64,000 bases of DNA from Pseudomonadota bacterium (GCA_035328405.1 DAOLIT010000028.1:577-64576); one strand, 5' to 3'; shown: positions 1-64,000, counted from the first letter of the stretch. Translations and numbers: made by a program. The notes: generated from the letters alone by a model not told the origin.

Positions 1-537
1 AACTTTTCGTTCGACAATCGATCTACCTACCGCAACCTCAAGTTCTGGGAAGACATGCGAAAACACCCAATGTACGGTGTATGTAGAACGCAAACCCAGC
101 AGGCTGAACAGCCGAGCCATAACGCTCAGCCAATTCCGGGATATGGTTTGATCGCGCTCTGGGAATGACGCTGCTGCAGTTCCCTTCAGCAGCCAGTGAG
201 AAAAGAAACCCAGAAAATCAGACAAGGACTCCTCTTTTTGGAGGAGCAGAATCCTGCGAAAGTAGTTTGGGAGTGGTGTTTGAGGGGACAACCAACCCAA
301 GTTCAGACAGACAATCGTTCGACGAGATGGCGCTCGCCGAAACCTCACAGAGTCCACCACGCATCCTGCATGCAGCAGTGTGTCATGACTTTGAAATTCG
401 ATCTCTTCATCCTGATAGCCAAGAAACCTGAGCAAATCCACAAGTGCAAACAGATCGAAGTCGGTGGCCCTTTTCTCAATCTCATTCTCAACCAAATCAT
501 GAACCATTTCCGTCGGTGCAACTGGTTGTCCTGACAT
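1..537 (-). CDS. tssG: TssG (ImpH/VasB-like) baseplate protein, partial: only the 5' part of the gene, cut by the window start
   Basis: Identical to 32331..32867 of the complete copy (see 31932..32867). Confidence 0.7.
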   Translation of the reverse strand, partial: MSGQPVAPTEMVHDLVENEIEKRATDFDLFALVDLLRFLGYQDEEIEFQSHDTLLHAGCVVDSVRFRRAPSRRTIVCLNLGWLSPQTPLPNYFRRILLLQKEESLSDFLGFFSHWLLKGTAAASFPERDQTISRNWLSVMARLFSLLGLRSTYTVHWVFSHVFPELEVAVGRSIVERKV

Positions 538-550
538 CGCATTCCCCGCG

Positions 551-1654
551 TCAAGTTGTCGCTTGAATGAACAGTTCCAAATCAATCCGGTACAGGTCCA
601 TGAGTGCCCGCAACGCGAAATCATCCTTCACGTCCAGACTCGGAAGCAACTTGTCTGCATGCGCAACAATGTTGCTAAAGTAGTCCCCAAAGATCGACGG
701 CAAGAACAATCGGGGATCAAATTTTTCGATCGTTTCAGCGATGTCCTTGTAGATGATCGCGGCATGTTTGAAGCGACCCAAACGTACCAATCTGTTGAAG
801 GCCCCAATTTTCTTGATGAGTGCGTGCATGAGAGGCGACAACGTGATCACCAAGGTCGGCTGTCCAGACACTCCTGACACCACAGCGATCGGACCCGTTT
901 TTCCGGTCGCTCCCCCTGATGCGTTTCCTGTTTCTGCATTTGGATCTTGTGGCTTCATGTGCTGTCTCTCCGAGGTAGGGAAGACTCCCTGCGTGTCATG
1001 GATTTCCAAACACTCATGTGAACTTCGATCTATCGGTGATATCTCCGACCCGTTCGCATTCCCATCCATTTTTGCAGACTCCTTTTTGGGGGATTCCTTC
1101 CGAGTGGTGGGAAGGTCGTGTAGGGACTTCTGTAGCTGTAATAATGCCGTCCTTGCCAAATAGGTTGGTGTTCCGGAAAACGTGTGCTCCAGATGTGCGA
1201 TCACCTCGGCAAGCTTCCCAAGCGCGGAGGCCTGATTCGCCTTCTCCCAATCCCCCAGAAGCGTTTGCCACGCCTTTGGATTGAGTTTCTTTGCAAACCT
1301 GAATTGGCTTTGAAGAGTGGTTGCAAAAAAGCGCAGCGCGCCATCCAGATGACGCAATTTGTTGTGCGCTGGTCCGACGAGGGAAAACTGTACCTCCAGT
1401 ACATGCAGAGTAGCCTCAAACACCCGTTCCAGCGCCCCCATTCCTTGTTGATCAAGGACTGCATACAAGAGAACCCCCAATGTTCGTGCATCATACACAC
1501 CGTCGCGCCAGAGTTTCTCTGCAATTTCTCCAGCGGGCACAAATTGATTGCGTTCGGCCATAGACAGAATTTGATCCAAATCAGCGTCGATCGAGTTTGT
1601 TCCAACGACCTTCGGAGGTCCAAGCGGTTGTCGAAAAAAATCCAAGTCAATCAT
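551..1654 (-). CDS. TssA-like (ImpA_N-type) T6SS protein, provisional
   Basis: 367-aa ORF. The N-terminal stretch ...WRDGVYDARTLGVLLYAVLDQQGMGALERVFEATLHVLEVQF...HLDGALRFF... resembles the ImpA_N/TssA N-domain pattern. A Ser/Pro/Lys-rich central linker follows. The start overlaps the upstream DUF4280 stop as ATGA (1651-1654). By-eye assignment only. Confidence 0.5.
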   Translation of the reverse strand: MIDLDFFRQPLGPPKVVGTNSIDADLDQILSMAERNQFVPAGEIAEKLWRDGVYDARTLGVLLYAVLDQQGMGALERVFEATLHVLEVQFSLVGPAHNKLRHLDGALRFFATTLQSQFRFAKKLNPKAWQTLLGDWEKANQASALGKLAEVIAHLEHTFSGTPTYLARTALLQLQKSLHDLPTTRKESPKKESAKMDGNANGSEISPIDRSSHECLEIHDTQGVFPTSERQHMKPQDPNAETGNASGGATGKTGPIAVVSGVSGQPTLVITLSPLMHALIKKIGAFNRLVRLGRFKHAAIIYKDIAETIEKFDPRLFLPSIFGDYFSNIVAHADKLLPSLDVKDDFALRALMDLYRIDLELFIQATT

Positions 1655-2058
1655 GCCTCACTCCTTTCAACCTTCGGCGTATTGCCAGACGGAAACGCAA
1701 CTGCGCACGGAGCCGGGTCCGCGATTCGGATTTGTCCTCCTTCCGAACAAAGCAAAACCGCGTCTGTCGATAGCACCGTCAACTTGACCAGTTGAACGAC
1801 TTGTTCGCGCTGCGCCCATGTTCCCATCGGTTTAGGAACGCAAACAGGGGGACTCCCGCTTAGCTTCGATCTGGCAACCACAGGAGGAGACCCACACCGC
1901 GAAAAGGGTGTGATGTTGGAACCGGGTTTCACGTCTTCTACGGTCGCAAATGGCTGTCCAGACGTACAAAAAACTCCGCGCGAAAGCACGACCAACGTAG
2001 ACCCCCCTTGACCCCAAGTGCACACAAGTCTTGCTCCGTTGCGAACCCACTCACTCAT
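1651..2058 (-). CDS. DUF4280-family PAAR-like spike-tip protein
   Basis: The track ORF runs to 2211, but the ATG at 2058 (MSEWVRNGARLVCTWGQGGSTLVVL...) forms an ATGA overlap with the stop of the upstream gene. The 135-aa product fits the DUF4280 pattern: GA.L.C..G...L.V, FATVEDV, NITPF..CGSPP, PPVCVP, LLCSEGGQIRI. Confidence 0.75.
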   Translation of the reverse strand: MSEWVRNGARLVCTWGQGGSTLVVLSRGVFCTSGQPFATVEDVKPGSNITPFSRCGSPPVVARSKLSGSPPVCVPKPMGTWAQREQVVQLVKLTVLSTDAVLLCSEGGQIRIADPAPCAVAFPSGNTPKVERSEA

Positions 2059-3962
2059 CCCATTCCCCCTTTCTTGGTGGCTCTCTGCGCGTCCCCTTTC
2101 CTCTTGTTCAAGACCGTTGCATTTGTCGTTACCCGAAGTGCATCCAGCAAACGAAAGGTCGGTTCTTCCTCTCTGTCTCTTAGTGTTCCGCGCAGAAACT
2201 CTCGTTCGCAAAAAGCAGCATCCACCTCTTTGCCATTCATTCTTGGGAACATCGCAAACTGTTCGATGAAATCCGGCAGAGCGGAAGAACCCAACCGCTG
2301 TAGGATGACTTCTCGTACGATGGATTCCCTGACCGTATTTAGTTCACGTGCGACGGTGAGCGGCTCAGGCCCCGTAAACAGCAGAAGCACTATTCCGCCA
2401 CGATCGCCCGGCTCACAAACCACCAAGGATGCTGCAAGAAACGGCAATTTTTGCACAACGTCCGTGACTTCCTGAGCAGGATACGGTCGCCCCCGTTTGC
2501 TCGGCAGATAAGTTCCACAGTATAGGTAGCCTCCTTCTTGCGAGGACAGAAGCAAACCACAACCCCTTTTATGCGAATTCAACACGCCGATTTCGGAAGG
2601 CAGCCTAACTTTCCTGGATGACCCTGCGTTTGTCTCTGTTTCTGGCTCTGTTTCTGGCTCTGTTTCTGGCTCTGTTACACTCTCTGTTCCAGTCCTCGCT
2701 CCCTGCAATGTTCCTGGATATTCCAATGTGTACGTTCGCACAGGAGATACCCGCAAAAAGCGTGAAAAAGCGCCTTTTCTCCGCAACGAAAACAGCAGAC
2801 ATCCACCAATGGCCGAGTCATAAAGCCATGTTTGACATTCCGTATCCCGAAGGTCTGCACGATGAACAAAGTCATTCCAATGCATTCCTTCTGGACTCAG
2901 TGCTTCTATCAGACAGAGCCGAAGACCGAACTGTGCCCATGGTCTGGCACGAGGATGTTCAATCAGGACGCTGTCACGAAGTTGCTCTCCGACCAGCAAC
3001 ACATGAAGTTCGCACGGAAGACTCTTTTCAACCAGAGAATTGTGAAGCGACAAGGGGTCACAGTGTACATACGCTCCCCCATGAAACAGACAACACAGTA
3101 TGAGCAGAGGAACATACTGCAAGGAGTCCGAACCCGGAGCTGCCACCGTCGATCCAGGCCACAACGACAAGTGCAAAAGGCCGTCTCTCATCAGGGACAA
3201 CAAGACATCCCGCGCACGCAATTCTGTGGGTCCGGTGTTCTTGTCATCCCAACGATCAAACGGCGAAAAAAGAGCGAACACAGAGTCCTTGGGAGAATAC
3301 GTATGCGACGTGTAGTGGTGATCGATTCCCAATATCGGCGTAGGAAGTTCTTCGACAAATAGGCAACGGTCGTGGAACGGGCTCAGAAGCGAAGAGTAAC
3401 GCAAGGGAGTCGAGATCTTGGCATCGGGAACGGCTTGAATCCGTCTGTGCAAAAAATCCAAACCACGAGGAGGAAGGACAGTCACTTTCAGGCCCATCCT
3501 CAGCCCACTCAGCAGCGCAATGAGTAACTCTGGTTCTACATCCGAGATGATGCACAAGGCGTCTCCTGCTTTGAGTTGCTTGGCCTGCCATTTCTGACAC
3601 CGTGCCGTACATGCCTCGTGCAATTCTTGATAACTCAAGCAAGACCAAAGCGCTTTTTCGTTCCCCGCATTGCGTAGGGAAGAGCGGACACGTACCGCTT
3701 GGGAATCCATGGTTTGATACAGAAGTGCGGGTCGATTTGCATTGTGCGCGAGATGTCGAAGCACGGCATCGTGATACAGATCCACACCGCTGTGCATGTT
3801 GCTTTTGAGAGACGCAGGACACCGATCCAGATGCAGTTTGACCAGGGTAAAAAAGAATGCCTCCCGTGCTTTGCGCGTTTCCTCTAGCCACGGCATCCGG
3901 CGAAACAATCCGTCACCCGGTTGCGTGATTCCCAACAGATCGGCTGGTTCAAACTGTGTCAC
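2055..3962 (-). CDS. ANL-superfamily (acyl-CoA synthetase / adenylate-forming enzyme)-like protein with a degenerate P-loop
   Basis: 635 aa. The N-terminus follows the ANL layout (DLYHDAVLRHLAHNANRPALLY...LSYQELHEACTARCQKWQAKQLKAGDALCIISDVEPELLIALLSGLRMGLKVTVLPP). The C-terminal subdomain is also ANL-like (GTYLPSKRGRPYPAQEVTDVVQKLPFLAASLVVCEPGDRGGIVLLLF; FPRMNGKEVD, matching the A10 GK). The position of the (S/T)SGTTGxPKG loop instead reads FSPFDRWDDKNTGP. The GTG start overlaps the upstream stop (GTGA); an alternative ATG lies at M23. Confidence 0.6.
   Translation of the reverse strand: MTQFEPADLLGITQPGDGLFRRMPWLEETRKAREAFFFTLVKLHLDRCPASLKSNMHSGVDLYHDAVLRHLAHNANRPALLYQTMDSQAVRVRSSLRNAGNEKALWSCLSYQELHEACTARCQKWQAKQLKAGDALCIISDVEPELLIALLSGLRMGLKVTVLPPRGLDFLHRRIQAVPDAKISTPLRYSSLLSPFHDRCLFVEELPTPILGIDHHYTSHTYSPKDSVFALFSPFDRWDDKNTGPTELRARDVLLSLMRDGLLHLSLWPGSTVAAPGSDSLQYVPLLILCCLFHGGAYVHCDPLSLHNSLVEKSLPCELHVLLVGEQLRDSVLIEHPRARPWAQFGLRLCLIEALSPEGMHWNDFVHRADLRDTECQTWLYDSAIGGCLLFSLRRKGAFSRFLRVSPVRTYTLEYPGTLQGARTGTESVTEPETEPETEPETETNAGSSRKVRLPSEIGVLNSHKRGCGLLLSSQEGGYLYCGTYLPSKRGRPYPAQEVTDVVQKLPFLAASLVVCEPGDRGGIVLLLFTGPEPLTVARELNTVRESIVREVILQRLGSSALPDFIEQFAMFPRMNGKEVDAAFCEREFLRGTLRDREEEPTFRLLDALRVTTNATVLNKRKGDAQRATKKGGMG
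2635..2676. repeat. In-frame 12-bp tandem repeat (tctgtttctggc x3.5) encoding (TEPE)n inside the ANL-like gene
   Basis: Read directly: 2635-2646, 2647-2658 and 2659-2670 are identical, plus a half unit. The protein reads SVTEPETEPETEPETETN. Confidence 0.95.
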
Positions 3963-4414
3963 AGATTTTGTTCTCTTTTCCGTCGGAAAAAGCCGCTCAA
4001 AGCCAAGTCCAGTTCCTTCAGTAGGAGTCCAATCTCTCTCTTCACACTGACGCTGCTCGGACCTCTGTGCGCTTCATTCTGTTGCGAAGACAGAAGCGTT
4101 ATTTGCTCACAAAGGGGCTTCCACACAGAGATCAAGGACAAACGATCCTCGGGGAAGACAGTGCGCAGGCGTTGCGCAAGCTTGACGAGCAGCTCGTCTG
4201 GTCTTTCCACGATTACATGCGATTGGATGGCCACCTGACGCAATTCTTCCGGCGTTTGTGTAGCCCGAGTACGAGGCGCAAGACTCTCTTTCGGAAGCTC
4301 CTCCGCGAGGTCCTGTTCAACGCGACGAGTGGTTTCCTTGCAAGCAGGATTTGCACGTTCCCAGCGTTGTCGTAACTCTTGTGGATCAAAACGGAACCCC
4401 CAATCCTTTGGCAT
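3959..4414 (-). CDS. Hypothetical 151-aa protein
   Basis: ATG preceded by AAGGGGGA about 9 nt upstream. The stop overlaps the next gene's start (GTGA). The protein is charged and probably helical, with no motif I recognise. Confidence 0.6.
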   Translation of the reverse strand: MPKDWGFRFDPQELRQRWERANPACKETTRRVEQDLAEELPKESLAPRTRATQTPEELRQVAIQSHVIVERPDELLVKLAQRLRTVFPEDRLSLISVWKPLCEQITLLSSQQNEAHRGPSSVSVKREIGLLLKELDLALSGFFRRKREQNL

Positions 4415-4478
4415 GATTCTATGTCCCCCTTTTCGATGCCTTCATACCCCTTTTCATCCATGATCTCTACCCCCTGTT

Positions 4479-5186
4479 TTACAGGTTGGAGAAAACCAAC
4501 AACCCACCGATAAACAAGGTCAAGAGACTCAACGAAGCCAAATAGTACCAAGCAGAAGAACGGCTTTTCTGTGCCACTTGCGGAGCTGGCGAAACCATGT
4601 GAATGAGTGCTTTGTCAGCGTGAGCTTGCAATTCCCTTGCATCGCGTCGCCTTTTCCTCTTCCGAATCGGATTCACTGCTCCTGGGATACGCTCTGTGAC
4701 CAGTGCCTTGTACCGAAGTAGCTTGCTGTTGTCAGCCCCGAATTTTCCAACAAAGCCGGATGCCAGGCAGTAATACAGAACTTCAAAAACCACTGAAGGG
4801 GTGTCTGGCTTCGCCAATCGTTCGTCGACAAAGTCATAGAAGACATCTCCTCCGTAATTGATCTGGAACAGATCGGATTGCAGCAGGAGCCAGCTAGTCT
4901 GTTGCTGTTTCGGTAGATGACTCATCACCATTTCATCGCAGAGCAAGACCAGTGGAAACATCACCAAGTAGACTTCGTTCTCGCCCATCTCTCGGGTCAG
5001 ATTGTCCTTGAGTGTGTCAAGCTGCGTTTTGACCTCGCTGCGCAGACGATCCAGTGTCTCACTAGGAATCATTGTTGCGACCCCATTGCGCTCTCTTGTT
5101 TTCTCTTTCTGATGCACCGTGCGTTCAAGGAGATTGGCAATATCTCGTCTGAGCATGATGATCATCTTCCATAACGTGAGTTTCAC
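4479..5186 (-). CDS. tssL: TssL / DotU-family membrane-complex protein
   Basis: 235 aa with a DotU-like core (YLVMFPLVLLCDEMVM...WLLLQSDLF...GGDVFYDFVDERL...VFEVLYYCLASGFVGKF) and a single C-terminal TM (WYYLASLSLLTLFIGGLLVF). The GTG start overlaps the tssF stop; alternative ATGs lie 7 and 10 codons in. Confidence 0.75.
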   Translation of the reverse strand: MKLTLWKMIIMLRRDIANLLERTVHQKEKTRERNGVATMIPSETLDRLRSEVKTQLDTLKDNLTREMGENEVYLVMFPLVLLCDEMVMSHLPKQQQTSWLLLQSDLFQINYGGDVFYDFVDERLAKPDTPSVVFEVLYYCLASGFVGKFGADNSKLLRYKALVTERIPGAVNPIRKRKRRRDARELQAHADKALIHMVSPAPQVAQKSRSSAWYYLASLSLLTLFIGGLLVFSNL

Positions 5187-6883
5187 ACAGTTCTCCTTTG
5201 CGCTCGGGGAATCTCCGCATGTTTCAATGGAATCAGGTCAGGAGTCGTCCGAATGTCGACTCGTGCTTCGTAGTCCCACGCATCCAAAATGTTCGCAAGT
5301 TGCAATAGGTACTGCGTGAGCATCGGAGTATCCTGGTCATCATGAGGTGCGAGTTCGATGTGATACACATGACGAATACCTGCGCCGCTGAGCGTTCCGT
5401 CGGGAACGATCGAATGGGTGATCTTGGAAAGGAGTTTGGTCATGCGCGCAAAGGGGCTCCGTTCCAAAGAGGCGAACATCTCCAATAGGTCTAGCAGTTC
5501 TTCTTTTTGCAACACCGGTTTCATTTTCAGGGATAGAAGGTACAAGAGACGATCTGGATCTTGACGCAGAGGGGAATCGAGTGACTGAGAAAGGAGACCG
5601 ATTTGCCTAAAATCGAGACCCGCCGCCACTCGCTCAAGCGGAATCACCTGGACAGGACCCACGGCTCCATTCACAAACAGTGGCTGATACCAATGCGCCT
5701 CGACCACCAACTGTTGGGGGTCCATGAATGCTTCGGGTCTGCGGATAATCAAGGAATACGAAGGAAAGCGAGTATCGCTTGTCTGTTCCTCGATTTCGTA
5801 TGCCTGACGGAAGGTTCCCAACGCAGCATGCCCGAGCGGCTCTAGACCTTTTGCTGTCGTCCGATACACTCCCAAAGGCCGCTCCATCGCAAAAGTGGAA
5901 TCATTGTTTAGGAAGCGAACAGGGTACTCGTCCTTGGTTCCATCACAATCGATCGTGCGGGAAAACGCGCGGTAACGATTGGCCACCGCCACGGTGTGTG
6001 GTCGGAATACGTCTCGATGCAAAGGTTGGTCGCGCGGAAAATCATGGTCCAAATCCATGCAAACATACACTCTGTTCCATGTCTGTGTAGCAGGGGGAAT
6101 CGTGATATACACCATAAGATCCTGCGACGGAAAATGGAAAAATGTACGGACCTGTTCGAGCGGGTTTTGCGCATTGTCTTCATACGGACGATCGAAGTAC
6201 ATTCCGAAAGTCACTTCACAGCGGACTCCACTCGTATTCGGTCCAAAATTCCCATCGTAGAACACGAAGCACTCTTTCAAGTGTTTCCTCAGAAGATGAT
6301 GCAATTTCAGGGAGGCTGGGTAGTGGTCCAGGTAGTTGATGTGTATGGGAATCGTTCCCAAATTGTCCCCCCGTTGATGCAGAGACAAGAACATCAGCAC
6401 CAAACGGAACCCCTGTTTCGTCAATTGCAACTCAACACGAGCTAACGTAATCGGCACAACGCGCAGTTCCGAAAGAGTCTGGAACGATCCGACTGCACCG
6501 TCGAGGGTCCGAAACTGCATCGAACTCCCACGCGGCAGAGTCACCGTGTCTGTCATCTGCGGAGTAACGACTGCCTGAAGCATCGTCATGCTGGGCAGAG
6601 GCTGCAAAATGAAGTGAAAGTAGGCCGACAGAAGCCGCTTCCAGGTCACAAACAGATTCCGCATCGTCGTCTGACGTGTACGCACCGAGCTGTACGCCAA
6701 TGCTTCAATCAAACGCCTGACATCGGGGTCCTCCATACCAAGCTGGGCAGACGGATGTTCAAGTTGGTAGCGTACTCTTTCATCGTCGAGTAGGCGCAAC
6801 TCCTCCAGCAAACTTTCCTGCACATTCCGGGTTTCCTTCATGCACCTGTGGCCTCTTTGCAAACGCTCATCATTGCAACGCAA
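5183..6883 (-). CDS. tssF: TssF (ImpG/VasA-like) baseplate protein
   Basis: The N-terminus fits the TssF pattern: LLEELRLLDDERVRYQLEHPSAQLGMEDPDVRRLIEALAYSSVRTR...LQPLPSMTMLQAVV. The size (~550 aa) is typical. The true start may be M15 (6841). Confidence 0.85.
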   Translation of the reverse strand: MRCNDERLQRGHRCMKETRNVQESLLEELRLLDDERVRYQLEHPSAQLGMEDPDVRRLIEALAYSSVRTRQTTMRNLFVTWKRLLSAYFHFILQPLPSMTMLQAVVTPQMTDTVTLPRGSSMQFRTLDGAVGSFQTLSELRVVPITLARVELQLTKQGFRLVLMFLSLHQRGDNLGTIPIHINYLDHYPASLKLHHLLRKHLKECFVFYDGNFGPNTSGVRCEVTFGMYFDRPYEDNAQNPLEQVRTFFHFPSQDLMVYITIPPATQTWNRVYVCMDLDHDFPRDQPLHRDVFRPHTVAVANRYRAFSRTIDCDGTKDEYPVRFLNNDSTFAMERPLGVYRTTAKGLEPLGHAALGTFRQAYEIEEQTSDTRFPSYSLIIRRPEAFMDPQQLVVEAHWYQPLFVNGAVGPVQVIPLERVAAGLDFRQIGLLSQSLDSPLRQDPDRLLYLLSLKMKPVLQKEELLDLLEMFASLERSPFARMTKLLSKITHSIVPDGTLSGAGIRHVYHIELAPHDDQDTPMLTQYLLQLANILDAWDYEARVDIRTTPDLIPLKHAEIPRAQRRTV

Positions 6884-6919
6884 CTCTTTCTGACCGGCTA
6901 TCCTGCTGCTCTCCCACTC

Positions 6920-9900
6920 CTATTCCTTAAAGTGCTGTGCTGTTTTGTCTGCCGCTTGTTCTGTCCGTGGTGCCAGTTGTTTTGCGGCACTCATGACATT
7001 CTTTGCAAACGCCAGGACCTTGGCCAACCAGTCCTCTCCAATTGGTTCCAGTGGTCCCTCTTTGCCCTCTGTTTGCTCCCACTTGTTGCTGATTTGCGAG
7101 CCTTTTCCGGGCTCAAGGAACGCCAGTTCGCTCTTCTGGTTCTGCGGTTCAAGTGCTTCGCCCTCAGTCTTGAGCCACTCCTCGGTGAGTTCCGCCAAGG
7201 CCGTTTCATTTTCCGCAGTTCCCCTTTGAGTTTTGCCCTGATCTCCGCCCTCATGCAGTGCCCTTGTTTTAAGAATTTCTAACGTCTTTTTCAGGACGTG
7301 GGCCAGATCCTGCGGAAGTTGCTTTGCTGCGACCGCGCGCTGTCCCTGGTTCATCAGTTCCGCCACGTCATTGTGTTGCGAAAGGACATGTAGCCAGGGT
7401 TTGAGATCCGACAGTTTCCGTATACTACCGGAGTTCCCATCGGGAGTCTTCTCGGGAGTCTTCTCGCCTATCGACAACGCAGCGCCCAAAATCGATGCTC
7501 CAACAGAGAGAATGTTCTCACCCGGAAGGCTCAACAGAGTAGCGGTTGGAGCCGCTTTCAAGATTGTTTCCACCGTTTCCCAGTCTTTCACAAGCGCGCG
7601 AGAAGCACTTTTTGGGGCCTCTTTTTGGGAGAAGGACACCTGCGTTTTTGCAACCCCTTTTTCGGCGCTCTGAACGGTCTCCGTGATCGCATCCAGCACA
7701 ATTCGCTTGGGAAATGATTCGCTGCCTTCTTTGGCACTTTTCTCGGTAGTTTCTTTTGCAGTCCCCTTTGGAGTTTCCTTTGCAGCCCCCTTTGGAGTTT
7801 CTTTTGCAGTCCCCTTTGGAGTTTCCTTTGCAGCCCCCTTTGCAGCCCCTTTGGCGGTCCCCTTTGAAGGGTCCGTAGTCGATTTCTGTCCTATTTCTTG
7901 GACTACATCTTTCGTTGTTTGTGATGTCTTTTCCTTTGACGACGGAGTAGCCGCATCTGTCCCTGTTTTCTGTTGCGTCGTGGGCTGTCCCTTCACAGTC
8001 CCCTGTCCCGCCTCTTTGATGGCCCCCTTTTCGATCTCTTGTGCGAATTTCTTTTCTGCTGTCTGCATCGAGGCATTCACAACACTTTTCGGATCAGGTT
8101 TCAGTATTTCGATCGCTCTCGATGAGGTATCTTTGTATGAATCATCCGCCAGCGACGCCGCAGCCTCCGCGATTGCATCCATTCGCGGAGGCTTTCCTTC
8201 CACAATGTCTGCCGTTATTTTCAACACCTGCATCGCTGCGACTAGTTCTGGGAGTCGATGAAGTGCCACAATGGGATTTTCCGCGATTGCAATCGCCGAA
8301 GATCGAGGCAGATGGCCCGCTTCTGTTGCAGCAGCAGCAAAGTCCACGATCGGTTGGAGCTTGTTTGGCTCGTGATCTCGTGCAACCCCTATGGTTTCTG
8401 TGTCATGGTTCGGGACTTCCTTTTGAAGCAGTTGAGCGCGCAGTTCGGCTACTTCCAGACTGCTCATGTTCGCTAGTTGGTATCCACGGATGGCATGCGG
8501 TGCAATCGATGGGGGCAAAAGGTCCGCTCTCCCCGCCAGCCCGAGGAGAATGAACAACACAGCCAATTCTGGGCGAGCATCAAAAATCGCTTCCGCAATG
8601 TTCCGCAATGGAGCAGAGTGGTTCCCAGAAAGAACCCCCGCTTGTCCCGCGAGTGCCGCAGAAAGAAGCTGTGGAATCAGCAACGGTCTGTATCTGAGTA
8701 CATCAAGCAGTCTGTCGCGATGGATGGCTTCCAGGAGTGCCAACAGCGACGCTTCCGAGAGACCCGGAATCTCGACCACATTGGATGGTTTGTCTGCATT
8801 TGTAATCGACTCCACATCATCCAAGGAGTGCGAGGGAGGGGGCGCATCGGAAAGGTCTGTGTGCTCTGGATTTGTGGGTTCTGATTCCACCGGAGGGAGG
8901 TCATGTCCCAACTCTGCAAGATACATTTGAAGTGCCAGGTAGAACTGCACTTGATAGGGGGTTAGGTGTTCTGGATGACCCGCATCGCTGTCTTGTTCCA
9001 GGTTGGTTCGCGCCTGAAAGGCCTTCAACATGTCTTCCAGTTCAGCGATTGGGTGAGGGGCTCCTGCTGACGCGATCTGGAAAGTATGCAGCATGTCATT
9101 GGGAGTCATCCCTTCCCAGATCATATGTGAAAACAGAGACACCAAACGCTCCATGACAACATAGGGGTCCTGCTGCGGCGCTCCTCGCAACAGATGACTC
9201 TTGGTGCTTTCTGAGTCCCCAAACTTGTCGTCCAAACCGCCGTTTGCGAGCGCCTCGATCTTCGCCAAAAGCTTGGCCGCAGCCTCGACGTTGCCCGGTT
9301 TCTGCGATGGAATGGGGCCACTGCGAGCAACCTCTCCGAAGAGTGAATTCCCGATCCGCTCAGCGGCCTCCTTCGCACTCGAAGTCACGCTTGCAACAGT
9401 CTGTTTTGGCTCAGCGCGCTGGACTTCCACCTTCTTCTGTTTGTCGTGCGCGAAAGCATCATTTTGTCGGTCCCGCCATCGCTGTTTCCGGCTGTGGGGT
9501 TCGCGATCATCCGCGCTGGACTCTGCTGCTTCCTGTTCGTGTTGTGCTGCACGGGACTCTGTATGTTGCGGTTGTTTGTCGTCTTCCGGGGATTCTGTTT
9601 CCTGCTGTTCGGTACGCTTCCTGGACACTCTCTTTGTGCCACGTTGTCTGACAGCTTCTTCGGTCGGTGAGATGAGCCTCATCACAAGACTTGATGCGGT
9701 CTTGGCGTCTTCTGAATTCTCGCGCCAAATCGGCTCTGAGTTTTTCTGGCTTCGTTCGGAATCTCGTTCGGAATCCTGCTCAGAATCTCGTTCGGAATCC
9801 TCGTGAGTCTCCCTTCCCAAATCTTTGTGAGACTTTTCCATCGAGGCTTTTTCCGCGTCTTTTTTGGAGTCTTTTTTGGAGACTCGTTCGGAATCCTTTT

Positions 9901-12900
9901 CTGAATCCCTTTCGGACTCATCCTCGTCGTCCAGATCGTTCTCTGTATCCAGTGAGTTCGTCTTTGGTGGCGGTCCAATTTCAACCTGCGTCCCATGCAC
10001 ACGAGTTGTCACGCCAGTCATTGAATTGCGGAGTCCTGTTGAAGAAACCTCGGAACCGAAACTGTGAATGCCAGGCCCGCCCCCAAAGGTTCCGACTCCT
10101 CCAGTGATTCCCATGAGTCGAATCCCCTTGAGCGCATTGATAAGGACCTTGAGGGCATTCACAACGACCCCGTTCATGGCTGTGAGGTTCAGACCGGACG
10201 GCGTTTGCAACGACATTCCAGCCAAACTGGATAAGGTCATCCGTCCCAGACTTTGGTAGCTCGAACTTTTCTGCGAGCGGACCCACAACTTTTCGACGTC
10301 GATTTTCAGTTCACGACACTTGATGGTGATGGTGTCGCCGTGTTGTTCGATGCTGGCTTTGTGGTCTCCGTTTGCCGTCTCAATGCGGATGCCCTGTGGT
10401 CCCACGAGCACGGCGTGGCTGGCCTTGTGTGAAGGACAATCGATTTCCAAAGCAGCCCCACTCCCAGAGTCCATTCCAAACCGACAGTGGGAAGGAACGA
10501 GAGGTTCTCCTTGGGTCTCCGATCCGGGCCTGGGCAACGGAGGTAGTTCAGGCGGGGATTTGTCGTTGTTTTCTTCGCCTGTATCCTCGAAATCCTTGTC
10601 GCTGTCCTTGTCTCTGTCCTTTCCCCTGTCCTTGCCCCTGTCCTTGTTTCTGCTCTCGTCTCTGCTCTCGTCTCTGCTCTCGTCTCTGTCCTTGCCTCTT
10701 GGTATGTCGTTGGCAGCGAAACTCGGTACAGCATAGGGGTACTTTTCATCACCGATATCGCCCCATCCTTGATCGTACAAACCCCGTCTACTCGCTTGCT
10801 GGGGATTGTTTTTGCGGTTCGGTGTGCGTGCTCGTTCTGCGACGATGACATCCGCGTCAAATTCCGACTGTGGTTTTTCATCCAATTCGTGCGCAAGGAG
10901 TCCGTCCGCCTTCCGCATTCTGGCATTTTCGGATACGCGGGCATGCTTTTCTGTCCGCAGCATTTTTGTAGAGTGGAGTGTTTCTTTCGTGTCCGTTTCG
11001 TGAAGCGATTGTTCTGTCTTTGCGAGTTCCTGCAATTCTCGTTTGGCCTGTTCAGCGACGATCTTCCGCAGATTCCTCACAACCCAACGCGGAGTTTTTG
11101 CGGTGATGTCTGTTTTTCTTCCAACTTGGGGGACCGACTCCTGTGGGCCTCTGATGTGGTTTGCTTTTGGACTCTGTTTTGCATTTTTCTTCAAAAATTT
11201 CGCAGAGATGTTGTGCATGGCTGCGGCGTGCTTGGCCTGCGCTTTCAGGAGTGTCATCGTAATCACTTGGTCTGGAAGGCTTGCAGTAGGTCCGGGGACC
11301 TGTGCCTCAGCTTTCATGCCGCCCCCCATTCCTCCTGGCATGAGCGAAAGGAGTCCGGCTACCCCCGCCTTGCACTTGATCTCAAGCGCCTTGCTCAAAG
11401 CGAGCGTAGCCCTCTGGATGGCCAAATCCACCTTGGGACTGATCGGGGGAATCGACTTCTGTTCAATGCCGCTTTGGTACATGCGCAGAAACTGCATGGT
11501 GCTGTACCGTTGCCTTTGTATCTTGTATTCGGGCACGTCCTTGTCATACGTCAGTTTGTGTGTGACGCCGTTTGTGAAGTCGTGCCCGATCATGAGCTGG
11601 TTCCCCTGATTGCGCGACGGTATCGTCGCCATGGGTCGCCAGTCCAGATAACGACCCAGATCGGCTCTGTCGAAGTAGAGACTGACCTGTACGTGCTCCT
11701 TTCGATATGCAGGATAGAAGTACTGTCCAGGTTGAAAATTGGGAATGAAAGGGGTCTTGACGAGCTGGCAACCGAACACCGGCAATTGAATTTGATAGTA
11801 CTGCTGGCTACCAATAATCGTTGAGGCGTTTTCCCACGTTTGTGTTCCCGGCATGCCCATCATGGAATACACAATCCCTTCGACTTCCAGCGGATATCGG
11901 GGCTTCACATAGCTTGGTAAGGAGGGCTCTGTATCGCGGCCTGTTTTCAGAAAAACCGCCAAGGAACACGCAAACAGTCCCGTGCTTTTTGCGGACATCC
12001 TGGGCATCACATCGGTTTCGACGGTCTTGGCTTCAAACACCATGCGGGCGACGCGGTTGACTCGTCTGGCTGCTTTGGGAATCACAAATTCGTGGTTCGG
12101 AAAATCAAGGGGGTCCAAGTTGAAATCAAGACCCACACCCGGTGGAAAAGGCCTGGAAGGGAAGCGGCGAAAGTAGAGCAAAAACGCAGGAGATGGCTGG
12201 GAAAAGGTGGCCAACCGTTTGATGTATTCCATGGCAAAGTTCAACGGAACCGGCGTGGGAAACCACCTGTCTTGCTTCAGGGGAGAAAGCGCCTGCAAAT
12301 TCAGTACGGCTTGGGTACTCGCCACGCGCGCGGAGTCATTCCTAAGTCGCTCCTCATAAAAGCGTCCCATGGTTCCCGTTGTGACGATTTTCGCGATGTC
12401 TCTTGCAAAAATCTGGAACGGTTTGGGACGACGGGGGCGCTCCTGGATGACGTAGATGTTCTGTGAGTAATCGTAGGTCAGGGTGTGCTCCATCTCGTCG
12501 AGCCGCCAGACCAACCAGTCATAAAAACTCGCGCGCTCGGTAACGGAGTGTTGCCGATTCAGATTGAGGAAAATCTGGTCTTGTGGAAGCGAAAGGGGGA
12601 TGCTTTTCACCTTCACGTTGATGAGCAAATTGGCGTTCTTTTTGATCACCTGGGACATTGATGTGTTCGTGTACAGCTCAATGGGAAAATGTTGCTTCCA
12701 CAAAGCTTGCGCGGGGTCGCAAAACTCAATCGCATATTCACGGACAGAGACGATTAGATCATTGGCTTCGCGGCTTGTATGTTGACAGACCGTGTGCGAG
12801 GTGATGACCGCCGTAAGCAGCATCTCGATGGGAACCAAAGGGCCGTTCGGTGAAAGTCCTGGTTCCAGCAGTTGCGGGATTCCCACCATGGCAGGAACCG

Positions 12901-13849
12901 GCGCAACAATCGGAACCAATTTCGGGGGAAGGACCCCCGGAGGCGCAACATTCTGGAAAGACTTCAATGCGACGCTGATGTCAGGGGGGGGAATCGGTCT
13001 TGCGAGTTGTTCCAGAAGTACCTGTCTCTCTTTCAAGAGCTGCGCTTGCCCGGCGGCATTGCCGGCCAACTGGGCTTGGATCAGTTGGGTCGCAGCAGCG
13101 ATGGTTTCAGGGGGTTGAGGAACGACCAGCAAAAGGGAGAGATTTCCCGAAAGAGACGCGGCCTGTTCCTGCATGAGCAGCAGCGCACGTTGATTCTGAA
13201 GTAGACTCTGCTGAAGGATTGCCCGTTGCTGCTGAATGGCCGCCGCAACTGCCGCTGGAAGTCCTTGAAGAGCCTGGAGTGCCTGTGCAATCGCCGGACT
13301 GATGGGCACGACGACGGGCATCGTGGGAATCGCTCCGACAATTTGAGGAACCATTTCAAGGGTTAAAGGGGGCACGGCTTTCAGATCGTTGTACACAGGA
13401 CGCAAACACAGTTTGAGCATCAAGATGTTGTTGCCCGCAAACGCCTTGGCTACTTTGTCGGTATCCTTGATGTCGCCAAGGAGTTTTGTGTCGGACATCC
13501 GAAAACGCATCCGCCCCGTGAAACCATGGGTGGCCATGTCAAGAGAGAGGTGTGTGATGTTGTGTCCTTCAATCTTAATGGGAGGAAGTTGTCCCAAAAA
13601 AGGGGGCATGATGGGACTGCCCGGCTTCACCGCACCGGGCGGCGGTTTGTGGGGAGGCTTCGTTGCCAAGTCGATGTTATCGAGTTCCGTGAGTACAAGC
13701 GGAACGGGCGGGGGTGCAGGCAACACTGCCGGAGGAACCACTTGCACAATTTCAAACACAAAACTCAGCTGTTCGTGAAATGTAGGGGTCTCTTTGGCCA
13801 GCTCTTCTTCGAGGGTATCTGGCTCTTGTCCGGGGTGTTTACGATCCAT
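6920..13849 (-). CDS. vgrG: Giant VgrG-like spike protein (gp27-like, gp5 OB-like and beta-helix regions plus a ~940-aa C-terminal extension)
   Basis: ~2,310 aa. gp27-like segments: ITHLSLDMATHGFTGRMRFRMSD; EYAIEFCDPAQALWKQHFPIELYTNTSMSQVIKK; SFYDWLVWRLDEMEHTLTYDY. gp5 OB-like segment: YYQIQLPVFGCQLVKTPFIPNFQPGQYFYPAYRKEHVQVSLYFDRADLGRYLDW. Beta-helix-like repeats: GIRIETANGDHKASIEQHGDTITIKCRELKIDVEK...LNLTAMNGVVVNALKV. The ATG at 13849 (track TTG at 13855) overlaps the tssE end. Confidence 0.75.
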   Translation of the reverse strand: MDRKHPGQEPDTLEEELAKETPTFHEQLSFVFEIVQVVPPAVLPAPPPVPLVLTELDNIDLATKPPHKPPPGAVKPGSPIMPPFLGQLPPIKIEGHNITHLSLDMATHGFTGRMRFRMSDTKLLGDIKDTDKVAKAFAGNNILMLKLCLRPVYNDLKAVPPLTLEMVPQIVGAIPTMPVVVPISPAIAQALQALQGLPAAVAAAIQQQRAILQQSLLQNQRALLLMQEQAASLSGNLSLLLVVPQPPETIAAATQLIQAQLAGNAAGQAQLLKERQVLLEQLARPIPPPDISVALKSFQNVAPPGVLPPKLVPIVAPVPAMVGIPQLLEPGLSPNGPLVPIEMLLTAVITSHTVCQHTSREANDLIVSVREYAIEFCDPAQALWKQHFPIELYTNTSMSQVIKKNANLLINVKVKSIPLSLPQDQIFLNLNRQHSVTERASFYDWLVWRLDEMEHTLTYDYSQNIYVIQERPRRPKPFQIFARDIAKIVTTGTMGRFYEERLRNDSARVASTQAVLNLQALSPLKQDRWFPTPVPLNFAMEYIKRLATFSQPSPAFLLYFRRFPSRPFPPGVGLDFNLDPLDFPNHEFVIPKAARRVNRVARMVFEAKTVETDVMPRMSAKSTGLFACSLAVFLKTGRDTEPSLPSYVKPRYPLEVEGIVYSMMGMPGTQTWENASTIIGSQQYYQIQLPVFGCQLVKTPFIPNFQPGQYFYPAYRKEHVQVSLYFDRADLGRYLDWRPMATIPSRNQGNQLMIGHDFTNGVTHKLTYDKDVPEYKIQRQRYSTMQFLRMYQSGIEQKSIPPISPKVDLAIQRATLALSKALEIKCKAGVAGLLSLMPGGMGGGMKAEAQVPGPTASLPDQVITMTLLKAQAKHAAAMHNISAKFLKKNAKQSPKANHIRGPQESVPQVGRKTDITAKTPRWVVRNLRKIVAEQAKRELQELAKTEQSLHETDTKETLHSTKMLRTEKHARVSENARMRKADGLLAHELDEKPQSEFDADVIVAERARTPNRKNNPQQASRRGLYDQGWGDIGDEKYPYAVPSFAANDIPRGKDRDESRDESRDESRNKDRGKDRGKDRDKDSDKDFEDTGEENNDKSPPELPPLPRPGSETQGEPLVPSHCRFGMDSGSGAALEIDCPSHKASHAVLVGPQGIRIETANGDHKASIEQHGDTITIKCRELKIDVEKLWVRSQKSSSYQSLGRMTLSSLAGMSLQTPSGLNLTAMNGVVVNALKVLINALKGIRLMGITGGVGTFGGGPGIHSFGSEVSSTGLRNSMTGVTTRVHGTQVEIGPPPKTNSLDTENDLDDEDESERDSEKDSERVSKKDSKKDAEKASMEKSHKDLGRETHEDSERDSEQDSERDSERSQKNSEPIWRENSEDAKTASSLVMRLISPTEEAVRQRGTKRVSRKRTEQQETESPEDDKQPQHTESRAAQHEQEAAESSADDREPHSRKQRWRDRQNDAFAHDKQKKVEVQRAEPKQTVASVTSSAKEAAERIGNSLFGEVARSGPIPSQKPGNVEAAAKLLAKIEALANGGLDDKFGDSESTKSHLLRGAPQQDPYVVMERLVSLFSHMIWEGMTPNDMLHTFQIASAGAPHPIAELEDMLKAFQARTNLEQDSDAGHPEHLTPYQVQFYLALQMYLAELGHDLPPVESEPTNPEHTDLSDAPPPSHSLDDVESITNADKPSNVVEIPGLSEASLLALLEAIHRDRLLDVLRYRPLLIPQLLSAALAGQAGVLSGNHSAPLRNIAEAIFDARPELAVLFILLGLAGRADLLPPSIAPHAIRGYQLANMSSLEVAELRAQLLQKEVPNHDTETIGVARDHEPNKLQPIVDFAAAATEAGHLPRSSAIAIAENPIVALHRLPELVAAMQVLKITADIVEGKPPRMDAIAEAAASLADDSYKDTSSRAIEILKPDPKSVVNASMQTAEKKFAQEIEKGAIKEAGQGTVKGQPTTQQKTGTDAATPSSKEKTSQTTKDVVQEIGQKSTTDPSKGTAKGAAKGAAKETPKGTAKETPKGAAKETPKGTAKETTEKSAKEGSESFPKRIVLDAITETVQSAEKGVAKTQVSFSQKEAPKSASRALVKDWETVETILKAAPTATLLSLPGENILSVGASILGAALSIGEKTPEKTPDGNSGSIRKLSDLKPWLHVLSQHNDVAELMNQGQRAVAAKQLPQDLAHVLKKTLEILKTRALHEGGDQGKTQRGTAENETALAELTEEWLKTEGEALEPQNQKSELAFLEPGKGSQISNKWEQTEGKEGPLEPIGEDWLAKVLAFAKNVMSAAKQLAPRTEQAADKTAQHFKE
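7749..7870. repeat. In-frame 24-bp tandem repeat encoding (AKETPKGT/A)n in the VgrG C-terminal extension
   Basis: The ttgca units start at 7756, 7780, 7804 and 7828 (period 24), then degenerate to period 12. The protein reads KGAAKGAAKETPKGTAKETPKGAAKETPKGTAKETTEK. Confidence 0.9.
9753..9800. repeat. In-frame 12-bp tandem repeat (cgttcggaatcy x4, one unit diverged) encoding (DSER/DSEQ)n in VgrG
   Basis: Read directly. The protein reads EDSERDSEQDSERDSERS, inside a wider acidic low-complexity tract (~9740-9960). Confidence 0.85.
10649..10684. repeat. In-frame 12-bp tandem repeat (tctgctctcgtc x3) encoding (RDES)n in VgrG
   Basis: Three identical 12-mers read directly. The protein reads KDRDESRDESRDESRNKDRGKDRGKDRDKDSDKD, inside a wider tract (~10575-10700). 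Confidence 0.9.
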
Positions 13850-14225
13850 GCACAAGCTCCACAGTCACACTCCCGCTAGGTGTATGAAAGCGAATGAGCA
13901 ACTGACAGGGGAACCCCCAATAGCTAGACAGGATGGTGCCTTGCAGCTCAATGTAAAGCCGAAGTGTGTTGTCTCTGCCGTGTACTTTTAGACTGTTCAC
14001 GCGCAACCTGGGTTCGTACGTTGCGATGGTGTCGTTGATTTCACGCAGAAGAGTCTGTGTGGCGGCACTTCCGCCCGATTCCTTCAAGTAGTCTGCGGTG
14101 CCAAAGCTGTGAAGGAGTGAACCAAAGCCCCGGCGCGCATTGAGCACATGGTCTAGATTCCGCACCACGCTTTGTGCCTCTGTATCCTTGGGTGCGTCCG
14201 GCAAAAAGCGATTCAAAAACGACAC
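13839..14225 (-). CDS. tssE: TssE (gp25-like) baseplate wedge protein
   Basis: 128 aa fitting the GPW_gp25 pattern: VVRNLDHVLNARRGFGSLLHSFG...LLREINDTIATYEPRLRVNSLKV...LRLYIELQG. The GTG start is preceded by GGGGGAG. Confidence 0.85.
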   Translation of the reverse strand: MSFLNRFLPDAPKDTEAQSVVRNLDHVLNARRGFGSLLHSFGTADYLKESGGSAATQTLLREINDTIATYEPRLRVNSLKVHGRDNTLRLYIELQGTILSSYWGFPCQLLIRFHTPSGSVTVELVHGS

Positions 14226-14255
14226 GGTTTCTCCCCCTCATCATTCAGTGAAAAC

Positions 14256-15500
14256 CTAGCGCCAGAACAGAAATGCGTTGGCTTTTTCAAGAACCGGGTG
14301 GACGTAGAAAGCGACAGCAGACTCGCGCAGAACGTGGTTCCATTCTTCGCCCCCTTGCAACAAATAAAAATCGACCTCTGGGCCAAAAGTATGTTGAAAA
14401 GGGGGTCTTTCCATATGTTTGAAAGGGACACCCCGCAACACCAAACGGTGTACGAGCGCAAGGCGGGACGTACACGACACTTTGACCTCGGCCAGATCAA
14501 TCCGTTCATGCAAGGTCGCGCGTTGGATCAACAGGTAAACTTCTTGGGAGTCCTTCACTTCTTCGGGAAGACCGCTCAGCGAAAACAGACCATTGTTCTT
14601 GACGAAGCGCAGATGTGTCGATCGCGTGTACACCGGACGCAAATGTCGATTCAGTTCTGATAGCAAACTGAAAAACGAAATAGCCAATTCGTCGTGTCGA
14701 TAAGGAAAAGAAGGATGATCTGGAACGACTTCATGAAAAGTACAGAGTTCCAAAAGGAGCCTGCGCAGAACAACAAACAGGTCGTATGGATGCAAAGGAA
14801 CGTGGTGCTTTAGATCAGCCAGCGTGGACAAGGTTTCGTACAAAAGGGCCAGACAGCGACGCATCGCTTGCAAGCGTTCGGGACGCAAAAACGTGTCTTG
14901 AAGCTGGGCCACCATTTGCGGTTCCAGATTGGTCAAACGGGTTTCAAGATCCGACAGGGGTTGAAACAAATATGGGGTCGTGTTCACTTGCAAAAATGGG
15001 GGAACGTAGGTATTTGCGAGTTTCCAACTTCCGTCGGCTTCTTTGCGAAAATCGCCCAGTTTCAGCGAGCCGACAGCGCGTTCGTGTTTGTCGCTGATGC
15101 TTAAGTAGGCGCGGTGCAGGACACGCTCCACGACGCGAGGATCGGAATCGTAGGTGCGGTTCCCCTCGCGGCCCAGCTCCTCATCTGTGATGTGAACATA
15201 GACAGGGAGGTAGGTCGCTGAAGTGGCCTTGAGAGAGAGGGGAGATACGATCGCATTGCCCGGCACACTCACGATCTGTCCATCTGGAAGGAGGATCGTG
15301 AGTGCGCTCAAACTCAACACCCCGTCTTCCAGCAGGGGTTCAGAAAAGGACAGTTCCGCCACCCCGTAACAGGGGCGTCCCAAAAAGCGCGTACGGAGGT
15401 CGGCCTGCGCAAAGGAGGTCGCTTGTTGGGCACGCAAGTGTTCGGGCAACACAGTCTGCCCAAGAAACCAACGAACAGGGGCGATTTTGAGGTGGCTCAT
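14256..15500 (-). CDS. tssK: TssK (ImpJ/VasE-like) baseplate protein
   Basis: The N-terminus reads MSHLKIAPVRWFLGQTVLPEHLRAQQ...YGVAELSFSEPLLEDGVLSLSALTILLPDGQIV, which is the TssK signature. I chose the ATG at 15500 (track start 15533) because the upstream gene stops at 15509. Confidence 0.85.
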   Translation of the reverse strand: MSHLKIAPVRWFLGQTVLPEHLRAQQATSFAQADLRTRFLGRPCYGVAELSFSEPLLEDGVLSLSALTILLPDGQIVSVPGNAIVSPLSLKATSATYLPVYVHITDEELGREGNRTYDSDPRVVERVLHRAYLSISDKHERAVGSLKLGDFRKEADGSWKLANTYVPPFLQVNTTPYLFQPLSDLETRLTNLEPQMVAQLQDTFLRPERLQAMRRCLALLYETLSTLADLKHHVPLHPYDLFVVLRRLLLELCTFHEVVPDHPSFPYRHDELAISFFSLLSELNRHLRPVYTRSTHLRFVKNNGLFSLSGLPEEVKDSQEVYLLIQRATLHERIDLAEVKVSCTSRLALVHRLVLRGVPFKHMERPPFQHTFGPEVDFYLLQGGEEWNHVLRESAVAFYVHPVLEKANAFLFWR

Positions 15501-15508
15501 GGCGATGG

Positions 15509-16129
15509 CTACGTGGGGTTTGTGCGGCCCCACATCTTGGTGATCGGTGCCTTGTCTTTCGCAGCCAAGATGATCGACTGATTCAGACCTGCGGGGACGA
15601 TCTTGATCGAAAACGCATAGAAAGAGTTGTCTTGGATAGACAGGTCGTCATTGTCGTTGAGGTCGATCGCCAGCTCGCGGTCCCCTTCCTTTAAGACTTT
15701 GCCTTTCAAGAGTGGTGCATCAAAGCATGCATAGTATTTCTTGGCTGTTGAGAGTGGATCGTATTCAAAGACTTTCACTGCAAAGTCTACACTGATATCT
15801 GTCAGACTTGCGTACAACAGATTGACCAGCGTCTGTTTGAGCATAATGGGAACAAGTCCCTCTAGGATAATGGGATCAGTCGCTCCCAAGTCCCAGCGCA
15901 CTCGCGTCAACAGAGCCACCGCATTGACCTGCCCAGCGGTCTCGGCCCCACCCGCTCCCGCCGCCGCTGCTGGCGCCGCCGCAGCCAGACTCGGATCTTT
16001 GCAGGCGATGATGAAGGGGGTGACGATCAGTGACAAATCAAATTTGGCCATATAACCAAATGGTGCGCGCGAGTTGGGTTTGTGATTGATTGCTTGTTCG
16101 GGTGACAGTCGTTTGTCAAATACAAACAT
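15509..16129 (-). CDS. Hypothetical 206-aa protein occupying the Hcp/TssD position
   Basis: A strong AAGGAG sits 6 nt before the ATG. The gene lies between tssC and tssK, where hcp often sits. The sequence has alternating hydrophobic patterns that look beta-rich, plus an Ala/Gly-rich loop (AAAAPAAAAGAGGAETAG). I see no resemblance to canonical Hcp N-termini. Confidence 0.7.
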   Translation of the reverse strand: MFVFDKRLSPEQAINHKPNSRAPFGYMAKFDLSLIVTPFIIACKDPSLAAAAPAAAAGAGGAETAGQVNAVALLTRVRWDLGATDPIILEGLVPIMLKQTLVNLLYASLTDISVDFAVKVFEYDPLSTAKKYYACFDAPLLKGKVLKEGDRELAIDLNDNDDLSIQDNSFYAFSIKIVPAGLNQSIILAAKDKAPITKMWGRTNPT

Positions 16130-16177
16130 GTGTGTTCTCCTTCGTTGTGCTTGTACGTCTGCAAGAAAAGGGAGTCG

Positions 16178-17665
16178 TTATCCCAGCCGACTTTCGAGCT
16201 TGAGTTCGATGTCCATTCCTTCAAACTGGATGTGCGGCAAAATGGAAACCTTGCAATCGTAGAAGCCGATGCGACCAGGCACAGCGTCCACCTTCACAGC
16301 GCAGGCCTTGAATGGAAAGCGGCGCATGGTGACGTCGTTCGGAGTCACCGCCGTGGTTACGTAGCGCGACAGCCAGCTCGTAAGTTGTTCCTTCAGGGAT
16401 TTGTCGTCTGAATTGTCGCCGATGTTGTCGCGCACGATGCTCTTGAAGTAGTGGGCGATTCGCGAAACAGAGAACGTGTACGCCAGGTTTGTGACCAGTT
16501 GGGAATTTTCGGTGTCCTTCGGATCGCGATATTCCTTGGGAAGCTTGATTGCGGGGACGCTGAAGAACACGGCTTCTGCTGTGCCTTTGCGATGTACCAG
16601 GGACGCAATTCCACAACGGGTAAACTCCAATTCCCTGTAGTCGGGAATGTACATCTCGATCGGAATCCGAACTTCTGATTCTCCACGGACGTTGAAGGTA
16701 TCGACTGGAAGACCCGCGATATGTCCGCCGCCCCCTGGTCCGCGGATGTACTGACACCAACCGGATTGTTCAAAGGAGCGGATCAGGTTGCGCGCCAACA
16801 GCAAAGCAGAGTTTCCCCACAGGTAGTTTTGTCGTTGTCCGCGAGTCACTTCCACAAACTGAAGTCCGGGGCTCGGATTCGTTTCCGGGTTCCAGGGCAG
16901 ACGAATCACGTACCGAGGGAAAGCCAGGCCGACGTATGCGGCTTCGGGGGTGTCCCGCAGGGCCAACCATTGACCGAATTTGGGTTGACTGAAAACACCC
17001 TCCAGGTCGCGAATGGCCTCGACTTCCTCGATGTCTTTGCAACCAAAAAACTGTGGTTTCACAGAGGTCAAAAACGGCGCGTGTGCCGCTGCCGCCACCT
17101 TGGACATATTCCGCAACCAGAACAGGTCGGCAGGGGACGTATCAAACTCATAAATACCCAACAAACATCCGTAGGGTTTGCCTCCGTACTGGTCGTACTC
17201 TGTCTTGTAGACTTTGCTGAACAGCGCGCCGGCGAACACGTCGGTGGAATTCGAGTCAAAATCCTGGTGCAGTTCTTCCTTGCTGGCGTCGAGCAACGCG
17301 ATCTGGATGTTGGATTCGAAATTGGTGGTTTCCACAAGACCATTGATTCCGCGCCAGGTGGCTTCCAGATCCTGAAAAACAGGGTGATGCAGAATTTCGT
17401 TCAACTGATCGTTCACCGTCTGGTCAATCTGGCGCACGACCTCGAGCACTTTGCCCTTTTCGATTCGCTCTGCAGACTCATCCAGGTTGCACAGCATCGC
17501 AGCCAAACCGGTCAGCAGACGCTCCTCCTGCGTGACATCCTCACGCGCAGCAACAAAGCGGTCTGAAAACATGCGGGTCAGACTTTTGGTTTCTTGTCCA
17601 AGTTGAGCGGCTTCCAGAATGCGAGGCAGAATGCGCGTCTGGGTACCAGTGGGTGTCTCGGCCAT
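16178..17665 (-). CDS. tssC: TssC / VipB contractile sheath large subunit
   Basis: 495 aa with classic TssC blocks: HHPVFQDLEATWRGINGLV, YGGKPYGCLLGIYEF, AAAAHAPFLTSV, AYVGLAFPRYVIRLPW, YLWGNSALLLARNLIRSF, RIPIEMYIPDYRELEF, VSRIAHYFK. AAGGAG precedes the ATG. Confidence 0.97.
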   Translation of the reverse strand: MAETPTGTQTRILPRILEAAQLGQETKSLTRMFSDRFVAAREDVTQEERLLTGLAAMLCNLDESAERIEKGKVLEVVRQIDQTVNDQLNEILHHPVFQDLEATWRGINGLVETTNFESNIQIALLDASKEELHQDFDSNSTDVFAGALFSKVYKTEYDQYGGKPYGCLLGIYEFDTSPADLFWLRNMSKVAAAAHAPFLTSVKPQFFGCKDIEEVEAIRDLEGVFSQPKFGQWLALRDTPEAAYVGLAFPRYVIRLPWNPETNPSPGLQFVEVTRGQRQNYLWGNSALLLARNLIRSFEQSGWCQYIRGPGGGGHIAGLPVDTFNVRGESEVRIPIEMYIPDYRELEFTRCGIASLVHRKGTAEAVFFSVPAIKLPKEYRDPKDTENSQLVTNLAYTFSVSRIAHYFKSIVRDNIGDNSDDKSLKEQLTSWLSRYVTTAVTPNDVTMRRFPFKACAVKVDAVPGRIGFYDCKVSILPHIQFEGMDIELKLESRLG

Positions 17666-17747
17666 AACGTACTCCTTTGGTTTCTGTTTCCGTCGCTGGG
17701 TTCCTCTTCAAACGGCAACATATTCGTTTGGGAATCCAATTCTGTTT

Positions 17748-18290
17748 CTACGCAAGCACCGTTCGGGGGGCCAACTCCTTGCGCGACAAAAGCTTCAGAT
17801 TCCCAAAGGGTTCAAGTTCCTTCCGCAGCTGCGCGCGTTCTGCTGCATTCCCAAGAATCTGTTGGAGCAGATTGCGCACATCCTTGCGGTTGTCCACTTG
17901 AGCCATCATTTCAAGGAGCACTTTTCGCAGAAGGAGAAGCGACCGAATCTGCGGAATGTTGCTGGCGACCTCAGCCGGATTGAAAGACTTGCGGTTCGTG
18001 ATGGGAATGTCGACTTCAAGCTCTCCAGCCTCGGGGTCGAGGTGATTTTTTGCGGCGAGCTTCAAACGGATTTTCATGTTTTCCATGAGCTCGTCGATGT
18101 TCTTGGCATCCAGGTTGCGTAGCCGGCGCGTTTCCAGATCGACACTGCGATCGGTAGACGTTCCATGCGACAAATCTGCCAGCACGATCAAACGAAACGG
18201 GAGTTCCACTTCCTTGAGCTGACCTTGCACATTGGTTTCGTAAGTCAGGTTGACGCGGGAGCGCGGGATCAATTGTTGAATCGACTTCAC
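17748..18290 (-). CDS. tssB: TssB / VipA contractile sheath small subunit
   Basis: The 180-aa product starts at GTG 18290 (VKSIQQLIPRSRVNLTYETNVQGQLKEVELPFRLIVLADLS...), preceded by AAGGAGGA 5 nt upstream. This matches the TssB pattern (R.RV.I.Y......veLPF...VlaDls; FNPAEVASNIPQIRSLLLLRKVL). The track ORF extends to 18542 with no support. Confidence 0.9.
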   Translation of the reverse strand: MKSIQQLIPRSRVNLTYETNVQGQLKEVELPFRLIVLADLSHGTSTDRSVDLETRRLRNLDAKNIDELMENMKIRLKLAAKNHLDPEAGELEVDIPITNRKSFNPAEVASNIPQIRSLLLLRKVLLEMMAQVDNRKDVRNLLQQILGNAAERAQLRKELEPFGNLKLLSRKELAPRTVLA

Positions 18291-18330
18291 GGTGTCCTCC
18301 TTATGGGGTGAGAGATACCGTGACTGTGAC

Positions 18331-18347
18331 AGCACTGACCATGCCAA
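18331..18347 (-). promoter_or_regulatory. Candidate sigma-54 (-24/-12) promoter for tssB and downstream genes
   Basis: The minus strand reads TTGGCAT-GGTCA-GTGCT, against the consensus TGGCAC-N5-TTGCW with correct GG/GC spacing. It lies about 40 nt upstream of the tssB GTG and 110-150 bp downstream of a palindrome array. Confidence 0.6.
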
Positions 18348-18453
18348 CTTCCCAATCACCGCCGCACTGCATTCGGTCAAAACTTTGCAAGGGAAACCCG
18401 GTGTTTGGGACATGCCGAGAGCATTCATCCCGACGACAAACGCGGGAGTGGTC

Positions 18454-18485
18454 TGTGCGCTCAACATGCGCACACTGCGCGCACA
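18454..18485. promoter_or_regulatory. Array of 11-bp-phased GC-rich palindromic decamers (putative upstream activator/operator sites)
   Basis: The plus strand reads TGTGCGC-TCAA-CATGCGCACA-C-TGCGCGCACA, with units starting at 18454, 18465 and 18476. The same motif family and phasing occur at 27050-27095. Confidence 0.6.
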
Positions 18486-18514
18486 TACTTGCTGTTGGGA
18501 AAGACATGTACCGT

Positions 18515-18967
18515 TTATGGGAGTCCCCTTCCCAAACGACATTCTTTGACTTGAGGAATGATCATTCCGGTTCGACCAAGCGGAACAGAAATCGTCCAGG
18601 GAAGTGGTGGAGGAAGCAGCAATTTCCAGCTCCCTGTCGTTGAATCCAGCAGCAAATAGATCCCCACAGATTTGTCACTGGGAACGGTCAAAAACATCCT
18701 CCTTTTTTGATTCGGTTCAAGCAAGAGAGTCCGAATCACCGTCTTGTCTGGCTTCACTGCAAGCTGAACCACATCCGCGTAACTTTCGTCGCGGTATTGT
18801 TCGGAAGAAACAGTCCGAACCAGCACATGCAGAGGCCTCCCCTGGTTTGTGTCTTGGTGGCTTTGGACCGTCACCCACATTCGCCAAGACGAACACCCAC
18901 TTTGCAACAAAAACAATGCAACCAAACACCACCATCCAAAAGAAAATCGACGCAGCGCGGGGTTCAT
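18515..18967 (-). CDS. tssJ: TssJ-like (VasD/SciN-type) outer-membrane lipoprotein
   Basis: 150 aa with a signal peptide and lipobox-like LLQSGC. The body fits the TssJ pattern (RPLHVLVRTVSSEQYRDESYADVV...RRMFLTVPSDKSVGIYLLLDSTTGSWKLLL). An ATGA overlap joins it to the tssM stop. Confidence 0.7.
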   Translation of the reverse strand: MNPALRRFSFGWWCLVALFLLQSGCSSWRMWVTVQSHQDTNQGRPLHVLVRTVSSEQYRDESYADVVQLAVKPDKTVIRTLLLEPNQKRRMFLTVPSDKSVGIYLLLDSTTGSWKLLLPPPLPWTISVPLGRTGMIIPQVKECRLGRGLP

Positions 18968-21900
18968 GGTGATGTAACCCGAAACAGCAACCAGGGATCG
19001 GGCGCGATCACAAAGCGAATCACTTGAACTTCTCCCGCTCCCTCATCGTGAATCCGCCACGTACTTTCCCCGTCGTTTTCCACAGTGCTTTTTTGCAGCA
19101 GCCGAAACAGACTCCACGCAGAATCGGCCACTTCCAACGTCTGCGTGTGTCTGCGTCCCGATTTGCTCGATGTACTTTCGATTCCCACAAGCGCGGCCCC
19201 CTGATTCCACCATTCGATCGATACCGAATCCGCAGTCGTGCGCTGGTTGAGTCCATAGAAGGTATTTTTTCCTACGCGCAAAAAGGCCACTGATGGCTGT
19301 ACTCCTGCACCCTCTTGCGCCCGTTTTCCTTGTACACCCCGAATCGTCAAACGGAGTGGTTGACGGCCTCCTTTTGCGTCGAAAAGTACCCGACTCAACT
19401 TTGCGATTTGGTTCACCGTTTTGAGCAACTCGGAAGGCAAAGGAAGGGCACCCAAACTGCTGCGCCGTGGTCGATACAAACCGTCTTGCAGCACAATTGC
19501 GGGTTCATAAAACGATCGAACATCTTGGAAAAAAGACCCACTGCTTTCGTTCAGCACATCGAGTTCAGAAGGCGCAACCTCACGTTCGGCGGAAGCGTGA
19601 AAGGGAAAACGCTGAAGAAGTGTCTGTAATTTTGGAAGAGCTTCTTTGTTCCAGTGGTCGGAAAGGGTCGTAGCAATGTCCTTTTCGCCTCGACGGTAAA
19701 CGGCCAAGAAGGGGTCCATAAAGGGTTTGCGGAATGCGCCCACAATCCCTGCTTTGTCCAAGAATTTCTCTGCTTCAGAAAGAGGAGAACCATCCCCTGA
19801 ACCGGATGGTTGCGACATCAAGAGGGCACTTTTACCAAGCGGTCCCAAACGATCTGCAAGACCTGTTTTTCCGTCGGGATTCTTTCCGTCGCCCTTGCTG
19901 TGTGAGCCCCACGGCGCATCCAAAGACTCGGCCAATTTGGCTATCGTGGACAAATAGGGTTCAAGCCCTTTCGGTTTCTCGTCACTCCCTTCCACAGTCG
20001 CATTCCCTGGCCCATTCCCAACCGTGTCATTCCCTTTCCCGGCGGACTTTGGCGGAGTGTCCGTTTTCTGTGTCTCCTTCTCTGTCACCTTCTCTTTTTG
20101 TGGGACTTCAGGATTCGGCTTTTCTCGACGACGCTTGAGCAAATCAGGATTCACAACCCGAACCAGGGGTTCAAATTCCGCAAGACAGACTGCCAGCGGT
20201 TTCAAAAACGGATCATCCAAACCCGACAAGGCTGCGTTTTCCGCCACGGTTTGTACATGCGCCACAAAACGGGAGCCGGGTTTCACGATGTCTAGCAACG
20301 CGGTATGAACATCCTCGACGGAATGGCCGCTCCCTCGAATGTGAAAGTGATAGCTCAAATAGTATCGGGACAGTCCTTTGCAGTACTTGTCTGCATACCC
20401 CTCGATCTCATTCCGAACCAAGTGTGTGAGTCGGATTTTGTCCTCGGGTCCAAGCGCCTTGCTTTCCGCAACAGCCCTCCGCAATTCGCGCACCAATGGA
20501 AGGACTTCATGGTCAAACACCGTTCGGTTGTATTCGTCTCCCAAATCATCCGCAGGGAGTTCTCCGGTGCTCAAAAGATGTGCAATCCGTGGTCGGAGTT
20601 CCTCGTGGCTAAAGGGTGGCATATCGTGGCTGTGCCTGGACGGACGACACGATCGATCGCGACTGCTCTTTCCCGCATCGTCACAAGGGACACATTCCCC
20701 TCTTTTTCGCTTCCGTTCGGACACACAGCGGCAACACGTTTCTCGACTTGTATGGGAATGGGAATGCCCGCCTTGATGAACATGGTGAATGTGATGGGAC
20801 AATAGCCACCGCTTTCGACTCCGCAAAAGAAGATCCAGCCACCCCTGTTCGCTGATCTCCAGGATTTTTCCATTCGGAAATGCAAAATGCGTGGGCTCTT
20901 GGGGGAGTGTGGATCTTATCGCAGAGACACCTGTTCGTTTCTCTTCTCCAGACGACAGTGCATTCACGTAGCGCAAGAGTTGATAAAGACTCATGTGCCT
21001 GTGTTTGCCGGATTGCGCGCTACTTTCTTCGATCAAGCGCAAAAGGAGTTCCAAGTTGGTCAGGTTGTCCACCAGCCAAGGTTCAGGGAGGAGGACTCCT
21101 GCATCTCCCCCAAACAGTTTGTTCATGTCGAGCGGGGTTTCCTCTGCCAACATTTGATAGACGCGGCGCAACACGCTTGCTCGTCGCACACGCTCGATTG
21201 TTTCGCGCAGATTCAGGGTCTTTTTTCGCAAGTTCTCGAGTTGTTCGTTGGAAATCGAAGGCTGCAAAATCGCGTGCGCGATCGTTTGTACATACTCCTG
21301 CCACGGGCGAAGATCCGTCACGGGGTACTTCGCGGATTCGGTAGGAATCGGCGGCAAGAGGAGCAGAGCCTTGTCTTTCCAGGCTACCGGACTGTTTGCA
21401 ACGTAGTCTGTCAGCAGATCCACTGGAAGAGACAACGTTTCTGAAAAATCGCTGCGCTGCGTATCCAAAAGAGTTCCGAGGGCGGTTCCTTTTGCGGCAT
21501 ACAGCGCCGCAAGTGCATACAGAATTTTGTCCCTTGCACGTTGACGCACACCCGATTCCAGCGCCGGTCGCAGATAACCTTGCCGCAATCCCTCCACAAA
21601 ACTCTGTTCTGCGTCCGCTTTTTCCTTTCGTGCCAGCAAACGGAACAAACGAAAACGCTGCTCGTCTTGACGAAAATGATCGAGAGCCTGAGCGGCTTCC
21701 CGTTCACTGCGGCGAACCACATCCGATTCCCGCGGTGAAGACAGCGATTCCTGAGCCCGCCTCACACTCCTCTCAAACGCCTCGGTTGCGTCGGTGGCCA
21801 GCTTTACTTTGTGCGCGTGCCTGTGTGTTAAGTACCAAATCGGAAAGGCCCCCCCGAATAAAAGAAGAAGACTCAGCAACGTATGCAAGGGTCGAATGCC

Positions 21901-22974
21901 CAGCGCCAAAAACCAGCGCCAGATTCGCGTAAAGAAGCCGGGCGCTCGCGTTCCCTTGGCTAACACCGGATCAAACGGATTCCCAACCTCTTCATCCGAT
22001 GCAAGAGAGAAGAAGTACACAGCCTGTACATCGGGCCGAACAGAGGTTACTGCACCCTCGACAAGTGCTGTGATAAATGCGCGCACAGGCGTCATCAATT
22101 CCTGTGCTGAATGCAGTATCTCAATGCTGGCTTCAAACGGACCCACCGGCATGGTCGTCAGTGCGCGCGGCAGGTGTTTCTCATATCCTTGCAGAGCGGC
22201 CCCCAAACTGCTCTGCGCGTCGCCACCGGCATCCAGAACGAGTGGAATTTTGTTTTTGTGCAAAAAGCGCGAAAATTCCGAATACCCCGAAATCCGTTCC
22301 ATGTTCGTCAGGCATAAACGAGTATGAATCGGTGCCCCATAGATCTCTGTAAGCAGATTGATTTTTCCCCGAATCAGCTTGGCTTGTTGTCGCAAAACAT
22401 CGGGACTCATTGTGGACAGCACAGAGACCTTGAGAACGATGAGTACCGTCGGGATTTGTGCGGACGGAAGCGACGTTTTCCACAACTTTCGGAAACCATC
22501 GTGCGCTTCTCTGCTGGCCGATTGAAGCAGTGTTGAGGAAACTTCGTGTATCACGCACCGACTACCCAAATAAATCTGCAAAAGGGGGTCAGCCGTATAA
22601 CTTGGGAGGAACTGACTGGCTTGGCTCTGCCAATCGACACGCCGACTGATGAGCGCACTCTTGCCAACACCAGGATCACCAAAGACCAGAAAGTGATCAT
22701 AGTCCGAGAGTGCGACGCGAACACTGGCAGGAAGGGGTGCAAGAAAGCGCTGCCATATGGACAGAAGCCGTTTGCGGTTTGCTTGGTTCACTGCTCCTTG
22801 GCTGGGTCGTTCCGTAGGTGAACGTTTTCGAAACAGACGGACAACCAGATAGATCCCCCCGATCACGAAGGAAACAAACAGGATGGCGAGCAGAATCAGC
22901 GCGACAGTGTTCGTCCCACGAACCATTCCATCCGCCAACCCTGATGACATTCCGAGCATGGCTATCCCAACCAT
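18964..22974 (-). CDS. tssM: TssM / IcmF-family membrane-complex protein with a Walker A motif and a His/Cys-rich insertion
   Basis: 1,336 aa. It has an N-terminal TM, then DHFLVFGDPGVGKSALISR (Walker A, as in IcmF/TssM), then a TM block around FFTRIWRWFLALGIRPLHTLLSLLLLFGGAFPIWYL, then a long C-terminal region. Confidence 0.9.
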   Translation of the reverse strand: MVGIAMLGMSSGLADGMVRGTNTVALILLAILFVSFVIGGIYLVVRLFRKRSPTERPSQGAVNQANRKRLLSIWQRFLAPLPASVRVALSDYDHFLVFGDPGVGKSALISRRVDWQSQASQFLPSYTADPLLQIYLGSRCVIHEVSSTLLQSASREAHDGFRKLWKTSLPSAQIPTVLIVLKVSVLSTMSPDVLRQQAKLIRGKINLLTEIYGAPIHTRLCLTNMERISGYSEFSRFLHKNKIPLVLDAGGDAQSSLGAALQGYEKHLPRALTTMPVGPFEASIEILHSAQELMTPVRAFITALVEGAVTSVRPDVQAVYFFSLASDEEVGNPFDPVLAKGTRAPGFFTRIWRWFLALGIRPLHTLLSLLLLFGGAFPIWYLTHRHAHKVKLATDATEAFERSVRRAQESLSSPRESDVVRRSEREAAQALDHFRQDEQRFRLFRLLARKEKADAEQSFVEGLRQGYLRPALESGVRQRARDKILYALAALYAAKGTALGTLLDTQRSDFSETLSLPVDLLTDYVANSPVAWKDKALLLLPPIPTESAKYPVTDLRPWQEYVQTIAHAILQPSISNEQLENLRKKTLNLRETIERVRRASVLRRVYQMLAEETPLDMNKLFGGDAGVLLPEPWLVDNLTNLELLLRLIEESSAQSGKHRHMSLYQLLRYVNALSSGEEKRTGVSAIRSTLPQEPTHFAFPNGKILEISEQGWLDLLLRSRKRWLLSHHIHHVHQGGHSHSHTSRETCCRCVSERKRKRGECVPCDDAGKSSRDRSCRPSRHSHDMPPFSHEELRPRIAHLLSTGELPADDLGDEYNRTVFDHEVLPLVRELRRAVAESKALGPEDKIRLTHLVRNEIEGYADKYCKGLSRYYLSYHFHIRGSGHSVEDVHTALLDIVKPGSRFVAHVQTVAENAALSGLDDPFLKPLAVCLAEFEPLVRVVNPDLLKRRREKPNPEVPQKEKVTEKETQKTDTPPKSAGKGNDTVGNGPGNATVEGSDEKPKGLEPYLSTIAKLAESLDAPWGSHSKGDGKNPDGKTGLADRLGPLGKSALLMSQPSGSGDGSPLSEAEKFLDKAGIVGAFRKPFMDPFLAVYRRGEKDIATTLSDHWNKEALPKLQTLLQRFPFHASAEREVAPSELDVLNESSGSFFQDVRSFYEPAIVLQDGLYRPRRSSLGALPLPSELLKTVNQIAKLSRVLFDAKGGRQPLRLTIRGVQGKRAQEGAGVQPSVAFLRVGKNTFYGLNQRTTADSVSIEWWNQGAALVGIESTSSKSGRRHTQTLEVADSAWSLFRLLQKSTVENDGESTWRIHDEGAGEVQVIRFVIAPDPWLLFRVTSP

Positions 22975-23040
22975 GTGGTTCTTCCCACCAAACCGTGCAA
23001 AGTACTCCTCCTGGAAATTCGACCCCGCTTTGCGTCACTA

Positions 23041-24516
23041 CTACAATACTTGTCGTTCTCTCTTTGTATGTTGGTTCTTCGTTCTGTCTTTTCCCTTTCC
23101 ATTACCCCTATTGTTATTTTTGTCGTGGGACTTGAGTTTGGTTGTACCGCTGTCCTTTTTGCCGATGTCCTTCACATTCTGTGTTTCTGTTTCTTCAGCA
23201 TCTTTCGGCTTTGGGTTTGCCGCGAGTGCCGTCAGCACGACTCTTTCCGTGAGGTCTTTGCTCCGATCACAGGGAATGCGGAATTCTGCATATCCCTCCT
23301 TTCGGATAGACAGAACGTCCACGGATCTTGCATAGGTTCGCACTTGAAAAAGGGGTGTCTGTCCCAAGCTTTGTCCGATGGCGTCAAAGACCTCCGCGCC
23401 TTGCGGTTCGCTGTCGATGCTCCAACGTACTTGTTGTGGAGTAGAAGACTGTCCCGATAGCAGAAGCCGCATCACGATCCCGATTCCCAGAAGTCCTACG
23501 AGCAAAAGCAAACCTGCTCCAATTGCGACCCCACGATTTTCCGAAAGTGGGCGCAAGAGCATCGAAAATCCCCCTTCTGCGTCTTGCCGAAGACCAAAGG
23601 TTGGATTCCCCATCGGAAGGGATGGAAGATGTGACGGACTTGTATCCAGAATAGGAATGAGACCTGTGACTGATCCGCTCAAACGACCCAGGGTCGCAGC
23701 GATTTCTGCTGCACTTGGGCGGGAATCCGGCTGTTTGGCGAGCATTCTGTTGACGAGTCCCAAAAGCTCTGCGGGAAGACCTGGAACTTTGCTTTCAAGT
23801 GCAGGCGGCATTTGGCCGATGTGCGATGCCATCATCGCGCTGTCCGCCTTCATGGCTTCTACAAAGGGGTGTTCACCGGAAAGGGCCTCAAACAACATCA
23901 CGCCAAGGGAATACACATCACTACGATCGGTAACTTCACGAGCATCTCTGCACAATTCGGGAGACATGTATGCTGGCGTTCCCATCGACACCCCCATTCG
24001 TGTCAGGGGTTGTGCGGTTGCGCTTGTGGCGAGTTTTGCGATTCCAAAATCGAGGATTTTGGGCCGCTCACCGTCTGGTCCATCGGTGTCTGCAACAATC
24101 AGTACGTTTCCGGGCTTGAGATCCCGATGCACAATTTTTTTGGCATGTGCGGCTTGGAGTCCTGATGCAATTTGACGAAAGGTCTTCATGGCCTGCATCG
24201 GGTCCATTGAACCTCCCTTGGTCATCCGCTGCCGCAGGGTTTCTCCTTCCAGGTACTCCATCACAATGTATGGAGCACCCTCCTCCGTCGTGCCAAAGTC
24301 ATATACATTGACGACGCTGGGATGATTGATGATGTTTGCGGCTCGCGCTTCGTTGAAAAAGCGCTGTACAAATTCGGGATCTTGCTGAAGTTCTTTGGCC
24401 AATGTCTTGATCGCGGCACGTCGTTCGATTTGCGGATGGAATGCTTCATAGACAGAGCCCATTCCCCCTGTTCCGATCAATCGGACAATTTGATACGGAC
24501 CAATCTGTTTCTCCAA
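23041..24516 (-). CDS. Hanks-type Ser/Thr protein kinase, membrane-anchored, with a C-terminal PEGA-like domain
   Basis: Kinase motifs: GTGGMGSVYEA, AAIKTL, HRDLKPGNVLI, DFGIAKL, GTPAYMSPE. TM: VAIGAGLLLLVGLLGIGIVM. PEGA-like: WSIDSEPQGAEVFDAIGQSLGQTPLF...IRKEGY. The tail is Lys-rich. The TTG start is preceded by AAGGAGA. Confidence 0.95.
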   Translation of the reverse strand: MEKQIGPYQIVRLIGTGGMGSVYEAFHPQIERRAAIKTLAKELQQDPEFVQRFFNEARAANIINHPSVVNVYDFGTTEEGAPYIVMEYLEGETLRQRMTKGGSMDPMQAMKTFRQIASGLQAAHAKKIVHRDLKPGNVLIVADTDGPDGERPKILDFGIAKLATSATAQPLTRMGVSMGTPAYMSPELCRDAREVTDRSDVYSLGVMLFEALSGEHPFVEAMKADSAMMASHIGQMPPALESKVPGLPAELLGLVNRMLAKQPDSRPSAAEIAATLGRLSGSVTGLIPILDTSPSHLPSLPMGNPTFGLRQDAEGGFSMLLRPLSENRGVAIGAGLLLLVGLLGIGIVMRLLLSGQSSTPQQVRWSIDSEPQGAEVFDAIGQSLGQTPLFQVRTYARSVDVLSIRKEGYAEFRIPCDRSKDLTERVVLTALAANPKPKDAEETETQNVKDIGKKDSGTTKLKSHDKNNNRGNGKGKDRTKNQHTKRERQVL

Positions 24517-24556
24517 AATGACTAGTCTCCTTGATCAAGCTACATGTTGGGAACAC

Positions 24557-25498
24557 TCAACGAGGGAATCGTCTCCTGTGCTTTCTCTTGCCGGAAGGAG
24601 GAGGTTCAACTTCAGGGGAATCTGTCAACGGCGACGGTGGTGGCTCTACGACTGGAACATGAGGGGGAATGTAGAGTGGAAGGATCGGGACGACTGATGG
24701 CACCTGTCTTTTCGCAGGGGCAGCGGTGTCTTCCTGTTTGGCTTGCAGAAACAGAGGTTGCAAACTGGGCAATGGTTTCACAGGTTCTGAACTCTGTTCC
24801 AACACCGACTTCGAGGGCCTGCGAAATGAGAAGGAGAACGTCGGCACACCCATAAGGAGAGCAGCGCTTCCACCCGCTACGAGACCAATTCCTAACGAGC
24901 GCGTTGAGTACACCTGTTCACAGACCAGAGCAGGGGCTATTGCATCGCGCGTACATGTTCCGTTAAGTCCCAACATACCACCCCCAATGCCGATTGCACC
25001 AAGGCCTAGGAGACCCGTCGTCACACCAAGGGGGCGCAACCAAATTGGCATCGGTTTCTCTTTGGCAACGTACAAGAGTTTCGTTTTCTCGATCACCTGC
25101 GGAGCATTCGCAAGCCGTTCCTTTTCACGCGCTTCCACAAGGAGTGCATCGAGTTCTGCGGCTGTCTCGGGAGTCATTCCCGGATGTACCTTCCGGTACA
25201 ATTCGAGGTACACATGAGCCTCGCTCCACTTTCCAAGTTTGCGGTACGCTTGACCTATGTTGTACAGCAGCGCCGGAAGAGGGCGCACCGCATACGCCGC
25301 TTGCAAAAAGGGGATTGCAGCTTGGTAGTCTCCACTGCTGTACGCTTTGCGTGCGGCCTCATACGCCGATGCAAAGCCTTCCCCCTTCGCCGCTAGGTCT
25401 TCCTCCTGTGCCGCGCAGTGTGCCTGCGGGATTTCGCAAAGAGAGAACACAAACACTGTCGTCTGTACAATGTGTGCAAGAGGACTCTTCGTGGACAT
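24557..25498 (-). CDS. TPR-repeat membrane protein with a signal peptide
   Basis: The start at ATG 25498 (MSTKSPLAHIVQTTVFVFSLCEIPQAHCAAQ) avoids overlapping the upstream kinase stop at 25503. TPR-like: YSSGDYQAAIPFLQAAYAVRPLPALLYNIGQAYRKLGKWSEAHVYLELY. Gly-rich TM segments and a Pro-rich C-terminus follow. Confidence 0.7.
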   Translation of the reverse strand: MSTKSPLAHIVQTTVFVFSLCEIPQAHCAAQEEDLAAKGEGFASAYEAARKAYSSGDYQAAIPFLQAAYAVRPLPALLYNIGQAYRKLGKWSEAHVYLELYRKVHPGMTPETAAELDALLVEAREKERLANAPQVIEKTKLLYVAKEKPMPIWLRPLGVTTGLLGLGAIGIGGGMLGLNGTCTRDAIAPALVCEQVYSTRSLGIGLVAGGSAALLMGVPTFSFSFRRPSKSVLEQSSEPVKPLPSLQPLFLQAKQEDTAAPAKRQVPSVVPILPLYIPPHVPVVEPPPSPLTDSPEVEPPPSGKRKHRRRFPR

Positions 25499-25502
25499 CG
25501 TA

Positions 25503-26990
25503 TTACTTCCACAAATCCACTTGTACCTTCCCATCCGTCGTTGCTTCGGAATCCCTTCTTCGTCCTCCCTTTCCAGGTTTGGGTCCCTTTCCGCTTGTCT
25601 TTTTGTGGTCTATTGTCCCGCCGGAAGGAACCTTGTGTGAATCGTTTTTTACATCCAAATGTTCTGGTTCTATAACCGATTGGCTCAGATCAGGCAGGAC
25701 CAGTGGAAAGGGCTTTTCCGATGGATTAGTAGTCGTTTGAGGGCTCGGAAGAGGAGGTTGACTTTTCTTTTGGGCGAAGAAAAACCCCGCAAGAACCACA
25801 AGAACTGCAAGCATGATCAACAGAAGTGATGGCGTTGTACGTTCTCTCTGGGCAGAGCCGGTCTGAATCAATTCGCCACGCTTGCTTGCCCGATTTCCCG
25901 TCGTCAATTGAGATTCAAGGAGGCCGACTGGTTCCGTTACTTTTCGTTGTTGGTTGGTGTAGCCAAGGCAAGGGCGTTCGGAAATGGAGCCATCCGAAAG
26001 ACCCGTTTGGGGGATGGTGGTCAGCGCGTCCACAAGCTCGGCCATCGACGGGCGATTTGCAGGTTGTTTGTCCAGCAAACGATGAACGAGTGCGTCGAGA
26101 GATTCAACGACATGGGGAACTCTGTCCTTCAAACGAGGCGGAGTGCCAAACATCTGCAACGCAAACAGTTCACCAGCAGAGTCCGATACAAAAGGGGGTT
26201 CACCATACAAGAGTTCATACAGAATGATTCCAATGGAATAGACATCCGTTTTTTCATCAGGAGGGGAAGACGCACGACATTGTTCAGGGGACATGTACAT
26301 GGGTGTGCCAAGGAGTGTCCCCGTTCGCGTTGCTGCGTTCCCATCGGGACGTGTCCCCTCGTCGGGTAGAAGCTTTGCGATCCCAAAGTCTAGGATTTTC
26401 GCTCTTTTCCCGCACGTTGCATCCAGGTCCTGCACCAGAATCACATTCTCCGGCTTCAAATCACGGTGGATGATTCTTTTTGCGTGTGCCGCAGCCAGTG
26501 CAGAGGCCATCTGCGACACGATCTCTGTGGCACTGGTTCCTAAGTATGCTTCATCCTGAGCTTGTCTAAGCGACCTCCCGTCGAGATACTCCATCGCGAT
26601 GAACGCTTCCCCCAGATCTGTTTTTCCGTGCTCCAAAATGCGCACGAGGGACGGATGCTGCACCATTCCGGTCGCTTTTGCCTCCAGGAAGAAACGATTC
26701 ACGGCCTCCGGGCGACTGCTCAATTCAGGAAGCAGAACTTTGATTGCGGCTCTCTGTTGGTTGTCTGTGTCCAGGGCTTCGTAAACGGCTCCCATTCCCC
26801 CTTGTGCGATTTTTCGCACGACTCGATATCGACCCACCAACGATCCAATCACTGGGTCAGGAGGCTGGTTTGTGGGGGTGTTGCTGTCCACGTCGTGCCG
26901 TACCTCTTCGGCCCAATTCAGGGGACCGACCTTTGGCGGAAGCGAGAAAGAGCAAGCCCGGTGCCAAACAACCGCTGCGGTCTTATGCAC
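25503..26990 (-). CDS. Hanks-type Ser/Thr protein kinase, membrane-anchored
   Basis: Kinase motifs: AQGGMGAVYEA, AAIKVL, HRDLKPENVIL, DFGIAKL, GTPMYMSPE. TM: LLLIMLAVLVVLAGFFFA. The track start (GTG 26990) places a near-perfect sigma-54 promoter inside codons 8-14, so the real start is probably downstream, e.g. GTG 26891. Confidence 0.9.
   Translation of the reverse strand: MHKTAAVVWHRACSFSLPPKVGPLNWAEEVRHDVDSNTPTNQPPDPVIGSLVGRYRVVRKIAQGGMGAVYEALDTDNQQRAAIKVLLPELSSRPEAVNRFFLEAKATGMVQHPSLVRILEHGKTDLGEAFIAMEYLDGRSLRQAQDEAYLGTSATEIVSQMASALAAAHAKRIIHRDLKPENVILVQDLDATCGKRAKILDFGIAKLLPDEGTRPDGNAATRTGTLLGTPMYMSPEQCRASSPPDEKTDVYSIGIILYELLYGEPPFVSDSAGELFALQMFGTPPRLKDRVPHVVESLDALVHRLLDKQPANRPSMAELVDALTTIPQTGLSDGSISERPCLGYTNQQRKVTEPVGLLESQLTTGNRASKRGELIQTGSAQRERTTPSLLLIMLAVLVVLAGFFFAQKKSQPPLPSPQTTTNPSEKPFPLVLPDLSQSVIEPEHLDVKNDSHKVPSGGTIDHKKTSGKGPKPGKGGRRRDSEATTDGKVQVDLWK
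26951..26967 (-). promoter_or_regulatory. Candidate sigma-54 (-24/-12) promoter for the kinase-TPR-kinase-tssM-tssJ genes
   Basis: The minus strand reads TTGGCAC-CGGGC-TTGCT, a full match to TGGCAC-N5-TTGCW. It lies 85-130 bp from the palindrome array at 27050-27095. Confidence 0.65.
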
Positions 26991-27049
26991 ATCGAGGCAG
27001 GTTCAGGTTGCGACCTGCCTCTGGGCATTCCCAACGCCCACATTTCGAG

Positions 27050-27095
27050 TGTGCGCTCGATGTTGTGCGCACAGTGTGCGCGCATTGTGCGCACA
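27050..27095. promoter_or_regulatory. Array of 11-bp-phased palindromic decamers in the divergent control region (putative activator/operator sites)
   Basis: The sequence reads TGTGCGC-TCGATGT-TGTGCGCACA-G-TGTGCGCGCA-T-TGTGCGCACA, with full decamers starting at 27064, 27075 and 27086. TGTGCGCACA is a perfect 10-bp palindrome. Confidence 0.65.
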
Positions 27096-27290
27096 CTGGT
27101 TGGGGGGAGGTGCTCATGAAGAAAGTGAGGTCTTTTTCCGGGCAATTCGCGTTTGCGAAACCATCGAACGTGGGGCGGCTGGGCGTGAAGATCCAACAGA
27201 AGTCAGGCCTTGCATCGCGTAGAGCAATACGTCACACTGACGCACCACGTCCAGTGTCATGGACGGCTTTGAATCGGTAACAAGGCTTTC

Positions 27291-27306
27291 CGGCATGTTG
27301 GTTGCT
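27291..27306 (+). promoter_or_regulatory. Candidate sigma-54 (-24/-12) promoter for the regulator and NHL genes
   Basis: The sequence reads CGGCAT-GTTGG-TTGCT with correct GG/GC spacing. It lies about 75 nt upstream of the TTG start at 27380 and about 200 bp from the palindrome array. Confidence 0.55.
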
Positions 27307-27379
27307 TCTGGTTGAAGCTCGGTAGTTTTCTGCCTATTCATGGCTGTCTAGGCACCGATTTCAAGCGTAGGAGACCGCA

Positions 27380-28978
27380 TTGAGTAGTGAGCACCGTACT
27401 TGTGCCCCATCCGCCATCACGGGACCCGAGTTACCCATGGATACTGAGCACTCTCAACGAGCAGAATGCCTGGCTCTGGTGATTGCATGGTCCGCACGCG
27501 AACCCCATCGCGTTGGAGAAACCGGTTTGCTCTACCCCGAGAAACCGGAGCACATCTTGGGACGAGACCCGACGAACTTGTTAGAAAATTCGGGGGCAAT
27601 AGCTAGACTCCCTTTGGGTTCTGGGATCACCCCTAACGGCGAACTCCTTCCTGAAGCAGACATGCAGGGAGAACCCGTGGTTTTCTTTCGCCAACGACCA
27701 CAGGGTCTGGGCTTCAGCTCAGAGACTGAAAGGGGTAGCAGTATCCTGCACGGAGAGTCTCTTTCCCGGAGACAGCTCGCCATCCGTGTTGGAACTGACT
27801 CTCTGTTGGTTCGCAACATTGGTCGCTGTCGTTTGTCTGTGAATGGCCAAGTCGTGCGAGAAGCAATCGTTCGTTCGGGAGACACCCTTTATCTTAGGAA
27901 TCAACTTCTCCTGTATTGTACGTATCGTCCCCTTATCGCTCCTGGGCTGAAAGCATACCCTGTGGATCGTGTTCCCCCTTTTGGCGAGCCCGATCGAGAT
28001 GGAATGATCGGGGAGAGTCCAATCATGTGGAAACTCCGCGATCGGATCGCTGCGTGTGCGCGTACAAGTTATCACGTCCTGGTCGTGGGGGAGAGTGGTT
28101 GCGGCAAGGAGTTGGCAGCCCAAGCGATCCATTCGCTGTCGAATCGCGCGCATCGGAAACTTGTGGCAGACAACATCGCCGCGATTCCTCCCAGCTTGGC
28201 TTCTGCGCTTCTGTTTGGAAACAAAAAAAACTTTCCCAACCCTGGCATGGAGGAACGTGCGGGGTTGCTTGGATCGGCACATGGGTCTTCTCTGTTTCTC
28301 GATGAAATCGGAGACATGCCCGAGGAAGTCCAGCCGTTGTTTCTTCGCGTAACAGAGCACAATGGGGAGTACTTTCGTTTGGGAGAGGAGAATAGACTTC
28401 AGCAGTCAGACTTCCGTCTGATTGGAGCCACGAATCGACCCGAACAGATGCGGTATGAACTCAAGCGTCGTTTTCAACGCGAAATCCGCGTTCCAGGGGT
28501 TAATTCTCGCAAAGAAGATATCCCCTTATTGATACGCCATTTGCTGAAACAGCAGGCTGAAGCCGACGACGTGGATGCTTCCAGATTCATCGTAAATGGA
28601 TATCCAATGGTTCATCCACAACTCGTCGAGCAACTTATCCATCACAATTATAAAACACATGTCTCTGAGGTGATGTTTTTGCTCGGTCAAGCGATGTCGG
28701 AAAGTGACCACGACATCATTATGCCGCTTGGGTCAGGAATTAAACCAGAAACAGCCGCACGGCCTGCTCGGATCGATTCGGCAAAACGCTCATCTCCGCG
28801 TCCTCTTCCGTCGATAGATGAAGTGAGGCGTGCTTTAGATGAGCAAAAGTGGCACATCACGCGCACGGCCAATGCACTGGATATTTCGCGTGATCAACTC
28901 AACCGATTGATACGAAAAGAAGGCCTTCAAGTTGATCGAGGCAAGCAATCTATGCGCAGTTTCATTGAGGGAAAATAA
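27380..28978 (+). CDS. Enhancer-binding-protein-family AAA+ regulator (FHA-like N-domain, AAA+ core, Fis-type HTH) with a degenerate GAFTGA loop
   Basis: Walker A: VVGESGCGKELAA. Walker B: SLFLDEIGDM. Other AAA+ blocks: RLIGATNRP, VPGVNSRKEDIPLLIRHLL. C-terminal HTH: KWHITRTANALDISRDQLNRLIRKEGL. The N-terminal FHA-like block is SLSRRQLAIRVGTDSLLVRNIGRCRLSVNGQVV...GDTLYL. The GAFTGA position reads NFPNPG. The TTG start is preceded by AGGAG 6 nt upstream. Confidence 0.88.
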   Translation: MSSEHRTCAPSAITGPELPMDTEHSQRAECLALVIAWSAREPHRVGETGLLYPEKPEHILGRDPTNLLENSGAIARLPLGSGITPNGELLPEADMQGEPVVFFRQRPQGLGFSSETERGSSILHGESLSRRQLAIRVGTDSLLVRNIGRCRLSVNGQVVREAIVRSGDTLYLRNQLLLYCTYRPLIAPGLKAYPVDRVPPFGEPDRDGMIGESPIMWKLRDRIAACARTSYHVLVVGESGCGKELAAQAIHSLSNRAHRKLVADNIAAIPPSLASALLFGNKKNFPNPGMEERAGLLGSAHGSSLFLDEIGDMPEEVQPLFLRVTEHNGEYFRLGEENRLQQSDFRLIGATNRPEQMRYELKRRFQREIRVPGVNSRKEDIPLLIRHLLKQQAEADDVDASRFIVNGYPMVHPQLVEQLIHHNYKTHVSEVMFLLGQAMSESDHDIIMPLGSGIKPETAARPARIDSAKRSSPRPLPSIDEVRRALDEQKWHITRTANALDISRDQLNRLIRKEGLQVDRGKQSMRSFIEGK

Positions 28979-29047
28979 CATAGATACATGTGACTTTTCA
29001 TTGGCTTTTAATCCAACAGAATCACATGGCTGTAATATCGGTGGTTC

Positions 29048-31552
29048 ATGCGAAAACTTCTTTGTATTCTAGCAATTATATCGCCAGGATGTGACCTGTT
29101 TATCACATCAAATCCTGCAAATTGCGTATTATCCGAAACAAACTGCCAGACTGGATATCAGTGCAATCGGGTCAGCCAGCGTTGCGAAAAAATTGCGGAT
29201 TGCATCGAAGATCCGTTCTCGTGTTCTCCCACCGAAACCTGCGATGCCACTGCTCGGATTTGTATTCCCAAGCACTGTGGAACAGATCCATCCATCTGTT
29301 CGCAAGACCAAGCCTGCGATGGCGCAACTGGACAGTGCATGACGCGCGCCTTCGTACTGGGACAGATCGATACGGTCATGAACGCGAGTTTGGCGTATGG
29401 ATTGACAAACCCCTATTCCGTGCTCTTCGTTCCCGATGTGAGCAATCCTTTGCGAACGAAGTTGATTGTCGCAGACTCTGGGAACCGGCGTGTGTTGATC
29501 TGGAACGACGTTCCCACGAGCAATCGCCCAGCCGATGCCGTGTTGGGACAACCCGATGTGTACACATCCAGTAGCGGCCCCTATGGTGGTGTCAACGAAG
29601 GAAGTCTTGGGTGGCCGGTATCTGTGTCAACAGACGGAACCCAACTTGCAGTCAGCGATGGGCAGGCGTATCGCGTGCTGTTTTGGGGTCAAATTCCCAT
29701 GCAAGCTCCCACGCGCGGTCCCATTCCTGCGGTTCGCATTTGGGGGCAGAGCAATTTTCAAAACGCCTCGCCCAATGCTGGTTCCCCTGATCCAAGTCCG
29801 CGTGGGATCACACTTCCATTTGCAGCCTTTGGTCCGACTGGAAGATTCTTTGTTTCGGACTATCACAACGCGCGTCTCTTGGGATTTACGACGCCTCCTG
29901 CCGGTGGACAGACATCGGCTTCGTTTGTAGCCGGACAGACTGACTTTGTGAGTAACATTCCAAGTCCAACAGACTCAGGAATGAATCATCCTCGAGGTCT
30001 TTCCACAGATGGAACTCAGCTGTTTGTTCCTGATTCTGGATACCACCGAATCCAGGTGTTTGATAATGCGATGTTCGCAAACGGGGCGAAGGCGACCGCC
30101 GTGATTGGGCAATCGAATTTCACCGCAATCAGTCCGAACGCGGGTGGCCCCCTCTCTGCGACCACACTGTATACTCCGTCAGGCGCTGCGGTTGCACCAT
30201 CCACCCCTCGCTTTCTGTTTGTCGCAGATTTTTCAAACAATCGCGTCGTTCGATATCCGATCACGACGGTTCCTATGTTTGGCCTTGCGGCGGATCTGGT
30301 GTTGGGACAACCCAACATGACCAGCGGAAGTCCCAACCAAGGGGGGCCGGCAACCGCAGCCACCATGAACCGTCCTATTGGTGTTGCCACCGACGGGAAG
30401 AGACTTGCCGTTGCAGACTATTCAAATCATCGCGTTCTTCTGTGGAACACGTTGCCGACCGTTTCAGGGGCCAATGCAGATGTGATTTTGGGACAACCCA
30501 ATGCAGGATCTGTCTTACCGAACGTCGCCCCCGCTCGCGGCCCTTTGCAGTTTGTGGGACCGCAAGGAGTCGATACCGATGGAGAACGTCTGGCGCTCGC
30601 AGACACCACAAACCATCGCATACTCCTTTGGAAGAAAATTCCGGTCGATGGAACGCAACCTCCTGATCTGGTGTTGGGACAAACAGACTTTCAACAGAGT
30701 ACCCAGAACGGTGGAACAGGGGCGGTTTCTGGATCGGGATTGTCCAGTCCGAACTGGATCTCTTTATTCAATGGGAGACTCGCTGTTGCTGATTCAGGCA
30801 ACAACCGGATTCTGATCTGGAATGTGTTTCCCACTCAAAACAATCAGCCTGCGGACATTTGTTTGGGACAGACGAGCTGTACATCGGCATTGGCATCCGC
30901 AGGTACCTCTGGATTCCGTGTGCCCAGCGGACTCTCTTGGATGGGAGAACAGCTCATTGTGTCTGACACCGGAAACCACAGGGTCCTGTTGTTTCCGTCT
31001 CCTGTGACCCAGGGATCGAGCGCCAAGATCGTGTTGGGACAAGCGGATTTTGTGACGGTCACAGCGAACAGCGGCGGCTTGTCTGCCAAGTCTCTGTATA
31101 GCCCTCGCGGTGTCACCACATATGACGGAAAACTTCTGGTGGCAGATCGCGCCAACCATCGCGTTTTGGTGTGGAACGCCATTCCCACCGCAAGCGGCAT
31201 TCCGGGAAACAGCGTTCTGTGTCAGATTGATTTTGTCACCAGCTACACAAGACCCGATCAACACCTTTGTGAAGCCCCTCTAGGAGTGATCGTCAATCAA
31301 GGACGTATCTATGTGTCAAGTGGAGGACAAAGCCGAATTCTGTATTGGAATGCGTTTCCGTCAGAAAATGGCATTCCTGCGGATGGTGTATTAGGGCAGA
31401 CCAGTTTTCTCGGTTCCGCTCCCAACAGTGCAGCACTCCCCTCTATTGAACGGCTGTCCGTTCCAACACAAATCGCCGCGTTTGACCATCAGCTTTTTGT
31501 TGCAGACCAAGAGTACAACAGAATCGTTATACGACCATTGCCTAGTCTTTAA
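29048..31552 (+). CDS. Secreted lipoprotein with a Cys-rich N-terminal region and 12 NHL-type beta-propeller repeats
   Basis: Signal/lipobox: MRKLLCILAIISPGC. A Cys-rich stretch follows (about 16 Cys in the first ~100 aa). Then come 12 repeats of the type (V/L)ADxxNHRVLxWNxxP...ADxVLGQxxF. Confidence 0.85.
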   Translation: MRKLLCILAIISPGCDLFITSNPANCVLSETNCQTGYQCNRVSQRCEKIADCIEDPFSCSPTETCDATARICIPKHCGTDPSICSQDQACDGATGQCMTRAFVLGQIDTVMNASLAYGLTNPYSVLFVPDVSNPLRTKLIVADSGNRRVLIWNDVPTSNRPADAVLGQPDVYTSSSGPYGGVNEGSLGWPVSVSTDGTQLAVSDGQAYRVLFWGQIPMQAPTRGPIPAVRIWGQSNFQNASPNAGSPDPSPRGITLPFAAFGPTGRFFVSDYHNARLLGFTTPPAGGQTSASFVAGQTDFVSNIPSPTDSGMNHPRGLSTDGTQLFVPDSGYHRIQVFDNAMFANGAKATAVIGQSNFTAISPNAGGPLSATTLYTPSGAAVAPSTPRFLFVADFSNNRVVRYPITTVPMFGLAADLVLGQPNMTSGSPNQGGPATAATMNRPIGVATDGKRLAVADYSNHRVLLWNTLPTVSGANADVILGQPNAGSVLPNVAPARGPLQFVGPQGVDTDGERLALADTTNHRILLWKKIPVDGTQPPDLVLGQTDFQQSTQNGGTGAVSGSGLSSPNWISLFNGRLAVADSGNNRILIWNVFPTQNNQPADICLGQTSCTSALASAGTSGFRVPSGLSWMGEQLIVSDTGNHRVLLFPSPVTQGSSAKIVLGQADFVTVTANSGGLSAKSLYSPRGVTTYDGKLLVADRANHRVLVWNAIPTASGIPGNSVLCQIDFVTSYTRPDQHLCEAPLGVIVNQGRIYVSSGGQSRILYWNAFPSENGIPADGVLGQTSFLGSAPNSAALPSIERLSVPTQIAAFDHQLFVADQEYNRIVIRPLPSL

Positions 31553-31931
31553 GTCACTTTCAATGTATGTAAAGTGGTGTAAGTATGCCAAACTCATATT
31601 CCACAGACTTGTGCCTGAATGTGGTTTATATGTTTAACACTCAAACAACGAAGTTCTGTGTAAAGAAGATAGATATGATATGTTTGAAATGTGATAATGT
31701 AATACTCAATGAGATGAGTATGTCATCCATGTGAACCTACAATCCACCTTTTCCATCCCGTATCAACCCTATTCCCGTCGAAGAAGCACGTTTCGGATTG
31801 ACAGACCTGTGAAAAAAAACTGGATTGTGTATCTGGGCTCTGAAAGGGGGCCTCTATGGGGTGTGTATGCGTACAAAAGACGGGCCCCTGTGTGACCTCA
31901 TGCTAGGAAGGGGGAATGTCTACCGTGGGAA

Positions 31932-32867
31932 TCATGTGCTCTGGTATGCCTGTGTGTCGTCTCTGTGCGGAGTGGCTTCACCTTGCAACAGAACAATGGT
32001 CCTCTCCGATTTCGTGCGAGCAGTCACAGTTTGGCTCGAACCTGAAAGGGGCTCGAACCCGAGGAACTGATTCGGTGCCAGCATCATGAAACTGCTTTGA
32101 TCGCGTAGGACGAGTTTTACATCCAAAAACAGACCCCGCGAATCCAAAGCAGGAAGAACGTGATCGTGCAGTCTGCGCATCGCTTCTATGGGCCATGGCC
32201 TTCCACAACCGCAAGTGGCATGGTCGGCATGCAGCGTAATAGAAACGGCAGAAACCAGAATCGTTGCAAACCCTCCGCAGACAGAACCGTCTCCGATGAT
32301 CCACTCTCCCAGAATCATGAAAGACGCCCGAACTTTTCGTTCGACAATCGATCTACCTACCGCAACCTCAAGTTCTGGGAAGACATGCGAAAACACCCAA
32401 TGTACGGTGTATGTAGAACGCAAACCCAGCAGGCTGAACAGCCGAGCCATAACGCTCAGCCAATTCCGGGATATGGTTTGATCGCGCTCTGGGAATGACG
32501 CTGCTGCAGTTCCCTTCAGCAGCCAGTGAGAAAAGAAACCCAGAAAATCAGACAAGGACTCCTCTTTTTGGAGGAGCAGAATCCTGCGAAAGTAGTTTGG
32601 GAGTGGTGTTTGAGGGGACAACCAACCCAAGTTCAGACAGACAATCGTTCGACGAGATGGCGCTCGCCGAAACCTCACAGAGTCCACCACGCATCCTGCA
32701 TGCAGCAGTGTGTCATGACTTTGAAATTCGATCTCTTCATCCTGATAGCCAAGAAACCTGAGCAAATCCACAAGTGCAAACAGATCGAAGTCGGTGGCCC
32801 TTTTCTCAATCTCATTCTCAACCAAATCATGAACCATTTCCGTCGGTGCAACTGGTTGTCCTGACAT
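31932..32867 (-). CDS. tssG: TssG (ImpH/VasB-like) baseplate protein, the only complete copy in the window
   Basis: The start at ATG 32867 (MSGQPVAPTEMVHDL...) lies 13 nt after the TssA-like stop; the track start at 32954 would overlap that gene by 74 nt. TssG-like blocks: DFDLFALVDLLRFLG...IEFQSHDTL...LNLGWLSPQTPLPNYF...LSDFLGFFSHWLL. Confidence 0.8.
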   Translation of the reverse strand: MSGQPVAPTEMVHDLVENEIEKRATDFDLFALVDLLRFLGYQDEEIEFQSHDTLLHAGCVVDSVRFRRAPSRRTIVCLNLGWLSPQTPLPNYFRRILLLQKEESLSDFLGFFSHWLLKGTAAASFPERDQTISRNWLSVMARLFSLLGLRSTYTVHWVFSHVFPELEVAVGRSIVERKVRASFMILGEWIIGDGSVCGGFATILVSAVSITLHADHATCGCGRPWPIEAMRRLHDHVLPALDSRGLFLDVKLVLRDQSSFMMLAPNQFLGFEPLSGSSQTVTARTKSERTIVLLQGEATPHRDDTQAYQST

Positions 32868-32880
32868 CGCATTCCCCGCG

Positions 32881-33984
32881 TCAAGTTGTCGCTTGAATGA
32901 ACAGTTCCAAATCAATCCGGTACAGGTCCATGAGTGCCCGCAACGCGAAATCATCCTTCACGTCCAGACTCGGAAGCAACTTGTCTGCATGCGCAACAAT
33001 GTTGCTAAAGTAGTCCCCAAAGATCGACGGCAAGAACAATCGGGGATCAAATTTTTCGATCGTTTCAGCGATGTCCTTGTAGATGATCGCGGCATGTTTG
33101 AAGCGACCCAAACGTACCAATCTGTTGAAGGCCCCAATTTTCTTGATGAGTGCGTGCATGAGAGGCGACAACGTGATCACCAAGGTCGGCTGTCCAGACA
33201 CTCCTGACACCACAGCGATCGGACCCGTTTTTCCGGTCGCTCCCCCTGATGCGTTTCCTGTTTCTGCATTTGGATCTTGTGGCTTCATGTGCTGTCTCTC
33301 CGAGGTAGGGAAGACTCCCTGCGTGTCATGGATTTCCAAACACTCATGTGAACTTCGATCTATCGGTGATATCTCCGACCCGTTCGCATTCCCATCCATT
33401 TTTGCAGACTCCTTTTTGGGGGATTCCTTCCGAGTGGTGGGAAGGTCGTGTAGGGACTTCTGTAGCTGTAATAATGCCGTCCTTGCCAAATAGGTTGGTG
33501 TTCCGGAAAACGTGTGCTCCAGATGTGCGATCACCTCGGCAAGCTTCCCAAGCGCGGAGGCCTGATTCGCCTTCTCCCAATCCCCCAGAAGCGTTTGCCA
33601 CGCCTTTGGATTGAGTTTCTTTGCAAACCTGAATTGGCTTTGAAGAGTGGTTGCAAAAAAGCGCAGCGCGCCATCCAGATGACGCAATTTGTTGTGCGCT
33701 GGTCCGACGAGGGAAAACTGTACCTCCAGTACATGCAGAGTAGCCTCAAACACCCGTTCCAGCGCCCCCATTCCTTGTTGATCAAGGACTGCATACAAGA
33801 GAACCCCCAATGTTCGTGCATCATACACACCGTCGCGCCAGAGTTTCTCTGCAATTTCTCCAGCGGGCACAAATTGATTGCGTTCGGCCATAGACAGAAT
33901 TTGATCCAAATCAGCGTCGATCGAGTTTGTTCCAACGACCTTCGGAGGTCCAAGCGGTTGTCGAAAAAAATCCAAGTCAATCAT
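32881..33984 (-). CDS. TssA-like protein (second copy)
   Basis: Exact copy (+32,330) of 551..1654. Confidence 0.5.
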   Translation of the reverse strand: MIDLDFFRQPLGPPKVVGTNSIDADLDQILSMAERNQFVPAGEIAEKLWRDGVYDARTLGVLLYAVLDQQGMGALERVFEATLHVLEVQFSLVGPAHNKLRHLDGALRFFATTLQSQFRFAKKLNPKAWQTLLGDWEKANQASALGKLAEVIAHLEHTFSGTPTYLARTALLQLQKSLHDLPTTRKESPKKESAKMDGNANGSEISPIDRSSHECLEIHDTQGVFPTSERQHMKPQDPNAETGNASGGATGKTGPIAVVSGVSGQPTLVITLSPLMHALIKKIGAFNRLVRLGRFKHAAIIYKDIAETIEKFDPRLFLPSIFGDYFSNIVAHADKLLPSLDVKDDFALRALMDLYRIDLELFIQATT

Positions 33985-34388
33985 GCCTCACTCCTTTCAA
34001 CCTTCGGCGTATTGCCAGACGGAAACGCAACTGCGCACGGAGCCGGGTCCGCGATTCGGATTTGTCCTCCTTCCGAACAAAGCAAAACCGCGTCTGTCGA
34101 TAGCACCGTCAACTTGACCAGTTGAACGACTTGTTCGCGCTGCGCCCATGTTCCCATCGGTTTAGGAACGCAAACAGGGGGACTCCCGCTTAGCTTCGAT
34201 CTGGCAACCACAGGAGGAGACCCACACCGCGAAAAGGGTGTGATGTTGGAACCGGGTTTCACGTCTTCTACGGTCGCAAATGGCTGTCCAGACGTACAAA
34301 AAACTCCGCGCGAAAGCACGACCAACGTAGACCCCCCTTGACCCCAAGTGCACACAAGTCTTGCTCCGTTGCGAACCCACTCACTCAT
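33981..34388 (-). CDS. DUF4280 PAAR-like protein (second copy)
   Basis: Exact copy (+32,330) of 1651..2058. Confidence 0.75.
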   Translation of the reverse strand: MSEWVRNGARLVCTWGQGGSTLVVLSRGVFCTSGQPFATVEDVKPGSNITPFSRCGSPPVVARSKLSGSPPVCVPKPMGTWAQREQVVQLVKLTVLSTDAVLLCSEGGQIRIADPAPCAVAFPSGNTPKVERSEA

Positions 34389-36292
34389 CCCATTCCCCCT
34401 TTCTTGGTGGCTCTCTGCGCGTCCCCTTTCCTCTTGTTCAAGACCGTTGCATTTGTCGTTACCCGAAGTGCATCCAGCAAACGAAAGGTCGGTTCTTCCT
34501 CTCTGTCTCTTAGTGTTCCGCGCAGAAACTCTCGTTCGCAAAAAGCAGCATCCACCTCTTTGCCATTCATTCTTGGGAACATCGCAAACTGTTCGATGAA
34601 ATCCGGCAGAGCGGAAGAACCCAACCGCTGTAGGATGACTTCTCGTACGATGGATTCCCTGACCGTATTTAGTTCACGTGCGACGGTGAGCGGCTCAGGC
34701 CCCGTAAACAGCAGAAGCACTATTCCGCCACGATCGCCCGGCTCACAAACCACCAAGGATGCTGCAAGAAACGGCAATTTTTGCACAACGTCCGTGACTT
34801 CCTGAGCAGGATACGGTCGCCCCCGTTTGCTCGGCAGATAAGTTCCACAGTATAGGTAGCCTCCTTCTTGCGAGGACAGAAGCAAACCACAACCCCTTTT
34901 ATGCGAATTCAACACGCCGATTTCGGAAGGCAGCCTAACTTTCCTGGATGACCCTGCGTTTGTCTCTGTTTCTGGCTCTGTTTCTGGCTCTGTTTCTGGC
35001 TCTGTTACACTCTCTGTTCCAGTCCTCGCTCCCTGCAATGTTCCTGGATATTCCAATGTGTACGTTCGCACAGGAGATACCCGCAAAAAGCGTGAAAAAG
35101 CGCCTTTTCTCCGCAACGAAAACAGCAGACATCCACCAATGGCCGAGTCATAAAGCCATGTTTGACATTCCGTATCCCGAAGGTCTGCACGATGAACAAA
35201 GTCATTCCAATGCATTCCTTCTGGACTCAGTGCTTCTATCAGACAGAGCCGAAGACCGAACTGTGCCCATGGTCTGGCACGAGGATGTTCAATCAGGACG
35301 CTGTCACGAAGTTGCTCTCCGACCAGCAACACATGAAGTTCGCACGGAAGACTCTTTTCAACCAGAGAATTGTGAAGCGACAAGGGGTCACAGTGTACAT
35401 ACGCTCCCCCATGAAACAGACAACACAGTATGAGCAGAGGAACATACTGCAAGGAGTCCGAACCCGGAGCTGCCACCGTCGATCCAGGCCACAACGACAA
35501 GTGCAAAAGGCCGTCTCTCATCAGGGACAACAAGACATCCCGCGCACGCAATTCTGTGGGTCCGGTGTTCTTGTCATCCCAACGATCAAACGGCGAAAAA
35601 AGAGCGAACACAGAGTCCTTGGGAGAATACGTATGCGACGTGTAGTGGTGATCGATTCCCAATATCGGCGTAGGAAGTTCTTCGACAAATAGGCAACGGT
35701 CGTGGAACGGGCTCAGAAGCGAAGAGTAACGCAAGGGAGTCGAGATCTTGGCATCGGGAACGGCTTGAATCCGTCTGTGCAAAAAATCCAAACCACGAGG
35801 AGGAAGGACAGTCACTTTCAGGCCCATCCTCAGCCCACTCAGCAGCGCAATGAGTAACTCTGGTTCTACATCCGAGATGATGCACAAGGCGTCTCCTGCT
35901 TTGAGTTGCTTGGCCTGCCATTTCTGACACCGTGCCGTACATGCCTCGTGCAATTCTTGATAACTCAAGCAAGACCAAAGCGCTTTTTCGTTCCCCGCAT
36001 TGCGTAGGGAAGAGCGGACACGTACCGCTTGGGAATCCATGGTTTGATACAGAAGTGCGGGTCGATTTGCATTGTGCGCGAGATGTCGAAGCACGGCATC
36101 GTGATACAGATCCACACCGCTGTGCATGTTGCTTTTGAGAGACGCAGGACACCGATCCAGATGCAGTTTGACCAGGGTAAAAAAGAATGCCTCCCGTGCT
36201 TTGCGCGTTTCCTCTAGCCACGGCATCCGGCGAAACAATCCGTCACCCGGTTGCGTGATTCCCAACAGATCGGCTGGTTCAAACTGTGTCAC
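34385..36292 (-). CDS. ANL-superfamily-like protein with degenerate P-loop (second copy)
   Basis: Exact copy (+32,330) of 2055..3962. Confidence 0.6.
   Translation of the reverse strand: MTQFEPADLLGITQPGDGLFRRMPWLEETRKAREAFFFTLVKLHLDRCPASLKSNMHSGVDLYHDAVLRHLAHNANRPALLYQTMDSQAVRVRSSLRNAGNEKALWSCLSYQELHEACTARCQKWQAKQLKAGDALCIISDVEPELLIALLSGLRMGLKVTVLPPRGLDFLHRRIQAVPDAKISTPLRYSSLLSPFHDRCLFVEELPTPILGIDHHYTSHTYSPKDSVFALFSPFDRWDDKNTGPTELRARDVLLSLMRDGLLHLSLWPGSTVAAPGSDSLQYVPLLILCCLFHGGAYVHCDPLSLHNSLVEKSLPCELHVLLVGEQLRDSVLIEHPRARPWAQFGLRLCLIEALSPEGMHWNDFVHRADLRDTECQTWLYDSAIGGCLLFSLRRKGAFSRFLRVSPVRTYTLEYPGTLQGARTGTESVTEPETEPETEPETETNAGSSRKVRLPSEIGVLNSHKRGCGLLLSSQEGGYLYCGTYLPSKRGRPYPAQEVTDVVQKLPFLAASLVVCEPGDRGGIVLLLFTGPEPLTVARELNTVRESIVREVILQRLGSSALPDFIEQFAMFPRMNGKEVDAAFCEREFLRGTLRDREEEPTFRLLDALRVTTNATVLNKRKGDAQRATKKGGMG
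34965..35006. repeat. 12-bp in-frame tandem repeat (TEPE)n (second copy)
   Basis: Exact copy of 2635..2676. Confidence 0.95.
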
Positions 36293-36744
36293 AGATTTTG
36301 TTCTCTTTTCCGTCGGAAAAAGCCGCTCAAAGCCAAGTCCAGTTCCTTCAGTAGGAGTCCAATCTCTCTCTTCACACTGACGCTGCTCGGACCTCTGTGC
36401 GCTTCATTCTGTTGCGAAGACAGAAGCGTTATTTGCTCACAAAGGGGCTTCCACACAGAGATCAAGGACAAACGATCCTCGGGGAAGACAGTGCGCAGGC
36501 GTTGCGCAAGCTTGACGAGCAGCTCGTCTGGTCTTTCCACGATTACATGCGATTGGATGGCCACCTGACGCAATTCTTCCGGCGTTTGTGTAGCCCGAGT
36601 ACGAGGCGCAAGACTCTCTTTCGGAAGCTCCTCCGCGAGGTCCTGTTCAACGCGACGAGTGGTTTCCTTGCAAGCAGGATTTGCACGTTCCCAGCGTTGT
36701 CGTAACTCTTGTGGATCAAAACGGAACCCCCAATCCTTTGGCAT
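36289..36744 (-). CDS. Hypothetical 151-aa protein (second copy)
   Basis: Exact copy of 3959..4414. Confidence 0.6.
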   Translation of the reverse strand: MPKDWGFRFDPQELRQRWERANPACKETTRRVEQDLAEELPKESLAPRTRATQTPEELRQVAIQSHVIVERPDELLVKLAQRLRTVFPEDRLSLISVWKPLCEQITLLSSQQNEAHRGPSSVSVKREIGLLLKELDLALSGFFRRKREQNL

Positions 36745-36808
36745 GATTCTATGTCCCCCTTTTCGATGCCTTCATACCCCTTTTCATCCATGATCTCTAC
36801 CCCCTGTT

Positions 36809-37516
36809 TTACAGGTTGGAGAAAACCAACAACCCACCGATAAACAAGGTCAAGAGACTCAACGAAGCCAAATAGTACCAAGCAGAAGAACGGCTTTTCT
36901 GTGCCACTTGCGGAGCTGGCGAAACCATGTGAATGAGTGCTTTGTCAGCGTGAGCTTGCAATTCCCTTGCATCGCGTCGCCTTTTCCTCTTCCGAATCGG
37001 ATTCACTGCTCCTGGGATACGCTCTGTGACCAGTGCCTTGTACCGAAGTAGCTTGCTGTTGTCAGCCCCGAATTTTCCAACAAAGCCGGATGCCAGGCAG
37101 TAATACAGAACTTCAAAAACCACTGAAGGGGTGTCTGGCTTCGCCAATCGTTCGTCGACAAAGTCATAGAAGACATCTCCTCCGTAATTGATCTGGAACA
37201 GATCGGATTGCAGCAGGAGCCAGCTAGTCTGTTGCTGTTTCGGTAGATGACTCATCACCATTTCATCGCAGAGCAAGACCAGTGGAAACATCACCAAGTA
37301 GACTTCGTTCTCGCCCATCTCTCGGGTCAGATTGTCCTTGAGTGTGTCAAGCTGCGTTTTGACCTCGCTGCGCAGACGATCCAGTGTCTCACTAGGAATC
37401 ATTGTTGCGACCCCATTGCGCTCTCTTGTTTTCTCTTTCTGATGCACCGTGCGTTCAAGGAGATTGGCAATATCTCGTCTGAGCATGATGATCATCTTCC
37501 ATAACGTGAGTTTCAC
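36809..37516 (-). CDS. tssL: TssL / DotU-family protein (second copy)
   Basis: Exact copy of 4479..5186. Confidence 0.75.
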   Translation of the reverse strand: MKLTLWKMIIMLRRDIANLLERTVHQKEKTRERNGVATMIPSETLDRLRSEVKTQLDTLKDNLTREMGENEVYLVMFPLVLLCDEMVMSHLPKQQQTSWLLLQSDLFQINYGGDVFYDFVDERLAKPDTPSVVFEVLYYCLASGFVGKFGADNSKLLRYKALVTERIPGAVNPIRKRKRRRDARELQAHADKALIHMVSPAPQVAQKSRSSAWYYLASLSLLTLFIGGLLVFSNL

Positions 37517-39213
37517 ACAGTTCTCCTTTGCGCTCGGGGAATCTCCGCATGTTTCAATGGAATCAGGTCAGGAGTCGTCCGAATGTCGACTCGTGCTTCG
37601 TAGTCCCACGCATCCAAAATGTTCGCAAGTTGCAATAGGTACTGCGTGAGCATCGGAGTATCCTGGTCATCATGAGGTGCGAGTTCGATGTGATACACAT
37701 GACGAATACCTGCGCCGCTGAGCGTTCCGTCGGGAACGATCGAATGGGTGATCTTGGAAAGGAGTTTGGTCATGCGCGCAAAGGGGCTCCGTTCCAAAGA
37801 GGCGAACATCTCCAATAGGTCTAGCAGTTCTTCTTTTTGCAACACCGGTTTCATTTTCAGGGATAGAAGGTACAAGAGACGATCTGGATCTTGACGCAGA
37901 GGGGAATCGAGTGACTGAGAAAGGAGACCGATTTGCCTAAAATCGAGACCCGCCGCCACTCGCTCAAGCGGAATCACCTGGACAGGACCCACGGCTCCAT
38001 TCACAAACAGTGGCTGATACCAATGCGCCTCGACCACCAACTGTTGGGGGTCCATGAATGCTTCGGGTCTGCGGATAATCAAGGAATACGAAGGAAAGCG
38101 AGTATCGCTTGTCTGTTCCTCGATTTCGTATGCCTGACGGAAGGTTCCCAACGCAGCATGCCCGAGCGGCTCTAGACCTTTTGCTGTCGTCCGATACACT
38201 CCCAAAGGCCGCTCCATCGCAAAAGTGGAATCATTGTTTAGGAAGCGAACAGGGTACTCGTCCTTGGTTCCATCACAATCGATCGTGCGGGAAAACGCGC
38301 GGTAACGATTGGCCACCGCCACGGTGTGTGGTCGGAATACGTCTCGATGCAAAGGTTGGTCGCGCGGAAAATCATGGTCCAAATCCATGCAAACATACAC
38401 TCTGTTCCATGTCTGTGTAGCAGGGGGAATCGTGATATACACCATAAGATCCTGCGACGGAAAATGGAAAAATGTACGGACCTGTTCGAGCGGGTTTTGC
38501 GCATTGTCTTCATACGGACGATCGAAGTACATTCCGAAAGTCACTTCACAGCGGACTCCACTCGTATTCGGTCCAAAATTCCCATCGTAGAACACGAAGC
38601 ACTCTTTCAAGTGTTTCCTCAGAAGATGATGCAATTTCAGGGAGGCTGGGTAGTGGTCCAGGTAGTTGATGTGTATGGGAATCGTTCCCAAATTGTCCCC
38701 CCGTTGATGCAGAGACAAGAACATCAGCACCAAACGGAACCCCTGTTTCGTCAATTGCAACTCAACACGAGCTAACGTAATCGGCACAACGCGCAGTTCC
38801 GAAAGAGTCTGGAACGATCCGACTGCACCGTCGAGGGTCCGAAACTGCATCGAACTCCCACGCGGCAGAGTCACCGTGTCTGTCATCTGCGGAGTAACGA
38901 CTGCCTGAAGCATCGTCATGCTGGGCAGAGGCTGCAAAATGAAGTGAAAGTAGGCCGACAGAAGCCGCTTCCAGGTCACAAACAGATTCCGCATCGTCGT
39001 CTGACGTGTACGCACCGAGCTGTACGCCAATGCTTCAATCAAACGCCTGACATCGGGGTCCTCCATACCAAGCTGGGCAGACGGATGTTCAAGTTGGTAG
39101 CGTACTCTTTCATCGTCGAGTAGGCGCAACTCCTCCAGCAAACTTTCCTGCACATTCCGGGTTTCCTTCATGCACCTGTGGCCTCTTTGCAAACGCTCAT
39201 CATTGCAACGCAA
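37513..39213 (-). CDS. tssF: TssF (second copy)
   Basis: Exact copy of 5183..6883. Confidence 0.85.
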   Translation of the reverse strand: MRCNDERLQRGHRCMKETRNVQESLLEELRLLDDERVRYQLEHPSAQLGMEDPDVRRLIEALAYSSVRTRQTTMRNLFVTWKRLLSAYFHFILQPLPSMTMLQAVVTPQMTDTVTLPRGSSMQFRTLDGAVGSFQTLSELRVVPITLARVELQLTKQGFRLVLMFLSLHQRGDNLGTIPIHINYLDHYPASLKLHHLLRKHLKECFVFYDGNFGPNTSGVRCEVTFGMYFDRPYEDNAQNPLEQVRTFFHFPSQDLMVYITIPPATQTWNRVYVCMDLDHDFPRDQPLHRDVFRPHTVAVANRYRAFSRTIDCDGTKDEYPVRFLNNDSTFAMERPLGVYRTTAKGLEPLGHAALGTFRQAYEIEEQTSDTRFPSYSLIIRRPEAFMDPQQLVVEAHWYQPLFVNGAVGPVQVIPLERVAAGLDFRQIGLLSQSLDSPLRQDPDRLLYLLSLKMKPVLQKEELLDLLEMFASLERSPFARMTKLLSKITHSIVPDGTLSGAGIRHVYHIELAPHDDQDTPMLTQYLLQLANILDAWDYEARVDIRTTPDLIPLKHAEIPRAQRRTV

Positions 39214-39249
39214 CTCTTTCTGACCGGCTATCCTGCTGCTCTCCCACTC

Positions 39250-42200
39250 CTATTCCTTAAAGTGCTGTGCTGTTTTGTCTGCCGCTTGTTCTGTCCGTGG
39301 TGCCAGTTGTTTTGCGGCACTCATGACATTCTTTGCAAACGCCAGGACCTTGGCCAACCAGTCCTCTCCAATTGGTTCCAGTGGTCCCTCTTTGCCCTCT
39401 GTTTGCTCCCACTTGTTGCTGATTTGCGAGCCTTTTCCGGGCTCAAGGAACGCCAGTTCGCTCTTCTGGTTCTGCGGTTCAAGTGCTTCGCCCTCAGTCT
39501 TGAGCCACTCCTCGGTGAGTTCCGCCAAGGCCGTTTCATTTTCCGCAGTTCCCCTTTGAGTTTTGCCCTGATCTCCGCCCTCATGCAGTGCCCTTGTTTT
39601 AAGAATTTCTAACGTCTTTTTCAGGACGTGGGCCAGATCCTGCGGAAGTTGCTTTGCTGCGACCGCGCGCTGTCCCTGGTTCATCAGTTCCGCCACGTCA
39701 TTGTGTTGCGAAAGGACATGTAGCCAGGGTTTGAGATCCGACAGTTTCCGTATACTACCGGAGTTCCCATCGGGAGTCTTCTCGGGAGTCTTCTCGCCTA
39801 TCGACAACGCAGCGCCCAAAATCGATGCTCCAACAGAGAGAATGTTCTCACCCGGAAGGCTCAACAGAGTAGCGGTTGGAGCCGCTTTCAAGATTGTTTC
39901 CACCGTTTCCCAGTCTTTCACAAGCGCGCGAGAAGCACTTTTTGGGGCCTCTTTTTGGGAGAAGGACACCTGCGTTTTTGCAACCCCTTTTTCGGCGCTC
40001 TGAACGGTCTCCGTGATCGCATCCAGCACAATTCGCTTGGGAAATGATTCGCTGCCTTCTTTGGCACTTTTCTCGGTAGTTTCTTTTGCAGTCCCCTTTG
40101 GAGTTTCCTTTGCAGCCCCCTTTGGAGTTTCTTTTGCAGTCCCCTTTGGAGTTTCCTTTGCAGCCCCCTTTGCAGCCCCTTTGGCGGTCCCCTTTGAAGG
40201 GTCCGTAGTCGATTTCTGTCCTATTTCTTGGACTACATCTTTCGTTGTTTGTGATGTCTTTTCCTTTGACGACGGAGTAGCCGCATCTGTCCCTGTTTTC
40301 TGTTGCGTCGTGGGCTGTCCCTTCACAGTCCCCTGTCCCGCCTCTTTGATGGCCCCCTTTTCGATCTCTTGTGCGAATTTCTTTTCTGCTGTCTGCATCG
40401 AGGCATTCACAACACTTTTCGGATCAGGTTTCAGTATTTCGATCGCTCTCGATGAGGTATCTTTGTATGAATCATCCGCCAGCGACGCCGCAGCCTCCGC
40501 GATTGCATCCATTCGCGGAGGCTTTCCTTCCACAATGTCTGCCGTTATTTTCAACACCTGCATCGCTGCGACTAGTTCTGGGAGTCGATGAAGTGCCACA
40601 ATGGGATTTTCCGCGATTGCAATCGCCGAAGATCGAGGCAGATGGCCCGCTTCTGTTGCAGCAGCAGCAAAGTCCACGATCGGTTGGAGCTTGTTTGGCT
40701 CGTGATCTCGTGCAACCCCTATGGTTTCTGTGTCATGGTTCGGGACTTCCTTTTGAAGCAGTTGAGCGCGCAGTTCGGCTACTTCCAGACTGCTCATGTT
40801 CGCTAGTTGGTATCCACGGATGGCATGCGGTGCAATCGATGGGGGCAAAAGGTCCGCTCTCCCCGCCAGCCCGAGGAGAATGAACAACACAGCCAATTCT
40901 GGGCGAGCATCAAAAATCGCTTCCGCAATGTTCCGCAATGGAGCAGAGTGGTTCCCAGAAAGAACCCCCGCTTGTCCCGCGAGTGCCGCAGAAAGAAGCT
41001 GTGGAATCAGCAACGGTCTGTATCTGAGTACATCAAGCAGTCTGTCGCGATGGATGGCTTCCAGGAGTGCCAACAGCGACGCTTCCGAGAGACCCGGAAT
41101 CTCGACCACATTGGATGGTTTGTCTGCATTTGTAATCGACTCCACATCATCCAAGGAGTGCGAGGGAGGGGGCGCATCGGAAAGGTCTGTGTGCTCTGGA
41201 TTTGTGGGTTCTGATTCCACCGGAGGGAGGTCATGTCCCAACTCTGCAAGATACATTTGAAGTGCCAGGTAGAACTGCACTTGATAGGGGGTTAGGTGTT
41301 CTGGATGACCCGCATCGCTGTCTTGTTCCAGGTTGGTTCGCGCCTGAAAGGCCTTCAACATGTCTTCCAGTTCAGCGATTGGGTGAGGGGCTCCTGCTGA
41401 CGCGATCTGGAAAGTATGCAGCATGTCATTGGGAGTCATCCCTTCCCAGATCATATGTGAAAACAGAGACACCAAACGCTCCATGACAACATAGGGGTCC
41501 TGCTGCGGCGCTCCTCGCAACAGATGACTCTTGGTGCTTTCTGAGTCCCCAAACTTGTCGTCCAAACCGCCGTTTGCGAGCGCCTCGATCTTCGCCAAAA
41601 GCTTGGCCGCAGCCTCGACGTTGCCCGGTTTCTGCGATGGAATGGGGCCACTGCGAGCAACCTCTCCGAAGAGTGAATTCCCGATCCGCTCAGCGGCCTC
41701 CTTCGCACTCGAAGTCACGCTTGCAACAGTCTGTTTTGGCTCAGCGCGCTGGACTTCCACCTTCTTCTGTTTGTCGTGCGCGAAAGCATCATTTTGTCGG
41801 TCCCGCCATCGCTGTTTCCGGCTGTGGGGTTCGCGATCATCCGCGCTGGACTCTGCTGCTTCCTGTTCGTGTTGTGCTGCACGGGACTCTGTATGTTGCG
41901 GTTGTTTGTCGTCTTCCGGGGATTCTGTTTCCTGCTGTTCGGTACGCTTCCTGGACACTCTCTTTGTGCCACGTTGTCTGACAGCTTCTTCGGTCGGTGA
42001 GATGAGCCTCATCACAAGACTTGATGCGGTCTTGGCGTCTTCTGAATTCTCGCGCCAAATCGGCTCTGAGTTTTTCTGGCTTCGTTCGGAATCTCGTTCG
42101 GAATCCTGCTCAGAATCTCGTTCGGAATCCTCGTGAGTCTCCCTTCCCAAATCTTTGTGAGACTTTTCCATCGAGGCTTTTTCCGCGTCTTTTTTGGAGT

Positions 42201-45200
42201 CTTTTTTGGAGACTCGTTCGGAATCCTTTTCTGAATCCCTTTCGGACTCATCCTCGTCGTCCAGATCGTTCTCTGTATCCAGTGAGTTCGTCTTTGGTGG
42301 CGGTCCAATTTCAACCTGCGTCCCATGCACACGAGTTGTCACGCCAGTCATTGAATTGCGGAGTCCTGTTGAAGAAACCTCGGAACCGAAACTGTGAATG
42401 CCAGGCCCGCCCCCAAAGGTTCCGACTCCTCCAGTGATTCCCATGAGTCGAATCCCCTTGAGCGCATTGATAAGGACCTTGAGGGCATTCACAACGACCC
42501 CGTTCATGGCTGTGAGGTTCAGACCGGACGGCGTTTGCAACGACATTCCAGCCAAACTGGATAAGGTCATCCGTCCCAGACTTTGGTAGCTCGAACTTTT
42601 CTGCGAGCGGACCCACAACTTTTCGACGTCGATTTTCAGTTCACGACACTTGATGGTGATGGTGTCGCCGTGTTGTTCGATGCTGGCTTTGTGGTCTCCG
42701 TTTGCCGTCTCAATGCGGATGCCCTGTGGTCCCACGAGCACGGCGTGGCTGGCCTTGTGTGAAGGACAATCGATTTCCAAAGCAGCCCCACTCCCAGAGT
42801 CCATTCCAAACCGACAGTGGGAAGGAACGAGAGGTTCTCCTTGGGTCTCCGATCCGGGCCTGGGCAACGGAGGTAGTTCAGGCGGGGATTTGTCGTTGTT
42901 TTCTTCGCCTGTATCCTCGAAATCCTTGTCGCTGTCCTTGTCTCTGTCCTTTCCCCTGTCCTTGCCCCTGTCCTTGTTTCTGCTCTCGTCTCTGCTCTCG
43001 TCTCTGCTCTCGTCTCTGTCCTTGCCTCTTGGTATGTCGTTGGCAGCGAAACTCGGTACAGCATAGGGGTACTTTTCATCACCGATATCGCCCCATCCTT
43101 GATCGTACAAACCCCGTCTACTCGCTTGCTGGGGATTGTTTTTGCGGTTCGGTGTGCGTGCTCGTTCTGCGACGATGACATCCGCGTCAAATTCCGACTG
43201 TGGTTTTTCATCCAATTCGTGCGCAAGGAGTCCGTCCGCCTTCCGCATTCTGGCATTTTCGGATACGCGGGCATGCTTTTCTGTCCGCAGCATTTTTGTA
43301 GAGTGGAGTGTTTCTTTCGTGTCCGTTTCGTGAAGCGATTGTTCTGTCTTTGCGAGTTCCTGCAATTCTCGTTTGGCCTGTTCAGCGACGATCTTCCGCA
43401 GATTCCTCACAACCCAACGCGGAGTTTTTGCGGTGATGTCTGTTTTTCTTCCAACTTGGGGGACCGACTCCTGTGGGCCTCTGATGTGGTTTGCTTTTGG
43501 ACTCTGTTTTGCATTTTTCTTCAAAAATTTCGCAGAGATGTTGTGCATGGCTGCGGCGTGCTTGGCCTGCGCTTTCAGGAGTGTCATCGTAATCACTTGG
43601 TCTGGAAGGCTTGCAGTAGGTCCGGGGACCTGTGCCTCAGCTTTCATGCCGCCCCCCATTCCTCCTGGCATGAGCGAAAGGAGTCCGGCTACCCCCGCCT
43701 TGCACTTGATCTCAAGCGCCTTGCTCAAAGCGAGCGTAGCCCTCTGGATGGCCAAATCCACCTTGGGACTGATCGGGGGAATCGACTTCTGTTCAATGCC
43801 GCTTTGGTACATGCGCAGAAACTGCATGGTGCTGTACCGTTGCCTTTGTATCTTGTATTCGGGCACGTCCTTGTCATACGTCAGTTTGTGTGTGACGCCG
43901 TTTGTGAAGTCGTGCCCGATCATGAGCTGGTTCCCCTGATTGCGCGACGGTATCGTCGCCATGGGTCGCCAGTCCAGATAACGACCCAGATCGGCTCTGT
44001 CGAAGTAGAGACTGACCTGTACGTGCTCCTTTCGATATGCAGGATAGAAGTACTGTCCAGGTTGAAAATTGGGAATGAAAGGGGTCTTGACGAGCTGGCA
44101 ACCGAACACCGGCAATTGAATTTGATAGTACTGCTGGCTACCAATAATCGTTGAGGCGTTTTCCCACGTTTGTGTTCCCGGCATGCCCATCATGGAATAC
44201 ACAATCCCTTCGACTTCCAGCGGATATCGGGGCTTCACATAGCTTGGTAAGGAGGGCTCTGTATCGCGGCCTGTTTTCAGAAAAACCGCCAAGGAACACG
44301 CAAACAGTCCCGTGCTTTTTGCGGACATCCTGGGCATCACATCGGTTTCGACGGTCTTGGCTTCAAACACCATGCGGGCGACGCGGTTGACTCGTCTGGC
44401 TGCTTTGGGAATCACAAATTCGTGGTTCGGAAAATCAAGGGGGTCCAAGTTGAAATCAAGACCCACACCCGGTGGAAAAGGCCTGGAAGGGAAGCGGCGA
44501 AAGTAGAGCAAAAACGCAGGAGATGGCTGGGAAAAGGTGGCCAACCGTTTGATGTATTCCATGGCAAAGTTCAACGGAACCGGCGTGGGAAACCACCTGT
44601 CTTGCTTCAGGGGAGAAAGCGCCTGCAAATTCAGTACGGCTTGGGTACTCGCCACGCGCGCGGAGTCATTCCTAAGTCGCTCCTCATAAAAGCGTCCCAT
44701 GGTTCCCGTTGTGACGATTTTCGCGATGTCTCTTGCAAAAATCTGGAACGGTTTGGGACGACGGGGGCGCTCCTGGATGACGTAGATGTTCTGTGAGTAA
44801 TCGTAGGTCAGGGTGTGCTCCATCTCGTCGAGCCGCCAGACCAACCAGTCATAAAAACTCGCGCGCTCGGTAACGGAGTGTTGCCGATTCAGATTGAGGA
44901 AAATCTGGTCTTGTGGAAGCGAAAGGGGGATGCTTTTCACCTTCACGTTGATGAGCAAATTGGCGTTCTTTTTGATCACCTGGGACATTGATGTGTTCGT
45001 GTACAGCTCAATGGGAAAATGTTGCTTCCACAAAGCTTGCGCGGGGTCGCAAAACTCAATCGCATATTCACGGACAGAGACGATTAGATCATTGGCTTCG
45101 CGGCTTGTATGTTGACAGACCGTGTGCGAGGTGATGACCGCCGTAAGCAGCATCTCGATGGGAACCAAAGGGCCGTTCGGTGAAAGTCCTGGTTCCAGCA

Positions 45201-46179
45201 GTTGCGGGATTCCCACCATGGCAGGAACCGGCGCAACAATCGGAACCAATTTCGGGGGAAGGACCCCCGGAGGCGCAACATTCTGGAAAGACTTCAATGC
45301 GACGCTGATGTCAGGGGGGGGAATCGGTCTTGCGAGTTGTTCCAGAAGTACCTGTCTCTCTTTCAAGAGCTGCGCTTGCCCGGCGGCATTGCCGGCCAAC
45401 TGGGCTTGGATCAGTTGGGTCGCAGCAGCGATGGTTTCAGGGGGTTGAGGAACGACCAGCAAAAGGGAGAGATTTCCCGAAAGAGACGCGGCCTGTTCCT
45501 GCATGAGCAGCAGCGCACGTTGATTCTGAAGTAGACTCTGCTGAAGGATTGCCCGTTGCTGCTGAATGGCCGCCGCAACTGCCGCTGGAAGTCCTTGAAG
45601 AGCCTGGAGTGCCTGTGCAATCGCCGGACTGATGGGCACGACGACGGGCATCGTGGGAATCGCTCCGACAATTTGAGGAACCATTTCAAGGGTTAAAGGG
45701 GGCACGGCTTTCAGATCGTTGTACACAGGACGCAAACACAGTTTGAGCATCAAGATGTTGTTGCCCGCAAACGCCTTGGCTACTTTGTCGGTATCCTTGA
45801 TGTCGCCAAGGAGTTTTGTGTCGGACATCCGAAAACGCATCCGCCCCGTGAAACCATGGGTGGCCATGTCAAGAGAGAGGTGTGTGATGTTGTGTCCTTC
45901 AATCTTAATGGGAGGAAGTTGTCCCAAAAAAGGGGGCATGATGGGACTGCCCGGCTTCACCGCACCGGGCGGCGGTTTGTGGGGAGGCTTCGTTGCCAAG
46001 TCGATGTTATCGAGTTCCGTGAGTACAAGCGGAACGGGCGGGGGTGCAGGCAACACTGCCGGAGGAACCACTTGCACAATTTCAAACACAAAACTCAGCT
46101 GTTCGTGAAATGTAGGGGTCTCTTTGGCCAGCTCTTCTTCGAGGGTATCTGGCTCTTGTCCGGGGTGTTTACGATCCAT
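39250..46179 (-). CDS. vgrG: Giant VgrG-like spike protein (second copy)
   Basis: Exact copy of 6920..13849. Confidence 0.75.
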   Translation of the reverse strand: MDRKHPGQEPDTLEEELAKETPTFHEQLSFVFEIVQVVPPAVLPAPPPVPLVLTELDNIDLATKPPHKPPPGAVKPGSPIMPPFLGQLPPIKIEGHNITHLSLDMATHGFTGRMRFRMSDTKLLGDIKDTDKVAKAFAGNNILMLKLCLRPVYNDLKAVPPLTLEMVPQIVGAIPTMPVVVPISPAIAQALQALQGLPAAVAAAIQQQRAILQQSLLQNQRALLLMQEQAASLSGNLSLLLVVPQPPETIAAATQLIQAQLAGNAAGQAQLLKERQVLLEQLARPIPPPDISVALKSFQNVAPPGVLPPKLVPIVAPVPAMVGIPQLLEPGLSPNGPLVPIEMLLTAVITSHTVCQHTSREANDLIVSVREYAIEFCDPAQALWKQHFPIELYTNTSMSQVIKKNANLLINVKVKSIPLSLPQDQIFLNLNRQHSVTERASFYDWLVWRLDEMEHTLTYDYSQNIYVIQERPRRPKPFQIFARDIAKIVTTGTMGRFYEERLRNDSARVASTQAVLNLQALSPLKQDRWFPTPVPLNFAMEYIKRLATFSQPSPAFLLYFRRFPSRPFPPGVGLDFNLDPLDFPNHEFVIPKAARRVNRVARMVFEAKTVETDVMPRMSAKSTGLFACSLAVFLKTGRDTEPSLPSYVKPRYPLEVEGIVYSMMGMPGTQTWENASTIIGSQQYYQIQLPVFGCQLVKTPFIPNFQPGQYFYPAYRKEHVQVSLYFDRADLGRYLDWRPMATIPSRNQGNQLMIGHDFTNGVTHKLTYDKDVPEYKIQRQRYSTMQFLRMYQSGIEQKSIPPISPKVDLAIQRATLALSKALEIKCKAGVAGLLSLMPGGMGGGMKAEAQVPGPTASLPDQVITMTLLKAQAKHAAAMHNISAKFLKKNAKQSPKANHIRGPQESVPQVGRKTDITAKTPRWVVRNLRKIVAEQAKRELQELAKTEQSLHETDTKETLHSTKMLRTEKHARVSENARMRKADGLLAHELDEKPQSEFDADVIVAERARTPNRKNNPQQASRRGLYDQGWGDIGDEKYPYAVPSFAANDIPRGKDRDESRDESRDESRNKDRGKDRGKDRDKDSDKDFEDTGEENNDKSPPELPPLPRPGSETQGEPLVPSHCRFGMDSGSGAALEIDCPSHKASHAVLVGPQGIRIETANGDHKASIEQHGDTITIKCRELKIDVEKLWVRSQKSSSYQSLGRMTLSSLAGMSLQTPSGLNLTAMNGVVVNALKVLINALKGIRLMGITGGVGTFGGGPGIHSFGSEVSSTGLRNSMTGVTTRVHGTQVEIGPPPKTNSLDTENDLDDEDESERDSEKDSERVSKKDSKKDAEKASMEKSHKDLGRETHEDSERDSEQDSERDSERSQKNSEPIWRENSEDAKTASSLVMRLISPTEEAVRQRGTKRVSRKRTEQQETESPEDDKQPQHTESRAAQHEQEAAESSADDREPHSRKQRWRDRQNDAFAHDKQKKVEVQRAEPKQTVASVTSSAKEAAERIGNSLFGEVARSGPIPSQKPGNVEAAAKLLAKIEALANGGLDDKFGDSESTKSHLLRGAPQQDPYVVMERLVSLFSHMIWEGMTPNDMLHTFQIASAGAPHPIAELEDMLKAFQARTNLEQDSDAGHPEHLTPYQVQFYLALQMYLAELGHDLPPVESEPTNPEHTDLSDAPPPSHSLDDVESITNADKPSNVVEIPGLSEASLLALLEAIHRDRLLDVLRYRPLLIPQLLSAALAGQAGVLSGNHSAPLRNIAEAIFDARPELAVLFILLGLAGRADLLPPSIAPHAIRGYQLANMSSLEVAELRAQLLQKEVPNHDTETIGVARDHEPNKLQPIVDFAAAATEAGHLPRSSAIAIAENPIVALHRLPELVAAMQVLKITADIVEGKPPRMDAIAEAAASLADDSYKDTSSRAIEILKPDPKSVVNASMQTAEKKFAQEIEKGAIKEAGQGTVKGQPTTQQKTGTDAATPSSKEKTSQTTKDVVQEIGQKSTTDPSKGTAKGAAKGAAKETPKGTAKETPKGAAKETPKGTAKETTEKSAKEGSESFPKRIVLDAITETVQSAEKGVAKTQVSFSQKEAPKSASRALVKDWETVETILKAAPTATLLSLPGENILSVGASILGAALSIGEKTPEKTPDGNSGSIRKLSDLKPWLHVLSQHNDVAELMNQGQRAVAAKQLPQDLAHVLKKTLEILKTRALHEGGDQGKTQRGTAENETALAELTEEWLKTEGEALEPQNQKSELAFLEPGKGSQISNKWEQTEGKEGPLEPIGEDWLAKVLAFAKNVMSAAKQLAPRTEQAADKTAQHFKE
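40079..40200. repeat. 24-bp in-frame tandem repeat in VgrG tail (second copy)
   Basis: Exact copy of 7749..7870. Confidence 0.9.
42083..42130. repeat. 12-bp in-frame tandem repeat (DSER)n (second copy)
   Basis: Exact copy of 9753..9800. Confidence 0.85.
42979..43014. repeat. 12-bp in-frame tandem repeat (RDES)n (second copy)
   Basis: Exact copy of 10649..10684. Confidence 0.9.
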
Positions 46180-46555
46180 GCACAAGCTCCACAGTCACAC
46201 TCCCGCTAGGTGTATGAAAGCGAATGAGCAACTGACAGGGGAACCCCCAATAGCTAGACAGGATGGTGCCTTGCAGCTCAATGTAAAGCCGAAGTGTGTT
46301 GTCTCTGCCGTGTACTTTTAGACTGTTCACGCGCAACCTGGGTTCGTACGTTGCGATGGTGTCGTTGATTTCACGCAGAAGAGTCTGTGTGGCGGCACTT
46401 CCGCCCGATTCCTTCAAGTAGTCTGCGGTGCCAAAGCTGTGAAGGAGTGAACCAAAGCCCCGGCGCGCATTGAGCACATGGTCTAGATTCCGCACCACGC
46501 TTTGTGCCTCTGTATCCTTGGGTGCGTCCGGCAAAAAGCGATTCAAAAACGACAC
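46169..46555 (-). CDS. tssE: TssE (second copy)
   Basis: Exact copy of 13839..14225. Confidence 0.85.
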   Translation of the reverse strand: MSFLNRFLPDAPKDTEAQSVVRNLDHVLNARRGFGSLLHSFGTADYLKESGGSAATQTLLREINDTIATYEPRLRVNSLKVHGRDNTLRLYIELQGTILSSYWGFPCQLLIRFHTPSGSVTVELVHGS

Positions 46556-46585
46556 GGTTTCTCCCCCTCATCATTCAGTGAAAAC

Positions 46586-47830
46586 CTAGCGCCAGAACAG
46601 AAATGCGTTGGCTTTTTCAAGAACCGGGTGGACGTAGAAAGCGACAGCAGACTCGCGCAGAACGTGGTTCCATTCTTCGCCCCCTTGCAACAAATAAAAA
46701 TCGACCTCTGGGCCAAAAGTATGTTGAAAAGGGGGTCTTTCCATATGTTTGAAAGGGACACCCCGCAACACCAAACGGTGTACGAGCGCAAGGCGGGACG
46801 TACACGACACTTTGACCTCGGCCAGATCAATCCGTTCATGCAAGGTCGCGCGTTGGATCAACAGGTAAACTTCTTGGGAGTCCTTCACTTCTTCGGGAAG
46901 ACCGCTCAGCGAAAACAGACCATTGTTCTTGACGAAGCGCAGATGTGTCGATCGCGTGTACACCGGACGCAAATGTCGATTCAGTTCTGATAGCAAACTG
47001 AAAAACGAAATAGCCAATTCGTCGTGTCGATAAGGAAAAGAAGGATGATCTGGAACGACTTCATGAAAAGTACAGAGTTCCAAAAGGAGCCTGCGCAGAA
47101 CAACAAACAGGTCGTATGGATGCAAAGGAACGTGGTGCTTTAGATCAGCCAGCGTGGACAAGGTTTCGTACAAAAGGGCCAGACAGCGACGCATCGCTTG
47201 CAAGCGTTCGGGACGCAAAAACGTGTCTTGAAGCTGGGCCACCATTTGCGGTTCCAGATTGGTCAAACGGGTTTCAAGATCCGACAGGGGTTGAAACAAA
47301 TATGGGGTCGTGTTCACTTGCAAAAATGGGGGAACGTAGGTATTTGCGAGTTTCCAACTTCCGTCGGCTTCTTTGCGAAAATCGCCCAGTTTCAGCGAGC
47401 CGACAGCGCGTTCGTGTTTGTCGCTGATGCTTAAGTAGGCGCGGTGCAGGACACGCTCCACGACGCGAGGATCGGAATCGTAGGTGCGGTTCCCCTCGCG
47501 GCCCAGCTCCTCATCTGTGATGTGAACATAGACAGGGAGGTAGGTCGCTGAAGTGGCCTTGAGAGAGAGGGGAGATACGATCGCATTGCCCGGCACACTC
47601 ACGATCTGTCCATCTGGAAGGAGGATCGTGAGTGCGCTCAAACTCAACACCCCGTCTTCCAGCAGGGGTTCAGAAAAGGACAGTTCCGCCACCCCGTAAC
47701 AGGGGCGTCCCAAAAAGCGCGTACGGAGGTCGGCCTGCGCAAAGGAGGTCGCTTGTTGGGCACGCAAGTGTTCGGGCAACACAGTCTGCCCAAGAAACCA
47801 ACGAACAGGGGCGATTTTGAGGTGGCTCAT
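46586..47830 (-). CDS. tssK: TssK (second copy)
   Basis: Exact copy of 14256..15500. Confidence 0.85.
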   Translation of the reverse strand: MSHLKIAPVRWFLGQTVLPEHLRAQQATSFAQADLRTRFLGRPCYGVAELSFSEPLLEDGVLSLSALTILLPDGQIVSVPGNAIVSPLSLKATSATYLPVYVHITDEELGREGNRTYDSDPRVVERVLHRAYLSISDKHERAVGSLKLGDFRKEADGSWKLANTYVPPFLQVNTTPYLFQPLSDLETRLTNLEPQMVAQLQDTFLRPERLQAMRRCLALLYETLSTLADLKHHVPLHPYDLFVVLRRLLLELCTFHEVVPDHPSFPYRHDELAISFFSLLSELNRHLRPVYTRSTHLRFVKNNGLFSLSGLPEEVKDSQEVYLLIQRATLHERIDLAEVKVSCTSRLALVHRLVLRGVPFKHMERPPFQHTFGPEVDFYLLQGGEEWNHVLRESAVAFYVHPVLEKANAFLFWR

Positions 47831-47838
47831 GGCGATGG

Positions 47839-48459
47839 CTACGTGGGGTTTGTGCGGCCCCACATCTTGGTGATCGGTGCCTTGTCTTTCGCAGCCAAGA
47901 TGATCGACTGATTCAGACCTGCGGGGACGATCTTGATCGAAAACGCATAGAAAGAGTTGTCTTGGATAGACAGGTCGTCATTGTCGTTGAGGTCGATCGC
48001 CAGCTCGCGGTCCCCTTCCTTTAAGACTTTGCCTTTCAAGAGTGGTGCATCAAAGCATGCATAGTATTTCTTGGCTGTTGAGAGTGGATCGTATTCAAAG
48101 ACTTTCACTGCAAAGTCTACACTGATATCTGTCAGACTTGCGTACAACAGATTGACCAGCGTCTGTTTGAGCATAATGGGAACAAGTCCCTCTAGGATAA
48201 TGGGATCAGTCGCTCCCAAGTCCCAGCGCACTCGCGTCAACAGAGCCACCGCATTGACCTGCCCAGCGGTCTCGGCCCCACCCGCTCCCGCCGCCGCTGC
48301 TGGCGCCGCCGCAGCCAGACTCGGATCTTTGCAGGCGATGATGAAGGGGGTGACGATCAGTGACAAATCAAATTTGGCCATATAACCAAATGGTGCGCGC
48401 GAGTTGGGTTTGTGATTGATTGCTTGTTCGGGTGACAGTCGTTTGTCAAATACAAACAT
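47839..48459 (-). CDS. Hypothetical 206-aa protein in Hcp position (second copy)
   Basis: Exact copy of 15509..16129. Confidence 0.7.
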   Translation of the reverse strand: MFVFDKRLSPEQAINHKPNSRAPFGYMAKFDLSLIVTPFIIACKDPSLAAAAPAAAAGAGGAETAGQVNAVALLTRVRWDLGATDPIILEGLVPIMLKQTLVNLLYASLTDISVDFAVKVFEYDPLSTAKKYYACFDAPLLKGKVLKEGDRELAIDLNDNDDLSIQDNSFYAFSIKIVPAGLNQSIILAAKDKAPITKMWGRTNPT

Positions 48460-48507
48460 GTGTGTTCTCCTTCGTTGTGCTTGTACGTCTGCAAGAAAAG
48501 GGAGTCG

Positions 48508-49995
48508 TTATCCCAGCCGACTTTCGAGCTTGAGTTCGATGTCCATTCCTTCAAACTGGATGTGCGGCAAAATGGAAACCTTGCAATCGTAGAAGCCGAT
48601 GCGACCAGGCACAGCGTCCACCTTCACAGCGCAGGCCTTGAATGGAAAGCGGCGCATGGTGACGTCGTTCGGAGTCACCGCCGTGGTTACGTAGCGCGAC
48701 AGCCAGCTCGTAAGTTGTTCCTTCAGGGATTTGTCGTCTGAATTGTCGCCGATGTTGTCGCGCACGATGCTCTTGAAGTAGTGGGCGATTCGCGAAACAG
48801 AGAACGTGTACGCCAGGTTTGTGACCAGTTGGGAATTTTCGGTGTCCTTCGGATCGCGATATTCCTTGGGAAGCTTGATTGCGGGGACGCTGAAGAACAC
48901 GGCTTCTGCTGTGCCTTTGCGATGTACCAGGGACGCAATTCCACAACGGGTAAACTCCAATTCCCTGTAGTCGGGAATGTACATCTCGATCGGAATCCGA
49001 ACTTCTGATTCTCCACGGACGTTGAAGGTATCGACTGGAAGACCCGCGATATGTCCGCCGCCCCCTGGTCCGCGGATGTACTGACACCAACCGGATTGTT
49101 CAAAGGAGCGGATCAGGTTGCGCGCCAACAGCAAAGCAGAGTTTCCCCACAGGTAGTTTTGTCGTTGTCCGCGAGTCACTTCCACAAACTGAAGTCCGGG
49201 GCTCGGATTCGTTTCCGGGTTCCAGGGCAGACGAATCACGTACCGAGGGAAAGCCAGGCCGACGTATGCGGCTTCGGGGGTGTCCCGCAGGGCCAACCAT
49301 TGACCGAATTTGGGTTGACTGAAAACACCCTCCAGGTCGCGAATGGCCTCGACTTCCTCGATGTCTTTGCAACCAAAAAACTGTGGTTTCACAGAGGTCA
49401 AAAACGGCGCGTGTGCCGCTGCCGCCACCTTGGACATATTCCGCAACCAGAACAGGTCGGCAGGGGACGTATCAAACTCATAAATACCCAACAAACATCC
49501 GTAGGGTTTGCCTCCGTACTGGTCGTACTCTGTCTTGTAGACTTTGCTGAACAGCGCGCCGGCGAACACGTCGGTGGAATTCGAGTCAAAATCCTGGTGC
49601 AGTTCTTCCTTGCTGGCGTCGAGCAACGCGATCTGGATGTTGGATTCGAAATTGGTGGTTTCCACAAGACCATTGATTCCGCGCCAGGTGGCTTCCAGAT
49701 CCTGAAAAACAGGGTGATGCAGAATTTCGTTCAACTGATCGTTCACCGTCTGGTCAATCTGGCGCACGACCTCGAGCACTTTGCCCTTTTCGATTCGCTC
49801 TGCAGACTCATCCAGGTTGCACAGCATCGCAGCCAAACCGGTCAGCAGACGCTCCTCCTGCGTGACATCCTCACGCGCAGCAACAAAGCGGTCTGAAAAC
49901 ATGCGGGTCAGACTTTTGGTTTCTTGTCCAAGTTGAGCGGCTTCCAGAATGCGAGGCAGAATGCGCGTCTGGGTACCAGTGGGTGTCTCGGCCAT
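48508..49995 (-). CDS. tssC: TssC / VipB (second copy)
   Basis: Exact copy of 16178..17665. Confidence 0.97.
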   Translation of the reverse strand: MAETPTGTQTRILPRILEAAQLGQETKSLTRMFSDRFVAAREDVTQEERLLTGLAAMLCNLDESAERIEKGKVLEVVRQIDQTVNDQLNEILHHPVFQDLEATWRGINGLVETTNFESNIQIALLDASKEELHQDFDSNSTDVFAGALFSKVYKTEYDQYGGKPYGCLLGIYEFDTSPADLFWLRNMSKVAAAAHAPFLTSVKPQFFGCKDIEEVEAIRDLEGVFSQPKFGQWLALRDTPEAAYVGLAFPRYVIRLPWNPETNPSPGLQFVEVTRGQRQNYLWGNSALLLARNLIRSFEQSGWCQYIRGPGGGGHIAGLPVDTFNVRGESEVRIPIEMYIPDYRELEFTRCGIASLVHRKGTAEAVFFSVPAIKLPKEYRDPKDTENSQLVTNLAYTFSVSRIAHYFKSIVRDNIGDNSDDKSLKEQLTSWLSRYVTTAVTPNDVTMRRFPFKACAVKVDAVPGRIGFYDCKVSILPHIQFEGMDIELKLESRLG

Positions 49996-50077
49996 AACGT
50001 ACTCCTTTGGTTTCTGTTTCCGTCGCTGGGTTCCTCTTCAAACGGCAACATATTCGTTTGGGAATCCAATTCTGTTT

Positions 50078-50620
50078 CTACGCAAGCACCGTTCGGGGGG
50101 CCAACTCCTTGCGCGACAAAAGCTTCAGATTCCCAAAGGGTTCAAGTTCCTTCCGCAGCTGCGCGCGTTCTGCTGCATTCCCAAGAATCTGTTGGAGCAG
50201 ATTGCGCACATCCTTGCGGTTGTCCACTTGAGCCATCATTTCAAGGAGCACTTTTCGCAGAAGGAGAAGCGACCGAATCTGCGGAATGTTGCTGGCGACC
50301 TCAGCCGGATTGAAAGACTTGCGGTTCGTGATGGGAATGTCGACTTCAAGCTCTCCAGCCTCGGGGTCGAGGTGATTTTTTGCGGCGAGCTTCAAACGGA
50401 TTTTCATGTTTTCCATGAGCTCGTCGATGTTCTTGGCATCCAGGTTGCGTAGCCGGCGCGTTTCCAGATCGACACTGCGATCGGTAGACGTTCCATGCGA
50501 CAAATCTGCCAGCACGATCAAACGAAACGGGAGTTCCACTTCCTTGAGCTGACCTTGCACATTGGTTTCGTAAGTCAGGTTGACGCGGGAGCGCGGGATC
50601 AATTGTTGAATCGACTTCAC
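50078..50620 (-). CDS. tssB: TssB / VipA (second copy)
   Basis: Exact copy of 17748..18290. Confidence 0.9.
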   Translation of the reverse strand: MKSIQQLIPRSRVNLTYETNVQGQLKEVELPFRLIVLADLSHGTSTDRSVDLETRRLRNLDAKNIDELMENMKIRLKLAAKNHLDPEAGELEVDIPITNRKSFNPAEVASNIPQIRSLLLLRKVLLEMMAQVDNRKDVRNLLQQILGNAAERAQLRKELEPFGNLKLLSRKELAPRTVLA

Positions 50621-50660
50621 GGTGTCCTCCTTATGGGGTGAGAGATACCGTGACTGTGAC

Positions 50661-50677
50661 AGCACTGACCATGCCAA
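50661..50677 (-). promoter_or_regulatory. Candidate sigma-54 promoter upstream of tssB (second copy)
   Basis: Exact copy of 18331..18347. Confidence 0.6.
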
Positions 50678-50783
50678 CTTCCCAATCACCGCCGCACTGC
50701 ATTCGGTCAAAACTTTGCAAGGGAAACCCGGTGTTTGGGACATGCCGAGAGCATTCATCCCGACGACAAACGCGGGAGTGGTC

Positions 50784-50815
50784 TGTGCGCTCAACATGCG
50801 CACACTGCGCGCACA
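50784..50815. promoter_or_regulatory. 11-bp-phased palindromic decamer array (second copy)
   Basis: Exact copy of 18454..18485. Confidence 0.6.
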
Positions 50816-50844
50816 TACTTGCTGTTGGGAAAGACATGTACCGT

Positions 50845-51297
50845 TTATGGGAGTCCCCTTCCCAAACGACATTCTTTGACTTGAGGAATGATCATTCCGG
50901 TTCGACCAAGCGGAACAGAAATCGTCCAGGGAAGTGGTGGAGGAAGCAGCAATTTCCAGCTCCCTGTCGTTGAATCCAGCAGCAAATAGATCCCCACAGA
51001 TTTGTCACTGGGAACGGTCAAAAACATCCTCCTTTTTTGATTCGGTTCAAGCAAGAGAGTCCGAATCACCGTCTTGTCTGGCTTCACTGCAAGCTGAACC
51101 ACATCCGCGTAACTTTCGTCGCGGTATTGTTCGGAAGAAACAGTCCGAACCAGCACATGCAGAGGCCTCCCCTGGTTTGTGTCTTGGTGGCTTTGGACCG
51201 TCACCCACATTCGCCAAGACGAACACCCACTTTGCAACAAAAACAATGCAACCAAACACCACCATCCAAAAGAAAATCGACGCAGCGCGGGGTTCAT
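50845..51297 (-). CDS. tssJ: TssJ-like lipoprotein (second copy)
   Basis: Exact copy of 18515..18967. Confidence 0.7.
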   Translation of the reverse strand: MNPALRRFSFGWWCLVALFLLQSGCSSWRMWVTVQSHQDTNQGRPLHVLVRTVSSEQYRDESYADVVQLAVKPDKTVIRTLLLEPNQKRRMFLTVPSDKSVGIYLLLDSTTGSWKLLLPPPLPWTISVPLGRTGMIIPQVKECRLGRGLP

Positions 51298-54200
51298 GGT
51301 GATGTAACCCGAAACAGCAACCAGGGATCGGGCGCGATCACAAAGCGAATCACTTGAACTTCTCCCGCTCCCTCATCGTGAATCCGCCACGTACTTTCCC
51401 CGTCGTTTTCCACAGTGCTTTTTTGCAGCAGCCGAAACAGACTCCACGCAGAATCGGCCACTTCCAACGTCTGCGTGTGTCTGCGTCCCGATTTGCTCGA
51501 TGTACTTTCGATTCCCACAAGCGCGGCCCCCTGATTCCACCATTCGATCGATACCGAATCCGCAGTCGTGCGCTGGTTGAGTCCATAGAAGGTATTTTTT
51601 CCTACGCGCAAAAAGGCCACTGATGGCTGTACTCCTGCACCCTCTTGCGCCCGTTTTCCTTGTACACCCCGAATCGTCAAACGGAGTGGTTGACGGCCTC
51701 CTTTTGCGTCGAAAAGTACCCGACTCAACTTTGCGATTTGGTTCACCGTTTTGAGCAACTCGGAAGGCAAAGGAAGGGCACCCAAACTGCTGCGCCGTGG
51801 TCGATACAAACCGTCTTGCAGCACAATTGCGGGTTCATAAAACGATCGAACATCTTGGAAAAAAGACCCACTGCTTTCGTTCAGCACATCGAGTTCAGAA
51901 GGCGCAACCTCACGTTCGGCGGAAGCGTGAAAGGGAAAACGCTGAAGAAGTGTCTGTAATTTTGGAAGAGCTTCTTTGTTCCAGTGGTCGGAAAGGGTCG
52001 TAGCAATGTCCTTTTCGCCTCGACGGTAAACGGCCAAGAAGGGGTCCATAAAGGGTTTGCGGAATGCGCCCACAATCCCTGCTTTGTCCAAGAATTTCTC
52101 TGCTTCAGAAAGAGGAGAACCATCCCCTGAACCGGATGGTTGCGACATCAAGAGGGCACTTTTACCAAGCGGTCCCAAACGATCTGCAAGACCTGTTTTT
52201 CCGTCGGGATTCTTTCCGTCGCCCTTGCTGTGTGAGCCCCACGGCGCATCCAAAGACTCGGCCAATTTGGCTATCGTGGACAAATAGGGTTCAAGCCCTT
52301 TCGGTTTCTCGTCACTCCCTTCCACAGTCGCATTCCCTGGCCCATTCCCAACCGTGTCATTCCCTTTCCCGGCGGACTTTGGCGGAGTGTCCGTTTTCTG
52401 TGTCTCCTTCTCTGTCACCTTCTCTTTTTGTGGGACTTCAGGATTCGGCTTTTCTCGACGACGCTTGAGCAAATCAGGATTCACAACCCGAACCAGGGGT
52501 TCAAATTCCGCAAGACAGACTGCCAGCGGTTTCAAAAACGGATCATCCAAACCCGACAAGGCTGCGTTTTCCGCCACGGTTTGTACATGCGCCACAAAAC
52601 GGGAGCCGGGTTTCACGATGTCTAGCAACGCGGTATGAACATCCTCGACGGAATGGCCGCTCCCTCGAATGTGAAAGTGATAGCTCAAATAGTATCGGGA
52701 CAGTCCTTTGCAGTACTTGTCTGCATACCCCTCGATCTCATTCCGAACCAAGTGTGTGAGTCGGATTTTGTCCTCGGGTCCAAGCGCCTTGCTTTCCGCA
52801 ACAGCCCTCCGCAATTCGCGCACCAATGGAAGGACTTCATGGTCAAACACCGTTCGGTTGTATTCGTCTCCCAAATCATCCGCAGGGAGTTCTCCGGTGC
52901 TCAAAAGATGTGCAATCCGTGGTCGGAGTTCCTCGTGGCTAAAGGGTGGCATATCGTGGCTGTGCCTGGACGGACGACACGATCGATCGCGACTGCTCTT
53001 TCCCGCATCGTCACAAGGGACACATTCCCCTCTTTTTCGCTTCCGTTCGGACACACAGCGGCAACACGTTTCTCGACTTGTATGGGAATGGGAATGCCCG
53101 CCTTGATGAACATGGTGAATGTGATGGGACAATAGCCACCGCTTTCGACTCCGCAAAAGAAGATCCAGCCACCCCTGTTCGCTGATCTCCAGGATTTTTC
53201 CATTCGGAAATGCAAAATGCGTGGGCTCTTGGGGGAGTGTGGATCTTATCGCAGAGACACCTGTTCGTTTCTCTTCTCCAGACGACAGTGCATTCACGTA
53301 GCGCAAGAGTTGATAAAGACTCATGTGCCTGTGTTTGCCGGATTGCGCGCTACTTTCTTCGATCAAGCGCAAAAGGAGTTCCAAGTTGGTCAGGTTGTCC
53401 ACCAGCCAAGGTTCAGGGAGGAGGACTCCTGCATCTCCCCCAAACAGTTTGTTCATGTCGAGCGGGGTTTCCTCTGCCAACATTTGATAGACGCGGCGCA
53501 ACACGCTTGCTCGTCGCACACGCTCGATTGTTTCGCGCAGATTCAGGGTCTTTTTTCGCAAGTTCTCGAGTTGTTCGTTGGAAATCGAAGGCTGCAAAAT
53601 CGCGTGCGCGATCGTTTGTACATACTCCTGCCACGGGCGAAGATCCGTCACGGGGTACTTCGCGGATTCGGTAGGAATCGGCGGCAAGAGGAGCAGAGCC
53701 TTGTCTTTCCAGGCTACCGGACTGTTTGCAACGTAGTCTGTCAGCAGATCCACTGGAAGAGACAACGTTTCTGAAAAATCGCTGCGCTGCGTATCCAAAA
53801 GAGTTCCGAGGGCGGTTCCTTTTGCGGCATACAGCGCCGCAAGTGCATACAGAATTTTGTCCCTTGCACGTTGACGCACACCCGATTCCAGCGCCGGTCG
53901 CAGATAACCTTGCCGCAATCCCTCCACAAAACTCTGTTCTGCGTCCGCTTTTTCCTTTCGTGCCAGCAAACGGAACAAACGAAAACGCTGCTCGTCTTGA
54001 CGAAAATGATCGAGAGCCTGAGCGGCTTCCCGTTCACTGCGGCGAACCACATCCGATTCCCGCGGTGAAGACAGCGATTCCTGAGCCCGCCTCACACTCC
54101 TCTCAAACGCCTCGGTTGCGTCGGTGGCCAGCTTTACTTTGTGCGCGTGCCTGTGTGTTAAGTACCAAATCGGAAAGGCCCCCCCGAATAAAAGAAGAAG

Positions 54201-55304
54201 ACTCAGCAACGTATGCAAGGGTCGAATGCCCAGCGCCAAAAACCAGCGCCAGATTCGCGTAAAGAAGCCGGGCGCTCGCGTTCCCTTGGCTAACACCGGA
54301 TCAAACGGATTCCCAACCTCTTCATCCGATGCAAGAGAGAAGAAGTACACAGCCTGTACATCGGGCCGAACAGAGGTTACTGCACCCTCGACAAGTGCTG
54401 TGATAAATGCGCGCACAGGCGTCATCAATTCCTGTGCTGAATGCAGTATCTCAATGCTGGCTTCAAACGGACCCACCGGCATGGTCGTCAGTGCGCGCGG
54501 CAGGTGTTTCTCATATCCTTGCAGAGCGGCCCCCAAACTGCTCTGCGCGTCGCCACCGGCATCCAGAACGAGTGGAATTTTGTTTTTGTGCAAAAAGCGC
54601 GAAAATTCCGAATACCCCGAAATCCGTTCCATGTTCGTCAGGCATAAACGAGTATGAATCGGTGCCCCATAGATCTCTGTAAGCAGATTGATTTTTCCCC
54701 GAATCAGCTTGGCTTGTTGTCGCAAAACATCGGGACTCATTGTGGACAGCACAGAGACCTTGAGAACGATGAGTACCGTCGGGATTTGTGCGGACGGAAG
54801 CGACGTTTTCCACAACTTTCGGAAACCATCGTGCGCTTCTCTGCTGGCCGATTGAAGCAGTGTTGAGGAAACTTCGTGTATCACGCACCGACTACCCAAA
54901 TAAATCTGCAAAAGGGGGTCAGCCGTATAACTTGGGAGGAACTGACTGGCTTGGCTCTGCCAATCGACACGCCGACTGATGAGCGCACTCTTGCCAACAC
55001 CAGGATCACCAAAGACCAGAAAGTGATCATAGTCCGAGAGTGCGACGCGAACACTGGCAGGAAGGGGTGCAAGAAAGCGCTGCCATATGGACAGAAGCCG
55101 TTTGCGGTTTGCTTGGTTCACTGCTCCTTGGCTGGGTCGTTCCGTAGGTGAACGTTTTCGAAACAGACGGACAACCAGATAGATCCCCCCGATCACGAAG
55201 GAAACAAACAGGATGGCGAGCAGAATCAGCGCGACAGTGTTCGTCCCACGAACCATTCCATCCGCCAACCCTGATGACATTCCGAGCATGGCTATCCCAA
55301 CCAT
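51294..55304 (-). CDS. tssM: TssM / IcmF-family protein (second copy)
   Basis: Exact copy of 18964..22974. Confidence 0.9.
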   Translation of the reverse strand: MVGIAMLGMSSGLADGMVRGTNTVALILLAILFVSFVIGGIYLVVRLFRKRSPTERPSQGAVNQANRKRLLSIWQRFLAPLPASVRVALSDYDHFLVFGDPGVGKSALISRRVDWQSQASQFLPSYTADPLLQIYLGSRCVIHEVSSTLLQSASREAHDGFRKLWKTSLPSAQIPTVLIVLKVSVLSTMSPDVLRQQAKLIRGKINLLTEIYGAPIHTRLCLTNMERISGYSEFSRFLHKNKIPLVLDAGGDAQSSLGAALQGYEKHLPRALTTMPVGPFEASIEILHSAQELMTPVRAFITALVEGAVTSVRPDVQAVYFFSLASDEEVGNPFDPVLAKGTRAPGFFTRIWRWFLALGIRPLHTLLSLLLLFGGAFPIWYLTHRHAHKVKLATDATEAFERSVRRAQESLSSPRESDVVRRSEREAAQALDHFRQDEQRFRLFRLLARKEKADAEQSFVEGLRQGYLRPALESGVRQRARDKILYALAALYAAKGTALGTLLDTQRSDFSETLSLPVDLLTDYVANSPVAWKDKALLLLPPIPTESAKYPVTDLRPWQEYVQTIAHAILQPSISNEQLENLRKKTLNLRETIERVRRASVLRRVYQMLAEETPLDMNKLFGGDAGVLLPEPWLVDNLTNLELLLRLIEESSAQSGKHRHMSLYQLLRYVNALSSGEEKRTGVSAIRSTLPQEPTHFAFPNGKILEISEQGWLDLLLRSRKRWLLSHHIHHVHQGGHSHSHTSRETCCRCVSERKRKRGECVPCDDAGKSSRDRSCRPSRHSHDMPPFSHEELRPRIAHLLSTGELPADDLGDEYNRTVFDHEVLPLVRELRRAVAESKALGPEDKIRLTHLVRNEIEGYADKYCKGLSRYYLSYHFHIRGSGHSVEDVHTALLDIVKPGSRFVAHVQTVAENAALSGLDDPFLKPLAVCLAEFEPLVRVVNPDLLKRRREKPNPEVPQKEKVTEKETQKTDTPPKSAGKGNDTVGNGPGNATVEGSDEKPKGLEPYLSTIAKLAESLDAPWGSHSKGDGKNPDGKTGLADRLGPLGKSALLMSQPSGSGDGSPLSEAEKFLDKAGIVGAFRKPFMDPFLAVYRRGEKDIATTLSDHWNKEALPKLQTLLQRFPFHASAEREVAPSELDVLNESSGSFFQDVRSFYEPAIVLQDGLYRPRRSSLGALPLPSELLKTVNQIAKLSRVLFDAKGGRQPLRLTIRGVQGKRAQEGAGVQPSVAFLRVGKNTFYGLNQRTTADSVSIEWWNQGAALVGIESTSSKSGRRHTQTLEVADSAWSLFRLLQKSTVENDGESTWRIHDEGAGEVQVIRFVIAPDPWLLFRVTSP

Positions 55305-55370
55305 GTGGTTCTTCCCACCAAACCGTGCAAAGTACTCCTCCTGGAAATTCGACCCCGCTTTGCGTCACTA

Positions 55371-56846
55371 CTACAATACTTGTCGTTCTCTCTTTGTATG
55401 TTGGTTCTTCGTTCTGTCTTTTCCCTTTCCATTACCCCTATTGTTATTTTTGTCGTGGGACTTGAGTTTGGTTGTACCGCTGTCCTTTTTGCCGATGTCC
55501 TTCACATTCTGTGTTTCTGTTTCTTCAGCATCTTTCGGCTTTGGGTTTGCCGCGAGTGCCGTCAGCACGACTCTTTCCGTGAGGTCTTTGCTCCGATCAC
55601 AGGGAATGCGGAATTCTGCATATCCCTCCTTTCGGATAGACAGAACGTCCACGGATCTTGCATAGGTTCGCACTTGAAAAAGGGGTGTCTGTCCCAAGCT
55701 TTGTCCGATGGCGTCAAAGACCTCCGCGCCTTGCGGTTCGCTGTCGATGCTCCAACGTACTTGTTGTGGAGTAGAAGACTGTCCCGATAGCAGAAGCCGC
55801 ATCACGATCCCGATTCCCAGAAGTCCTACGAGCAAAAGCAAACCTGCTCCAATTGCGACCCCACGATTTTCCGAAAGTGGGCGCAAGAGCATCGAAAATC
55901 CCCCTTCTGCGTCTTGCCGAAGACCAAAGGTTGGATTCCCCATCGGAAGGGATGGAAGATGTGACGGACTTGTATCCAGAATAGGAATGAGACCTGTGAC
56001 TGATCCGCTCAAACGACCCAGGGTCGCAGCGATTTCTGCTGCACTTGGGCGGGAATCCGGCTGTTTGGCGAGCATTCTGTTGACGAGTCCCAAAAGCTCT
56101 GCGGGAAGACCTGGAACTTTGCTTTCAAGTGCAGGCGGCATTTGGCCGATGTGCGATGCCATCATCGCGCTGTCCGCCTTCATGGCTTCTACAAAGGGGT
56201 GTTCACCGGAAAGGGCCTCAAACAACATCACGCCAAGGGAATACACATCACTACGATCGGTAACTTCACGAGCATCTCTGCACAATTCGGGAGACATGTA
56301 TGCTGGCGTTCCCATCGACACCCCCATTCGTGTCAGGGGTTGTGCGGTTGCGCTTGTGGCGAGTTTTGCGATTCCAAAATCGAGGATTTTGGGCCGCTCA
56401 CCGTCTGGTCCATCGGTGTCTGCAACAATCAGTACGTTTCCGGGCTTGAGATCCCGATGCACAATTTTTTTGGCATGTGCGGCTTGGAGTCCTGATGCAA
56501 TTTGACGAAAGGTCTTCATGGCCTGCATCGGGTCCATTGAACCTCCCTTGGTCATCCGCTGCCGCAGGGTTTCTCCTTCCAGGTACTCCATCACAATGTA
56601 TGGAGCACCCTCCTCCGTCGTGCCAAAGTCATATACATTGACGACGCTGGGATGATTGATGATGTTTGCGGCTCGCGCTTCGTTGAAAAAGCGCTGTACA
56701 AATTCGGGATCTTGCTGAAGTTCTTTGGCCAATGTCTTGATCGCGGCACGTCGTTCGATTTGCGGATGGAATGCTTCATAGACAGAGCCCATTCCCCCTG
56801 TTCCGATCAATCGGACAATTTGATACGGACCAATCTGTTTCTCCAA
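55371..56846 (-). CDS. Hanks-type Ser/Thr kinase with PEGA-like domain (second copy)
   Basis: Exact copy of 23041..24516. Confidence 0.95.
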   Translation of the reverse strand: MEKQIGPYQIVRLIGTGGMGSVYEAFHPQIERRAAIKTLAKELQQDPEFVQRFFNEARAANIINHPSVVNVYDFGTTEEGAPYIVMEYLEGETLRQRMTKGGSMDPMQAMKTFRQIASGLQAAHAKKIVHRDLKPGNVLIVADTDGPDGERPKILDFGIAKLATSATAQPLTRMGVSMGTPAYMSPELCRDAREVTDRSDVYSLGVMLFEALSGEHPFVEAMKADSAMMASHIGQMPPALESKVPGLPAELLGLVNRMLAKQPDSRPSAAEIAATLGRLSGSVTGLIPILDTSPSHLPSLPMGNPTFGLRQDAEGGFSMLLRPLSENRGVAIGAGLLLLVGLLGIGIVMRLLLSGQSSTPQQVRWSIDSEPQGAEVFDAIGQSLGQTPLFQVRTYARSVDVLSIRKEGYAEFRIPCDRSKDLTERVVLTALAANPKPKDAEETETQNVKDIGKKDSGTTKLKSHDKNNNRGNGKGKDRTKNQHTKRERQVL

Positions 56847-56886
56847 AATGACTAGTCTCCTTGATCAAGCTACATGTTGGGAACAC

Positions 56887-57828
56887 TCAACGAGGGAATC
56901 GTCTCCTGTGCTTTCTCTTGCCGGAAGGAGGAGGTTCAACTTCAGGGGAATCTGTCAACGGCGACGGTGGTGGCTCTACGACTGGAACATGAGGGGGAAT
57001 GTAGAGTGGAAGGATCGGGACGACTGATGGCACCTGTCTTTTCGCAGGGGCAGCGGTGTCTTCCTGTTTGGCTTGCAGAAACAGAGGTTGCAAACTGGGC
57101 AATGGTTTCACAGGTTCTGAACTCTGTTCCAACACCGACTTCGAGGGCCTGCGAAATGAGAAGGAGAACGTCGGCACACCCATAAGGAGAGCAGCGCTTC
57201 CACCCGCTACGAGACCAATTCCTAACGAGCGCGTTGAGTACACCTGTTCACAGACCAGAGCAGGGGCTATTGCATCGCGCGTACATGTTCCGTTAAGTCC
57301 CAACATACCACCCCCAATGCCGATTGCACCAAGGCCTAGGAGACCCGTCGTCACACCAAGGGGGCGCAACCAAATTGGCATCGGTTTCTCTTTGGCAACG
57401 TACAAGAGTTTCGTTTTCTCGATCACCTGCGGAGCATTCGCAAGCCGTTCCTTTTCACGCGCTTCCACAAGGAGTGCATCGAGTTCTGCGGCTGTCTCGG
57501 GAGTCATTCCCGGATGTACCTTCCGGTACAATTCGAGGTACACATGAGCCTCGCTCCACTTTCCAAGTTTGCGGTACGCTTGACCTATGTTGTACAGCAG
57601 CGCCGGAAGAGGGCGCACCGCATACGCCGCTTGCAAAAAGGGGATTGCAGCTTGGTAGTCTCCACTGCTGTACGCTTTGCGTGCGGCCTCATACGCCGAT
57701 GCAAAGCCTTCCCCCTTCGCCGCTAGGTCTTCCTCCTGTGCCGCGCAGTGTGCCTGCGGGATTTCGCAAAGAGAGAACACAAACACTGTCGTCTGTACAA
57801 TGTGTGCAAGAGGACTCTTCGTGGACAT
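56887..57828 (-). CDS. TPR-repeat membrane protein (second copy)
   Basis: Exact copy of 24557..25498. Confidence 0.7.
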   Translation of the reverse strand: MSTKSPLAHIVQTTVFVFSLCEIPQAHCAAQEEDLAAKGEGFASAYEAARKAYSSGDYQAAIPFLQAAYAVRPLPALLYNIGQAYRKLGKWSEAHVYLELYRKVHPGMTPETAAELDALLVEAREKERLANAPQVIEKTKLLYVAKEKPMPIWLRPLGVTTGLLGLGAIGIGGGMLGLNGTCTRDAIAPALVCEQVYSTRSLGIGLVAGGSAALLMGVPTFSFSFRRPSKSVLEQSSEPVKPLPSLQPLFLQAKQEDTAAPAKRQVPSVVPILPLYIPPHVPVVEPPPSPLTDSPEVEPPPSGKRKHRRRFPR

Positions 57829-57832
57829 CGTA

Positions 57833-59320
57833 TTACTTCCACAAATCCACTTGTACCTTCCCATCCGTCGTTGCTTCGGAATCCCTTCTTCGTCCTCCCT
57901 TTCCAGGTTTGGGTCCCTTTCCGCTTGTCTTTTTGTGGTCTATTGTCCCGCCGGAAGGAACCTTGTGTGAATCGTTTTTTACATCCAAATGTTCTGGTTC
58001 TATAACCGATTGGCTCAGATCAGGCAGGACCAGTGGAAAGGGCTTTTCCGATGGATTAGTAGTCGTTTGAGGGCTCGGAAGAGGAGGTTGACTTTTCTTT
58101 TGGGCGAAGAAAAACCCCGCAAGAACCACAAGAACTGCAAGCATGATCAACAGAAGTGATGGCGTTGTACGTTCTCTCTGGGCAGAGCCGGTCTGAATCA
58201 ATTCGCCACGCTTGCTTGCCCGATTTCCCGTCGTCAATTGAGATTCAAGGAGGCCGACTGGTTCCGTTACTTTTCGTTGTTGGTTGGTGTAGCCAAGGCA
58301 AGGGCGTTCGGAAATGGAGCCATCCGAAAGACCCGTTTGGGGGATGGTGGTCAGCGCGTCCACAAGCTCGGCCATCGACGGGCGATTTGCAGGTTGTTTG
58401 TCCAGCAAACGATGAACGAGTGCGTCGAGAGATTCAACGACATGGGGAACTCTGTCCTTCAAACGAGGCGGAGTGCCAAACATCTGCAACGCAAACAGTT
58501 CACCAGCAGAGTCCGATACAAAAGGGGGTTCACCATACAAGAGTTCATACAGAATGATTCCAATGGAATAGACATCCGTTTTTTCATCAGGAGGGGAAGA
58601 CGCACGACATTGTTCAGGGGACATGTACATGGGTGTGCCAAGGAGTGTCCCCGTTCGCGTTGCTGCGTTCCCATCGGGACGTGTCCCCTCGTCGGGTAGA
58701 AGCTTTGCGATCCCAAAGTCTAGGATTTTCGCTCTTTTCCCGCACGTTGCATCCAGGTCCTGCACCAGAATCACATTCTCCGGCTTCAAATCACGGTGGA
58801 TGATTCTTTTTGCGTGTGCCGCAGCCAGTGCAGAGGCCATCTGCGACACGATCTCTGTGGCACTGGTTCCTAAGTATGCTTCATCCTGAGCTTGTCTAAG
58901 CGACCTCCCGTCGAGATACTCCATCGCGATGAACGCTTCCCCCAGATCTGTTTTTCCGTGCTCCAAAATGCGCACGAGGGACGGATGCTGCACCATTCCG
59001 GTCGCTTTTGCCTCCAGGAAGAAACGATTCACGGCCTCCGGGCGACTGCTCAATTCAGGAAGCAGAACTTTGATTGCGGCTCTCTGTTGGTTGTCTGTGT
59101 CCAGGGCTTCGTAAACGGCTCCCATTCCCCCTTGTGCGATTTTTCGCACGACTCGATATCGACCCACCAACGATCCAATCACTGGGTCAGGAGGCTGGTT
59201 TGTGGGGGTGTTGCTGTCCACGTCGTGCCGTACCTCTTCGGCCCAATTCAGGGGACCGACCTTTGGCGGAAGCGAGAAAGAGCAAGCCCGGTGCCAAACA
59301 ACCGCTGCGGTCTTATGCAC
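57833..59320 (-). CDS. Hanks-type Ser/Thr kinase (second copy)
   Basis: Exact copy of 25503..26990, with the same start-codon caveat. Confidence 0.9.
   Translation of the reverse strand: MHKTAAVVWHRACSFSLPPKVGPLNWAEEVRHDVDSNTPTNQPPDPVIGSLVGRYRVVRKIAQGGMGAVYEALDTDNQQRAAIKVLLPELSSRPEAVNRFFLEAKATGMVQHPSLVRILEHGKTDLGEAFIAMEYLDGRSLRQAQDEAYLGTSATEIVSQMASALAAAHAKRIIHRDLKPENVILVQDLDATCGKRAKILDFGIAKLLPDEGTRPDGNAATRTGTLLGTPMYMSPEQCRASSPPDEKTDVYSIGIILYELLYGEPPFVSDSAGELFALQMFGTPPRLKDRVPHVVESLDALVHRLLDKQPANRPSMAELVDALTTIPQTGLSDGSISERPCLGYTNQQRKVTEPVGLLESQLTTGNRASKRGELIQTGSAQRERTTPSLLLIMLAVLVVLAGFFFAQKKSQPPLPSPQTTTNPSEKPFPLVLPDLSQSVIEPEHLDVKNDSHKVPSGGTIDHKKTSGKGPKPGKGGRRRDSEATTDGKVQVDLWK
59281..59297 (-). 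promoter_or_regulatory. Candidate sigma-54 promoter TTGGCAC-N5-TTGCT (second copy)
   Basis: Exact copy of 26951..26967. Confidence 0.65.
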
Positions 59321-59379
59321 ATCGAGGCAGGTTCAGGTTGCGACCTGCCTCTGGGCATTCCCAACGCCCACATTTCGAG

Positions 59380-59425
59380 TGTGCGCTCGATGTTGTGCGC
59401 ACAGTGTGCGCGCATTGTGCGCACA
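59380..59425. promoter_or_regulatory. 11-bp-phased TGTGCGCACA palindrome array (second copy)
   Basis: Exact copy of 27050..27095. Confidence 0.65.
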
Positions 59426-59620
59426 CTGGTTGGGGGGAGGTGCTCATGAAGAAAGTGAGGTCTTTTTCCGGGCAATTCGCGTTTGCGAAACCATCGAACG
59501 TGGGGCGGCTGGGCGTGAAGATCCAACAGAAGTCAGGCCTTGCATCGCGTAGAGCAATACGTCACACTGACGCACCACGTCCAGTGTCATGGACGGCTTT
59601 GAATCGGTAACAAGGCTTTC

Positions 59621-59636
59621 CGGCATGTTGGTTGCT
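59621..59636 (+). promoter_or_regulatory. Candidate sigma-54 promoter upstream of the regulator gene (second copy)
   Basis: Exact copy of 27291..27306. Confidence 0.55.
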
Positions 59637-59709
59637 TCTGGTTGAAGCTCGGTAGTTTTCTGCCTATTCATGGCTGTCTAGGCACCGATTTCAAGCGTAG
59701 GAGACCGCA

Positions 59710-61308
59710 TTGAGTAGTGAGCACCGTACTTGTGCCCCATCCGCCATCACGGGACCCGAGTTACCCATGGATACTGAGCACTCTCAACGAGCAGAATGCC
59801 TGGCTCTGGTGATTGCATGGTCCGCACGCGAACCCCATCGCGTTGGAGAAACCGGTTTGCTCTACCCCGAGAAACCGGAGCACATCTTGGGACGAGACCC
59901 GACGAACTTGTTAGAAAATTCGGGGGCAATAGCTAGACTCCCTTTGGGTTCTGGGATCACCCCTAACGGCGAACTCCTTCCTGAAGCAGACATGCAGGGA
60001 GAACCCGTGGTTTTCTTTCGCCAACGACCACAGGGTCTGGGCTTCAGCTCAGAGACTGAAAGGGGTAGCAGTATCCTGCACGGAGAGTCTCTTTCCCGGA
60101 GACAGCTCGCCATCCGTGTTGGAACTGACTCTCTGTTGGTTCGCAACATTGGTCGCTGTCGTTTGTCTGTGAATGGCCAAGTCGTGCGAGAAGCAATCGT
60201 TCGTTCGGGAGACACCCTTTATCTTAGGAATCAACTTCTCCTGTATTGTACGTATCGTCCCCTTATCGCTCCTGGGCTGAAAGCATACCCTGTGGATCGT
60301 GTTCCCCCTTTTGGCGAGCCCGATCGAGATGGAATGATCGGGGAGAGTCCAATCATGTGGAAACTCCGCGATCGGATCGCTGCGTGTGCGCGTACAAGTT
60401 ATCACGTCCTGGTCGTGGGGGAGAGTGGTTGCGGCAAGGAGTTGGCAGCCCAAGCGATCCATTCGCTGTCGAATCGCGCGCATCGGAAACTTGTGGCAGA
60501 CAACATCGCCGCGATTCCTCCCAGCTTGGCTTCTGCGCTTCTGTTTGGAAACAAAAAAAACTTTCCCAACCCTGGCATGGAGGAACGTGCGGGGTTGCTT
60601 GGATCGGCACATGGGTCTTCTCTGTTTCTCGATGAAATCGGAGACATGCCCGAGGAAGTCCAGCCGTTGTTTCTTCGCGTAACAGAGCACAATGGGGAGT
60701 ACTTTCGTTTGGGAGAGGAGAATAGACTTCAGCAGTCAGACTTCCGTCTGATTGGAGCCACGAATCGACCCGAACAGATGCGGTATGAACTCAAGCGTCG
60801 TTTTCAACGCGAAATCCGCGTTCCAGGGGTTAATTCTCGCAAAGAAGATATCCCCTTATTGATACGCCATTTGCTGAAACAGCAGGCTGAAGCCGACGAC
60901 GTGGATGCTTCCAGATTCATCGTAAATGGATATCCAATGGTTCATCCACAACTCGTCGAGCAACTTATCCATCACAATTATAAAACACATGTCTCTGAGG
61001 TGATGTTTTTGCTCGGTCAAGCGATGTCGGAAAGTGACCACGACATCATTATGCCGCTTGGGTCAGGAATTAAACCAGAAACAGCCGCACGGCCTGCTCG
61101 GATCGATTCGGCAAAACGCTCATCTCCGCGTCCTCTTCCGTCGATAGATGAAGTGAGGCGTGCTTTAGATGAGCAAAAGTGGCACATCACGCGCACGGCC
61201 AATGCACTGGATATTTCGCGTGATCAACTCAACCGATTGATACGAAAAGAAGGCCTTCAAGTTGATCGAGGCAAGCAATCTATGCGCAGTTTCATTGAGG
61301 GAAAATAA
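59710..61308 (+). CDS. FHA-like/AAA+/HTH enhancer-binding-protein homologue (second copy)
   Basis: Exact copy of 27380..28978. Confidence 0.88.
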   Translation: MSSEHRTCAPSAITGPELPMDTEHSQRAECLALVIAWSAREPHRVGETGLLYPEKPEHILGRDPTNLLENSGAIARLPLGSGITPNGELLPEADMQGEPVVFFRQRPQGLGFSSETERGSSILHGESLSRRQLAIRVGTDSLLVRNIGRCRLSVNGQVVREAIVRSGDTLYLRNQLLLYCTYRPLIAPGLKAYPVDRVPPFGEPDRDGMIGESPIMWKLRDRIAACARTSYHVLVVGESGCGKELAAQAIHSLSNRAHRKLVADNIAAIPPSLASALLFGNKKNFPNPGMEERAGLLGSAHGSSLFLDEIGDMPEEVQPLFLRVTEHNGEYFRLGEENRLQQSDFRLIGATNRPEQMRYELKRRFQREIRVPGVNSRKEDIPLLIRHLLKQQAEADDVDASRFIVNGYPMVHPQLVEQLIHHNYKTHVSEVMFLLGQAMSESDHDIIMPLGSGIKPETAARPARIDSAKRSSPRPLPSIDEVRRALDEQKWHITRTANALDISRDQLNRLIRKEGLQVDRGKQSMRSFIEGK

Positions 61309-61377
61309 CATAGATACATGTGACTTTTCATTGGCTTTTAATCCAACAGAATCACATGGCTGTAATATCGGTGGTTC

Positions 61378-63882
61378 ATGCGAAAACTTCTTTGTATTCT
61401 AGCAATTATATCGCCAGGATGTGACCTGTTTATCACATCAAATCCTGCAAATTGCGTATTATCCGAAACAAACTGCCAGACTGGATATCAGTGCAATCGG
61501 GTCAGCCAGCGTTGCGAAAAAATTGCGGATTGCATCGAAGATCCGTTCTCGTGTTCTCCCACCGAAACCTGCGATGCCACTGCTCGGATTTGTATTCCCA
61601 AGCACTGTGGAACAGATCCATCCATCTGTTCGCAAGACCAAGCCTGCGATGGCGCAACTGGACAGTGCATGACGCGCGCCTTCGTACTGGGACAGATCGA
61701 TACGGTCATGAACGCGAGTTTGGCGTATGGATTGACAAACCCCTATTCCGTGCTCTTCGTTCCCGATGTGAGCAATCCTTTGCGAACGAAGTTGATTGTC
61801 GCAGACTCTGGGAACCGGCGTGTGTTGATCTGGAACGACGTTCCCACGAGCAATCGCCCAGCCGATGCCGTGTTGGGACAACCCGATGTGTACACATCCA
61901 GTAGCGGCCCCTATGGTGGTGTCAACGAAGGAAGTCTTGGGTGGCCGGTATCTGTGTCAACAGACGGAACCCAACTTGCAGTCAGCGATGGGCAGGCGTA
62001 TCGCGTGCTGTTTTGGGGTCAAATTCCCATGCAAGCTCCCACGCGCGGTCCCATTCCTGCGGTTCGCATTTGGGGGCAGAGCAATTTTCAAAACGCCTCG
62101 CCCAATGCTGGTTCCCCTGATCCAAGTCCGCGTGGGATCACACTTCCATTTGCAGCCTTTGGTCCGACTGGAAGATTCTTTGTTTCGGACTATCACAACG
62201 CGCGTCTCTTGGGATTTACGACGCCTCCTGCCGGTGGACAGACATCGGCTTCGTTTGTAGCCGGACAGACTGACTTTGTGAGTAACATTCCAAGTCCAAC
62301 AGACTCAGGAATGAATCATCCTCGAGGTCTTTCCACAGATGGAACTCAGCTGTTTGTTCCTGATTCTGGATACCACCGAATCCAGGTGTTTGATAATGCG
62401 ATGTTCGCAAACGGGGCGAAGGCGACCGCCGTGATTGGGCAATCGAATTTCACCGCAATCAGTCCGAACGCGGGTGGCCCCCTCTCTGCGACCACACTGT
62501 ATACTCCGTCAGGCGCTGCGGTTGCACCATCCACCCCTCGCTTTCTGTTTGTCGCAGATTTTTCAAACAATCGCGTCGTTCGATATCCGATCACGACGGT
62601 TCCTATGTTTGGCCTTGCGGCGGATCTGGTGTTGGGACAACCCAACATGACCAGCGGAAGTCCCAACCAAGGGGGGCCGGCAACCGCAGCCACCATGAAC
62701 CGTCCTATTGGTGTTGCCACCGACGGGAAGAGACTTGCCGTTGCAGACTATTCAAATCATCGCGTTCTTCTGTGGAACACGTTGCCGACCGTTTCAGGGG
62801 CCAATGCAGATGTGATTTTGGGACAACCCAATGCAGGATCTGTCTTACCGAACGTCGCCCCCGCTCGCGGCCCTTTGCAGTTTGTGGGACCGCAAGGAGT
62901 CGATACCGATGGAGAACGTCTGGCGCTCGCAGACACCACAAACCATCGCATACTCCTTTGGAAGAAAATTCCGGTCGATGGAACGCAACCTCCTGATCTG
63001 GTGTTGGGACAAACAGACTTTCAACAGAGTACCCAGAACGGTGGAACAGGGGCGGTTTCTGGATCGGGATTGTCCAGTCCGAACTGGATCTCTTTATTCA
63101 ATGGGAGACTCGCTGTTGCTGATTCAGGCAACAACCGGATTCTGATCTGGAATGTGTTTCCCACTCAAAACAATCAGCCTGCGGACATTTGTTTGGGACA
63201 GACGAGCTGTACATCGGCATTGGCATCCGCAGGTACCTCTGGATTCCGTGTGCCCAGCGGACTCTCTTGGATGGGAGAACAGCTCATTGTGTCTGACACC
63301 GGAAACCACAGGGTCCTGTTGTTTCCGTCTCCTGTGACCCAGGGATCGAGCGCCAAGATCGTGTTGGGACAAGCGGATTTTGTGACGGTCACAGCGAACA
63401 GCGGCGGCTTGTCTGCCAAGTCTCTGTATAGCCCTCGCGGTGTCACCACATATGACGGAAAACTTCTGGTGGCAGATCGCGCCAACCATCGCGTTTTGGT
63501 GTGGAACGCCATTCCCACCGCAAGCGGCATTCCGGGAAACAGCGTTCTGTGTCAGATTGATTTTGTCACCAGCTACACAAGACCCGATCAACACCTTTGT
63601 GAAGCCCCTCTAGGAGTGATCGTCAATCAAGGACGTATCTATGTGTCAAGTGGAGGACAAAGCCGAATTCTGTATTGGAATGCGTTTCCGTCAGAAAATG
63701 GCATTCCTGCGGATGGTGTATTAGGGCAGACCAGTTTTCTCGGTTCCGCTCCCAACAGTGCAGCACTCCCCTCTATTGAACGGCTGTCCGTTCCAACACA
63801 AATCGCCGCGTTTGACCATCAGCTTTTTGTTGCAGACCAAGAGTACAACAGAATCGTTATACGACCATTGCCTAGTCTTTAA
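61378..63882 (+). CDS. 12-repeat NHL-type beta-propeller lipoprotein (second copy)
   Basis: Exact copy of 29048..31552. Confidence 0.85.
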   Translation: MRKLLCILAIISPGCDLFITSNPANCVLSETNCQTGYQCNRVSQRCEKIADCIEDPFSCSPTETCDATARICIPKHCGTDPSICSQDQACDGATGQCMTRAFVLGQIDTVMNASLAYGLTNPYSVLFVPDVSNPLRTKLIVADSGNRRVLIWNDVPTSNRPADAVLGQPDVYTSSSGPYGGVNEGSLGWPVSVSTDGTQLAVSDGQAYRVLFWGQIPMQAPTRGPIPAVRIWGQSNFQNASPNAGSPDPSPRGITLPFAAFGPTGRFFVSDYHNARLLGFTTPPAGGQTSASFVAGQTDFVSNIPSPTDSGMNHPRGLSTDGTQLFVPDSGYHRIQVFDNAMFANGAKATAVIGQSNFTAISPNAGGPLSATTLYTPSGAAVAPSTPRFLFVADFSNNRVVRYPITTVPMFGLAADLVLGQPNMTSGSPNQGGPATAATMNRPIGVATDGKRLAVADYSNHRVLLWNTLPTVSGANADVILGQPNAGSVLPNVAPARGPLQFVGPQGVDTDGERLALADTTNHRILLWKKIPVDGTQPPDLVLGQTDFQQSTQNGGTGAVSGSGLSSPNWISLFNGRLAVADSGNNRILIWNVFPTQNNQPADICLGQTSCTSALASAGTSGFRVPSGLSWMGEQLIVSDTGNHRVLLFPSPVTQGSSAKIVLGQADFVTVTANSGGLSAKSLYSPRGVTTYDGKLLVADRANHRVLVWNAIPTASGIPGNSVLCQIDFVTSYTRPDQHLCEAPLGVIVNQGRIYVSSGGQSRILYWNAFPSENGIPADGVLGQTSFLGSAPNSAALPSIERLSVPTQIAAFDHQLFVADQEYNRIVIRPLPSL

Positions 63883-64000
63883 GTCACTTTCAATGTATGT
63901 AAAGTGGTGTAAGTATGCCAAACTCATATTCCACAGACTTGTGCCTGAATGTGGTTTATATGTTTAACACTCAAACAACGAAGTTCTGTGTAAAGAAGAT

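Follow-up and report, generated by a model that had tools for sequence, protein, structure and literature searches.

The window, i.e., the whole analyzed stretch of 64,000 nucleotides, originates from an uncultured sludge myxobacterium and is an exact two-fold repeat out of a single SPAdes contig (NODE_30). It contains a 32,330-bp unit written twice; at an offset of 32,330, no mismatch was found in 31,670 positions. Based on profile matches, an uninterrupted minus-strand operon from 59320 to 31932 encodes a T6SS, and 18 of its 18 ORFs are intact and tightly packed (Table 1). The initial annotation had already described this intact gene string, the five genes that separate tssF from tssG (tssL, the 151-aa ORF, the ANL-fold gene, the DUF4280 gene, and the 367-aa gene) and the lack of small effector/immunity-like gene pairs in the unit, all of which we confirm. 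TssG probably starts at 32867, giving a protein of 311 aa that is also called in other assemblies, while kinase 1 is called there with a start at 59221 and a length of 462 aa. The true start of TssB is probably located downstream of its ORF start. The NHL-repeat protein, encoded by the last gene of the island, has a lipoprotein-like N-terminus, and its gene adjoins the cluster in two other loci (L020, L021) as well.

Table 1. Features of the window, with positions counted from its first nucleotide.
Feature	Position	Strand	Evidence or remark
7-bp core AGACCTG at unit-to-unit junction	31803..31809	.	direct repeat around integrated island
TssG (IglJ position)	31932..32954	-	Pfam T6SS_TssG 2.9e-06; TIGR03347 weak
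IglI-family protein, 367 aa	32881..33984	-	NCBIfam NF041244 IglI_fam E 9e-56
DUF4280 PAAR-like spike tip (IglG-type domain)	33981..34541	-	Pfam DUF4280 9e-16; NCBIfam IglG weak
ANL-fold protein, 635 aa, catalytic motifs degenerate	34385..36292	-	AF2 + Foldseek
151-aa ORF	36289..36744	-	no Pfam or NCBIfam match
TssL/DotU	36809..37516	-	Pfam DotU 8e-18
TssF (IglH position)	37513..39213	-	Pfam T6SS_TssF 2.8e-22; TIGR03359 82 bits; NF041246 IglH_TssF weak
Giant spike protein, 2311 aa	39250..46185	-	module profile searches
TssE (gp25-like)	46169..46555	-	Pfam GPW_gp25 5.6e-11; TIGR03357 47 bits
TssK, canonical type	46586..47863	-	TIGR03353 309 bits, cutoff 100
IglC-like inner-tube protein (predicted), 206 aa	47839..48459	-	AF2 model, PDB fold match
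TssC, sheath large subunit	48508..49995	-	Pfam VipB 1e-105; TIGR03355 472 bits
TssB, sheath small subunit	50078..50872	-	Pfam T6SS_VipA 6e-39; TIGR03358 144 bits
TssJ-like lipoprotein, IglE type	50845..51297	-	Pfam IglE_N 4e-19
TssM with Walker A	51294..55304	-	IcmF-related_N, IcmF_C weak; TIGR03348 9e-12
Hanks-type Ser/Thr kinase 2	55371..56846	-	Pfam Pkinase 1.6e-53
TPR protein	56887..57864	-	Pfam TPR, weak
Hanks-type Ser/Thr kinase 1	57833..59320	-	Pfam Pkinase 1.6e-44
Sigma-54 promoter-like element TGGCACCGGGCTTGCT	59281..59296	-	exact match; 462-aa kinase 1 starts ~60 nt downstream
Sigma-54 activator (enhancer-binding protein)	59710..61308	+	Pfam Sigma54_activat 5e-35, HTH_8; copy 27380-28978
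NHL-repeat protein, 834 aa	61378..63882	+	Pfam NHL 6e-35; identical copy 29048-31552

The sheath (TssB, TssC) and the baseplate (TssE, TssF, TssG, TssK) are both recognizable at the sequence level. In the NCBIfam profile search TssC, TssB, and TssK passed the curated cutoffs, while TssE, TssF, TssG, TssL, and TssM matched their own models, yet below the respective cutoffs. The TssJ-like lipoprotein reached 69 bits against Pfam IglE_N (cutoff 26) and 3e-13 against NCBIfam IglE, the latter being below cutoff. TssM gave weak but specific matches and carries a Walker A motif (GDPGVGKS) at residue 99, so that a TssJ-TssL-TssM membrane complex of the T6SS-i type is encoded. This differs from T6SS-iii (Bacteroidota) and T6SS-iv (Amoebophilus), where TssN/O/P replace such a complex or none exists. 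Searching every ORF of the unit thus upheld the earlier identification of TssB, C, K, E, F, G, L, and M, together with an IglE-type TssJ and the DUF4280 protein, while the names 'VgrG' and 'TssA-like' did not withstand it.

Directly after tssC we found a 206-aa ORF that had been missed before. Its AF2 model (pLDDT 77.6, pTM 0.76), for which the alignment was shallow (22 sequences), has IglC (2QWU) as its sole significant PDB fold match (E 3e-05, probability 1.0, TM 0.56, full length). A broad sequence profile of the tube family did not detect IglC, and the link is structural only. Judged by this model, the ORF probably encodes the tube protein, with a predicted IglC-like fold; its family comprises 395 representatives of 50%-identity clusters, and the gene follows tssC in 63 of 80 related loci. 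No ORF of the unit matched the T6SS-i tube protein Hcp in Pfam (T6SS_HCP, PF05638) or NCBIfam (TIGR03344). Consequently, the earlier statement that nothing resembles Hcp holds for the sequence but not for the fold.

The 2311-aa protein was formerly taken for a VgrG, although no part of it matches Pfam or NCBIfam. In a conserved-module map, residues ~330-800 (43786-45198) stand out as PdpA-like and residues ~1120-1300 (42286-42828) as a short VgrG beta-helix, while the N-terminus, the linker and a C-terminal extension of ~1000 aa are lineage-specific and long low-complexity stretches occur. The profile of the first module matched Francisella PdpA (6U9E_A) only, with an E-value of 2e-05 and ~190 of 540 profile positions covered; that of the second matched VgrG 8GRA (E 3e-06) and Francisella VgrG 6U9E_B (E 4e-04). 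Only the beta-helix part of VgrG is present, instead of the fused gp27/gp5 of T6SS-i, and we therefore replace plain 'VgrG' by a fusion of PdpA-like and short-VgrG modules with long extensions. A spike of PdpA and short VgrG is typical of T6SS-ii. Most relatives encode its parts in two genes, one PdpA-like (~540 aa) and one VgrG-like (~196 aa), whereas the Polyangia branch of the window has the fused giant spike. Other T6SS-ii hallmarks are present too, namely an IglE-type lipoprotein, a DUF4280 protein and an IglI-family protein; the DUF4280 protein scored 59 bits, above cutoff, while the Francisella-specific IglG and IglE equivalog models stayed below theirs. The IglI-family member is the 367-aa protein once called TssA-like, an identity we reject as it reached 190 bits against NF041244 (cutoff 100) and showed no ImpA_N match in Pfam, the domain of T6SS-i TssA. 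The AF2 model of the ANL-fold protein (pLDDT 75.6) matched acetyl-CoA synthetase in Foldseek (E 7e-22, TM 0.62), and none of 37 homologues retains the P-loop, YGxTE or catalytic-Lys motif; its gene is present in 53 of the 80 related loci.

These 80 loci were fetched from other genomes of Myxococcota, Desulfobacterota, Planctomycetota, and Methylococcales, among them Syntrophus buswellii and Cystobacter fuscus with complete genomes, and 80 of 80 have the gene set with the order tssF-tssL-tssG in common. The gene order, formerly regarded as scrambled, is hence the norm, and it parallels iglH-dotU-iglI-iglJ of Francisella. The full gene set is found in S. buswellii DM-2, C. fuscus Cbf 10, Methylobacter psychrophilus Z-0021, and the uncultured Myxococcales MAG-83, and the related loci share the IglC-like tube, the PdpA-like and short-VgrG spike, and the IglI-family, DUF4280, and ANL-fold proteins. 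Unlike its relatives, the Polyangia branch of the window is island-borne.

A dedicated ClpV/TssH is absent from the unit. As stated before, none of the 20 unit ORFs is a double-AAA+ Clp/TssH according to Pfam, and the sole AAA+ protein is the sigma-54 activator; in addition, the 48 kb read of an 82-kb contig with the integrated unit contained neither ClpV nor Hcp. Among the related loci, 28 of 80 possess an ORF with two Walker A motifs, 631-1404 aa in length and mostly about 850-980 aa, which in 24 of these 28 lies directly upstream of tssM. Such an ATPase is lacking in the Polyangia branch, where kinase/TPR genes take its place. All seven tested ATPases scored higher against ClpB (1066-1163 bits) than against ClpV (771-805 bits).

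The closest known system is that of Francisella, although a Francisella type had been excluded at first. IglB is the best solved match of TssC (373 bits compared to 322-334 for the sheaths of P. aeruginosa, V. cholerae, and M. xanthus), and its mean identity is 43% to the family of the window but 31-35% to canonical sheaths. The tube protein with its predicted IglC-like fold, in the same place after tssC, the PdpA-like and short-VgrG modules, the IglE_N-type TssJ, the DUF4280 tip (as in IglG) and the lack of ClpV in the cluster are further likenesses. Gene order agrees as well: tssB-tssC-tube-tssK corresponds to iglA-B-C-D, the IglI-like gene followed by tssG to iglI-iglJ, and the ANL-fold gene adjoins the DUF4280 gene as iglF lies beside iglG, a likeness of position. 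Differences exist nevertheless. Canonical T6SS-i models detect TssK, TssE, TssF, and TssG but fail with IglD, IglH, and IglJ, and TssM keeps the Walker A motif that PdpB lacks. Further points of difference are the fusion of PdpA and VgrG, with its large extensions, the conserved ANL-fold pseudo-enzyme, and regulation through Ser/Thr kinases and a sigma-54 activator. The family also occurs in free-living Myxococcota and other environmental phyla instead of Francisellaceae. PdpC, PdpD, PdpE, IglF, and AnmK gave no match in Pfam and NCBIfam, libraries that may not hold all these models. In a neighbor-joining tree with three canonical references only and no sets for subtypes i1-i5, IglB fell outside the family of the window in 95 of 100 bootstraps; a sister relationship to IglB is thus not demonstrated. 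With canonical T6SS-i (V. cholerae, P. aeruginosa H1, M. xanthus) the system shares TssB, C, E, F, G, K, L, M and a TssJ-like lipoprotein, while the unit has no canonical Hcp, gp27/gp5-type VgrG, TssA or ClpV/TssH, and sheath identity to these references is only 35-38%. The Francisella-like parts, the gene set of the 80 loci and the ClpB-like ATPases together place the window in a broad family between T6SS-i and T6SS-ii, which has barely been described to date. We consider it likely, with a probability of about three in four, that the locus is a complete contractile T6SS of this family, nearest to T6SS-ii yet with a baseplate and membrane complex of the T6SS-i type, carried on a chromosomal island. 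The initial view of a divergent T6SS that lacks ClpV and a sequence-recognizable Hcp in its unit is in line with this.

The island itself lies in a chromosomal Ser/Thr-kinase gene, within the HRDLKPEN codons, and is flanked by the 7-bp repeat. The same flanks, 100% identical, were also seen around an empty site, at which AGACCTG is present once and the kinase ORF is intact. A unit-to-unit junction exists as well (GGATTGACAGACCTGTGAAAAAAAACTGG spans it). That the repeat is meaningless, being a mere assembly artefact or an autonomous plasmid- or phage-like circle of 32.33 kb, could be suspected from its exactness in the single contig NODE_30 and from the fact that no other contig among those read crosses the junction. 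Yet we regard this as very improbable. Pfam and NCBIfam revealed neither replication nor partition genes in the unit, nor an integrase or phage gene, and the 82-kb contig holds an integrated copy at 100% identity with housekeeping-like genes on either side. Furthermore, the junction must occur in reads because no assembly k-mer is nearly as short as the 7-bp repeat, and contigs of at least five other samples end exactly at 31803 or 31809, the pattern expected if two continuations coexist there. The unit is hence a discrete chromosomal island in a host kinase gene, neither plasmid nor phage; the junction is consistent with a circle, and a single recent insertion together with a tandem copy would be an alternative to excision. 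The former idea of a complete element is right in that the unit is real, but wrong in that it is not self-standing. An ICE, prophage, integrase island or transposon, each of which would bring its own recombinase, was rejected as well, given that none of the 20 ORFs matched recombinase or transposase families in Pfam or NCBIfam and neither tRNA nor terminal inverted repeats were found besides the 7-bp direct repeat. The skin element of B. subtilis and the nifD element of cyanobacteria are gene-interrupting excisable elements that encode their own recombinase. The island resembles them as a large element within a coding sequence, with a clean empty site, an intact ORF and a circle-compatible junction, but it has no recognizable recombinase, and its cargo is a whole T6SS.

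Since the island is embedded in the chromosome, its gene content sets no bound on what the cell has available. This leaves some room for an ordinary, merely divergent T6SS-i that is split, with canonical clpV and hcp elsewhere in the chromosome, and TssB, TssC, and TssK indeed pass canonical equivalog models. Moreover, T6SS-ii is nested in T6SS-i in a published TssC tree (PMC13098142). However, the position of hcp is already filled by the predicted tube gene, the spike, TssJ, and IglI-family parts resemble those of Francisella more than canonical ones, the ATPases of related clusters are nearer to ClpB than to ClpV, and neither missing gene turned up in the portion of the 82-kb contig mentioned above, so that we hold a split T6SS-i to be unlikely. 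Far less probable still is a decaying, non-functional remnant which lost ClpV, Hcp, and TssA. Sequence searches did fail to detect ClpV, TssA and canonical Hcp and VgrG, and the spike has its low-complexity stretches. Against decay stand the intact, tightly packed operon, 99.1-100% sequence identity across contigs from at least ten samples, an orthologous cluster of the same content in a MAG at 82% TssC identity, and the conservation of non-canonical equivalents of the 'missing' parts in the 80 loci.

The T6SS of the island is probably functional. TssE, TssF, TssG, and TssK would form its baseplate, anchored in the envelope by the IglE-type TssJ lipoprotein, TssL, and TssM. The IglC-like protein would form the inner tube within the TssB/TssC sheath, topped by a spike of a PdpA-like hub and a short VgrG beta-helix fused in 2311 aa and capped by the DUF4280 PAAR-like tip; the ~1000-aa C-terminal extension may be cargo. 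The IglI-family protein and the ANL-fold protein without catalytic motifs might act as conserved accessory or assembly factors. The island encodes no unfoldase. Francisella uses ClpB for sheath recycling (PMC5481754), and because it does so and the dedicated ClpB-like ATPase of many relatives adjoins tssM, a ClpB-type ATPase encoded in the chromosome most likely recycles the sheath after contraction; the initial annotation had named a host ClpB-type unfoldase or a new mechanism.

The operon is probably expressed from a sigma-54 promoter through the divergently transcribed activator, with the two Ser/Thr kinases in control. Matches to TGGCACCGGGCTTGCT in the window are not more frequent than expected by chance, and it is the position of the element that supports a putative promoter function. 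At its N-terminus the activator has a weakly FHA-like region, which scored 17.6 bits and thus less than the FHA cutoff. PpkA/Fha1 is a kinase/FHA regulatory pathway of canonical T6SS-i, and the kinase and FHA-like regulation of the island recalls it.

The T6SS locus of the window is most appropriately assigned to a broad T6SS family that is intermediate between the canonical T6SS-i and the Francisella-type T6SS-ii; under strict definitions, it belongs to neither of the two. The operon is part of a unit of 20 genes, which comprises two further genes of opposite orientation. Based on Pfam and NCBIfam profile searches, TssC, TssB and TssK exceed the curated cutoffs, while TssE, TssF, TssG, TssL and TssM were detected with scores below the NCBIfam cutoffs. 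The PAAR-like protein corresponds to the Pfam family DUF4280, which is known to be widespread (PMC5349215), and two Hanks-type kinases and one TPR protein are encoded in the unit as well. An eCIS or phage-tail-like particle is ruled out by TssJ, TssL, TssM and TssK. Among the ORFs of the unit, the same profiles revealed neither a Clp-type double-AAA+ ATPase nor Hcp nor a canonical VgrG. Thus the initial annotation, which had listed these genes and absences, holds at the level of Pfam and NCBIfam, and it was right to call the system a divergent T6SS without ClpV in the unit. Three of its labels require correction. The protein named TssJ matches Pfam IglE_N (69 bits, cutoff 26), the 'TssA-like' protein belongs to the IglI family (NF041244, 190 bits, cutoff 100) and the 2311-aa 'VgrG' gave zero matches in Pfam and NCBIfam, being instead a fusion of a PdpA-like protein with a short VgrG.

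Features of the T6SS unit, in coordinates of the window
Feature	Position	Strand	Remark
T6SS operon	59320 to 31932	-	18 genes
Direct repeat AGACCTG	31803-31809		7 bp
p635, ANL-fold protein	34385-36292	-	conserved in the T6SS family
Giant spike gene	39250-46185	-	2311-aa protein
p206, tube candidate	47839-48459	-	directly after tssC, the usual place of hcp
Sigma-54 -24/-12 element TGGCACCGGGCTTGCT	59281-59296	-	perfect match to TGGCAC-N5-TTGC
Plus-strand genes of the unit		+	sigma-54 activator; NHL-repeat protein
NHL-repeat protein	61378-63882 (= 29048-31552)	+	834 aa, lipoprotein-like N-terminus; final gene of the island

When one genome per species was scanned, 151 relatives emerged, from which 80 loci were fetched. 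The nearest are uncultured Myxococcales/Polyangia MAGs with 61-82% TssC identity; the remaining ones (50-57%) fall into Desulfobacterota, Planctomycetota, Methylococcales, Lentisphaerales and Myxococcaceae, with complete genomes for Syntrophus buswellii (Desulfobacterota) and Cystobacter fuscus (Myxococcaceae). All 80 loci have the gene set in common, typically in the order ATPase-tssM-tssJ-ANL-tssB-tssC-tube-tssK-tssE-PdpA-like-VgrG-like-tssF-tssL-tssG-IglI-like, plus DUF4280. Since this order is typical, the separation of tssF and tssG, previously regarded as scrambled, is the norm of the family, and the block ANL-DUF4280-IglI-tssG of the window is the standard arrangement of Myxococcaceae.

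The initial annotation had further excluded a Francisella type, which turned out to be wrong with respect to sheath, tube and spike. Among solved structures, TssC of the window matches Francisella IglB best (373 bits), compared to 322-334 bits for the sheaths of P. aeruginosa, V. cholerae and M. xanthus. Over 451 aligned columns, the identity of IglB is 43% (mean) to the T6SS family of the window and 31-35% to the three canonical sheaths, while the family itself shares a mean of 38-40% with the latter. A neighbour-joining TssC tree with minimal reference sampling recovered the family as monophyletic, with IglB outside in 95 of 100 bootstraps. At the sequence level this comparison shows proximity to IglB, while with such minimal references it does not resolve a sister relationship. 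The Francisella pathogenicity island comprises the gene orders iglABCD and iglH-dotU-iglI-iglJ, and the gene orders of the family run parallel to both. The correspondence of Igl and Pdp proteins to Tss parts has been described (PMC5924787). In a published TssC tree, T6SS-ii nests inside T6SS-i (PMC13098142). Unlike Francisella PdpB (PMC5014421), TssM of the window retains a Walker A motif. According to reviews and papers up to 2026, T6SS-ii occurs in Francisella alone (PMC6745524, PMC12955703), and homologues of its baseplate proteins IglH and IglJ that BLAST could detect are reported to be absent outside this genus (PMC9600919). Our literature search, incomplete as it was, found no IglC-like, PdpA-like or T6SS-ii-like systems outside Francisellaceae, and a prior description is possible; the existence of the NCBIfam model 'IglI_fam' and the Pfam model 'IglE_N' implies that curators had already met such proteins.

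The statement that nothing resembles Hcp is correct by sequence: p206, the 206-aa tube candidate, matched neither Hcp nor IglC in phmmer, Pfam, NCBIfam or PDB searches, and a 60-sequence family profile against PDB missed IglC as well. Nevertheless, a tube protein is probably present, as p206 is predicted to adopt an IglC-like fold. Its AlphaFold2 model, built from a 22-sequence alignment (pLDDT 77.6, pTM 0.76), has Francisella IglC (2QWU) as sole significant fold match in PDB, over the full length (E 3e-05, probability 1.00, TM 0.56). The next-ranked matches are tube proteins of other contractile systems with non-significant scores. Besides 23 close homologues of p206, a homologue of ~190 aa is found behind tssC in 63 of the 80 related loci, and an exhaustive profile search extended the family to 395 representatives of 50%-identity clusters. 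Four members (P0156, P0271, P0277 and P0285) are far longer (648-1460 aa), one of them with three matched stretches; such proteins may be tube proteins joined to extension domains.

With regard to the giant spike protein, a map of conserved modules limits conservation across the family to two parts. Residues ~330-800 correspond to a separate protein of ~540 aa in most related loci, and their profile matches Francisella PdpA alone (6U9E_A, E 2e-05). Residues ~1120-1300 form a separate ~196-aa protein in relatives; here the profile matches the VgrG beta-helix (8GRA, E 3e-06) and, near full length, the short VgrG of Francisella (6U9E_B, E 4e-04). Consequently, the spike has the same two parts as that of Francisella, a PdpA-like protein and a short VgrG, which are fused in the window. 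Its N-terminus, linker and ~1000-aa C-terminal extension are confined to close relatives and lack any Pfam match. The C-terminal extension, kept in the closest relative alone (L019, 37% identity), is the sole obvious cargo candidate. In two relatives with 61-62% TssC identity (L023:15985-20688 and L024:11262-14918), proteins of 1219-1568 aa begin with the short VgrG-like module, and the PdpA-like protein is encoded apart from it. Thus spike extensions appear variable, as in 'evolved' spikes, and the PdpA fusion specific to the closest clade of the window. On the plus strand, the AT skew of the spike gene is strongly negative (-0.24 to -0.30), especially at 40000-44000, and the gene encodes charged low-complexity repeats (KDRGKDRG..., ETPKGTAKETPKGAAKE...).

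Another component of the family is p635, a protein of 635 aa with a full ANL fold (AlphaFold2 pLDDT 75.6) that matches acetyl-CoA synthetase (E 7e-22, TM 0.62). An active ANL enzyme is unlikely, as the P-loop, YGxTE and catalytic-lysine motifs are missing in all 37 homologues. We conclude that p635 is a pseudo-enzyme recruited as T6SS component, probably with a structural role. It adjoins DUF4280 as Francisella iglF adjoins iglG, and its size resembles that of IglF (67.9 kDa; PMC5924787).

In case the unit is the complete element, the initial annotation proposed that the sheath is recycled by a host ClpB-type unfoldase or a new mechanism, the former of which is plausible. An ORF with two Walker A motifs (631-1404 aa, mostly ~850-980 aa) occurs in 28 of the 80 loci, 24 times directly upstream of tssM; examples lie among L026-L098, such as L029:540-3137. 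Seven of these ATPases, from several phyla, were scored: all reached 1066-1163 bits against ClpB over the full length (TIGR03346, curated cutoff 1232) and 771-805 bits against ClpV/TssH (TIGR03345, curated cutoff 885), thus staying below both cutoffs, which indicates a distinct paralogue nearer to ClpB than to ClpV. Judged by these scores, the tssM-linked ATPase resembles a ClpB-like paralogue dedicated to the T6SS family. Neither the window nor its closest relatives (L019-L022) have such an ATPase at the tssM position; kinase and TPR genes take this place (plus an NHL gene in L020 and L021). Since Francisella recycles its sheath by ClpB (PMC5481754) and the ATPase of the relatives is nearer to ClpB, the most economical inference is that a chromosomal ClpB-type ATPase would serve the organism of the window.

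Together with its 80 relatives, the locus joins recognisable canonical baseplate proteins with Francisella-type parts, that is PdpA-like and IglI-family proteins (by sequence), an IglC-like tube (by fold), and IglE-type and IglG-type proteins. This combination forms an evolutionary bridge that could explain the origin of the Francisella system, and comparison with the family could assign function to enigmatic Francisella proteins. Given cultivable non-pathogens such as C. fuscus, S. buswellii, Methylobacter psychrophilus and Desulfobotulus alkaliphilus amongst its hosts, the IglI-family and ANL-fold proteins could be tested there, as could the question whether ClpB takes the place of ClpV.

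Besides its composition, the genomic setting of the locus is unusual, namely a chromosomal island that was recently mobile. The 32,330-bp unit is present twice in the window (offset 32,330, 0 mismatches in 31,670 compared positions), which corresponds to bases ~577-64,576 of ENA ERZ795009 NODE_30 (64,763 bp), a contig of two units between flanks of ~48 bp. An activated-sludge contig of 82,370 bp contains the unit once, with 100% identity and chromosomal neighbours on both sides (GH77 glycosyl hydrolase, methyltransferase, STAS protein, aconitase and others). There the unit splits a host Ser/Thr-kinase gene exactly within the catalytic-loop codons (HRDLKPEN): the left flank ends with ATT CAC AGA GAC CTG and the right one begins with AAG CCG GAG AAT (I H R D L and K P E N). 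The 7-bp direct repeat AGACCTG is found on both sides of the unit; the observations on this island draw on the window and on contigs L011, L015 and L099. Joined, the kinase fragments form one ORF of 421 codons, to which protein P0036 is 100% identical. Its 19-kb contig (L099) represents the true empty site, with the same neighbours on both sides, one AGACCTG and, compared with the occupied chromosome, 100.000% identity over 8,929 + 7,176 bp (0 mismatches in 16.1 kb).

The unit-to-unit junction comes from the window itself; occupied sites, empty site and junction are all found in public assemblies. Contigs of at least five further samples have their ends precisely at 31803 or 31809, as would result from two coexisting continuations at the junction. 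The latter may stem from an excised circle or from a tandem copy. Two scans of the collection metagenome_contigs for the junctions gave no match, which does not speak against them, as this collection does not cover JGI contig L099 (3300028647), where the pattern occurs verbatim. A plasmid or phage is rejected, as the unit lacks replication, partition and phage genes and is integrated in the 82-kb chromosomal contig. Homologous exchange with the kinase genes of the island is likewise rejected, as their HRDL codons have another DNA sequence and do not contain AGACCTG. Pfam and NCBIfam revealed neither integrase nor transposase among the ORFs of the unit, and its ends showed no tRNA targets, terminal inverted repeats or kinase remnants. 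As a case of mobility, a T6SS island is unusual in having clean junctions of all three kinds (occupied, empty and unit-to-unit) without a recombinase gene. We give a chance of roughly one in four to the reading that the locus represents an undescribed, phylum-spanning T6SS class that relies on ATPases of the ClpB type instead of ClpV and is the environmental sister or source of T6SS-ii, supposedly restricted to Francisella. In the lineage of the window, this reading further has the T6SS travel on the 32-kb island, which would leave the kinase catalytic-loop codons reversibly via a 7-bp core and an off-island recombinase. If true, this would be a programmed DNA rearrangement that switches kinase and secretion system in opposite directions.

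The sigma-54 element faces the divergent activator gene. For the first kinase gene, other assemblies call a start that gives 462 aa, and the element precedes this start by ~60 nt; with the longer 495-aa start it falls inside the ORF. The number of such matches in the window does not exceed chance, and the position alone is suggestive. The activator comprises a sigma-54 AAA+ domain, an HTH and an FHA-like N-terminus; a firm FHA domain was dropped, as the match is weak and sub-threshold. Taken together, the position of the element, these domains and the two kinases suggest control of a sigma-54 promoter through kinase and FHA-like domain. The NHL-repeat protein may belong to the T6SS; a homologue (47% identical) is encoded within the clusters of two close relatives (L020:618 and L021:443), between the TPR and kinase genes.
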